From: Neocallimastix sp. 'constans'
Lineage: Eukaryota
Length of the DNA: 64,000 nt
Direction of reading: 5' to 3'
Assembly (NCBI GenBank): GCA_050613775.1
Contig: JBODTK010000011.1
Location: 992,001 to 1,056,000, forward strand
Shown: piece after piece, positions 1 to 64,000 of the stretch
Layout of the letters: each line of letters starts with the position of its first letter
How positions within the stretch are numbered: the first letter of the stretch is position 1
The notes under the pieces: generated by a model
Seen by the model: only the letters and a program-made list of their open reading frames with translations
The model's database searches: none
What the model was told of the DNA's origin: nothing
Translations under genes and position numbers: made by a program

Positions 1-3
1 TAT

Positions 4-42
<39 letters not shown>

Positions 43-152
43 TTCATTCATTCATTCATTCATTCATTTATTCATTTATTCATTTATTCATTTATCTATT
101 CATTTATTTACTTATTTATTTATTATTTATTTATTTATTTATTTACTTATTT

Positions 153-244
<92 letters not shown>

Positions 245-246
245 TT
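1..246. repeat. (TTTA/TTCA)n microsatellite
   Basis: Direct tetranucleotide repeat; paralogous copy at ~3644-3828 is followed by the same unique sequence. Confidence 0.95.
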
Positions 247-1330
247 GGTTTTGAATTTAATTATTAGTAAGTACTTTCTATTTATTCTTTTTAATTAGTA
301 ATTACTAATTATTAGTAATAAATTTTTATTCGAAATTATGGCAAATTCAACATATTTTAAAAATAAATGAATGAAAAAGTAATATATATATTAAATTTTA
401 TTTATAGTCTTATAATATACACTTCAATATATTATAATATATACTAATAATAAAATTAATATAATTGAACTTTGAAAAATATTAAAATCAATAAATTTTT
501 TTAAAAGTTAATTCCAATGCTATGATGAATTTTTTACTTCCAAAAATAATACTCCTTTATTATAGTAAAATAAAAATATCTCACTCAATTACAGAAAATA
601 TTATATTTAAAATATTTATAAAAAAATACAGAAATTAATAAAATAATGAAATATTAATAGAAAAAAATAGAAATCATTATTCAAGTATAAACATTATGAA
701 TGAATTTGTTTTTCTTTTTAAATTTCTATTTTAAATGTTTTATTTATATATATATTTAAAGTATTATATAAAAAAAACTTATTATACTAGATTTTTTTAA
801 TTATACTAATTTTTTTTCATTTTAAACCAAAAAAAGAAATACATTAAATTATATAAATTCCACATATATAAGTTTTATTTTTAATAATATATAAAAACCT
901 ATAAATAATATACTTAACGAAAGTTATATATCAAATTTATTACTTAAATTATTATCTATTATCATATATTGGAAAAAAATAGAATAAATTATTAAAATAA
1001 ATTAATGATAATATTTATAATTAAAACTTATTAAAATAAAATAAATTTTATATTTAATAGTCAATATAAGTTTGACTTGTTTTTCGATATAATTTTATTA
1101 ATTATTATATATTCTTTTTGTTTTTGATTTTTTTTTTAATTTTGTTTAAGTATGATAAAGTAATAACTGAAGCATCTGTTTATCTTATTCTATTCATTGA
1201 TTATTAATAGATAATATTTAACAAATTATGCTTTAACAATCACATTTATTTCTACTTTCCCATACAAATATAGTAGTTTTTTATATCCATTTATTATTTA
1301 TTATTTTTTTTTTTTTTTGACAAATAATAA
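247..1330. repeat. Segmental duplication copy A (polyubiquitin intergenic unit)
   Basis: Near-identical to 3829-4747 + 5792-~5910 (GGTTTTGAATTTAATTATTAGTAAG..., GAAGCATCTGTTTATCTTATTC); 2041-2082 also resembles 6004-6045. Confidence 0.9.
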
Positions 1331-2463
1331 ATTTTATTTAGTAATATTATTTATTCTTAAATTTAATAAAAAATACGAAATATATGAAAAATAATTTTAA
1401 TAAATGAAAATAAAAATAAAAATAAAATTTTTAAATTATTCAATAATTAATTATTTTTTTTAAAAAATTCTTTTATTTTTTTTAGTATATTCCCCTATTT
1501 TTTTTTTTTTTTTTATAATTAATTATTATACATTTTTATATTTTTTTTTCTTTTCTTTTCTACAAATAATATAATTAATATTTATTAAAATTTAACTATA
1601 TAGGATAAAAAATTCAATAACCTAAAATTAATCTACAAACATTTTATATTCATATTTATTTATTTATTTAATACTAAGTGAAGAATAGACTACTTTTGAA
1701 TATTTTAATCAGAAATAGTACCACCATCTTCTAATTATTTATTTGAACTATGTAGATAAAGATAATGAAACCATAACATCTTTAATTTTTCAATTTAATT
1801 TAACGAAATTATAATTTAATTTATCAGTTGAAAACTATAAATAATACACTTTTCTTTCAGCATTGTTGAACAATTTTCTATATATATTATTTATCATTGA
1901 ACAATTTTCTATATATATTATTTATCATAGTTTTCTTTTTTTTTTTAATTTAAATTATAATAGAATTTTAACTGAAGTATTTATTTAATTATATTTTTTT
2001 TTATTATAATTAATAAATAATGTTAAGTAAATTATATTTAAAATATTATGCTACTTTTTCTTCTACCATTCCATAAAGCAGTTGTTTTATAGCATTTATT
2101 CTTTTACTCTTCAACTTAAAAATAACAAAAAAAATAAAAAAATAAAAAGCATTTATTCTTTCCCTCTTAAACTCAAAAATAAAAAAAAATAAAAAAGAAA
2201 AAAAAAAAAAAGAAAAGAAAAAATAAATTATATTTTAAATAATAATCTTTATTATGTTATTGTTTAATAGTAACTTTTACATTAGAAAGTATACGCAATT
2301 AATTTAAAACATATTACTATTATTACATTTTTAAATGATATTTTTTTTATATATTAAAGCAAATATATCTTTATATTAAATAATTTAAATAGTAAAAATA
2401 TAAATAAAAGATAGAATAATTACATAATTTATATTAAGAAAAAAAAGTTCATATTAGCAAAAC

Positions 2464-3387
<924 letters not shown>

Positions 3388-3643
3388 TTATTATTATACT
3401 AGTTTAGATGATTCTAATAAATATTGATATATTAATTATTAATTATTAAGATTGATTGAATTGAATTATTTCCTTTAATTATGGTATAAGAATATTCCCT
3501 ATTATTTTAAAAAGTAGAAATATATTATTATTTCAAACAATAATGAATAATAAATATAAAGAGATAAATATTTTTAATTTTTTTTTTTTTTTTTCAAGAA
3601 AAATTTCAATCTTTTATACAAGATTTTCACATAATTAATTCTT

Positions 3644-3828
<185 letters not shown>

Positions 3829-4744
3829 GGTTTTGAATTTAATTATTAGTAAGTACTTTCTATTTATTCTTTTTAATTAGTAATTACTAATTATTAGTAA
3901 TAAATTTTTATTCGAAATTATGGCAAATTCTACATATTTTAAAAATAAATGAATGAAAAAGTAATATATATATTAAATTTTATTTATAGATCTTATAATA
4001 TACACTTCAATATATTATAATATATACTAATAATAAAATTAATATAATTGAATTTTGAAAAATATTAAAATCAATAAATTTTTTTAAAAATTTATTCCAA
4101 TGTTATGATGAATTTTTTAGTTCAAAAAATAATACTCCTTTATTATAGTAAAATAAAAATATCTCACTCAATTACAGAAAATATTATATTTAAAATATTT
4201 ATAAAAAAATACAGAAATTAATAAAATAATGAAATATTAATAGAAAAAAATAGAAATCATTATTCAAGTATAAATATTATGAAGGAATTCTTTTTTCTTT
4301 TTAAATTTCAATTCAATTATACTAAATTTTTTTCATTTTATACTAAAAAAAGAAATACATTAAATTATATAAATTCCACATATATAAGTTTTATTTCTAA
4401 TAATATATAAAAACCTATAAATAATATACTTAACGAAAGTTATATATCAAATTTACCACTAAAATTATTATCTATTATCATATATTGGAAAAAATAGAAT
4501 AAATTATTAAAATTAAAGTATTAATTATTAAAATAAATTAATGATAATGTTTATATTTAAAACTTTTATTAACTATTAAATATAAAATTTATTTTTTTTT
4601 TAATCAGTTTGTCTTGTTTTTCGATATAATTTTATTAATTATTATAGATTCTTTTTGTTTTTGTTTATATTTTAATTTTGTATAAGTATAATAAAGTAAC
4701 AACCGAAGCATCTGTTTATCTTATTCTGTTCATTGATTATTAAT

Positions 4745-4747
<3 letters not shown>

Positions 4748-4785
<38 letters not shown>

Positions 4786-5779
4786 CTTAGAGAATAACTT
4801 TATTTAATTTATAATAATAATAAAATTATATGAATTAAATGTAAAAATAACAAATAAAATACATGAAATAAAATATTATATATTATAAAATTATAAAAGT
4901 GCGTTAGAAGCAATAGCCTAACTTTTCCCATTCCTCGATAATAACACCACGTCCATTATTGCGAGTAATAATTTCAGTATTAGTGTTATCAATCGAATCT
5001 GTATCTGGAGGTGAAAATACATGCCTTATCATATCGATGTCGACGCTCCTGGTAACGGTAGATTCAACGGAATATCATTTCATCATCAAACTAAAAGATC
5101 GACAAATTAATGGTATTACGTTTGTTAGAAACTCCGCAATCCCCACAAAATACGGAACAGTTGACGAAGTTGAACTTTGCTTAAAAATATTGTCAACTAA
5201 TTGTCTTTGTTCCCCATCATTAACTTTAATTTTTGAATATATTGAACGCCCACCAAGAAGTGCACTCAATATATAATAATAAATATTATTATCATAATCC
5301 TTTTCTGAATCTAAAGAAACATCCAAGGATTTTTGTTCAATTATCATTGCAAACTTCAAAAAGAGATCATCTAGAAAAGGTAAAGATTTATTTCTGTAAT
5401 TTTCCAATTCTTTACAGGCAAAGATCCAGTGAGAAAAGCTAGGTACACTAACACCACAACAAGGGCAACATTTAGGGCAATCTTCTGAGACGATTTTTCT
5501 TTTAATGGAAATACTAATGTCAAATTTAAAACCACACCTAATTCGAGAAATCCAAAAGAATCCCAATTGATATTTAGGATATTGAAATGTTAAGTTTCTG
5601 ATTTCTGAAATAAATCCAAAATCATTCTCTTTGTAAATAATGGCTTTTTTAGCTTTTGAGGGTTTGAAGACATCCCTTTCCCAATAAAACTTTTTTATTT
5701 CATTTGTTTTTTTACCAATTAATTTCTTATCCAAAGTCCTTGATTCTTTAGTTCATGAGTAATGTGACATAGTAGGAAT
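4748..5779 (-). mobile_element. 5'-truncated non-LTR retrotransposon (LINE) with poly(A) tail and 12-bp TSD
   Basis: T-run 4748-4782; ATTATTAATAGA at 4736-4747 and 5780-5791; single copy of the motif at the empty site 1200-1211; ORF2 C-terminus with CPCC-x8-H-x4-C zinc knuckle. Confidence 0.9.
5075..5734 (-). pseudogene. LINE ORF2 C-terminal fragment (CCHC zinc-knuckle region)
   Basis: CPKCCPCCGVSVPSFSHWIFAC motif; no RT core because the element is truncated. Confidence 0.8.
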
Positions 5780-6508
5780 ATTATTAATAGATAATATTAA
5801 ACAAATTATGTTTTAGCAATCACATAATTATTTCTACTTTCCCATACAAATATAGTAGTTTTTTATATCCATTTATTATTTATTCTTTTTTTTTTTATTT
5901 TAGACAAATAATATAATTAAATTTTAACATTTAATAACTTACAACTGAAACATTTGTTTAATTATATCTTATTTATTATCATGATGTAAAGCAAATTTCA
6001 TTTAAAATATTATGCTACTATTTCTTCTACTATTTCATAAAGCAGTCTTTCTATGACAATCGTAATTTACTTATTTTTGAATTATTAAAAGTAAATATTA
6101 TATTAGTTTACTTTTCCTAAAAAAAAAAAATAAGATATAAATTTATACCCTTTATTATTTTTATACTATTTAGGTTAACTTCATAAAAAAAATTACATTA
6201 TTCCATTTTAATTGATATAATTTATTTTTAATCAAAAATACACAATATGAGGAAATAATAATTTTTAATAAAAATTAGAAAAAATAAAAAACTAAATTAT
6301 TTTATAATTATTTATTTGTTCAAAAAACTTTCAATTTATTCTTTTATTATTTTTTATTATTATTTATAATATATTTTTATTTTTATTTTCTTTTTTTACA
6401 AATAGTTTAATTCAAATTTATCAAATATTACTTTTTAAAATATAAAATCTTCTTTGAATTTTATTGAAGTTAATCTTTTAACATTCAATAATTAATTATA
6501 TATTTTAT

Positions 6509-7891
<1,383 letters not shown>

Positions 7892-8959
7892 TTATTTTCA
7901 ATGATTTTACTATAAAATGAATATTAATTAATTTACTATATATATTCCCTTTAAAGTATATATTAATTTAATTTTATTATATTTCTCCTTATTAAAAATT
8001 AAAATAACTAAAAAACTTTAATATTAAACGGTATAACTATTTTTAAAAAATTCAATGTTTTTTTTTTTTTTTTTGAAGTAAAATTTTTGCTTTATATATT
8101 AAAATTTTTTTTTAAAATTATAATTAAATAAAAAATAAACAATTTATGAATAATAAATATAATATATATATTGATATTTATATTTATTTATATTATTATT
8201 AATATATATTATTATATTTATTTAATTATATATTATAATTTAATTAAAAGAATGAATTATTTTATTTATTTAATTAAAAAATAAAAATAAAACATAAAAT
8301 GTAAAAAATTTATTGATTAAAGTTAATTATTATCGGATTATTCTTGAGTTCTACAAAAAAAAATTATATCCAATAATACAACAGACATTACTAATAAATA
8401 TTCTTTTTTTTTTTTACTTTCAACTTTTTGAAAGGCTTAAATAAATAAATATAAAATAAATGAATATAGAATAAATAAATATAAAATAAATAAATATTAA
8501 ATAAATAAATATAAAATAAATAAATATTAAATAAATAAATATAAAATAAATAAAATACAGTATTTAAATGAATGAATGAAATACGAATAATAATAATAAG
8601 CATTTCTAAATAAAATAAAGTAAAAAGAAATAAAAGATAAAAAAAATAAAAAGGATTAACTATTTTAAATTATTATCATTTTATTGTTTATTTTTATTTT
8701 TACTATTATGATTTCCAGTTAAAATTTACTCTGCCATTTTTTTTATCTTGAATAGTTATTTATTATTATCATTATTATTATTATCATATTATTATTATTA
8801 TTATTCATTATTATTATGGTTAAACCACCCTTTTTTTATTTTTTTTTTACTAAATCTATTTTAAATTAATTTATCTAGAAAGATCTTATAATTTAAATAT
8901 TAATTTTATTTTTTTACTTATTATTAATTTATCACTATTATACATTTATTAATAATAAT

Positions 8960-9650
8960 TATTATTTATTATTTATTATTTATTATTTATTATTTATTAT
9001 TTATTATTTATAATTTATTATTTATTATTTATTATTTATAATTTATTATTTATTATTTATTATTTATTATTTATTATTTATTATTTATTATTTATTATTT
9101 ATTATTTATTATTTATTATTTATTATTTATTATTTATTATTTATTATTTATTATTTATTATTTATTATTTATTATTTATTATTTATTATTTATTATTTAT
9201 TATTTATTATTTATTATTTATTATTTATTATTTATTATTTATTATTTATTATTTATTATTTTATTATTTATTATTTATTATTTATTATTTATTATTTATT
9301 ATTTAGTATTTAGTATTTATTATTTATTATTTATTATTTATTATTTATTATTTATTATTTATTATTTATAATTTATTATTTATTATTTATTATTTATAAT
9401 TTATTATTTATTATTTATTATTTATTATTTATTATTTATTATTTATTATTTATTATTTATTATTTATTATTTATTATTTATTATTTATTATTTATTATTT
9501 ATTATTTATTATTTATTATTTATTATTTATTATTTATTATTTATTATTTATTATTTATTATTTATTATTTATTATTTATTATTTATTATTTATTATTTAT
9601 TATTTATTATTTATTATTTATTGTTTATTATTTATTATTTATCATTTATT
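8960..9650. repeat. (TTATTTA)n heptamer satellite
   Basis: ~690 bp of near-perfect 7-bp repeat. Confidence 0.95.
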
Positions 9651-10252
9651 AATAGGATATACAAATTAGTATATCCTATTAAAACAAATTAGTAAATATA
9701 ATTTTAAATTACTAATTATTAATCATAATCAACTTCTTAATTTGATGATTGATTAAGAATTAAACAAATATATTATATGTATTTACTAATTTATATTATA
9801 TTAATATATGTGTTTTAAATAAAAATTTAAAAAAAGTTTAAATACTTTAAATTATTATTTATTAACTAAAAATGTTTAAAATTAAAAATTTAATATAAAT
9901 ATATTTGTAAATATATTTGTGAATATTAATATGAATATATTTGTAAATATAAATATATTTGAAAATATTTCAAATTAAATAAAAAATAAGAATTTTAAAG
10001 TTTTATTTTTTAATAAAAAATTAAGTCATATTTTTAATTTCAATATTATCACAATTATTAATTATTTATAATTTATTTATTTTTATATTATTTATTTAAA
10101 TTTTATATTATATTAATCAAAAAGAAATATTATGGATTAGATTATTATTTTAATAATCTAACCCATAATATTTTTGGAATAATATAAAATTTAAAGATTA
10201 AATTAATGAAATTAATATATTATAAATATTATGAATTAATCATTATTTAATT

Positions 10253-10311
<59 letters not shown>

Positions 10312-11539
10312 TTAAAATTTATTTATACTACTTTTTTTAATTTATTACACATTTGAAGAAACGAATATTTTTACTAAATGTATTTTTTATTTATTACTCT
10401 TTCTGTGTCTATAATAATAGTTGTTGATAATATATTATTTTTACTTCCAAATGATCATTAAGTTAAGTCTTATTTCCTGTATTCTTTAGCTTTACCAATA
10501 TTATGACAAGATAAATTTTTTCAGTACTAAAATTTGACTAATGAATCTTTGGGATTTATGAAATATTATTATTATTTCAATTCCAATAAAATGAAAGACT
10601 AAAGAATTACCTTTGAATTAGATTAATTATTTGTATAATATATTATATAATAACCTCGATATATAAATTACTAAAAAATAAATTATTGTATAATATTATA
10701 AATGCTTAAAGAGAATAATAGAATAATAGAAGTCCTTTTTTTTTTTAAAAAAAATTAATAATAATAATATTTTGATGACACAAGTAAAAAATAATTAAAA
10801 TATAAATATATTTTATTGTATTATATCTTGATTACTTGATAATTATTGAAAGTTATTTAGTTATTTAATAATTTTTTCCAATTTGGAATAAAAATTCGAA
10901 TTGTTTCAATAATAAGGGTTATAAATAAATAATTTATATAAATAATAAATAATATTAATAATAAATAAATAAATAAAAAATAAATAAGATTATTATTCTC
11001 TTATTTTATTTCTGTAATTTATTTAAAAGGATTTTCTTTCTTATTTTAACTATTTTTTTTAAATATTTTTTTTTAAATATAATTTTTTTTAATTTTTTTT
11101 ATTAAATTAAATTACACGATATATTATCACTATATAACATAATATATTATAATATATATGCAATTATATTATATTACATAATACATTAATAATATATTAT
11201 TAATTATTTAATTAATATAATAAAAAAATTATTCCAATAGTCCAAATTTTAAATTAAAAATTTTAAATATATCAAAATTTTATTTGTCTTTTTTTTTTTT
11301 TTTTTTTTTTTATGTCTAAAATTTTTTTATTAAAATGAAGAATGATAGAAAATAGAAAATCCATTAGATTTAAAAATAGTAATTTTACTATTAATTAATT
11401 AAATTGATAAATTAATAAATGGTATATAGTTTTAAAGTAATATATATATATATATTTTTAATTAAAGTTTAATTCCTTTTATTTTCTCAAAATTTTCAAA
11501 ATTTATTTTTTAGTAATAATTTATAATTAATATTCATAG

Positions 11540-12750
11540 ACGGAAAAAGTTCAGATCTTGTTACAATGTGCTGGAGAATTAGTGCTATTGAAATTTGTGA
11601 TATGAAAGGATTTTCAGAAATTAACGCTGGATGTTGCCGAAGGACTAAAGTCTGTTACTTTTCGTGATATGGAGATAAATGAAGAATTTGGTGATAAGTT
11701 TCGGGAGCTATTTGGAGATTTGATTGATTATTTAAACTTTTGGTAGATGTTCGTTGGCTCAGGGAGAAACGTTTCATGATTTTCTTTCTGGGGAGTATAG
11801 TGTAAAATATCTTGAAATTAATGACAGAATGCTGACGGATGATGATGTTATATTGACTTTCCACAATATATATCCTTGGTTGTTGAAGTCTGTCCCCTTT
11901 TTAGGGATGATGAAGTTGAATGTTAAGAAGATAAATTCTGGTATTAGAAATTCGTACGCTCTATTTCCCGACGAAGTTATAAAATTTGTAGTTTAAGCTT
12001 TTAATTAGATTGGAATTTATGTTATTTTCTATTTAGCAATATGGAACTAAAAGTTTATGGTGTCTTGGAGATTGTGAAGATCATTAAATCATTCTTGCTT
12101 TAGTTAAAGTAACAACATACTTAGTTTTACTCATTGGATAGTTTTTATGTCCTAAATTTGGATAATGTAGGTAAAAATACATTCATTTTGTTGATGAAAT
12201 TTTTTATTAAATGTTTTTTGATTGTTCATGAGAAATCTATGAGTATTCCTGATGATAAAGAAGATGATTTTGATGATAATATTATTTTTTACATGCTGTG
12301 TTTCCTTTTTGACGGAAATACAATATATAAAATAATAAAGATTGGTTCAGGGGAAAGAAGACGTTTCATTAATAATATCTTTCAATCACCTTTGAGACTG
12401 AGTCTGCTTTCCAAATTTATATTTTTTTAGGGGCTAACGGAATTCCTTACTAATATAATGCCTATTGTGACTAGTGTCTTTTATTGTATTATTAATTTGT
12501 ATAATTGGTATATCCTTAGACATACCATTGTCAAGAGCGTAGACATCGAAATGATAAGTCAAAAAAAAGAAATTCTGATATACATTTAAATATTAATTTA
12601 TATATTTTTATCCATATGGAATTATCATTGATGAATGGGAAGAGTTAGAGTATTTTAATATTAATGTAAAAAATTTCATGTATTTTATTTTCATATATAT
12701 ATATATTTTTTTAATAAATATTATTAAATAAGTTTATCCTGGTCTAAAAT
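11540..12750 (+). mobile_element. Degenerate LINE relic, same family as 4748-5779
   Basis: FDDNIIFYMLCFLFDGNTIYKIIKIGSGERRRFINNIF aligns with YDNNIYYYILSALLGGRSIYSKIKVNDGEQRQLVDNIF; 3' UTR similar (TTCATGTATTTTATTT; ...GTCTAAAA); boundaries approximate. Confidence 0.75.
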
Positions 12751-12785
12751 ATATATAAATTATTTATAATTTTTATTTTTATTTT

Positions 12786-12820
<35 letters not shown>

Positions 12821-13079
12821 ATTATTATTTTTATTTTAAAATGTTTCAATCAATAATTAAATTTTAAAAGATTCTTTTTATAAAATAATTATTAAATTTT
12901 ATAAATTTTTTTTCCAAAAATAATTATTATATTTTATATTATTATTATTATTACAATAATGTTTTTATTATAGTATTATTTATTATAAACTACTAATTAT
13001 ATTATAATATTAATAAAATTTATAAGATTCTTATTATTATAATCTAATAATTAGATTAATGAAAAATAACTAATAACTA

Positions 13080-13172
13080 ATAAATAAATAAATACATAAA
13101 TAAATAAATAAATAAATAAATAAATACATAAATAAATAAATACATAAATAAATAAATACATAAATAAATACA

Positions 13173-13207
<35 letters not shown>

Positions 13208-13210
13208 ATA
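13080..13210. repeat. (TAAA/TACA)n microsatellite
   Basis: Direct repeat. Confidence 0.9.
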
Positions 13211-13622
13211 TTTAATTAAAAACTAATATTTTTGCTTTAATTAAATCGTTACACAATATTAGTTATTACTATGTATATTTATATTTTTTAAATTAACTAG
13301 TATTTTATTGCTATATTTTTTTTTATTTATTACTACATTTCCGTAGCTAACTTTATATAATTTTTTTAAATTACAGTTGTTATTATAAAGTTTATTTTAA
13401 GCTAAAAAAATTTTAAGCCCAAAAAAAATTTTTTCACGATTAAAAAATTTCAGTTCGAAAAGAAATTCGGTTTTAAAAAATTTTTTTTTTTTTTTTAGAA
13501 AAATTCTGTAACAAAAATATTTCAAGTCCAAAGATATTTTTAGATTTGATTTTTTTTTTTTTTTTTTGGAGCTGAAACTCTTCAAGACTTGAATATTTTT
13601 TGAATTGAAACTTTTTAGATTT

Positions 13623-13654
<32 letters not shown>

Positions 13655-13937
13655 CATTTCCAAAAAAAAAAAAATTATTATTAATGAACGTTTTTGGAAA
13701 ATTTTATTACTTTGGAGCTATTTATCGTAGGGCTGTTTTATATGCTGACTATAGACTTGATTAATTATTCAACATAGAATTTAATTATAATATTAATTAT
13801 AATTAAATTACTATATCAATCTAATAATCAATTATTAATTAATTATTAGAAAGGAGTAAAAATAAATATTGAAATATTTATCTTTATTAAAGAAAATTTA
13901 TTATAATTTATAATAAACAACAAAACACAACATAGCA

Positions 13938-16100
13938 ATGTAAGGAGGGAATTATAAATTATGTTTTAGTAAAATATATTATTATTTTAATAATAACATG
14001 ATTTTTAAAAAGAGAAATCAAAGAGGTATTTATATACAAATTGTAAAATAAATTTAATTTTCTGAACATAACCAAAATCTTTTCAAGAAAAAGATTAGGA
14101 ATAATTAAATAATAGATTAGAAAATTAGAAAATGCTTCTTGCTATTTTATTTTATAGTAAAGTGAAGAGAAGAGTTTAATTTTTTAGTGTTGTTACAATA
14201 AATAAAGAAGGTGTCTAAATAAAATAAATAAAATCAAAAAATATTTAAAATTTTTTTTCTACATATATTAAATTCGTATCAACTTGGTGGAGATATTAAA
14301 GACAGAAAGAAACATAAATCAATTGAAGAAATATTAAACCTAGTAAAATAAGTAAAATAAGTAAAATAAGTAAAATAAAATTAAATAAAATGAATAATAA
14401 TAAATAATTAAAGTAATAATAAAAATAAAACTATTATAATTATAAATTATTTACATTAAAGTATGGCCGAAAGTAGTACAACCCTTACACCAACCACAAC
14501 TTCTAATTCCCACTCCTGAAAGTACTGTATATGTTGTCTCATTGGGAACTAAAAAAATCCTCGTTTTCCTCTTCCTATTTTTAAATAGCAATATAAAACA
14601 TACCATACGGAAATGTCAACTGGAGGACTGATTTTTCAATGAAGGTATACAAGAGCAAGCTCCTCAGTTCGAAGTAATAATCAGTTGTATTAAAATCTAA
14701 GATAGAATTGAAAAACTTGTGAAAAATGAGAACATCTGTAGAGTTGACTACCCTCTTTCGATGAATGCTATTCGTCCAAGAATTGAGTTATACCACATTC
14801 TTACTTTGTGAGAACCTTCCACCATTGGAGATACTTGTCCGATTCCCAGAGAATTATGAGTATTGACAAGAGTACAATTCAATGATTTATGGAAATCTTT
14901 ATCGTTATTTGGACCCTTATAAACCTTCGATGAATCAAAGGGGAAATAAAGATAGTAATTTTTAAAAATACAGAATCTATGAATAATAATAATAAGACTA
15001 CTTCTTCGGATCCCCTTTTGGCACCTCCAGATTTTACTCTCTAATAAGAAGGAAAAGACAATGACCCTAATGAATCTAGCTAAAGAGATTGAAAAGTATG
15101 ATATATATAAAGATCTTGATAACACCAAAGCTAATGTAGTTTTCCCTCAGTTTCTAGAATTATCTAACCAGAATCGCAATAATTTGACTAAAGGGCTGAA
15201 AAAGGAACGAGTGGATGCATCCATCGTTATGAATCTAGTAAAACAAGGTGAGCTAAAGACTTAAATTGAAATGGCGAATAATTCCTATCATGCACAATTG
15301 AAGTTTTATCTTCTGCTTTACGGGCTCTTCCTACGACTTAAAAACTCAGTTACTGATCACTCTAGCGTCGAATATGTCTATGGACGTGAAGATCAGCAAC
15401 CTTTCAATATTGCTGCAAGACCAACCAAGGGCGTCAATAAATCCTCGGATAAAATATTATTAGAAAAATTTATTAACCATTTCTTATGGACTATGGAAGC
15501 TGCTGCTAATATAATGATTGCTAATAAATATTGGGTAACTCGTAAAGAACAGAAAAACAGTATGAACCAAGCTAAAAGAATTACATCCGGTGTCTTAGTT
15601 TTAATAAGAAACTTTAGTAACTCCTACCGATCCCAAGTCCGGTATTTAAATGAGCTGTAACCTTCATTTGAAGAACGTAGTAAAATTTCTCTCTATTTTT
15701 GTGTTAGCTTGAGTCTTAGAGGGGGTATCTTAATAAGAAATGACGAAATGATGTTAATTTAGTTATTTTTCTGAAATAATAATTTAATCATTAAATTAAA
15801 TTATTCGTATCTCTTACTTTTAGAACTTTCCTATATTCTATGAATGTCAAAATTATTATTTTATTAATATCGATATCCATATCTTTTTCGATATAGGTAT
15901 TATTATCAGTAATTATTTTTATTATTATTATTATTATTTATGTTACAAAAACTTTATAATTCCAAACTTTTACATTGTAGGATGTTGCTGCATTTTTTGA
16001 GTAATGTTTTTGCTATACTTGGCATAACCAGAAGTTATTACAACTGATAATGGAGTTCAAACTTTATTGGACTTTACCAAATTACTTTTAGATCTCTATT
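13938..16100 (+). mobile_element. Degenerate Ty3/Gypsy relic related to Gypsy-1
   Basis: tRNA-Ala-type PBS TGGTGGAGATAT at 14285; integrase tail YGREDQQPFNIA..KYWVTR (15271-15660); PPT-like GAGGGGGTATCT ~15719; further integrase fragment ~15990-16095; ends uncertain. Confidence 0.7.
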
Positions 16101-16249
16101 AGAATTAGTTTTTCGAAGGCTATGATGAATTTCATTTTTATATCAATAATCATAAAATAATATTAACAAAAGTTTTATGATCTAAAAATATAGCAAGAAA
16201 TATAATAAGCAGTCCAGAATTATCTAAAATAGGAATTAAAAACTTTGTC

Positions 16250-16548
16250 TGATATATCAAAAGATAATATTCCTACATTATCAATTTTAAATAAAAAATT
16301 ATAAAAAAATTACTACCATTTACGCAAATAAAAATAATGAAATTCTTATAACAGTAAAGTATTGTTGCAAAATTAAAAATTATATTAAAAAATATATTTT
16401 CAATGTAAATGTAAATAAACTAAATAAAGAAAGTATATAAATATGGCATAAAAGACTAAGACATTATTACATTGAAAATATAGATAAATATTTATTTAAT
16501 ATTTAAAATATTTCCTGTCCTAATTGTGGTATATCAAAGATGAAATAG
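16250..16548 (+). pseudogene. Ty1/copia integrase HHCC remnant
   Basis: 16441 onward reads IWHKRLRHYY...*..CPNCGISKMK, similar to LWHRRLGHF...CPICSRAKLK in the copia below. Confidence 0.65.
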
Positions 16549-16691
16549 ACTATATATTTATTTATAATATATATATATATTTATATGAATTTCTATTCAA
16601 ATAAATAAATAAATAAAAGGAAATAAATAAAAAGAAATAAATAAAAGAAAAAATATAATAAAAAAATTAAAATGAAAAAAATTATAAAAAA

Positions 16692-16722
<31 letters not shown>

Positions 16723-16920
16723 CATAAAATAATTATAAAATTAAATAATATAATTAAAAAAAAAAAAAAAAAAAGAAAAATATGTTGATAGTAAAATTAT
16801 TTAAATTAAAAATAAAAAATGACTCATACTATGTCTTTTCACTCATTACGTAATAGTGATAAGTTTCAAAGGAATTAGAAACTGCGAACATAGATATTTT
16901 CTCATTGTCATATGAAAACA

Positions 16921-16992
16921 AGGGGCGTTCCGGATTTGAACCGAAGACCTATTGATCTGCAGTCAATTGCTCTACCGCTGAGCTAACACCCC
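16921..16992 (-). tRNA. tRNA-Cys(GCA), intronless
   Basis: Reverse complement GGGGTGTTAGCTCAGCGGTAGAGCAATTGACTGCAGATCAATAGGTCTTCGGTTCAAATCCGGAACGCCCCT folds as a full cloverleaf with GCA anticodon, U discriminator and a T4 run just downstream. Confidence 0.96.
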
Positions 16993-17507
16993 CATTTTCA
17001 TTTTTTTTTGATAAGAATGTACTAAATAATGCATTCTTAATTAAATCTACGATTTATTTCTAATACATTATGTGTACATTATTATTTTTGTACTTTAATA
17101 AATTTTTAAATCCAAAGATCAAAAATTAAATCAAAAATTATATTAAACTTTATGTTTTTATATTAAATCTTATATTAAAAGTAATATTTTTATATATTTA
17201 AAACTTATATTAGCAATATTAATAATAAATCTTATTTTTTTTTTTATATTAATAATGAAAATTTATATTAATAATATTTTTATATATTGATAATTAAAAA
17301 TTTATATATTATATTTTAACTTTTTATTATAAAATTTTATATCGAAATGTTTTATTTTATATTGAAAAATATTTTATTTTATTAAAAACCTTTATATTAG
17401 AATAGTATTTTTATTTTTATTTGAATATTTTAACAGATTGTAATAAAAATTATAGCCAATTAAATAAATTCTTATTAGTAATATTTTAGATATTTTTAAA
17501 TAAATAA

Positions 17508-17555
<48 letters not shown>

Positions 17556-17856
17556 TTTTATTAATATTATAAATGTATTTTATTTATATTGTTATAATTA
17601 AATTTTATATAATTAATTATAAAAATCAATTTAAATTTAATAGTTTTTATAAAAAAAAAAATAAATAAAATGTAATTTAGTGGCAAGAACAACTTTTATG
17701 CCTTGAAAAAGGTATAAATAGTTGTAAATTTTGCTACTAATTTTTAAATATCATCAAGTAAAATTAATAAAATAAATAAAAATAATAAATAAATAAATAA
17801 AATTTGTGTTTCCTTACTTTATTTTTATTTAATTCTCTAAAACCTTAACATTTATA

Positions 17857-17874
17857 TGGTGGAGATATCGGGGA
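17857..17874 (+). other. Primer-binding site, tRNA-Ala-like
   Basis: TGGTGGAGATATCGGGGA is complementary to ...UCCCCGAUAUCUCCACCA; lies 6 nt after the LTR. Confidence 0.8.
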
Positions 17875-18881
17875 ATTAAATAGAAATAATAGTAAATAAC
17901 ATAGATTTTTTTTTAATTTTTTTTATTTTATATTGATAAACAAGTAAGTCGTTAATCCTTTGATTAACCTATGGCGCTTGTTTGATATATATATAAAAAA
18001 AAAAAAATTTTTTTTAAATAAGTAAAATTAAGATTCTAAAAAAACAAATTTTGTAAAATTATAACAAGGAGCGGATAGAGCTCATACACAGTGTATTCTC
18101 AGATAGCAACAAATTAACTCTATTCATAGTAGGTTATTGAATAGTAGTTAATTTGGAGATTAATTGGAAAGTAGACGAAGGTATTTGGTTACCGACCCGG
18201 TAATAATAGTTCAGCCTTCAACGTTTCAACACACGAAGGTGCGGGTACTTTCCAAGCACTGGCGAATAAGGAGCTTACGTCACCGAAGGCGTAAGATTGT
18301 TTTTTTTATATATATTTTTTTTTACTTTTCTTTGTGCTAGTTATAAGGCACTTTATTATATAAAGTATCAGACTTTGGCTAACTTCGCCATTTAAATTTT
18401 TTTTATTTTTTTTTTTATTACTGATACTTTATTTGTTTAATAATTCCTGTAAAAGAATCTTAATTTACTTTGAAAATATTGTGTTTTTAGTTAATTTTTA
18501 TTAGTTAATAAAAATATTATTGAATACTTTTAAAATTTTTTTTTATTCCGTACATAGATTATCGGATTAAGTTTATCCTACATAGTAATTGGGCTAGTGG
18601 GCTCTGAACTGCTATATTTTATATTGAATATAGTAATCGTGGCACACGCGTGGCATGACACCATTAGGTAAGCTGCACGTCAGACAGTGTGTACTATCAG
18701 ATTGTACGACAATAAAGATTATTTTTTTTTTGTATTTAATAATTATAATTAATTAATAATTTTATTAGCTATAACAATACAATATTTATCGTTTAAAAAG
18801 AAAAATTTTTGAAAGGTGAAAATAACAAATAAAACTTTGCTTCTAAATTTATTACTACAAATATACTAAATTACAAAATTC

Positions 18882-19151
18882 AAGTGGTCGATAAAGATTT
18901 CGAGCTTGAAAAATATTCTATTAAGTTGTCGATAAAGATTTCGAACTTAAAATTATTCTATTAAGTTGTCGATAAAGATTTCGAACTTAAAATTATTCTA
19001 TTGAGTTGTCGATAAAGATTTCGAACTTAAAAATTATTCTATCGAGTTGTCGATAAAGATTTCGAACTTAAAAATTATTCTTAATAAAGTAGTCGAAAAG
19101 AACCTCGTGCTTTATAATTTCTACTAAGTTGTCGATAAAGATTTCGAGCTT
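18882..19151 (+). repeat. ~7 tandem ~40-bp hairpin repeats in the Gypsy-1 5' UTR
   Basis: AAGTTGTCGATAAAGATTTCGAACTT core repeated with ~40-bp period. Confidence 0.9.
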
Positions 19152-19260
19152 ATATCTACTAAAGAAAGCAAATAAAATTATTATTTTCAAAAGTTACTAA
19201 AATATATTGTTTTAAAAATTGATTCGATATTAAATTACCTATTAAATTATATTTTTAAAG

Positions 19261-20238
19261 TTGTATTTCCAAATTTATTCTTATTTAATCACCTCATTAA
19301 TATACAACAAGAAATATTTAAACAAAATGTCCAAGGAAACAACTTTGAGCTTTAAAGAATTGAAAAAAGAATTAAGAGATATTGTGAAACTTAGCAAGGA
19401 CAATTTAGATATTAAGTCCTGGGCTACTGAATTAAAACTTTGGATCAAGATACAAGGTATTACAGATCCAGAAACAATATTTAATGCTTGTTTACTTACC
19501 AGCTCTGGTGAAGTACAACGCGTTATTGAAGATTTGGGAGAAGATAGTGATGATGAAAGTGATGATTCATCAGATGAAGAAGAAGAAGATGATGAAGAAG
19601 AAAATGTTGATGATGATATTAAATTTCCTTCTCTTGGAAAAATCATTTCAAGTCTTGAAAATTTTTACGGTATTAAAGAAGACCAAAATTTACTTCTTAA
19701 AGAACTTCGTGCAATGCGAATTAAAAGAAACGAAAAGATTAAAGACTTTAATGTAAGATATAGAACTTTGTACACTAAACTTGATAAAAAGAGAAGAAAG
19801 CGCATCGGTGTACTAGATTATATTGATTCTATTCAAAATAATTATGAAGCCTGGAAGAAATTATCCCTTAAAGATGATATAAGTATGGAGAAAGCTTTCA
19901 AAATTGCCGAGAAAGTAGATAGACTTTCTGTAAGGAACAATAATATTAATACCTATAATGTTAATAATTCCCAGCATAATCAAAATAATCAAAACAGTAC
20001 TACTTCAAGACTTTATCCTAAAAGAAGAAACGAAACTTTCCAAACAAGTCAAACAAATAATAAACCGAAACCTCAAGATATTATAGAAGAATCAACCCAG
20101 AAAATGAGAAATTTATCTATTAAAACTTGCTTCTTTTGTAAGGAAGAAGGTCATTACTCATACTATTGCCCTCAATTAAATAAGATTATGGAAAAAAATA
20201 AAAAAGAAATATATTCCAAAAAGTCTTTAAACTTCTAA
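19261..20238 (+). CDS. gag: Gypsy-1 Gag (likely ATG start at 19327)
   Basis: CFFCKEEGHYSYYC zinc knuckle; ends in TTTAAAC slippery site. Confidence 0.9.
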   Translation: MYFQIYSYLITSLIYNKKYLNKMSKETTLSFKELKKELRDIVKLSKDNLDIKSWATELKLWIKIQGITDPETIFNACLLTSSGEVQRVIEDLGEDSDDESDDSSDEEEEDDEEENVDDDIKFPSLGKIISSLENFYGIKEDQNLLLKELRAMRIKRNEKIKDFNVRYRTLYTKLDKKRRKRIGVLDYIDSIQNNYEAWKKLSLKDDISMEKAFKIAEKVDRLSVRNNNINTYNVNNSQHNQNNQNSTTSRLYPKRRNETFQTSQTNNKPKPQDIIEESTQKMRNLSIKTCFFCKEEGHYSYYCPQLNKIMEKNKKEIYSKKSLNF

Positions 20239-23200
20239 ATGGGAGCAGAAGCACTCCCAATGACAAAACAATAGCTTCATTAAATAATTTACAAAATAAT
20301 ACTTTTACTAAGAATACTCCAATTGATAATAATTCCTTTAATGAAGAATCTGAAGAATTTGATTTTAGTGACACACCTGATAGTGAGGATGATATCATTA
20401 TAAATGCTATAAAAAGAAAAATGAATGATAATAACAGCGAAAAAGAAGAAAGTAATTCCAAGAAAGTACATAAAAGTTTAAAAGATAATCCACGTCCTTT
20501 CGCAACTCCTGCTTTAAGAAAGAAGAAAGAAAATGAGCTACATAATAAACCAAATAAAGCTTATAAAAATCAAATACTTCCATCAATTTTAACTCAACCA
20601 AATATTAACAAAGAAAAACAAAAAGAAAAGGAATTAAGAAATATGACAAGAGTAAGAGAAAGTAAAGAAGAAAACAACAATTATTCATCAAAAGGAAAGG
20701 AAAAAGTTGAATCAGAAGATATACTTGTAATCGATAATGAAATAGAAGATCTAGAAATGAATAAAGATAATCAACAAAATAAAACTAATACTTTGGAAAA
20801 ATTAATTTCAACAAAAACTAAAGAAACTAATAATGGAAATACTCAGTTAGTAAAAAGGAATATTAAAATGATGAATAATAAAGAACCTTACAATATTATG
20901 GATGATTTAAATAATCTTAAATCCAGTATTACGATAGGTCAACTCTTGAATGCATGTCCGAAAATTCGTTCACAACTAACTCAAGGTTTAAAGTTAGAAA
21001 AATCTAAAATAATTGGAACTGTAGACAATGTAATAGCACGAACTTTATTAGTAAATAACTATGATCATAGCTACATAAGTAAAAGTAATGAAGTAGCCGA
21101 AGAAGACTTAGCAATGGTTGATGCAAGTGTTGACGGAGTACTAGGAAAACTTTTAATTGATTCTTGTAGTAACCTAAGCATCGTTACTAAGCAGTATTTT
21201 GATAAATTACCTGGTGAATATGAAACAGTTGGAAAAAGTCGTGGAAGAATCCAACTAGCAACACAAGATGAAGAATACTCGGAAGGAATTATTGTTCGAT
21301 TACCAGTAAAAATTAATAATTATGAATTTAATGCGGACTTTAGAATTATTGAGAAAGAAGACTCTTTTTATGATATGTTAATAAACTTTAAAACTCAAAT
21401 CGATCATTGTTTATTTATTCATCCGACCTTAAACAGTTTATGTAAACTTTTGTCAGAAAGTGAATACGAAGAAATAGCTAAAATAAATAATCAATATTAT
21501 GATGAAGAAAGTATAATTTGCACTATTAGAAAAGTTAAAGAAACGAATAATGAAAAGGAAATTATAAAGGAATTAACTCCAATGGAATTTATTGAGAGTG
21601 ATGAATTTTTAAGTACCTTAAATAAAGATTATAAAGAACAAATTATTAAAATTCTCAAAGAAATGATTGACATAGTTGCCACTTCAACAGAAGAACTAAC
21701 TCCTTCTAAACTTTCACCACATAAGATCCGTTTAAAAGCAAATTCAAAGCCAGTAAAATTAAGAAGTTATAGGTTAACTAAATTAAAATCAGATATCTTA
21801 AAAGAAGAACTTACAAAACTTATTAAGAAAGGATTGATAGAACCATCCTGTTCAGAATGGTCATCTCCAGTAGTACTTATTCTAAAACACAATGGAAAGT
21901 GGCGCTTGTGCATTGACTACCGAAAAGTCAATGATATGACAGAAAAAGATTCTTATTCAGTTCCATATATAGATGAAATTTTTGATAGTCTCGGAGGAGC
22001 TAAAATATTTACAACTCTTGATTTATTTTCTGGTTTTCACCAAATCTTAATGGATGAAGAAAGCGTTGAAGTAACCACTTTCACTACTAAGTTTGGAAAT
22101 TATCAATTTAAGGTTATGCCTTTTGGACTTACTGGAGCTCCCTCAACCTTCCAAAGAGAAATGAATAAAATTTTATTCCCTTTTATTGGTGAATTTGTTT
22201 ACGTATTTATTGATGATGTTTTGATCTATTCAAAAAGTATCGAAGAACATTTAATTCATATTAAACAAGTATTAGAAGTATTTAAAGAAAACAAGTTAAA
22301 AATTAATATTGAAAAGTGCCATTTTCTTCAAACTGAAGTTGATGTATTAGGTCACAAACTTACTACTAAAGGATTAAGTCCCATGGAAAGTAAAATAACA
22401 GCTATTAAGAAGTGGGAAGCCCCTTCATCAATTCATGAATTAAGATCATTTCTAGGAGCAGTAGGATATTATCGTGACTTTATTCCTAAATATGCTCAAA
22501 TTACCTCACCTTTATGTAAATTATTGAAAAAGAATACTAAATATGAATGGAATAAAGAACAACAAGAAAGCTTTGAACTCCTAAAAGAAAAATTAATCAA
22601 TGCACCTATTCTAAAATTTCCGTCATTTGACAAACCTTTTATCATTAGAACTGATGCTTCGTATAATGGAATTGGTGGAGTTCTTTTACAAAAAGAAGAA
22701 GAAACCGGTAAGGAGCATCCAATACACTTTATAAGTAGAAGTTTAAAGAAAGCTGAAAAGAATTATGGTATTACCGATTTGGAAGGAACCGCTTTGTTTT
22801 ACTGTATGACTAAATTTAAATCTTATATTGAAGGAAATCCACTACCTACAACTATTTACACAGATCATAAACCATTAGTTGGTTTATTTAAGAATAAAGA
22901 ACCTTTGAATGCAAGGCAAACAAGATGGTGTCTAACCGCTAGTATGCTTGGAATTAATATAAAATATGAATCAGGCAAAAAGAATGTGTTAGCTGATGCT
23001 CTTTCAAGAATGAAAAGTAAGGAAGAGAGAAAGATATTATTAACAAAAATTACTAATGGAAATAATGAAGAATTATTATCTAAAGTTATAAAGGAATTTA
23101 TTAATGAAAAGTTTACTGTTATTGATGGTGAAGATTACTTTATCGACAATGGAAATTATAGAAAATTAATAACGGACGAAAATGAAAGGTTTAAATTAAT

Positions 23201-24236
23201 TTTAGAAGCTCATAATATTGGCCACGAAGGATATTACAAAACATATCAAAGACTTAAGAAAAACTTTTATTGGAATCATATGATTAAAGATATCAAAAGA
23301 ATTGTTAGTAATTGTGAAAAATGCCAATTAAATCGTCCTCAACCATATCCAGAACCAACCGAAAACCATCCGACTAAAGTGGAGGGTCCCTTTGTGCATT
23401 TAGGATTAGATATTATAGGACCGTTACCAAAAACAAGAAATAATAATCAATATATTATAGTAACTGTTGATTACTTTACCAAATGGGTTGAAGCCGAACC
23501 CACTGAAAACATAACTTCCTCTGATATAATTAAATTTTTAATAAACGTTTTTGCAAGACATGGTGTACCTCAAGTTATTACTACTGATAATGGAGTCCAA
23601 TTCACTTCTGATATGACTAAAATCTTTCTTGATCTTTATGATGTATATGTTAAATTTGTAGCTACTTACCACCCTGAATCAAATGGCCTTACTGAAAATC
23701 GAAATAAAGAAATTGGAAAATTACTTCGTTTATTAGGAAGGAAAAATCAAGATTGGGATGAAGTTTTACCTTCTGCTTTATGGGCACTTCGAACTACCAA
23801 AAATACAGCTACTGGACATTCTAGTTTTGAATTAGTATATGGAAGAGAAGACCAACAGCCTTATGATATAGCCATAAGAACAATTGAAAATGCAGGTAAA
23901 TCATATGATGAAATTTTAATGGAAAAATTTGTTCGTCATTATCAATGGACTAGAGAAGCATGCGAAAATGTGAAGAATGCTAACAAGTATTGGGCAACAA
24001 GACGAGAAGAACAAATAAGTATGAAAAAGGGAAAAGAATTAAAGGCTGGTGATCTTGTTCTTGTTAGAAACTTTAGCCGCACTAAGCTAGAACCATATTA
24101 CAATGGACCATTTAAAATTTTAAAAATTCAATTCAACACGGCAACCCTAATCGATCAGAAGACTGGAAAGCAACTCGATAGGAATGTTCACTTTAAAAAT
24201 TTAGTAAAGTTTAACTCCGCTTACAGAGAAGCTTGA
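20232..24236 (+). CDS. pol: Gypsy-1 Pol (PR-RT-RNaseH-IN), expressed by -1 frameshift
   Basis: -1 frame is open from the slip site; DSC protease, FIDD RT, TDAS RNase H, HHCC/DDE integrase, GPF motif. Confidence 0.93.
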   Translation, partial: LLNGSRSTPNDKTIASLNNLQNNTFTKNTPIDNNSFNEESEEFDFSDTPDSEDDIIINAIKRKMNDNNSEKEESNSKKVHKSLKDNPRPFATPALRKKKENELHNKPNKAYKNQILPSILTQPNINKEKQKEKELRNMTRVRESKEENNNYSSKGKEKVESEDILVIDNEIEDLEMNKDNQQNKTNTLEKLISTKTKETNNGNTQLVKRNIKMMNNKEPYNIMDDLNNLKSSITIGQLLNACPKIRSQLTQGLKLEKSKIIGTVDNVIARTLLVNNYDHSYISKSNEVAEEDLAMVDASVDGVLGKLLIDSCSNLSIVTKQYFDKLPGEYETVGKSRGRIQLATQDEEYSEGIIVRLPVKINNYEFNADFRIIEKEDSFYDMLINFKTQIDHCLFIHPTLNSLCKLLSESEYEEIAKINNQYYDEESIICTIRKVKETNNEKEIIKELTPMEFIESDEFLSTLNKDYKEQIIKILKEMIDIVATSTEELTPSKLSPHKIRLKANSKPVKLRSYRLTKLKSDILKEELTKLIKKGLIEPSCSEWSSPVVLILKHNGKWRLCIDYRKVNDMTEKDSYSVPYIDEIFDSLGGAKIFTTLDLFSGFHQILMDEESVEVTTFTTKFGNYQFKVMPFGLTGAPSTFQREMNKILFPFIGEFVYVFIDDVLIYSKSIEEHLIHIKQVLEVFKENKLKINIEKCHFLQTEVDVLGHKLTTKGLSPMESKITAIKKWEAPSSIHELRSFLGAVGYYRDFIPKYAQITSPLCKLLKKNTKYEWNKEQQESFELLKEKLINAPILKFPSFDKPFIIRTDASYNGIGGVLLQKEEETGKEHPIHFISRSLKKAEKNYGITDLEGTALFYCMTKFKSYIEGNPLPTTIYTDHKPLVGLFKNKEPLNARQTRWCLTASMLGINIKYESGKKNVLADALSRMKSKEERKILLTKITNGNNEELLSKVIKEFINEKFTVIDGEDYFIDNGNYRKLITDENERFKLILEAHNIGHEGYYKTYQRLKKNFYWNHMIKDIKRIVSNCEKCQLNRPQPYPEPTENHPTKVEGPFVHLGLDIIGPLPKTRNNNQYIIVTVDYFTKWVEAEPTENITSSDIIKFLINVFARHGVPQVITTDNGVQFTSDMTKIFLDLYDVYVKFVATYHPESNGLTENRNKEIGKLLRLLGRKNQDWDEVLPSALWALRTTKNTATGHSSFELVYGREDQQPYDIAIRTIENAGKSYDEILMEKFVRHYQWTREACENVKNANKYWATRREEQISMKKGKELKAGDLVLVRNFSRTKLEPYYNGPFKILKIQFNTATLIDQKTGKQLDRNVHFKNLVKFNSAYREA

Positions 24237-24753
24237 GTCTTCGTCGGGGCATCTTGATAAGAATGTACTAAATAATGCATTCTTAATTAAATCTACGATT
24301 TATTTCTAATACATTATGTGTACATTATTATTTTTGTACTTTAATAAATTTTTAAATCCAAAGATCAAAAATTAAATCAAAAATTATATTAAACTTTATG
24401 TTTTTATATTAAATCTTATATTAAAAGTAATATTTTTATATATTTAAAACTTATATTAGCAATATTAATAATAAATCTTATTTTTTTTTTTATATTAATA
24501 ATGAAAATTTATATTAATAATATTTTTATATATTGATAATTAAAAATTTATATATTATATTTTAACTTTTTATTATAAAATTTTATATCGAAATGTTTTA
24601 TTTTATATTGAAAAATATTTTATTTTATTAAAAACCTTTATATTAGAATAGTATTTTTATTTTTATTTGAATATTTTAACAGATTGTAATAAAAATTATA
24701 GCCAATTAAATAAATTCTTATTAGTAATATTTTAGATATTTTTAAATAAATAA

Positions 24754-24802
<49 letters not shown>

Positions 24803-25102
24803 TTTTATTAATATTATAAATGTATTTTATTTATATTGTTATAATTAAATTTTATATAATTAATTATAAAAATCAATTTAAATTTAATAGTTTTTATAAA
24901 AAAAAAAATAAATAAAATGTAATTTAGTGGCAAGAACAACTTTTATGCCTTGAAAAAAGTATAAATAGTTGTAAATTTTGCTACTAATTTTTAAATATCA
25001 TCAAGTAAAATTAATAAAATAAATAAAAATAATAAATAAATAAATAAAATTTGTGTTTCCTTACTTTATTTTTATTTAATTCTCTAAAACCTTAACATTT
25101 TG

Positions 25103-26612
25103 TGTAAGAAACTTAGATAAATTTATTATTTTATTATAAAATTTATCTATCTTTCTTATTTAATACATTAATTTAATACATTAAATTATTGTATTTATTT
25201 TAACCAATAATATTTAATTATTAATTTATATATATTTGATTCTCTTGAGTTCTCTTCGAGAAATCAAGAGTTATTATTTTAGAATTTTTATAATAAATAA
25301 TAATTCAAATAAACTAATTAATTAATAAACCAAAACCTTTTAAATAAAACATATTTTATAAATATTTGTGTCTTTTATTCCTTTTGTGTTATTGTTTATT
25401 ATAAACTTTCTATAATAAACTCTATCTTATATTTAAGTTAAGTATAATTATTTATTTATATTATTATTATTTATTTATTTATTAATACAAAATATATATA
25501 ATATATAATATAAATTTATAAATTATTGTTCATTTAATTATTTATTTAAAATAGATTTTAATTCAAAATTTAAATTTCATTTTTTTAAATTGAAATTGCA
25601 ATTAAATATTTATTTTAATTTTATTTAAATTTTATTTCTTTTAATATTTCTTAATTTATTATTTTTTAAATTGTTCTTCTTTCATTGAACAATTCAAATG
25701 AAAAGGAGCAATGTAAGAAATACAAATAAATTTATTAATAATTTATTTACATTTCTTAGTTATTATAATTTATTTAATTTAATATTTATTTATTCATTTA
25801 ATAATATAGTCATTTTATTTAATTTTATATTTATTTATACACTTAATAATTATATTTTATTTAATTTATAATTATTTATTCACTTATATTTATATATTAG
25901 TTAGAAAACAATATTAAGGTTTTCCCAAGTTAATTGGTTTTACTTAATATTGATTCGTCTAGAGTTTTTCCGCTAATCTTTTCTCTAGATGTTAAAAAGT
26001 TAAGGTTAGCAAAACTTTCAATAAATTATTTAAATTTATATTTTTTTTGGTTAATTATAATTTTTATTTTAAATATACTACTTCCTATATAATAATGAAT
26101 TTATACAAATTCATTAAGTAAAGGGAGCAATGTAAGAAACTTGGATAAATTTATTATTTTATTATAAAATTTATCTATCTTTCTTATTTAATACATTAAT
26201 TTAATACATTAAATTATTGTATTTATTTTAACCAATAATATTTAATTATTAATTTATATATATTTGATTCTCTTGAGTTCTCTTCGAGAAATCAAGAGTT
26301 ATTATTTTAGAATTTTTATAATAAATAATAATTCAAATAAACTAATTAATTAATAAACCAAAACCTTTTAAATAAAACATATTTAATAAATATTTGTGTC
26401 TTTTATTCCTTTTGTGTTATTGTTTATTATAAACTTTCTATAATAAACTCTATCTTATATTTAAGTTAAGTATAATTATTTATTTATATTATTTTATATT
26501 TATTTAATTATATTTAATTTTATTTTCTCAAATTAATGTTAATTAGTAATAATTAATGTTAATTTGTAGTTAAGAAATTATTTATAATTAATTTTATAAG
26601 TAATTTCTTACA
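25103..26612. mobile_element. Element Y: non-coding LTR-derived (TRIM-like/chimeric) insertion
   Basis: TGTAAGAAA...TTTCTTACA; TSD TTTTG at 25098-25102 and 26613-26617; 25103-~25470 repeated at 26131-~26490; PPT-like AAAGG(G)AGCAA before TGTAAGAAA at 25712 and 26131. Confidence 0.85.
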
Positions 26613-27942
26613 TTTTGATACGGGGTGTCACTAAATACCTTGTATTTCTTATCAAATACTCTTAATTGTTAAGATTTTGATATAATTTATAATTTAAATT
26701 TAAATAAAATATTATGTTTTAATAAAAATATTCACTAAGTCGATATGTCTATATAGTAATATACTATATAGATATATAATAATAATAATAAATATTTAAA
26801 TGTTTAGTTTAATAAAAATTTATTTATAATAAACTTTGATAATTAGAATTATCAAATTAATTTGATTTTAAATTTATTGATTTTATTTAATAATAAAATA
26901 TCTATAATATATTACTATTAAGGTAATTTTACAATAACCTTACAAAGAACATAAAAGATAGATTTTTACATCTTTCTTTTATACTTTGTAAGTTACATAA
27001 TAATAATATTTAATTATAAGATAATAATAATATAAATAATAATAAAATATAAGGATAAATTTAATTATATAATTAATTTGAATAATTGAATTTAATATAG
27101 ATATGTTGTAAACATATATAAAAACATAATATAAATAAAATACACGTGACGTCAAATGTATCATTGAAATTAATTATTAATATAAACCTTATTTATTAAT
27201 ATTCTCAGGATTATTAGGCCTAAGATAACCCTTTAAATATTAAACAAGAATTTATATTAATTATTAATTATTTAAATATATATATTATTTATAATTAAAT
27301 AAATAATATTTTTAATTATTGAAATGTAAATAACTGAAATTGAGATTTCAATTCAGTTATAATTTCAACAACGCCCTCCCATAAAAATCGGATTCAAGAC
27401 GATTTTTGTGTAACGATACGGAGGTCTAAATTTTTATTAAAAAATTTTTTGAAATTTCATAAATTAAAAATTTTTTAATTTCAAAGGAAGAAGGTCGCTT
27501 GAGTCCTTTTAAATTTTTATAGGAACCCCCATTTCAAGTGACCATTTCATTGAAATTTTGAAATTTCTAAAATTTAGTAAAATTAAAATTTAGTTAATGA
27601 AATTGATAGTTGTGAATATAATGGTACCATTTTTGAATGAATTTGATTTAGAATTTTTGAAATTGAAATTTTGAAATTTAATTTCAATTAACTTCTTAAT
27701 TTGTTGCATTAAATTTTAAAAAAATGAAAATTATAATAATTTATAAAATTTTAATTATGTTGAATTATAAATTGATTGTTAAGAGTGTAATATAGCTATA
27801 TTTTTTGAATTTTTGAATTTTTGAATTTTGAAATTTTGAAATTGAAATTTCATTTTAGAAATATTGAAAAATTAAAATTAACTAAAAAAATAGATAATAA
27901 TAAAGTAAAAGTTAAAAAATTAATAATAAAAAATAAAATTTC

Positions 27943-27975
<33 letters not shown>

Positions 27976-27981
<6 letters not shown>

Positions 27982-30900
27982 ATAAGCTATCGAAGTAAGC
28001 TTCCTTCCATTCTTTAAATATAATAAATAAATCTCTTGATTTCTTGGGTTATTTTCAACTTCTTCTGAAGGAACCCAATCATATGAATTTTTATATTTAT
28101 ACCTTACACGATATTCATAACATTTTTTCTTATAATTGGTCCTAAATCCTGCTATTTCTATAATATCTTTAATAGATTCATTATGAGATCTTCTTTTTCT
28201 ATATTCTGAAGGAGTAGGAATGAAAGGCTCGAGCGCAGATATATGGAATATTGGATGGTGTTTAGGGAAAGGAGATCTTTTTAAATCTATTTTATAATTA
28301 TTATTATCTAAAGCTTCAAGTACTTTATAAGGTCCGTACTTACAAGGTGATAATTTAGAATAATCTTCGATATTAAGAGAAGGAGGAGTTTGAACCCATA
28401 CTAAGTCACCTTCTTTAAAAACAGGAGGTTCTAATCTTTTCTTATCAGCATGCCTTTTATATAATTCTTTGGAACGTAGTAAGACGTCTTTAATGTGATT
28501 AAAACTAGTATTTACATTTTTTATATATTTAAAATTAGTATCCATTTGAGGTAATAAAAAGAATTCGTCCATGGAAGGATGGAACCCATAATTTATAAAG
28601 AAAGGAGTTTCCTTAGTAGATTCGTTAACCGAATTATTATATGCAAATTCTGCAAGGTAGATCCAATCTATCCAGTCATCATGATAATAAGCTCTTGAAT
28701 AAGCCCTAAGATATTGTTCAATAAAAGAGTTACACCTTTCAACTTGTCCGACGGTTTCATGATGATCTGTGGTAGCTATATTATTTTTAATTTTTAATAA
28801 GTGCATAAATTCATTCCAAAGAGCACTTGTAAATTGTGATCCTCTGTCTGTATAAATATCTTGAGGTAAACCATGTAGTTTAAAGATATTATTCATAAAG
28901 GCCTTAGCAATTTGTTTTGCATCAGGTATTTGTTTAAAGGGAATTAAGTGGATCATTTTAGAAAAACGATCGACAACTACCATTATTACTGTATATCCTT
29001 TAGAATCAGGAAGACCGCATAAAAAGTCTATTTCAATAGATTTCCAAGGTCTTTCGGGAGTATCCAAAGGTTGTAGAAGACCATATTTTCTGTGCCTATT
29101 TATTTTGTTTCTTGCACAGGATTGACAAGAGTTTACATATTTGGTCACATCTTCTTTTATTTTAGGCCACCAAAAGTTTCTTGTTATTAACTCTAAAGTT
29201 CTTCTAATTCCTAAATGACCGGCTGCGGGCTTTTCATGATATTTTGTTAATATTTCTAATCGGAGAACTTCAGGAATATAGACTAGATTATTATAAAATA
29301 TTAAATTGTCCTTTAATTTAAACTTTTCCATTTTTCTAAAGGGCTTATAAGACATATCATTTTTTACATTTTGAGGACTAAAGTAAAGTCGAATATCCTC
29401 AGCTTTAGCGTCAGACTTGGTAGCATCAATAATTCTTTCTAAAAGGTCACTTACAATACTAACAAAACATGGAATTTCTTTAACATTTTTAATGTCTAAA
29501 ATATTTTCAGGTTTTTCTTCAGTGTTGTTTTTAATATAGTCAGGTCTTCTAGATAGACTGTCAGGTTTTCCGTTTTTGTTTCCCTGTCTATACTTTATTA
29601 TGAAATTATATTCTTGGAAGAAAAGGTACCATCTGTGTTGTCTTTGATTTGCAACCTTTCCTCCTAATGTGTATATTAAGTTCCTATGATCCGTATAAAC
29701 AGTGATTTGGTATTTAGCACCAAGGAGTAGATGTCTCCAAGCAATAAAAGCATCCCTTATAGCGAGTAGTTCTTTGTCAGTAATTGTATAATTTATTTCG
29801 GCGTTTAGTAAACTTCTAGAATAATATGCTACTGGATGTAAATTATTATCTTTATCCCTTTGAGATAGAACAGCACCAATAGCATAATTACTTGCATCAC
29901 ATTCTACTATAAAAGGTTTTGTAATATCAGGATGAAGTAGAATTGGAGAAGTAATTAATCTTTTCTTTAATTCCTTAAAAGCATTTTCACATTCATTCGT
30001 CCATAAAAATTTAATATTTTTCCTTGTTAAATTATGTAAAGGTTTTGCAATTTTTGCAAAATCTTTAACAAATCTTCTATAGTAATTACATAGGCCAATA
30101 AATCTTTGAACATCTTTTAAATTTTCTGGTCTTGGCCACTCTTCTATAGATTTAATTTTCTTTGGGTCAGTAGATACACCATCACCAGATAAAATGTAAC
30201 CTAAAAATTCAACTTTATTCTGGTCAAATTCACATTTTTCTAATTTTGCATATAAATTATTATTAATTAAAGTTTGAAGGACGTTTCTGACTTGATTATG
30301 ATGCTCCTCCAAATCTTTGGAATAAATTAAAATATCATCTAAATATAAGATCACACACTTTTCTAAGTATGGTCTAAGAATAGAGTTAATAAATGATTGA
30401 AAAGTGGCAGGCGCATTTTTTAATCCAAACGGCATAACTAAATATTCATAATGGCCATATTTAGTTCTAAACGCAGTTTTATATTCGTCACCCTCTTTTA
30501 TTCTTATTAAATTATAAGCTGAACGTAAATCCAATTTCGTAAAGTATTTTGCTCCCTTTACTTTTTCTATTATATCTGTTATTAGAGGGAGAGGATATGA
30601 ATTTCTTATAGTTACTGCATTTAATTTTTTATAGTCTACACATAACCGAAGGGAACCATCTTTTTTCTTTTGAAAAAGGACAGGATATCCAGCAGGAGAT
30701 TCTGATGGTCTAATAAATCCTTTTTCTAAATTTTCTTTTATATAGTCCTTAAGAACTTGTGATTCTTCTTCAGTTAATGGATAAATTGGGCCGTAATGGA
30801 GTGTAGCGTCTTTTTCTAAAACAATCTTACAGTCGGTTAAACGGTGAGGAGGTAATTTATCTGCCTCTTTTTTGCTAAATACGATTGCTAAATCTTGATA

Positions 30901-31457
30901 TTGATGAGGAATTTCTTCTATTTTTGGTTCCTCATTTTCAATTTCAACTTTATCTTTAGTTGAAAGAAAACAATATATTAAAAAATTATAACTAAATTCT
31001 TTTTTATTATTATATAAATCTCGATGATTTTTGTTAAATTTTTTGGAAGAAAATTTACTTTTAGATTTATTTAAATATTTTACATATACATAAATTTTAG
31101 AATATTTATTAATAGAATTTTTATATTTATTAAACTTTGGATTTTTTGAAAAATTTTTTAATTTTTTTAAATTAAATTTTTTGGAGATATTTTTTGAATT
31201 ATTTTTTGATCGATTTTTTGAAAAATTTTTATAATAAAATTTATTTTTTATTTTTCTTTTAAAAAATTTATCTTTAAAAATTTTTCTTTTCAACGAGTTT
31301 AAATAAAAATTATTTTCCTTATGTTTTATGGATTTATTTTTATGATTATTTAAAGAATTATAATTTAAATAAGAATATAAGGTATTATTTTTATAATTGT
31401 AATGTATTTTGAATTTCCTAATAAACTGATTTCCAAAAAGTAAATCAGTTGGAATAC
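27976..31457 (-). pseudogene. pol: Gypsy-2 Pol, 3' part (PR end, RT, RNase H, IN, chromodomain), separated from its 5' part by the copia
   Basis: YLDD RT, ECDAS RNase H, YGPY, YEYRVRYKYKNSYDWVP; joins 38106-38528 as ...SNCIPTDLLFG. Confidence 0.9.
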
Positions 31458-31903
31458 TGTTAGAAATAAAGTTTAATATATGAATATTATTTTTGTTATT
31501 AAACAAAATAACATATATAAATTTTATGTATAAATATTATAAATTATTAAGATATCAACTATTATATAAATTGTAATATGGCGCATGTATGACGTACATA
31601 AAACATTTATGTAATAACACATAAAATATAATTGTGACATAATTAAAATTTATGTAGTAAAAATATATATATAAAAAAGAATATTAAGAATAATTATTAA
31701 AAAGTAGTTAACTATAATTATAAATAAATAAATAAAATTATTAATAAAATAATAAATAAAATTTGAAATTACGAAATTTGAAGTGTGAATTCTAATAGAT
31801 TAAGAGTCTCATTTTTGAGCTTTAAAAATATTTTACAGTATATTCAAAATAACAAAATTTGTATATTTAATTATTTTTTAAGAATTACAAGTTTTAATTA
31901 TTT

Positions 31904-33004
31904 TTGAAATTTCAATTTAAAATGTCAAACTTCAAAATTGATAAGTTCATAACAAACAACTCAAATGGCACATTCAAGAAGTTGGAAATTGATTGTGACT
32001 ACTATGAAGTTTGGGCAATTAAGATGAAACTATTATTTATCATAAATGGTCTTGAGGAATGCATTGAGAAAGATATGCTACCTAAGATTAATAAAACTGA
32101 TTCCGAGTACGAGGAAGGACTGATTAAGGTAATTGGAACCAGTGATAAATATTACAAAAAGAAAATAACAAAAGACATGATTAAAGAAGACTGTAAAGCA
32201 AAATGGCTTATCAGTGAGAATATATCTGATGAATTACTTATGAAGGTTGGCTTCGAGGAAAAGTCTTCTTATGATATTTGGAATAATATTAAAATTAGTT
32301 TTAAGAAAAGTAATAATGCATTAAAGACCGAAATAAAAAATGAATTAGATGAAATGAAATACGATAGAAATGAAGATTTCAACTTATTTCTTTCAAATAT
32401 GATAAATAAATTCAATAAGTTAAGGGAATTGAATGCGGAACCATCCTCAGATGAAAAATTTGATTATTTATGGTCTGCTTTACCTGATGATATTCAATCT
32501 AAATCAAATATGATGGAATATCAAGATGACTGGGATAAGTGTTGCTCCCATATGATAAAGTCCGTACCAAGATTAAAACAATTGAAAGATAAAGAAATCA
32601 AGAAAACACAAGGTATGGCTCTATACAGCTATAATAAAAATAATAACTTTAAAAAATATAATAGTTTCAACAGAACAAATAATGTTATTTGTTATAAATG
32701 TAATAAAAGAGGACATATCGCAAAATATTGTCCTGAAAAACAAATAACAAGGAAAAGTAAAGGCAAATATATAAATAAAAATGAACATCAATCTCCTAAT
32801 CACAACAAAAGATACAACAAAAGAAGAAGATATCAAGCTAATAATGCAGAAGATAAGGGATATGATGACTCTTATTCAGAGGCATTTACAGCTGATTACA
32901 ATAATAATGAGGAGAATCAAAATAACTTAGCTATAGTATTGAATAATAGCAAAGGTAAACAAAGGGATCAAAAATTCAACAAAAACAAACATATAAATTT
33001 TTAG
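31904..33004 (+). CDS. gag: Copia Gag (likely ATG start at 31922)
   Basis: YEVWAIKM N-terminal motif; CYKCNKRGHIAKYC knuckle. Confidence 0.9.
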   Translation: MKFQFKMSNFKIDKFITNNSNGTFKKLEIDCDYYEVWAIKMKLLFIINGLEECIEKDMLPKINKTDSEYEEGLIKVIGTSDKYYKKKITKDMIKEDCKAKWLISENISDELLMKVGFEEKSSYDIWNNIKISFKKSNNALKTEIKNELDEMKYDRNEDFNLFLSNMINKFNKLRELNAEPSSDEKFDYLWSALPDDIQSKSNMMEYQDDWDKCCSHMIKSVPRLKQLKDKEIKKTQGMALYSYNKNNNFKKYNSFNRTNNVICYKCNKRGHIAKYCPEKQITRKSKGKYINKNEHQSPNHNKRYNKRRRYQANNAEDKGYDDSYSEAFTADYNNNEENQNNLAIVLNNSKGKQRDQKFNKNKHINF

Positions 33005-35832
33005 ATAAGCAAGGTATATTGCAACACAGTTATCAATACTATACTGTTGACAATATACAAAATAACATAGATGAAGATTTCAATAACAATAGCGTACAAT
33101 GTTGGACACTGGATTCTGGTGCATCGTATCATATGACAAATGATGTAAACATACTTACTAACGTCAAAAGGATACATAGATTAATTTACTTTGCTACGGG
33201 GGAATACGTCATAGCGAAATCTATTGGACAATACATTGGATACGTTAACAATACAAAAATCAAACTTAATAATGTTTTATATATTCCAGAATTCAAAAGA
33301 AATCTCATCTCAATTGATCAACTTATAAATAAAAATTATAAAATAATTTTTTATAAATGCAATAATAAAAATTGTGTTACATTGTATAATAAAGTAAAGA
33401 ATAAAATTTGTACAATATTTTCAAATGATTCTAAAACATACAAATTATATACAACATTAAAAAATTTAAATTTTAATAAAAAATCTATTGTTTGCTATAA
33501 TTTAGAGAATGCATCAAATAATAATCTTGAATTATGGCACAGAAGACTGGGTCATTTTAATATTGACCTTATTAAAGAGAAATTAAAGGATATACCCATT
33601 AAACAAAAGTGTCCTATTTGCTCAAGAGCAAAACTTAAAAATTTTCAATATCCTAGGTCTGAAAATAAAACTAAAGGCACCTTTGAATTAATTCACATGG
33701 ATCTTGTGAGTTCATCAGAACCATCTATATATGGTAACAAATATTTTCTCTCCATTTTAGATGATTATTCTCGTTATGGATGGGTTATATTCCTAAAATC
33801 AAAGGCGGATACCTTTGATGCTTTTATTATATGGTATAAAAGAATAAAAAATATATTTGATAAAACTATAAAATATATTAAAACGGATAATGGACTTGAA
33901 TTCGCGAATTCAAAATTTAGAGAATTTTTAAATAACGAAGGTATTGTTCATCAACTTACAGTACCTTATAATCCACAACAAAACGGAAGGGTTGAAAGGC
34001 TTAATGGAACTGTTATTAGTAATGCTAGTGCCATGCTGGAAGATGCCAAATTAAGTCGTAGATTTTGGGAAGATGCTGTCTCCACAGCAAATTATATACA
34101 TAATAATATACCTCACAAAGGAAACAACAATAAAGTCCCCTTTGAAGTATTATTTGATAAAAAGGTAAATTACAATAAATTTAAAGTTTTTGGTTGTAAA
34201 TGTTTTTATTACGTTCCAAAACAATTTAGAAAGAAATTTTATAACTCTACCCTTCCAGGCATATTTATTGGATATGATAATTTAAATCCAACTGCATACA
34301 AAATATATGATTACAATAACAATAAAGTTATATTATCTCGTGCAGTGGAATTCTTTGAGGATATTCCTGGAAATGTTGGAAATCCTAATACTATTCCAGA
34401 TATTGTTAATTTTACAATTTTTTCTGAAGATAATAATAACGATGATATTCAAGAAATTTTTAAAGATTTTAATTATAACAATCAAAGTGATTTAAATAAT
34501 AATATAAATTTAAATAATAATTTTAACCAAAATAATTTAATTAAAAATTTTAATCAAGATAACCTTAATCATAATAATTTAAATAATAATTTAAATTTTA
34601 TTAATAATAATTTAAATGGTCAATTAAATTTTAATATAAAAGAAAATAATATAAACGAAAAATTAAATTCACAAAACATAAATGCTCCATTGAATAATTT
34701 AAATCCGGACATTTATAATAATTATTTTCAAAATGAAAATTATAATAATTTTTCTAATGAAAATAATGATCATTTAAATAATAAAAATAATTTTAATAAT
34801 TTAAATAATAATAATAATTTAATAAATAAAAATGATTTAAATATTAATTTGGATAAATTAAATAAATTATCAAATAATTCAAATGTAAACAAATCTTCAA
34901 ATTCAAATTTAATTGAGGAAAATATCGATTCTTATTTAAAGGATATCTCAAATAAACAGAAAGGGAAGGAAATTGCCAACACTAGTGAAGAAAATTTACA
35001 AAATGTAATTTCAATTGAAAACGAGGAATTGAAACATACTCAGAATTCAAACAATTCGAATGATGTAAACAAAAAATCAAGTTTTATAAATGTAAACAAA
35101 AAACCAAATTTAATTCAACATAATAATTTTATTAATAACTCTTTTAAAAGTAATGTTTATTCAGATAAGCAATTAAGTGAACGCGTAAGTAATACTGTAA
35201 GTAATAATGATACTATAAAACAAATTGATAAACGCGTAAGTAATAACACGAGTAATATTGATAATGTAAATTCTAATGAAATAAACATGTTAAATAATAA
35301 TGAAAACAAAATTAATGTAAATGATAATATAAATACAAATTTAAGTAATATAAATGACCCAACCAATTTAATTGCGAAAGAAATAAGTAATGATATTAAT
35401 AATTATAATAATGTTAATAAAAGATATAATTTAAGAAGTAATGTAAACAAAAGGTTAGATAATAAATTAAAAAATAATAATTCAAATTCAAAAGAAAAGA
35501 AAATTAAAACTAAGGATTCGAATAAACACAAAAATAATTCTAAATTCATTAATGAAGATAAACACTCAAACAATTCAAATTTAAAAAATAAAATTAAGAA
35601 TAATTCTTTGGAAAGAAAAAAAGTTAAGGAATCCGTGATTTCAAATGAAAATAAACAAATTAATTCTAATTTTAAAAATAAAAATTCAATTGAAGATAAA
35701 CAAGTTAATTCTACTAATTTAAATAATTCCAAAAACAAATTTACAAAAATGAATTCAGATAATTTAAATGACAATTCAAATTCAAATTCAAATTCAAATT
35801 TAAATAATTTAAATGACAGTAAATTAAATAAA

Positions 35833-35892
<60 letters not shown>

Positions 35893-37719
35893 TCCTTAAG
35901 AGTGAATAGGAAAAGAAAATCAAAAAGAAATAATACTGAAGTTCGCAAGAAATATAAAACTTTTAACATAGAAGATATATTAGATGACAATGATACATCA
36001 ATTAGTGAATCACCTTTTAGCGAATCCAGTATTATTGAGTACAAAAGAAAACTTAGAAAAAGAAAATATAATCGTATCAATAAATCTAATATAGGTAATT
36101 ATGAAAGTAAAAAATATAAATCTTTTAATATAGATGAAATCATGGAAAATAATGCATTCATGGCTGTCGATATGAAGAAAGAATCTGACGAACCAAATTC
36201 TTATCAGGAAATTTTCTTTCGAAAGGATAAAGATGAGTGGATTACAGCAATTAATAATGAATTAAATAATATGAAAAAAATGAATGTTTATACGCCTATT
36301 AAGAAACTTCCTAAAGGTGTCAACGTTATTTCTACTCGTTGGGTATTTAAAAACAAACACGATGCTAATGGTAGAGTATATAAGAAAAAGGCAAGATTAG
36401 TGGCACGTGGTTTTACTCAACAATATGGAATAGATTATAAAGAAACATTCGCACCCACTTTAAAACAAGATACAATTAGGATCATTACTTCTATAGCTGC
36501 AAAGAATAATTATAACATACATCAATTAGATATTAAGGCAGCTTATTTAAATGCAAAATTAAATGAAGACATATATATGGAACTACCAGAAGGTGACGAC
36601 TATCAAGGAATGAAATATTGCAAGTTAAACAAAGCTTTATATGGTCTTAAACAAGCAGGACGTATGTGGAATGACACTCTAAATGAAGCTCTAATTGACA
36701 TGAATTTTAATAGACTGTTAAGTGAACCTTGTCTGTATGTTAAAAGGAATACACATAATAAAATTATTTGCCTTCTAGGTGTATATGTAGATGATATTCT
36801 CATCACAGGTGAAAATAAAGAAATTTTAAAAGTTAAAAGATTATTAAAAGATAAATTTGATATAACTGATACAGGTTATGTTGATTTTATAGTAGGTATA
36901 AAATTTGTGAAATGTAAAGATGGATATTTAATTCATCAAAAGAGATATTTGAATGATATATTTAAAAAATTCAATATAGATAAATTAAAACCATGCTCAA
37001 ATATGATTCCAATTAATAATAAAAAATTAAAAGAGAAAACATTTAATTCAACAAAATATAGACAAGCCGTTGGTAATCTGTTATATCTTGCCATATGTAC
37101 AAGGCCAGATATCTTATTTTCGGTAAGTAAAGCATCACGTAAAAACCAAAATCCAAATTATGAGGATTGGTTTAATGTCTTAAAAATATTTAGGTATTTA
37201 AAATACACACCAAATTATGGAATTAAATTTAGTAAAAATGATAATTACAATTTTGAGGTCTACGTAGATGCGGATTTAGGTGGTGATCCTGATACTAGAA
37301 AATCTATCACTGGATACGTGATGACAATAAACTCAGGACCCGTTAGTTGGTATTCTAAATTGCAAAACACTGTAGCAGTCTCTACAGCAGAAAGTGAATA
37401 TTACGGGATACATGAGTGCGCACGTCAATGTTTATGGTATAAAAATTTATTTAAAGAACTAAATATAAATATAAATAATATAACAATTAATTCGGATAAT
37501 AAAGCTGCAATTTATAATTGTGAAAACGAAACTATAAATCTTAAGTCAAAGCATATTGATTTAAAATATCACAAAATTAGAGAACTAGTTCGAGAAGGTA
37601 AAATAAAATTAAATTATATTAAATCAGAACATAATATAGCTGATGGTTTTACCAAATATCTTAATTCTACTCTAATGAGTAAATTTAGAAATAACATTCT
37701 TTCTAGCTTTAGTAATTAA
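33001..37719 (+). CDS. pol: Copia Pol with a long Asn-rich IN-RT spacer
   Basis: WTLDSGASYHM protease, WHRRLGH/CPIC plus DDE integrase, YVDD RT, ADGFTK RNase H; in the -1 frame relative to gag. Confidence 0.92.
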
Positions 37720-38105
37720 AAATAATAAATTTTTTTATTTAAAGAATATCAAACTTTAGGGGGAATGTTAGAAATAAAGTTTAATATATGAATATTATTT
37801 TTGTTATTAAACAAAATAACATATATAAATTTTATGTATAAATATTATAAATTATTAAGATATCAACTATTATATAAATTGTAATATGGCGCATGTATGA
37901 CGTACATAAAACATTTATGTAATAACACATAAAATATAATTGTGACATAATTAAAATTTATGTAGTAAAAATATATATATAAAAAAGAATATTAAGAATA
38001 ATTATTAAAAAGTAGTTAACTATAATTATAAATAAATAAATAAAATTATTAATAAAATAATAAATAAAATTTGAAATTACGAAATTTGAAGTGTGAATTC
38101 TAATA

Positions 38106-38528
38106 AATACAATTTGAAATTAAAAATTTTTCTTTAAAATCTTGAAAATAAAATTTATTATTTTTAAAAAATTTAATTTGAAAATTTAACCAAACAAATT
38201 GATCTAATTTGGTAGTTCTGCCTGAAATACCTTTAACTAGGATTTTATTTTTTGTTTTTTGAATATTTAGTTTCAATTTATTTGCTAATTTTTCTGTGAT
38301 AAAATTGCAAAAGGATCCTGAATCTAACATAGATTCAGAAGTTAATTTTTGAATTTTTTCATTTTTAATTGAAAAATTATTTAAGAATTTAATAGGAATA
38401 TAAGATTTGAATAAAAGGAATGTAGATGGGAGATTTGATTCATTGATTGAATCAAGTGTAGGAAAATTATAATAAATTGTTTTTAAATTTTTTGATGTTC
38501 TGGATTCCTTTTGAAGCCCATCAATTAG
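38106..38528 (-). pseudogene. pol: Gypsy-2 Pol, 5' part (protease LDSGS)
   Basis: -1 frame is open from A AAA AAC at the gag end through MLDSGSFCNF. Confidence 0.85.
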
Positions 38529-39598
38529 TTTTTTTGGTTATTATGTTGATTATTATTATTGTTATTATTATTAAAATAATTATTACTAGATTTATTTTTA
38601 GTATAATAATAATTATTATTATTATAATTCTTGCTATTGTTTACATGTGGTCTTGAATGTTTCTTTCTCAAATTTTTATTATCAATATTATTTCTTAATT
38701 GGTCCTTACTTTTAATATTATTTTCAAATAAGATGCACTTAGTATAAATATCACCAAGCTTTGTAGGGAATTCTTCCATTTTATCTATTTCTTCTTGGAA
38801 CTTTGGGTGAAGTCCATTATAGAAAAATAAGACTAAAGCTTCTTCGTCCCAAGACAGACCAGTAGTTAACGTTCTAAACTTTTCTATATAATCATTTATT
38901 TTCCCATACGAATGTTTTAATTTTACTAACTGGATTTTAGCCAATTTTTTACTTGCAACATTCGTAAAAGTTTTCTTTATATCACTTAATAATTTCTTTA
39001 GTGTTCCTGGATGATTGTTCTCGTTATAGGCAGCAATAAACCAATTTCTTTCACCGTCTCTCAAACGAGATTTGACAAAGTTTATTTTTACTTCTTCTGG
39101 TAATCCTAAGTTAGGATAAGTTGAGAAAGTATCTTCACATAATTGACAAAATAAGTCTGTGTCATTAGTGTTTCCTGAGAAGAATCCAGGTTCAGGTACT
39201 TGTTGCAAATTATTAGAATAACTATTTTTCATGATGACATCATTGTCTGCATCACGTCTGGTAGAAATAGAGGCGTTATCATCTTGATTTTGTGGTACAG
39301 ATTGGCTAGAAGAGGGATCATCATTGGTACTAATTTTTATATCTAATTTTTCATTGAATATTTTAGTTAAATTAGAAAGTTGATTAATAATATTTTTATT
39401 ATCTCTATTAAGTGTATAGAGTTTTTTCTGTAAGTCTTGATTATATTTATTAAAATCTTCTTTTAATAAAAAGCTATCATTAACAGAAGAAGCTAATTCT
39501 GATACGGTAACTTGGGCGTCAGACCTTAACTTATTAACTTCTGACATTGGGTCAATGTCAGGTATTGAACTAGCCCAGACGTTCGTATAGTAAGACAT
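38525..39598 (-). CDS. gag: Gypsy-2 Gag
   Basis: PEPGFFSGN and FFYNGLHP retrotransposon-gag motifs; lies next to the 5' LTR. Confidence 0.88.
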   Translation of the reverse strand: MSYYTNVWASSIPDIDPMSEVNKLRSDAQVTVSELASSVNDSFLLKEDFNKYNQDLQKKLYTLNRDNKNIINQLSNLTKIFNEKLDIKISTNDDPSSSQSVPQNQDDNASISTRRDADNDVIMKNSYSNNLQQVPEPGFFSGNTNDTDLFCQLCEDTFSTYPNLGLPEEVKINFVKSRLRDGERNWFIAAYNENNHPGTLKKLLSDIKKTFTNVASKKLAKIQLVKLKHSYGKINDYIEKFRTLTTGLSWDEEALVLFFYNGLHPKFQEEIDKMEEFPTKLGDIYTKCILFENNIKSKDQLRNNIDNKNLRKKHSRPHVNNSKNYNNNNYYYTKNKSSNNYFNNNNNNNNQHNNQKN

Positions 39599-40350
39599 AT
39601 CAAGGTAGCAACTAAAACTAGGGTAAGGTTATTGTTAAGATTTTGATATAATTTATAGTTTAAATTTAAATAAAATAATATGGTTTATTAAAAAATATTC
39701 ACTAAGTCGATATGTCTATATAGTAATATACTATATAGATATATAATAAAAATAATAAATATTTAAATGTTTAGTTTAATAAAAATTTATTTATAATAAA
39801 CTTTGATAATTAGAATTATCAAATTAATTTAATTTTAAATTTGTTTATTTTATTTAATAATAAAATATCTATAATATATTACTATTAAGGTAATTTTACA
39901 ATAACCTTACAAAGAACATAAAAGATAGATTTTTACATCTTTCTTTTATACTTTGTAAGTTACATAATAATAATATTTAATTATAAGATAGTAATAATAT
40001 AGTAATATAAATACTAATAAAATATAAGGATAAATTTAATTATATAATTAATTTGAATAATTGAATTTAATATAGATATGTTGTAAACATATATAAAAAC
40101 ATAATATAAATAAAATACACGTGACGTCAAATGTATCATTGAAATTAATTATTAATATAAACCTTATTTATTAATATTCTCAGAATTATTAGGCCTAAGA
40201 TAACCCTTTAAATATTAAACAAGAATTTATATTAATTATTAATTATTTAAATATATATATTATTTATAATTAAATAAATAATATTTTTAATTATTGAAAT
40301 GTAAATAACTGAAATTGAGATTTCAATTCAGTTATAATTTCAACATTAAT

Positions 40351-42120
40351 AATAATAAAATTAAATTATTATTAAATATTCTTATTAAAATCTTTTATTA
40401 ATATCAAATATAATAAAAATTATTATTAAATATTCTTATAAATTTCTTTTATTAATATTAAATATAATAAAAATTATTATTAAATATTCTTATAAATTTC
40501 TTTTATTAATATTAAATATAATAAAAATTATTATTTAATATTCTTATAAAATTCTTTTATTAATATTAAATATAATAAAAATTATTATTAAATATTCTTA
40601 TAAATTTCTTTTATTAATATTAAATATAATAAAAATTATTATTAAATATTCTTATTAAAATCTTTTATAATAAAAATTATTATTAAATATTCTTATAAAA
40701 TTCTTTTATTAATATTAAATATAATAAAAATTATTATTTAATATTCTTATTAAAATCTTTTATAATAAAAATTATTATTAAATATTCTTATAAAATTCTT
40801 TTATTAATATCAAATCTAATAAAAATTATTATTAAATATTCTTATTAAAATCTTTTATTAATATCAAATATAATAAAAATTATTATTAAATATTCTTATA
40901 AAATGCTTTTATTAATATCAAATCTAATAAAAATTATTATTAAATATTCTTATAAAATTCTTTTATTAATATCAAATCTAATAAAAATTATTATTAAATA
41001 TTCTTATTAAAATCTTTTATTAATATTAAATATAATAAAAATTATTATTAAATATTCTTATTAAAATCTTTTATTAATATCAAATATAATAAAAATTATT
41101 ATTAAATATTCTTATTAAAATCTTTTATAATAAAAATTATTATTAAATATTCTTATTAAAATCTTTTATTAATATCAAATATAATAAAAATTATTATTAA
41201 ATATTCTTATTAAAATCTTTTATTAATATCAAATATAATAAAAATTATTATTAAATATTCTTATTAAAATCTTTTATAATAAAAATTATTATTAAATATT
41301 CTTATAAAATTCTTTTATTAATATCAAATCTAATAAAAATTATTATTAAATATTCTTATTAAAATCTTTTATTAATATCAAATATAATAAAAATTATTAT
41401 TAAATATTCTTATTAAAATCTTTTATAATAAAAATTATTATTAAATATTCTTATAAAATTCTTTTATTAATATCAAATCTAATAAAAATTATTATTAAAT
41501 ATTCTTATTAAAATCTTTTATAATAAAAATTATTATTAAATATTCTTATTAAAATCTTTTATAATAAAAATTATTATTAAATATTCTTATTAAAATCTTT
41601 TATTAATATCAAATATAATAAAAATTATTATTAAATATTCTTATTAAAATCTTTTATAATAAAAATTATTATTAAATATTCTTATTAAAATCTTTTATAA
41701 TAAAAATTATTATTAAATATTCTTATTAAAATCTTTTATTAATATCAAATATAATAAAAATTATTATTAAATATTCTTATTAAAATCTTTTGTAATAAAA
41801 ATTATTATTAAATATTCTTATAAAATTCTTTTATTAATATCAAATCTAATAAAAATTATTATTAAATATTCTTATTAAAATCTTTTATTAATATCAAATA
41901 TAATAAAAATTATTATTAAATATTCTTATTAAAATCTTTTATAATAAAAATTATTATTAAATATTCTTATAAAATTCTTTTATTAATATCAAATCTAATA
42001 AAAATTATTATTAAATATTCTTATTAAAATCTTTTATTAATATCAAATCTAATAAAAATAATTATTAAATATTTTATTAATATTAAATATAATAAAAATT
42101 ATTACTAAATATTCTTATTA
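40351..42120. repeat. Minisatellite of ~54-bp and ~41-bp unit variants inside element X
   Basis: AATAAAAATTATTATTAAATATTCTTATTAAAATCTTTTAT(TAATATCAAATAT) repeated over ~1.75 kb. Confidence 0.93.
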
Positions 42121-44079
42121 AAAATTATATAATATTTAAATCATTACTAATTCTTATTTTTATATTAAGAATAATAAAAACCTATTTCAATAAATATTTG
42201 ATGTAAAATACAGAATTATAAGTTTCTGTATAATATTTTCTAAAACCTTTGAAATAAACTAAAAATAAAACAAAAATTAAAAATAAATTAAATCTTTATT
42301 AAAATAAAAATGAACTAAAATACAGAAGAATTCCAATAATAAAAATGATCTAAAATACAGAAAATATCAATTCTGTATAATTCTCTCTCTGAATAACAAT
42401 ATCAAGAAGAAGCTACCGCCCGGAATGCCCTTCGTGATACAAGCTCCAAATTAATTTTTTATATTTTAATTTAATAAATGTTATTTTTTTTTAAAAAAAT
42501 AATTTAAAATAATAGTTAAAAATTAAAATAAAATAGTTATAATAGTTTTTTTTTTATAAAGAATATATTAATAATAAATAAAATGTATTAAAATAAAAGT
42601 ATAAAAAGAAGAATAAATTTCTTTCTTTTTAATACTGGGAACAAATAATTTTAATTTTAAATTTAAATAAAGAATATTTTAAAATTTAATTTTTTTTTTC
42701 TTGTTTCCAAACTTATTTTTATAGTTATGTGTTAATATTTATTTTTTTTTTGTTTTGAATATCTTAGTGTTTCAACCCCAGCCCGTATCATTTTTGTTAC
42801 GGAACTAGCCAAAATACAATAAACTAATGATTTAAATTATACAATTCGAAATTATAATTAAATTTAATAACTTTATATGTTAATTAATTTAAACTATTTT
42901 TATAATTTCATATTTTTATTTTTAATTTAAAATAATTATATAAATTATCAAATTAAATTGATTAATAACTAATTATTAAATAATTATTATTTTATTAAAT
43001 TGATTAATGACTAATTATTAAATAATTATTATTTTATTAAATTGATTAATGACTAATTATTAAATAATTATTATTTTATTAAATTGATTAATGACTAATT
43101 ATTAAATAATTATTATTTTATTAAATTGATTAATGACTAATTATTAAATAATTATTATTTTATTAAATTGATTAATGACTAATTATTAAATAATTATTAT
43201 TTTATTAAATTGATTAATGACTAATTATTAAATAATTATTATTTTATTAAATTGATTAATGACTAATTATTAAATAATTATTATTTTATTAAATTGATTA
43301 ATGACTAATTATTAAATAATTATTATTTTATTAAATTGATTAATGACTAATTATTAAATAATTATTATTTTATTAAATTGATTAATGACTAATTATTAAA
43401 TAATTATTATTTTATTAAATTGATTAATGACTAATTATTAAATAATTATTATTTTATTAAATTGATTAATGACTAATTATTAAATAATTATTATTTTATT
43501 AAATTGATTAATGACTAATTATTAAATAATTATTATTTTATATTAATTAAATTGATTTATTATTATATTTAATTATTATTTATATTAAAATGTTTTAAGA
43601 ATTATATTATCGAAAATATTATCAATAATTTTATTGTTAAATTTATTAATTTTATCATTATTAATATTTTGTCATTAAAAATAATATTAATTATATTAAT
43701 ATTAATATTTTTATTATTAAAATAACTTTTAAAAAATATTATTAAAATCACATGTAATAATTAATTCTAATAAGAATTAAAATAATTATAAAATTCATGT
43801 AGTAAAAAAAAAAAAAATATAAAAGAAAAAGAAAATACTTAATAAAAAATTTAAGAGTTAATAAAAGATAAAAAAAAGAAAATCTAATTATTAAGAATAT
43901 ATTATTTTTGAAAATAAAAATTTAAATTATTCGAAATCCTGCAACATTTGGCGAGCTATGCAGGACTCAATCAAAAATAATATGAAAATTAATAATTGAA
44001 AATAAAATATTGAGTTAAAAATAATTGTTTTAAAAAAAAAAAAAATTTTTAAAAAAAGCGAAAAAGAGAAGAGTAGAAA

Positions 44080-44934
44080 ATGAAGATTTTGGAATTAGAA
44101 GAGCTACTTCCTAGATTGGACGAAAACTTGAAGGACGTGGACTCTTGGGGAGACGAGTTTATTCGAATAATGAAACTAGCCAACATTACTAGTCCTTCTA
44201 GTATTCATACTTGGGCCATGGAATGCACAGAAGGGAAACTCAGAGGAGTTTTACAGGAGCTTGTGACTACTGATCAAGAAGGAAATGAAGTCTACCCATC
44301 GTTTCAAGAAATAAAGAAAGCGTTAGAAGACGCAATGGAAATAACCCCTCAAGAGAAGTGCAAAAGACTTCAGAAGATGGTTATTCAAAAAGGAGAGTCT
44401 ATTAAAAATTTTAATTGGAGGTATAAAAAGCTATACAATAATCTTAGTAAACTTTATCAGACCTTTATAACCGTAGACGACTATATCGATTTCATAGCTT
44501 ACAGACCTTACGCAAGAGCTCAAGTAATAACGCAAAGGTGTGAAGATCTTGAAGAGGCATTCGAAGAAGCAGAACTCGCTGAGAGAGCCGAAGAAAGAAG
44601 GAATAAAGGAAATGAAACTATCATGACAGCCGTATATACTAATCAAAGTTCTAGGCTAGATAAATTTATAAACAAAAATCATCCATTCAAACAATTTGGA
44701 ATCAATAATCATCAACAGAATGATAATATAAACTATTATGGTAAAAACAGTAAAGCAAATCAAAAATTTAAAAATAATTCTGTAATTTCCAAGAAACCAT
44801 CAAAGGAGTTAAAATGCTTTAAATGTAACCAAATTGGACATGTAATTAGACAGTGTCCATATAGTTATAAAGAGTTAGCCGAAATGGAAAAATCTGGAAA
44901 GTTGACAACTGAAAATAACTCTTTAAACTATTAA
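44080..44934 (+). CDS. gag: Gypsy-3 Gag
   Basis: CFKCNQIGHVIRQC; TTTAAAC slip site at 44922-44928. Confidence 0.9.
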   Translation: MKILELEELLPRLDENLKDVDSWGDEFIRIMKLANITSPSSIHTWAMECTEGKLRGVLQELVTTDQEGNEVYPSFQEIKKALEDAMEITPQEKCKRLQKMVIQKGESIKNFNWRYKKLYNNLSKLYQTFITVDDYIDFIAYRPYARAQVITQRCEDLEEAFEEAELAERAEERRNKGNETIMTAVYTNQSSRLDKFINKNHPFKQFGINNHQQNDNINYYGKNSKANQKFKNNSVISKKPSKELKCFKCNQIGHVIRQCPYSYKELAEMEKSGKLTTENNSLNY

Positions 44935-47900
44935 TGGGAAGAAGGAAAACTTCCACTAATCAAACCAATAATTTAAAACTAGACGTAATAGCCGTAGCCG
45001 CAAGAAACGCAAAAGATAAGCAGAAATATCAACCTTATGAGAAATTACAAAAAATAACAACCTTAAGGGATAATCCAATTCCAATACCAGTTCCAACAAA
45101 TAGGAAAGAAAATAATTTAAAAAGAACCAACAATAAAATAGTGATAGAAGAAAAACAAAATGATTCTAATACAAATGAAAATACTGAAAAATTGAAAGAA
45201 ATTGATCTATCAGTAATTGCTCAACCTTCAATAAACAAATCAAAAAAGGACTCGAAAGAACAAAGAAATAAAGATATATATCAAGAAGCAAAAGTAATGA
45301 ATGAATCCAACTTAAATAAAAAAGACTCTTTCTCAAAAGGTAAACCAAATTCTAAGCAAAAACATATAGCAATGTTAGAACCGCAACATGAATATGATAT
45401 AAATACAGATTTAAATTCAATAACAGCGAACATTACATTTGCACAGTTGTTAGATATTAGTCCAAAACTACGCTCTCAATTAACTAAAGCTTTAAAGTTA
45501 AAAAATGTCCAATGTGATGATAAAATGGAAGAAGTCATTTTATCAGCCATATCCAAAGATGACATTGCAACATGTGAATGTTATATCAACGGTAGAAAGG
45601 GTAGTGCATTTTTAGACACGTGTGCAAGTATTAATATAATTTCAAGAAAATTTTTAAAGAATTTAGGAACTTTGAAACCTTTTGGTTACACTACTAATAA
45701 TATCATACAAATCACTACAAAAACTAGCATTTCTTCTGAACTTTACTTATTAAAAGTTGAAATTGGAAAATTATGTATTCAAGACATATTCCGAGTAATT
45801 GATTATGAACAAGACTTATTTGATGTACTTATAGGCTACAAAACTTTAAAAGAAAATAATTTATTTATAAATCCAATCAATAATTATTTATGTCAAATGA
45901 ATGAAAATGAAAGTTTTAAGAAAATAGTATTATTATCAAATGATACAAATGATTCAAACTGTATCGAAAAAGATAATGAAGACAACTTTGACAATGATTC
46001 TATGCTATTTTGTTTTATCAATAAAATTAATACGTCTAATGAAGTCAATAAAAAATAAGCAACTAACACTAAAATTGATGAACCTATAACAATGGAAATG
46101 AAAAATGATGATACAGAATCCAAACAAGATAATGAGGAAAACAATATAGGAACAAAAAACATTTCTAATGAAAAAAGAAACTTGGTTATGCAAATAATAG
46201 ATGAGAGCCCATCGTTTATTAGGAAAAAAATTTAAAAAATTATTGAAAAACAACATAGAAATCTTAGCTATCAAAATTGATGAATTGGGAAGAACAAAGC
46301 TATTACCACACTCTATTCAAATTAAAGAAAATACAACTCCAATAAAACAAAAATGTTACAGACTATCAAAGATTCAAGCGCAAGCACTTAAAAAAGAAAT
46401 TATAAAATTACTACGAAATAAATTAATAGAGCCTTCCTGTTCTCCATGGTCCTCACCTGTAATTCTTGTTCTAAAGAAAAATAATAAATGGAGAATGTGT
46501 ATCGACTTCAGGAAATTGAATAATGTTACCATAAAAGACGCCTATTCATTGCCATTAATAGATGATATTCTTTTTTCTATAGGGAAAAATGTAAAGATTT
46601 TTACGACATTTGATTTATTCTCCGGGTTTCATCAAATCCCGATGAACCTTGAAGACATCCCAAAAACTTCTTTCACTACGATGTATGGGAATTACCAATT
46701 TAAAGTTATGCCTTTCGGACTCTGCAACGCCCCAGGAACCTTTCAACGCGAAATGAATAGGATATTCCTTCCTCTAATTGGGAAATGCATGTTTATTTAC
46801 ATTGATGATTTGATTATATTCTCTACCAGTCTTGAAGATCATATTTCAGATCTTAATAAAGTTTTTCAAATTATAAAAGAAAACGGTCTAAAAATCAATC
46901 TTGAAAAATGTAAGTTTTTTAAAGAATCCGTCGAATTATTAGGTCACACTGTCTCAATCAATGGAGTCTCTCCTATTCCTTCAAAGACCAAGGTAATTTT
47001 TGAATGGCTTCCACCGTCAAACATTAACCAGTTACAATCCTTCTTAGGAGCCGTAGGATATTACCGAAAGTTTATTTTTAATTTCGCATCAATCGCTAAA
47101 CCTCTTTTTAAACTTTTAAAGAAAGGAGTGAAGTTTTCATGGGGGGAGAAAGAAAAAGAAAGATTTGAAGAATTAAAAAACCGTTTGATTACTGCACCTA
47201 TTTTATCGATGCCCGATTTTGATAAACAATTTATCATACGAACCGACGCCTCGTTTGATGGAATAGGCGGAGTACTGTTACAAAAGGACGATGCTGGAAA
47301 TGAGAAACCTATTCATTTTATAAGCCGTTCTTTGAAGCCAGCAGAAAAAAATTATGGAATCACTGACTTGGAAGGAACAGCCGCTTTTTATTGTGTTAAA
47401 AAATTTAAACCTTATATTTCTGGAAACAAACAAGAAACGTTACTCTTCACCGACCACAAGCCATTAATAGGACTTTTTAAAAATAAGGAAACAATGAACT
47501 CTCGACAAACAAGATGGGTTTTACTTCTCTCTATGTTAAAGGTAAATATAATTTACGAACCAGGGAAGAAAAATGTCATAGCAGACGCGTTATCCAGGAT
47601 GAGAATGAAAAATGAAGAAGTAGTAGCAACCTTATTGTCCGACTTGAACATTAATATTGACAACAAACTAATTAGTAAATTCAATGATAAATTTATCAAG
47701 GTTAATAACGAGGAATATTTTGTTAATCAAGGATCTCTAAGAAAAGTTATAAAAGAAGATAAACAAAAAATTAAATTAATTCTCGAGGCACACAGGATTG
47801 GACATGAAGGGGTATTCAAGACTTATAACCGACTGAAGAGAGACTATTACTGGGTAAACATGATATTAGATGTTAAGTATTTTGTTAGTACATGCAAAAA

Positions 47901-48843
47901 ATGTCAGTTATTTAAACCGCAGACTTTTAATACTCAAACGGAGAATATTCCCACAAAACCGGGCTTACCTTTCACTGTAGTAGGATTGGATATCGTAGGG
48001 CCATTACCGGTAACAGAAAAAGGAAATCAGTATATTATAGTCTTAGTAGACTACTTAACAAAGTGGGTAGAAGCTGAGCCCACTGGTACCATTGATTCAA
48101 ATGATGTAATATTTTTCTTAACTAAGGTGTTTTCGAGACACGGTATACCAGAAATTTTAATAACAGACAATGGTCCTCAATTCCGTTCAGACAAAACTAA
48201 AGCCTTCCTAGATCTTTATGATCTTTATGGAGTCTATGTAAAATATATTTCTGTTTATCATCCTGAATCAAATGGAATGGTAGAAAACAGAAATAAAGAG
48301 ATTGGGAAATACCTTAGGATATTATGCAATAATAATACACATAAATGGGACGAAATACTTCCTAGTGCTCTTTGGGCTCTCAGAACCTGTAAAAATGAGT
48401 CAACTAAGTTTTCCAGCTTCGAACTTTTATACGGTCGTCGAGACTTCCAACCCTTTGAGCTAACTATCAATTTAGACAAGAAAGAAGAATATGAGAGTGA
48501 AGAAGAATACCTTATTAGGAAGTTTACTAGACATCACTTATGGATTAAAGAAGCTATAGAAAATATTCAAACTGCCAATAAGTTATGGGAAGACAGAAGA
48601 AACCAAATGAAGCGATTAAAAGCAGAATATAAACCAGGAGAACTAGTTTTGATTAGAACAATTAATAGGAAAAAACTTGAACCTTTCTTTGTAGGACCTC
48701 TAAAAATAGTAAAGCAACAATATAATACAGTAACTTTATGCGACCCCATCACTAATGAAATTGCGAATAGAAATGTGCATCTGAAAAATATAGTTCCGTA
48801 CAAATTATGCGAAATTGAAACTTCTGGGACGAAGTCCAATTAA
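44928..48843 (+). pseudogene. pol: Gypsy-3 Pol, broken between PR and RT (stop at 46056 plus frame change)
   Basis: ORF 44934-46058 (DTC protease) and ORF 46201-48843 (YIDD RT, RNase H, IN) are in different frames. Confidence 0.85.
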
Positions 48844-49756
48844 AAAGGGGGCGTCATGTTACGGAACTAGCCAAAATACAATAAACTAATGATTTAAATT
48901 ATACAATTCGAAATTATAATTAAATTTAATAACTTTATATGTTAATTAATTTAAACTATTTTTATAATTTCATAATTTTATTTTTAATTTAAAATAATTA
49001 TATAAATTATCAAATTAAATTGATTAATAACTAATTATTAAATAATTATTATTTTATTAAATTGATTAATGACTAATTATTAAATAATTATTATTTTATT
49101 AAATTGATTAATGACTAATTATTAAATAATTATTATTTTATTAAATTGATTAATGACTAATTATTAAATAATTATTATTTTATTAAATTGATTAATGACT
49201 AATTATTAAATAATTATTATTTTATTAAATTGATTAATGACTAATTATTAAATAATTATTATTTTATTAAATTGATTAATGACTAATTATTAAATAATTA
49301 TTATTTTATTAAATTGATTAATGACTAATTATTAAATAATTATTATTTTATATTAATTAAATTGATTTATTATTATATTTAATTATTATTTATATTAAAA
49401 TGTTTTAAGAATTATATTATCGAAAATATTATCAATAATTTTATTGTTAAATTTATTAATTTTATCATTATTAATATTTTGTCATTAAAAATAATATTAA
49501 TTATATTAATATTAATATTTTTATTATTAAAATAACTTTTAAAAAATATTATTAAAATCACATGTAATAATTAATTCTAATAAGAATTAAAATAATTATA
49601 AAATTCATATAGTAAAAAAAAAAAAAATATAAAAGAAAAAGAAAATACTTAATAAAAAATTTAAGAGTTAATAAAAGATAAAAAAAAGAAAATCTAATTA
49701 TTAAGAATATATTATTTTTGAAAATAAAAATTTAAATTATTCGAAATCCTGCAACA

Positions 49757-52159
49757 TTTTTGAACATATTTTTGGAATTATTTCATGCTGTTGAAATTAT
49801 AATTGAATTGATGTTAAGATTTTGATATAATTTATAGTTTAAATTTAAATAAAATAATATGTTTTATTAAAAAATATTCACAAAGTCGATATGTCTATAT
49901 AGAAATATACTATATAGATATATAATAATAATAATAAATATTTAAATGGTTTAGTTTAATAAAAATTTATTTATAATAAACTTTGATAATTAGAATTATT
50001 AAATTAATTTGATTTTAAAATTATTTATTCTATTTAATAATGAAATATCTATAATATATTACTATTAAGGTAATTTTACAATAACCTTACAAAGAACATA
50101 AAAGATTTTTACATCTATTAAAAATATTATTTATTTAATTATAAATAATAAATAATATATAATTATATAATTAATAATTAATATAAATTCTTGTTTAATA
50201 CTTAAAGGGTTATCTTAGGCCTAATAATTCTGAGAATATTAATAAATAAGGTTTATATTAATAATTAATTTCAATGATACATTTGACGTCACGTGTATTT
50301 TATTTATATTATGTTTTATATATATTTAAAACATATCTATATTAATTTTAATTATTCAAATTAATTATATAATTAAATTTATCTTTATATTTTATTTATA
50401 TTTATATTACTATATTATTAATATCTTATAATTAAATATTACTATTATGTAACTTACAAAGTATAAAAGAAAGATGTAAAAATCTATCTTTTATGTTCTT
50501 TGTAAGGTTATTGTAAAATTACCTTAATAGTAATATATTATAGATATTTCATTATTAAATAAAATAAATAATTTTAAAATCAAATTAATTTAATAATTCT
50601 AATTATCAAAGTTTATTATAAATAAATTTTTATTAAACTAAACCATTTAAATATTTATTATTATTATTATATATCTATATAGCTTATTACTAATAGACAT
50701 ATCGACTTAGTAAATTTTTAATAAAACATATTATTTTATTTAAATTTAAAACATAAAATATATCAAAATCTTAACATCAATTGTAAAATAAATTGATTGA
50801 TTAGGTAAGATTATTGAAAAGTTTTTATAGGAGGTAAGATTATAGTTAAATCTTATTGAGTGGTAGGTTAGATTCTTGCTATATCTTTCCTAATTTGGGT
50901 TAAATTGGTCAGGTCAAGATGCTCTTATTAATTATGACAATTTAATTAAATTAAAATAATAAATAACACACACAGAGTTTTACAATTAAGAATTCAATCT
51001 TTAAGATTTATGTTTTATTAGAACTTTATTTAATATATATTTTAATAATAAAATTAACTAAGATTAATATAAGAATTATTTATTGTTATAATTAATTCAT
51101 TAACTTTAGGTTAATTGTTTAGAATTTATAAGGTTAATAGGTTAATAGGTTACTAAGTTAATAGGTTATAAGTTAATAGGTTATAAGTTATAAGGTTAAT
51201 AATCTTACAAAGAATTCAAAATATGGAATTTCAAATCCTTTTTATACTAAGCTAAAATAATAATTAACAATATAATTAAATAATACATTCTAATCTTAAT
51301 ATATTCATACATGTATATAAACTATATAAGATATAATAATAAAATAATATTAATAAAAATCTTTTAATACAATAACTATTTAATTATTCAAAAAACAATT
51401 TAATAATAAAACTAATTTAATAATAAAATAATATAAAATTAAATAAAATATTAAAACTAATTAAAAATTCTCATTCGGAAATCTTTAGAATGATAAAGAA
51501 TTCCTTAGAATCTTTTAGAAAATAATTGAATAAAAATATTATAATAAGATATATAAAAATTTATAAACTTATTTAAAATATTAAAAAATTATTACTAATA
51601 ACTAATTCTGTATTTTTAATTAATAATAAAAATTAATAATATAATTTCCAAGTTAAGAGATTTTATCTAATATAGATTTCTTAATTAATAATTTAGGGTT
51701 TTAACTAAATAATTAAATTATTTTTTATATTTAAAATATCTTTAAAGTCCAATATCTCATTATTTAGGTGTCCAATAAGGTTGATTTTAACATATGCTAT
51801 AGTTTTCGTCCGTAGCTTTCTAATGAATATAATTTTAGCGGTAAATCACAATATTTTATTTCCATTATTTGTCGTGTTGTCGTTGTTTTTCTTCAAGTTA
51901 TTTTTTATCAAATTCTTAAGGGTTAAATTAAATTAAATTATCTTTAATAAATAAGTCCAAACCCTTTGGTTTCTAATTATTTAATGTTTCTAATAATTAT
52001 TTTTATAATTAAAATCGAATTAAAATAATTTTTGTCAATAACTAAATTAAATTTCAATTGATCTAATAGTGAATTTTAATCTCAAATCCACTAGAATTCG
52101 TGACATCAATTCAATTATAATTTCAACAGCATGAAATAATTCCATAAACATGCTCAGAA
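49757..52159. repeat. Fold-back: left arm 49757-50116; right arm ~50472-50781 + 52106-52159; built from Gypsy-2-family LTR plus tRNA upstream flank
   Basis: TGAACATATTTTTGGAATTATTTCATGCTGTTGAAATTATAATTGAATTGA-TGTTAAG... is mirrored by ...CTTAACA-TCAATTCAATTATAATTTCAACAGCATGAAATAATTCCATAAACATGCTCA. Confidence 0.88.
50782..52105. mobile_element. Solo LTR W inserted in the right arm of the fold-back
   Basis: TGTAAAAT...CGTGACA; TSD TCAAT at 50777-50781 and 52106-52110. Confidence 0.8.
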
Positions 52160-53115
52160 TGTAAGAAATAATAATTATTTATTAATAAATAATTACTATT
52201 TCTTAGTCTTTATAATTATTGATAATAATTATAAATTTATTTAAATTATGATTAATTCATACATTGAAATATTATTATCAAATTTATTAAAAATATAATT
52301 ATTCATACACTAAAATAATATTAAAAATTTATTTAAATAATTATTATATATACTTTTATTAATATTATTAATTTTATTTAGTTATTCATTTAATTATTAA
52401 GTTAATGTAAACATTAGTTTTATTTATTTTGTACATTGTACATTTAAAAGAACAATTAATAAGTTTTTGTATTTTTTAAAGATAGTTTTATGTTAATAAG
52501 TTTAGATTGGATTTTAAAAATAATATTTAGAAAAATAGAATAATTTAGATCATTCCGGTTATTATTTATTTTTCCTTTTATTTGATGATCTAAATTAAAA
52601 TTTAGAAAATCGATATATTAAGGTTTTATCCAAATATAAAATAATATATTTGGTTTTACTTAATATATACGATGATCGATATGAATAGAATATCGATCAA
52701 AATTTATCTAGTTTTTTCTTCTAATCTTTTTCTAGATAAGATAATTTTTAAGATTAGAACAACTTTTTATTTAACCTTAATTCAATAAAAAAATATAAAA
52801 AGGGCTCTTGATTTCTCTTTAAGAAATCAAGAGTTATTATTATAAAAAAGATATAATAATAACAATATTACATTCTAAACTTTAAATAATAAATTAATAA
52901 AATATTTTATTCAAAAACATATTTTTTAAAACCAACTTTAACTTTATACAAATATTTCTTCCTTTGGATTTTGTGTTGTTATTATAATTAATTTTATAAT
53001 AAACTCTTTTTTAGGTAAAATTTTTATTTTTATTTTATTTCTCAACTTAATGAATTAGTTATTAAGTTGAAGTTAATAATCATATTTAGTAATAGAACTT
53101 AGTATGATTATTACA
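52160..53115. mobile_element. Solo LTR Z, related to element Y
   Basis: TGTAAG...ATTACA; TSD CAGAA at 52155-52159 and 53116-53120; shares GAAATCAAGAGTTATTAT and TTGGTTTTACTTAATAT with Y. Confidence 0.85.
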
Positions 53116-53744
53116 CAGAAATGGGACGTAATGCTCTATATTAATTATTTTTATAATATTTTATTTATTTTTATTTTATTTGATTAATATTATTATTTTT
53201 CCTCCCCCAAAATTTATTTTTTGTAAATTTTCCTATTTATATATGTTTTTAAAATTTAATTTAATAATTTAATATTTTTATACTATTTGATTATTTTCCT
53301 AATTTTTATTTTATAATTTTTATACAATTTAATTGTTAATTAATATATTATACCTTAAAAATAATAAACAATATTTATTTTAAATACATATTAAAAAAAA
53401 ATAATTAAAAATATTTTTTTTAAATACATATTATTTAGAAATGTTAGTAATTTAGAATTATTTAACTATTTTAGTTTATTATTTATATAAATAAAAATAC
53501 TAATTTTTAATTAAAAATATACTTTAATTTAATAATTTAATTGTTTGTTAAATAACTATTGTTATTTAATTACTTATTCATATAAACTAATAAAATATAA
53601 ATTTAAATAATTCAAAATTTTTTTTTTTTTTTTTTGATTAGGTTATTTTCTTAAATTTAAGAAATTCATATTTTTCTGAACGTAACATTCCAAGACGTCC
53701 CCTCTTAAGAGTAGACTTCGTCCCTTCAAGTCCTTTAATTGGTT

Positions 53745-56700
53745 ATAATTCCGAAAAATAGGGAATTACGTTCTTTAATTGTATATTTCTTTCTTCAATT
53801 TCCCCAGATATCGGGTCACAGACAGTAACGGTGTTGAACTCCTTTTATATTATTTTTAAAGGTCCGGTAAAGTATGGATCTAACTTTCTTCTATTGAAAA
53901 CCTTGACTAATACTAGATCCCCTGGTTTATAATCCGAATGCATTCTTCTTATTTGTTTACGGCGGTCACTCCATAGCTTATTTGCAGTCTTGATATTTTC
54001 TACTGCTTCCTTGATCCACTTGTGGTGTTGTATGAATTTCTGGAGCCAATATTCTTCTTCCTTTTCATATTTATTCCTAATTTCCTTATTTAATGTTAGT
54101 TCCAATGGTTGTAGATCTTGGCGTCCATACAATAGTTCGAAACTACTAAACTTTGTTCTTTCATTTTTGCATGTCCTCAAGGCCCACAAAGCACTGGGTA
54201 GAATCTCATCCCAATCATCTTCTTCGTTGGCTAATAATTTTAAATACTTAATAACTTAATAACTTCCTTGTTCCTGTTTTCGACTTCTCCATTGGTCGAG
54301 GGGTGGTACGTAGTTGCATAATTTACGTAAACATCATGGAGATCCAAAAAAGCTTTGGTCTTATCTGAGTAGAACTGTGGCCCATTATCTGTAATCAACA
54401 GCTCAGGAACCCCATGACGAGCAAATACTTTTTTTAGAAATCTTATTACATCATTTGAACCAATTTCATTTAATGGTTCAGCTTCCACCCATATAGTTAA
54501 ATAGTCCACTAAGACTATTATATATTTGTTCCCAGCTCTTCTCTTTGGTAACGGTCCAACAAGATCCAATCCGACTCTGGAGAATGGGTATCCCGGCTTG
54601 GTTGGTAAGTTTTCTACATTTTCATTTTGCTTTTGGCGTTTATACATTTGGCATTTTGGGCAGCATCTAATATAGGTTTGGATTTCTCTATTAATTCCTT
54701 TCCAATAATAATTGGGTTTCAACCGATGGTATATTTTATAAATACCTTCGTGACCTATGGCATGAGCAGTTTCAATCAACTTTAACTTTTCTTCTTCGTT
54801 GTCAAATATTTTCCTAAGTCTTCCGTTTTGTTTATAATATTTCTTTCCTTCTATTTCGACGATTCTACTCTTGATAAAATCTTCAATATTTTGCGAGACG
54901 AGTACCACTTCATTACCTTTCTTCTCCAATTCTTCTATTTTTTTCATAGTATCCATCCTGGACAGAGCATCGGCAATAACATTCTTCCTTCCCTCCTCAA
55001 ATTGAACCTTAACCTGAAGAGCACTTAACGTTGTTACCCACTTTAAATGGCGGTTATTAGAGGGCTCCGTATTATTGCAGATTCCAACTAGGGGTTTGTG
55101 ATCGGTCACCAATGAAGTAACTAAATTATTTCCTAAAATATAATGTTTAAATTTCTTTATGCAGTATAATGCTGCAGTTCCCTCCAAATCGGTAACACTT
55201 TAGTTAGTTTCAGCCTTCCGCAGCGCTCTACTAACATAATGAATTGGTTTCTCAACTCCATTATCATCCTTTTGTATAATGACGCCTCCAATTCCACTGC
55301 GAGATGCATCGCTTCTTATAATGAATGGTTTATTAAAATCCGGTGGTATTAGTATAGGGGCCTGTATTAATCTTTCTTTGAGAGTCTTAAAAGCTAAGTC
55401 GGATTCCTTAGTCCACTCAAATTTTTAATCTTTCTTTAACAATTGAAAAAGTGGACTGGCAATTTGGGCAAAGTCCTTAATAAACTTTCGATAACAACTG
55501 CTCCTAGAAATGAACGAAGTTTAGATACATCTTTTGGTGGGATCCAATTATAAATAACATTCACCTTTTCAGGAATTGGTTGTATACCTTTGGTAGATAA
55601 GACGTGACCTAATAATTCCACTTCTTCTTGAAAGAAATGGCATTTTTCCAAGTTCAACTTCAATCCGTTATCTTGTAGTATGGTGAAAACCTCGCTAAGA
55701 TCCTTAACATGCTGTTCATAAGAAGGAGAGAAAACAACCAAGTCGTCAATGTAAACAAAAACACTCTTACCAATTAAGCTAAAAAAAATCCTATTCATCT
55801 CCCTTTGGAAGGTTGCGGGAGCGTTACACAACCCAAAGGGCATGACCTTAAAGTTATAATTTCCATAAAGTGTTGTGAAACAAGTTATCTCTTGATCTTC
55901 CGGGTACATTGGCACTTGGTGGTAACCCGAAAATAGATCAATAGTTGATAGAACTTGATTCCTTCCAATATAACTAAGGATATCCTCAATAAGAGGTAGA
56001 GCGTACGCATCCTTTTCTGTTAAACTGTTAACTCTCCGGTAGTCCACGCACATCCTATATTGACCATTTTTCTTTAAAACTAATACTACGGGAGAGGACC
56101 AAGGAGAGTGGGAAGGTTCTATCAGGCCATTGTTTATCAATTTTTCTAACTCTTTCTTTAACGCTTGAGCCTGAATCTTCGATAAACGGTATGCTCGCTG
56201 TTTGACTGGCTTGCTTCCTGGTTTGAGTATTATCCTGTGTGGTAGAAGCTTGGTTGGTTTCAAGTCGTCTGCTTTCATGGCCAAAATGTCTTTAAAATCT
56301 TCGAACAGCTTGGTAACTGGATCCTTAACCACTTTTGGGATTAAATTAATAATTTTCTCAACACGAGTTTCCTTATTATCCAATGACTCTTCATTTGCTG
56401 TAATCAGGGGCACGGTTATATTTACTGGTTTACTTGCATCTATTTCTTCCACTTCTTCTGAGGTCTCATTATTTTCTTCGTCAGCATTTAAACGTAAATC
56501 GTAATAAATTGGTGCAAGTCTTATTGGGAAATTATTTTTATCAGTAGTATACAACGTATCATCATTAAAGTTTAGTATTAATTTATGTTTCTTAAGTGAA
56601 TCTACCCCAATTAATAATTCAAATAGATCGTCCTTTTCAATAACTCTGAAATAATCTTTAAAAGTTACTGGTCCTATAGAGATCTCTAGTTCATAGATAT

Positions 56701-57679
56701 CGGAAGACATAGTAGTATTGATATATGCTTGTAATATCATTTCGGTGATGTTTCCAACTGGCTTTTTGTTTATTTTATACTTCTTCAAAGCAGCACGAGT
56801 AACCATATTAATTCTAGCACAAGAGTCCAGAAAAATTTCGCCATTTTGTCCTTCTATTTGCCCATAAACTTTTGAGATTTTATTTTCACTTATTACATTT
56901 ACTGCATTAGTGATCACACTTTCCTTGGTAATTGTTTTTGATGTTGTTTTTGGCTTTAACTTTAATTTCTTCTGGAAAGCTGAACGAAACTTTGGAAACA
57001 GATCAAATAAATGGACTAATTTGGTACCAACTTCAGTGTCGGCTACCTTATCCACTAGTTCCTCTATTAGATATTCTTCAAACCCGTCCATCAAGCGGAT
57101 GTGACGTTCTAGATTCGTCACCCTTTCAGCCAGGTCTTGTTCTTTATCTTCATTCAGGCTACCTTCTCTTAGTTCTTCCAGCCTCTCCTCTTTATTACTT
57201 CGTTTAACCGGTTCTATTCTTTTCTCGGCTAAATAAGACAAATCTAATTGATCTAACCGAGAAGTATTAGCAGTTTTAGTTACTTGTTCTGGCTCCCCTA
57301 GATTCATTTCCATATCTACTGGTTCCCTGTTCTCGGCTAAGTCGTTGGAGTTCCCTTGTTGGTTGGTAATAGCGTTGACATTTTCCTTCTTCTTAACTTT
57401 TGTATTTTTAGTTCTTTCTTGTTGTTGTGGTTGTGAATTATAAACCATAGCAGGGGTTGATATAGGCACTGGATTTTCTTTTAAATCAGAGTTATTTATT
57501 GACCTTGGTTTAGCATAAGGAGTATTTCTCTGGTTTCTAGGGATGTTCTTCTTTATTGCTGGAATAACGACTTCGGCATGTGCATTTGTAGTATGGACTT
57601 GGTCATTCAGCTCTTGATTAGCTGCAAGTATGCTGGTTTGTTTACTGGAAGTTTTCCTTCTCCCATCTTCTAATTTAAA
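53745..57679 (-). pseudogene. pol: Gypsy-4 Pol, fragmented
   Basis: ORF pieces 55436-57727 (DSC protease, YIDD RT), 54240-55187 and 53845-54189. Confidence 0.88.
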
Positions 57680-58662
57680 AGTCCCTTTTCTTCCATTTCC
57701 GCTAGATCTTTGAAGGTATAGGGACATTCTGGTGACTTATGACCAAGTTGATTACATCTAAAGCACCTAAAAGTACTAGATTTCTTGGAAAGCTCATCTT
57801 TAGCTTCTTGATCGTTAGTATCCAATGTTACTCTTTTCGGAATAGTTTTAAAATAGATTTGTTTCTTGTCTGTCCTCAGGTTGCCCATAAATCTTCTATC
57901 CGAAATTGGATTTGGCTTAGAATAATAATTTCTTGGTTGATATCTTCGATTACTATTCCTATTGTAACCAAAAGGGGTTTTTATATATCTTAGCTCATCC
58001 TTGTATTGGTAATTATCTTCCTTATCTATGAAATTCTGGTATATAGGGTGGCTAGTCATATAACTTCTGTTTTGTGTAACCATGGTAGCGTTTCTTGAGC
58101 TCTTTTTCTTCTTTAGTTGTAATTCCTCATTTCTTTCTTGAATTTCTTTTTCGGTAGTTTCCGCAAGCTCAGCAATTTCATATGCTTCTTGTAAAGTATC
58201 TACCTTGGCAATAGACACTTGAGAACACGGAAAAACCCTAGAGCTAATGGAATCCTTGTATTCTTTAATGGTAATTAACTTTTGGTAGTCCCGATTAAGA
58301 TTGTGATATAATTTTTTGTAACGGTGGTTAAACTGTTCTAATGACTCACCTTCTGCAATCATTAAGTTTCGTAAAATGGCCCATGTATCACCCTCTGTTA
58401 TTTCTAGATAGCTTTCTACCGCTTTTTGAATTTCGCTGAACTTGGGATAACGTTCTTCTCCATTTCTCCGAATTGCTAATGCTTTAACGGCGTCTTTAAC
58501 ATCATCTTCTACAGCAGCAAGTACCCAAATGAATACCTTCTTTGGTTCTGTAATATCATAAAGAAGAAGGTATTCCTTAAGATCATCCACCCATTCGAGA
58601 ACATTTTTCCCATAATCTTCTAAGCGTGGGAGTTCTCTTTTGATTTTAGCAGCATCCAACAT
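57670..58662 (-). CDS. gag: Gypsy-4 Gag
   Basis: CFRCNQLGHKSPEC; similar to Gypsy-3 Gag; TTTAAAT slip site. Confidence 0.9.
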   Translation of the reverse strand: MLDAAKIKRELPRLEDYGKNVLEWVDDLKEYLLLYDITEPKKVFIWVLAAVEDDVKDAVKALAIRRNGEERYPKFSEIQKAVESYLEITEGDTWAILRNLMIAEGESLEQFNHRYKKLYHNLNRDYQKLITIKEYKDSISSRVFPCSQVSIAKVDTLQEAYEIAELAETTEKEIQERNEELQLKKKKSSRNATMVTQNRSYMTSHPIYQNFIDKEDNYQYKDELRYIKTPFGYNRNSNRRYQPRNYYSKPNPISDRRFMGNLRTDKKQIYFKTIPKRVTLDTNDQEAKDELSKKSSTFRCFRCNQLGHKSPECPYTFKDLAEMEEKGLLN

Positions 58663-59361
58663 AGTGTATTATTAAGTTTATGTTTAGCAATATATATATA
58701 TTTTTTATATAAATATTTTATAACAAGTTATATATATAATTTTTTTTTTATAATAGTTTATAATGTTTCATAGAGCATACGCCCGGATTCTCCACTAGAA
58801 ATTTGGGACGTAATGCTCTATATTAATTATTTTTATAATATTTTATTTATTTTTATTTTATATATTAATATTATTATTTTTCCTCCCCAAAATTTATTTT
58901 TTGTAAATTTTCCTATTTATATATGTTTTTAAAATTTAATTTAATATTTTTATACTATTTGATTATTTTCTTAATTTTTATTTTATAATTTTTATACAAT
59001 TTAATAGTTAATTAATATATTATACCTTAAAAATAATAAACAATATTTATTTTAAATACATATTAAAAAAAAATAATTAAAAATATTTATTTTAAATACA
59101 TATTATTTAGAAATGTTAGTAATTTAGAATTAAACTATTTTAGTTTATTATTTATATAAATAAAAATACTAATTTTTAATTAAAAATATACTTTAATTTA
59201 ACAATTTAATTGTTTGTTAAATAACTATTGTTATTTAATTACTTATTCATATAAACTAATAAAATATAAATTTAAATAATTTAAAAAATTTTTTTTTTTT
59301 GATTAGGTTATTTTCTTAAATTTAAGAAATTCATATTTTTCTGAACGTAACGTTCCAGAAA

Positions 59362-59754
59362 TGGTACAGATAGCACGAATTTCTGGAATTTAATTGTAAT
59401 TTAATTAATATTATTAATAATAATTATTCTCTTAAATATTTAAATTCTTAAGTAAATTTATATTTATTAAAAATTATTAATTTCAATTATTTTTATTTTA
59501 AATGTTAAATCTCACACATTCGGAATCTCAATTTCACTAGATTCCGATTTTGATCAATTTTTAAATATTTTTATATTTGACAAAAACTACTTTATTAATT
59601 TTCTTTATTTACTACATATTTAAAATACATCTTACATTACAATTTTCATTTAACTATATTTAGTTTAATTTATTTCTATTTTAACAATTTTGTTATTAAT
59701 TAAATTTTTTTTATATAATTTTAAATTTTAAATTTTTCATTTGGTCTTGTACCA
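59362..59754. mobile_element. Solo LTR V, with termini like Gypsy-5
   Basis: TGGTACAGA...GGTCTTGTACCA; TSD GAAA at 59358-59361 and 59755-59758. Confidence 0.82.
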
Positions 59755-60886
59755 GAAAAATGTGTACAGATACATGGTAACTTCAAGCCTATCCAATGAT
59801 AGTTCTTTGGTTACGTAACGTATCTCCAAACAGCTAGCAATTTCGGCTAATCAAATAAAATCTTTTGTTATTTTCGTACATTAAATTTTATTATTTTATA
59901 ATTAATTATATAGTTAAATACTTCTTTAAATATATTTTATTTAGTGATTAGTAAACTAAGTTAAATTAAATTATTTACCAATCATAGTATTATTGTCATG
60001 TATAAATAATAATTGAACTTGTAACTGTAACGCACTAGCGTTAGTATTAACGTAAATTGTTATTATAAATATTAATATTAATAAATAAAATATAATTATT
60101 AAATAAAATATATTACTCAGTGTAAGCCCAGTAACTGATAACAAATAGAGCTATAAAGTGCTGCGCTATATTCTAGTGTAATAGGAAATAATAGTTATAA
60201 AATTAATTAATTTAGTGTTTATTATTAACAACTCGAATAGAGAGGTGTTAAGTTATCTTAGCCTTTAGATATAATTGTTGTCCGTTATTTTAGTTAATAA
60301 TAAACTTACCTTTTACAATGATAAATAACAAAATTATTAAATTAAAATAAATAATAAAGATCAAATTCTTGTCTAACTTAACCCAAAAATTAATCCATTC
60401 TAAAAAAAAAATTAAATCCATATTTAAGAAAAATTAATTAAATAAAAATAATTAAAATAAAATAATAATAAATTAATTAATAATTAATAATTTTAATTAA
60501 AAACTAAATTAAATTAATAAATAATATTTTTCTAAAACTACAAATAAGCAAAATAATAAACAAATTTAATAAATTATAAATAACAAATAAACAAACTTAT
60601 AAACATCTCAAAATTAAAATTAAATAGTTAAATAATTTTTAAGTTACTTTTATTTAAAATAATAATTATTTTATTTATTTTATAACTCAACTTTTATAAA
60701 CAAATTGTAATTAAAATAACATTTTAAAACTCATCTTTATTAATATTTTAATTGTAAATATTGTTTAATTTAATAATAAATTATTCTTTATTTCTCTTTT
60801 ATTAATTTTATTATTTTTAATGTAAATAGTTTAAAATCAAAGAAAAATATAAAAACATGTAAATATTTCTTATAAATTATTCTTTA

Positions 60887-61238
60887 TTATTAATTATTTA
60901 ATAAATTATTATAGATATTTTATTAGTTTTAATAATCAAAAAGTATGATTATTAATTATTTAATAAATTATTATAGATATTTTATTAGTTTTAATAATCA
61001 AAAAGTATGATTATTAATTATTTAATAAATTATTATAGATATTTTATTAGTTTTAATAATCAAAAAGTATGATTATTAATTATTTAATAAATTATTATAG
61101 ATATTTTATTAGTTTTAATAATCAAAAAGTATGATTATTAATTATTTAATAAATTATTATAGATATTTTATTAGTTTTAATAATCAAAAAGTATGATTAT
61201 TAATTATTTAATAAGTTATTATATATATTTTATTAGTT
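60887..61238. repeat. 62-bp tandem repeat (~5.7 copies) in the Gypsy-5 LTR
   Basis: TTATTAATTATTTAATAAATTATTATAGATATTTTATTAGTTTTAATAATCAAAAAGTATGA unit. Confidence 0.92.
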
Positions 61239-61954
61239 ATTAATAATTAATTTTATTATTAAAATTTAAAATAAATTAGTATAAATAATAAATATTTCAT
61301 TTTATTATTTTATTAGTTTTAACAATTATCTTATTAATTTAAACAAAATTAATTATTAAATAAATAAAGATTAATATTAAAATAAAAATAAATTTTTTAA
61401 TAAAACATTTTTGTGTTTAATAATAAAACATATTTATTTTTTTAAATTTCTTAAATCTATTTTATTCAGTATTTATCCTCTTATTCACTTCTACAAAATT
61501 TAATTTTTGTAGATTAAGAATATCAGGTATAAATCAACATGGTCCATTACATCGAACTCCTAATTTATTTAAGGTAAATATTCTAATATTCCAATTAATA
61601 CACAATAATTTATTATTATTAAAATATTTAATTTCTTTCTTAAATATTATTTTATTTAATTATCTCTTTATTTATTATAAAATTTTAATTCTCAATTTCT
61701 CTTGATCTCAATTTCCCTAAATTGAGATCTCACTAAATCTCGAAATTATTTTTTTTTTTTTTTTGTTAAACTATTTAACCTCTATTTTTAAATTAAATTA
61801 TTTCTAATTTCTATATATTTTAAAAATTTAATACATTAAATTTTTGTACAACTTTACACTATATTTATAATTATTAATATTTATTTTCCACTCTAAGGCT
61901 ATATTAATTTTATGGATTTCAATCGGTCTTGTACCAAGATCCCCCGTCGCCAGA

Positions 61955-64000
61955 TCAGACTTCGTCCCTTGAAGTCTCCATGGTAAAGAATGGAATGACA
62001 TTTTTCTTATGTACATTCCTATCCATAACTTCACCAGTCTGAGGATCGCATAAGGTTATGGTATTGAATTCCGATTTACCTACCTTTAAAGGTCCTAAGA
62101 AGTAAGGATCTAGTTTTCGTCTATTTAAGTAACGTACTAGAACTAAGTCTCCACTTTTATAAGTGTTTTGCATTCTTTTTATTTGCTTACGCCTATCTCT
62201 CCACAACAGATTGGCGTTCTCAATATTATCTATCGCTTCATTTATCCACTTCCTATGAATAAGGAATTTTCTTAGAATATATTCTTCTCGAGTCTCATTC
62301 GGTTCTTGCCTGTCGAGATTAACCAGTAGTTCGAAGGGTTGTTTATCCCTTCTTCCATACAGAAGTTCGAAACTTGAAAATCCGGTCTTCTCGTTCTTGG
62401 TTGTTCTTAGAGCCCACAATGCAGAGGGTAATACTTCATCCCAATCTCTACATTGCTCACTTAACAAACGTAGGTATTTTCCGATTTGTTTATTTCGATT
62501 TTCTACTTTACCATTGGTTTCTGGATGGTAGGGAGTAGAAGGTTTTAAATACACATTATAAATATCAAGGAATCCTTTGGTTTGATTCGAAATAAACTGG
62601 GGACCGTTATCAGAAATAAGTATTTCTGGAATACCGTGTCTACTGAATACTTCAATCAAGAATTCAATGACATCTGAGGATTCTATTTTATTTACGGCTT
62701 TGGCCTCAACCCATTCCGTAAAATAATCGACTAATACAATTATGTATTGGTTATTACGCTTTGTAACATACAACGGACCGACTATATCCAATCCAACTCT
62801 AACAAAGGGAGCTTCAGCTGGAGTAGGAATAGTTTCTTCTTTAGGATAAGGTCTGTTTCTAAATGCTTGACATTTTGGACATGTTTTTATTGTTAACTTC
62901 ACATCTTTTAACATATTTGTCCAATAATAATCCCTTTTTAATCTATTATAGGTCTTGAAGATACCTTCATGACCGAGATTATGAGCATTTAAGAGTAATT
63001 TTACTTTTTGTTCCTTAGTTTTAATAATCTTTCGAAGATTATTATCTTCTTTATAGAATTCTTCACCATCAACTTTAATAATTATCCATTAAAGATGTAG
63101 CAGACAAATTAGTAGCGTTCACTTGGATAACAGGATTCCGGGATAATGCATCGGCAAGTATATTCTTTCTACCATCTTCATAATGCACTACGACTTTAAG
63201 CATACTAAAGGTTAAGATCCAATTTGTGAGTTGTCTATCATTGTCTACGGGTGATTTGGATTTAAACAAACTTACGAGGGGTTTATGATCAGTGATCAGG
63301 ATAGTTTCAAAATCGTTTCCTGTAATAAAAGCTTTGAATTTCATTACGCAATAATAAGCAGCAGCGCCTTCTAGCTTAGTTATTGGATAATTCTTTTCTT
63401 CTTTCTAGATCTACTTTCGTAATAAATAGGAAATTCTGTTTTATCATGTTTTTGTAATAGAACTCCTCCAAAACCATTATAAGAGGCATCAGTTCTTATA
63501 ATGAATTGTTTGGAAAAGTCAGGATACTTCAATAATGGGTAATTGATCAAACGTTCTTTTAAAATATCGAAACATTCTTGACATTCGATTGACCAAAGAA
63601 ATGGTACATCTTTCTTGAGTAAATTATATAAACAATGGGCTATCCTGGATAAGTTTGGTATAAACTTACGGTAATAGCCTACAATACCAAGAAAAGATCT
63701 TAATTTACTCACATCGGTTGGAGGATCCCAATTTTTAATTGCCTCCACCTTCGTCATCACAGGTTTAATACCATTAAGTGTAAGCATGTGGCCGAGGACT
63801 TCAACTTCTTTCATGAAGAAATTGCACTTCTCTATATTAATTTTAAGTCCGTTTTCCTTGATTATTAGAAAAACTTTTTCCAAGTCCAAGAAATGTTGTT
63901 CTAAACTAGGGGAAAATATTACAAGATCATCAATATAAACAAACATACATTTTCCAATTAAGGGAAAGAATATCCTATTCATTTCCCGTTGAAAGGTGGC
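61955..64000 (-). pseudogene. pol: Gypsy-5 Pol (RT-RNaseH-IN), fragmented
   Basis: ORF pieces 63380-63982, 63075-63344 and 61955-62914. Confidence 0.88.

Follow-up and report, generated by a model that had tools for sequence, protein, structure and literature searches.

What placed a series of retroelements end to end beside a tRNA gene in the anaerobic gut fungus Neocallimastix sp. 'constans', and does their position reflect targeting of the RNA polymerase III (Pol III) start site? Insertion aimed at tRNA starts has been described in ascomycete yeasts and dictyostelids, where the compactness of genomes is the usual explanation. The stretch analysed here, 64 kb long and hereafter called the window, contains one tRNA gene, and its ~47 kb from 17009 onward are largely mobile DNA. 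Gypsy-1, Gypsy-2 and Gypsy-3 are abbreviated G1, G2 and G3, and target site duplication TSD.

Results

The serial stack upstream of tRNA-Cys is real (Table 1). The initial annotation placed the start of G1 16 bp from the mature tRNA 5' end, as its position (17009 versus 16992, with a 16-nt spacer) bears out, and described elements separated by 3-5 bp; the gaps measured along G1, Y, X, G3 and the next element are 5, 3, 4 and 4 bp. Element-by-element removal in silico excises 32,753 bp, in agreement with the ~32.7 kb proposed, and reproduces the string given as the empty site, with eight T in its T-run. That site is probably not empty, however, as its TG begins a further repeat end, called Z; the first ~65 bp of Z are found again, inverted, at 52095-52159. 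After removal, the distances to the mature tRNA-Cys are 16 (G1), 17 (Y), 15 (X), 15 (G3) and 15 bases (Z), Z being the fifth element end in this register. The description as four LTR elements holds for G1 and G3; X has no LTR pair, and Y is non-coding. The U3 end faces tRNA-Cys in G1, G3 and Y, and all TSDs of this left stack are T-rich; TSDs measure 4 bp in G1, G3, G4 and the solo LTR and 5 bp in Y, the Y-like element, G2 and Copia, and the T-run site of G3 might mask a fifth base. The 16.9-kb left part of the window carries 45 T7+ and 30 A7+ runs, and no intact LTR element was found in it.

Table 1. Features of the window (positions from its first base).
Feature	Position	Strand	Remarks
tRNA-Cys(GCA), mature gene	16921-16992	minus	presumed target; Rfam 67.9 bits, full model; ARAGORN
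Spacer, 16 nt	16993-17008	.	final TTTT is the G1 TSD
G1, intact Ty3/gypsy	17009-25097	+	4-bp TSD TTTT; without chromodomain
G1 LTRs	17009-17850, 24255-25097	+	1 substitution, 1 gap between them
G1 PBS	after 17850	+
G1 gag ORF	19246-20238	+
G1 pol	20202-24236	+	-1 frame relative to gag
Y, non-coding LTR-derived composite	25103-26612	+	9-bp terminal inverted repeat; 5-bp TSD TTTTG
X, TG...CA segment	26616-42790	.	2,491 bp without nested insert; 9-bp terminal inverted repeat; T-run TSD
G2, chromovirus-type	26667-40345	minus	nested 51 bp inside X; 5-bp TSD TTAAT
G2 LTRs	26667-27370, 39633-40345	minus	10 mismatches in 704
Copia, Ty1/copia element nested in G2	31458-38105	+	5-bp TSD AATAC
54/41-bp array of X	40363-42134
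G3, G1-clade member	42795-49756	+	4-bp TSD TTTT; pol broken by stop and frameshift
G3 LTRs	42795-43946, 48857-49756	+	42-bp arrays, 15 versus 9 copies
Z, rearranged segment	49761-52156	.	inverted ~65-bp ends; left end 15 nt from tRNA-Cys +1, reconstructed
Y-like element	52160-53115	.	5-bp TSD CAGAA takes in terminal CA of Z; opens opposed stack
Gypsy-4 (G4), G1-clade-like, broken	53122-59357	minus	4-bp TSD GAAA
Solo LTR, related to Gypsy-5 LTR	59362-59754	minus	4-bp TSD GAAA
G6, TG...CA segment with 62-bp array	59761-61536	.	right end recurs beside another G1 copy (run X1)
Gypsy-5 3' LTR and pol	61540-64000 (LTR 61540-61936)	minus	continues past window end

Overlapping TSDs had been read as a record of the order of insertion, and they are as described: the 5-bp TSD of Y contains the terminal TG of X, and G1 splits the left TSD of Y, its own 4-bp TSD being the first four bases of it. 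The order fixed in this way covers only X, then Y, then G1, and in both cases (Y, G1) the newcomer was added on the tRNA side. The rule that newer elements lie nearer the tRNA is shown for these three only. Because the LTR pair of G3 seems younger than that of G2 inside X (2/900 versus 10/704 mismatches, p=0.007), a strict rule is in conflict with it: the G3 LTRs look too young for a place beyond X. The internal decay of G3 blunts this conflict, its divergence from a family contig being 10/2615, with which the difference is no longer significant (p=0.17). The Y repeats (2/363) do not differ significantly from the G3 LTRs (p=0.33).

The nearest element is the intact one, as had been noticed, with nearly identical LTRs and both gag and pol. 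G1 and G3 show the traits of Ty3/gypsy elements (Metaviridae), namely an LTR pair, gag, and pol ordered RT-RNase H-integrase; no protease match was found in G1 at E 0.01, and G3 and G4 do match. The G1 integrase stops 7 aa beyond the aligned CTD, whereas that of Ty3 extends 103 aa further; 43 aa follow the GPF/GPL motif in G1 and 49 aa in G3, and a chromo-tail profile revealed no chromodomain in either tail (E 2.2-2.3). G1 is transcribed away from tRNA-Cys, and its PBS is one that we take to be Ala-like and not initiator-Met-like. Its LTR is very abundant as judged from contig depth, single contigs reaching 3,274-7,822 against 17-44 for the flank, a depth that is not a copy number. A decayed G1-like remnant lies at ~14.4-15.8 kb, with no tRNA nearby.

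Y contains a ~370-bp internal direct repeat, with purine tracts before 25712 and 26131. Compared with non-autonomous TRIM/LARD-like elements, it has a TSD and purine tracts and no ORF, and its two repeats match over ~370 bp only; a relative, ~80% identical, sits within a gag gene (locus L015). X has neither an LTR pair nor an ORF of its own, nor a self direct repeat outside its array, and is likely a solo LTR whose span of 16 kb is due to the nested G2 and Copia. G2 belongs with the Tf/sushi-type chromoviruses by its position on the chromovirus branch, a Tf2-type SH3 and a self-priming site (10-nt complement). Pfam gave no chromo match in G2; 9 of 9 G2-family tails fell within the top 10 of 104 on the chromo-tail profile, as weak matches (E 0.003-0.22). 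In the reconstructed state, the end of G2 lies 66 nt from tRNA-Cys +1, and a G2-type LTR that begins 51 bp within Z (49812) does likewise, so that two chromovirus-type LTR ends both fall 66 bases upstream. The nested position of Copia bears no relation to tRNA-Cys.

Beyond Z, a second stack of opposite orientation continues past the window end, and no Pol III gene for it was found within the window (Rfam, E up to 5; ARAGORN; A/B-box scan). Over both stacks, eight of the nine inter-element gaps measure 3-6 bp with TG/CA ends intact; the ninth is of similar size and depends on the uncertain left end of G6.

In a quick-search tree that kept 40 of 53 rows, all 17 rows of the G1 clade fell on a single branch (SH-aLRT 100); the 13 rows removed for short alignments include plant (Musa, Coffea, Primulina) and rotifer rows, and Ty3 is absent from the tree. 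G1 and G3 fall in a clade of gut-fungal elements that is separate from the chromovirus branch, the latter holding G2 and the chromodomain-bearing rows. Ty3 scores 483 bits with G2 versus 360 bits with G1, for queries of different length. Judged from these sequences, the G1 clade is not a close relative of Ty3. Since the G1/G3 clade lies outside the chromovirus branch, has 4-bp TSDs and lacks the Ty3 chromodomain, its targeting likely arose independently.

Other copies of G1 were sought in public contigs. Among the 19 loose-end rows listed of 28, six were single-contig flanks of the G1 U3 end, five of them distinct; the readable rows are biased towards flanks ending in T. Among the rows listed, one of the five readable flanks is a different tRNA, ~15 bases from the LTR, which the U3 end faces as it does at tRNA-Cys. 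The 16-mer of this flank matched 120 loci in viral contigs, of which 113 place it within a tRNA called by ARAGORN and 112 have it starting at tRNA position 8-9; therefore, tRNA +1 lies ~15-16 nt from the G1 LTR. The A-box pattern occurs 13 times in the 128,000 strand-bases of the window, or ~0.001 per 11-nt register. A second flank, also among the rows listed, reads tRNA-5'-end-like at 19-20 nt (9 bases, by eye). Three of the five, again among those listed, look like ends of other elements, with a terminal CA that stops 3-4 bp short of G1; one of these matches the G6 end in the window (chance 0.01) and one resembles the right end of X by eye (run X7). Among the 32 pieces listed, seven stop 32-33 letters into the flank, as would be expected if a TSD were followed by an overlap with a further repeat, and six carry 121-284 letters of unbroken flank at the U3 end (two of them being of equal length in two runs) and may be copies without an adjacent tRNA.

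The 23-nt start of the G1 LTR gave no match in viral contigs and one in metagenome contigs, an internal junction. Scans for related loci returned one distant viral locus and, in another scan, 80 distant viral loci. Of 13 loci found in prokaryote genomes, 12 were gut-fungal element interiors without tRNA or usable flank; the tRNAs of those five genomes seem to be the prokaryotes' own, and none of 13 tRNAs called on 20 regions lay near an end of a window element. No empty or partly filled allele was seen in four runs, yet depth was 0 at 16972-16992, and a hole proves nothing.

Discussion

Our findings at this locus and in the listed flanks support Pol III start-site targeting by the G1 family. 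That this family targets tRNA starts is probable, and the stack was likely built through integrases tethered to the Pol III start site; it is somewhat favoured that one rule governed the placement of X, Y and G3 as well. The "Ty3-like" targeting of the initial annotation is apt for the position of the G1 family, seen at a second tRNA at ~15 nt, and not for its kinship, as G1 lacks the chromodomain and is not close kin of Ty3.

Other readings of the stack have to be weighed. If integrases favoured existing LTR ends or short T/A runs, a founder near the tRNA could have been followed by elements that homed on junctions, with no Pol III tether. The T-rich TSDs of the left stack, the CA-ending sequence adjoining three of the five readable G1 flanks listed, the juxtaposition of an X-type right end and a G1-clade U3 end, present in the window and, judged by eye, again in run X7, the young G3 LTRs, as expected had G3 entered between X and Z at a great distance from the tRNA, and the lack of a visible Pol III gene for the second stack within the window all suit such a preference. 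It leaves unexplained another tRNA gene at the matching ~15-nt distance, the 75 T7+/A7+ runs of the left 16.9 kb with no intact element there, and the arrival of both fixed-order additions on the tRNA side, and we consider it improbable. Still less likely are untargeted insertions that accumulated where repeats are many and genes few and that selection then retained, with a coincidental spacing: random insertion would break elements rather than abut them with TG/CA ends intact, as at eight of nine gaps, even if the largely mobile ~47 kb, the Copia nested regardless of the tRNA and the abundance of the G1 LTR (in contig depth, which is not a copy number) are as such a pile-up would have them. 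An assembly artefact chaining repeats at T-runs could be suspected from the tRNA-Cys/G1 junction, uncovered in all four runs despite a 169-nt match of run X1 to the downstream flank. It is highly improbable, given the matching TSDs around G1, Y, G2, Copia, G3, the Y-like element, G4 and the solo LTR, two of which take in a neighbour's terminal dinucleotide, as a misjoin would not produce.

Targeting of the Pol III start site can be compared with known systems. DGLT-A of Dictyostelium, a Ty3/gypsy element, inserts 13-33 bp upstream of tRNA genes (PMC5006619, Table 1) and, compared by description, resembles G1 in spacing, in lacking a chromodomain and in its short integrase tail; its host belongs to another kingdom, and it is reported in either orientation (PMC5911963), whereas G1, G3 and Y all have U3 toward the tRNA. 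Its RNase H binds the TFIIIC subunit Tfc4 (PMC6101501). Tj1 of Schizosaccharomyces japonicus has a fixed orientation at tRNA genes, like G1, and is of the Tf type with self-priming, which G2 also seems to use; its insertions lie 5-11 bp from the mature tRNA 5' end, and its transcription runs in the tRNA direction (PMC4600332), whereas that of G1 leads away from the tRNA and G2 maps at 66 nt. The non-LTR element TRE5 of Dictyostelium forms tandems of unbroken elements upstream of occupied tRNA genes (PMC5391098), and stacking itself is therefore already known; TRE5 is LINE-type and inserts ~46-50 bp upstream, whereas the window holds LTR elements of several families with at least two TSD lengths. 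The register of G1, 15-17 bp from the mature tRNA, is also that of Ty3-type elements, including Ty3 of Saccharomyces cerevisiae and Tyl3/Tyl6 of Yarrowia, which duplicate 5 bp of the start site, and the terminal hexamer of Tyl3 is identical to that of Y (PMC5014426). The C-terminal chromodomain of Ty3 is its "ruler" (PMC8632968) and is absent from G1 and G3. Ty3 integrase binds TFIIIB (Brf1/TBP), Brf1 being the partner of its chromodomain; the window contains no host factor of this kind. Gene order is the same in Ty3 and G1, which has a -1 gag-pol overlap, and the TSD is 5 bp in Ty3 versus 4 bp in G1 and G3.

Ylt1 of Yarrowia lipolytica has a 4-bp TSD and a tRNA-Ala primer, which would match the TSD of G1 and its presumed Ala-like PBS. 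Its listed insertion sites are close to tRNA starts (PMC5911963, Table 1), and its kinship with G1, likened by description, is a lead only.

We hypothesize that, the promoter of a tRNA gene being internal, an upstream insertion would leave the gene intact, that TFIIIC/TFIIIB would reassemble on the end of the new element, and that the next integrase would cut in the same register, duplicating 4 or 5 bp and displacing older elements outward. For the G1 clade, with its 4-bp TSD and tRNA-facing U3, something different from the Ty3 chromodomain would have to act as the tether; by analogy with DGLT-A, the favoured candidate is a contact with TFIIIC/TFIIIB through RNase H or the integrase N-terminus. 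Y, with its 5-bp TSD, was probably mobilised by a different integrase. The earlier view that several families share one system came from one locus; since the TSD is 5 bp in Y versus 4 bp in G1, at least two integrases are likely, and the relative of Y lies within a gag gene.

A second insertion register 66 nt upstream for the chromovirus-type G2 is a possible but tentative reading, made post hoc from two ends. Rather doubtful as a whole is a two-register system in gut fungi, in which a gypsy clade found across the phylum, independent in origin and lacking a chromodomain, would insert orientation-specifically at 15-17 nt, a chromovirus family with a diverged chromodomain would insert at 66 nt, and the two together would extend arrays of several families over tens of kilobases, starting from tRNA genes. 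If so, tRNA targeting would drive the expansion of a large genome and would not be the protection of a compact one.

We regard the gut-fungal stack as a variant of a known convergent strategy. No report of tRNA-start targeting in Neocallimastigomycota was found in the main texts of the open-access literature. A further, apparently independent origin in this phylum, with its large genomes (106.83 Mb in Pecoramyces F1; PMC6414434), would test the compact-genome explanation, and, because the aiming domain of Ty3 is absent, would point to a new tether. Tools for engineering gut fungi are described as not yet established in a 2019 paper (PMC6883316); in G1, these fungi have an intact element of their own, whose insertions may fall at sites that are predictable and harmless.

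The tRNA-Cys Stack

As described in the initial annotation, the retroelements upstream of the sole tRNA gene of this very AT-rich window nearly abut each other, with gaps of 5, 3, 4 and 4 bp from G1 through Y, X and G3 to the next element. Stepwise in-silico removal deleted 32,753 bp, in agreement with the expected collapse of ~32.7 kb, and left spacers to tRNA +1, the mature 5' end, of 16 (G1), 17 (Y), 15 (X), 15 (G3) and 15 nt (Z). The flank past G3, previously read as the empty site, opens on TG, and an inverted copy of its initial ~65 bp lies at 52095-52159; it is probably another repeat end, Z. No LTR pair was found in X and, because G3 LTRs carry arrays as X does, X is likely a solo LTR. 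The G1 pol frame (1,344 codons) overlaps gag in the -1 frame.

Features of the window
Feature	Position	Strand	Description
Polyubiquitin frame	2464-3387		4 units
ORF	5075-5752		225 codons, Cys/His cluster; no Pfam match
Polyubiquitin frame	6509-7891		6 units
G1-like remnant	14450-15760		decayed, with purine tract; ~1.2 kb downstream of tRNA
tRNA-Cys(GCA)	16921-16992	minus	mature; sole tRNA in window
G1 (Ty3/gypsy)	17009-25097		intact; 1 substitution and 1 gap between its LTRs
G1 LTR	17009-17480		very abundant in all four runs compared
Y	25103-26612		non-coding; 5-bp TSD
X	26616-42790		2,491 bp after removing nested G2; TG...CA ends, 9-bp inverted repeat, tandem array
G2 tail	27979-28200		diverged, weakly chromodomain-like, family-wide
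Copia, nested in G2	31458-38105		LTRs finish in TA, not CA; clear PBS after 5' LTR absent
G3 (Ty3/gypsy)	42795-49756		pol broken by one stop and one frameshift
Z	49761-52156		inverted outer ends with unmatched flanks
Fold-back pair in Z	49812-50776		G2-type LTRs

The proposal that newer elements lie nearer to the tRNA gene holds for X, Y and G1, inserted in that order according to TSD overlap; the order of G3 relative to X is not fixed, because both TSDs are T-runs. Judged by LTR mismatches (2/900 in G3 vs 10/704 in G2, within X; p = 0.007), the distal G3 would be younger than X, whereas G3 differs from a contig of its family at 10 of 2,615 positions, breaks included (p = 0.17 against G2). Because of this internal divergence and of the array copy number in its two LTRs (15 vs 9), homogenisation of the G3 LTRs is possible.

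Kinship and Proposed Mode of Targeting

The tRNA-Cys stack works like Ty3, as first suggested, and like DGLT-A, yet its elements are not members of Ty3. G1 and G3 (57% Pol identity) fall in a long-branched clade of 17/17 sampled rows (SH-aLRT 100), separate from the chromodomain-bearing group to which the chromovirus-type G2 belongs, in a quick-search tree that kept 40 of 53 rows, Ty3 not among them. The G1 integrase aligns with Ty3 to residue 1444 of 1547 and stops 7 residues beyond, so that the chromodomain setting the insertion distance of Ty3 (PMC8632968) is missing. Clustered at 90% identity, the Pol of G1 groups with a protein of Neocallimastix lanati, and a relative in Pecoramyces is 55% identical, which makes the host an anaerobic gut fungus. 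TSDs are of 4 bp in G1, G3, G4 and the solo LTR, and of 5 bp in Y, the Y-like element, G2 and Copia. G2 carries a Tf2-type SH3 and a 10-nt self-priming complement; a canonical PF00385 was observed in its gut-fungal relatives at ~60% identity.

Promoters of tRNA genes are internal, and for this reason each upstream insertion would disturb neither the gene nor its factors and would recreate the target. We infer a tether to the Pol III machinery, for which a short-tailed integrase would fit better a DGLT-A-like contact with TFIIIC (PMC6101501) than the route of Ty3. In TRE5, tandems are built by repeated upstream insertion (PMC5391098).

The G2 LTR end (26667) and a G2-type LTR end (49812) lie 51 bp inside X and Z, respectively, and the in-silico reconstruction places both at 66 nt from tRNA +1 (n = 2, post hoc, the second without a confirming TSD); X and Z are unlike each other at these points. 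Insertion distances of 55-65 bp are known for DGLT-As of D. lacteum, and in dictyostelid Skipper-2 tRNA targeting goes together with a diverged chromodomain (PMC5006619).

Other Copies and the Opposed Stack

Public contigs were aligned to the G1 U3 end, and 19 of the 28 loose-end rows were examined. Six single-contig rows gave 5 distinct flanks among those listed, the remaining listed rows being mixtures of 2-17 contigs or an internal junction. One flank includes a 16-mer with matches at 120 viral-contig loci; at 113 of these it falls within an ARAGORN tRNA (tRNA-Gln in 94), at tRNA position 8-9 in 112, which places a different tRNA gene ~15-16 nt from another G1 copy, with transcription leading away from that copy as it does from G1 in the window. 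Over 9 bases only, another flank looks like the 5' end of a tRNA 19-20 nt away. In the other three, a CA end lies 3-4 bp ahead of G1: one matches the end of G6, a TG...CA segment of the window (28/29 nt by eye, plus a 16-mer match), and another resembles the right end of X. Counting against tRNA targeting are 121-284 letters of unbroken flank at the U3 end in 6 of 32 listed pieces, which could come from copies lacking a tRNA at that end, a bias of readable rows towards flanks ending in T, and the window's own tRNA-Cys/G1 junction, to which no contig of the 4 runs aligned. The other sequence collections searched yielded no flanks.

The main alternative, that the integrases prefer element ends or T-runs, draws on the young LTRs of G3, on a Y-like LTR end inserted into the gag gene of a G1-clade element (L015:1-77) and on an opposed stack for which no Pol III gene was found within the window; we consider it improbable. 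This opposed stack (52160 to 64000; Y-like element, Gypsy-4, solo LTR, G6, Gypsy-5) has gaps of 3, 6, 4, 6 and 3 bp and a shared GAAA site, and the TSD of its Y-like element takes in the terminal CA of Z, mirroring Y and X. A Pol III gene for this stack may lie beyond 64000.

For tRNA-start targeting, Table 1 of one review lists ascomycete yeasts and dictyostelids (PMC5911963), the available text of PMC3248453 mentions neither Neocallimastigomycota nor tRNA, and no report of it in gut fungi was found in open-access main texts.

Elsewhere in the window, the ends of the G1-like remnant are without a tRNA, and the 225-codon ORF may, from its resemblance, represent a non-LTR element tail. Gut-fungal retrotransposon contigs also occur as contamination in five prokaryote MAGs (Methanosphaera, Erysipelotrichaceae, Bacilli; L003-L013, L015), and one G2 relative is annotated as a bacterial hypothetical protein.
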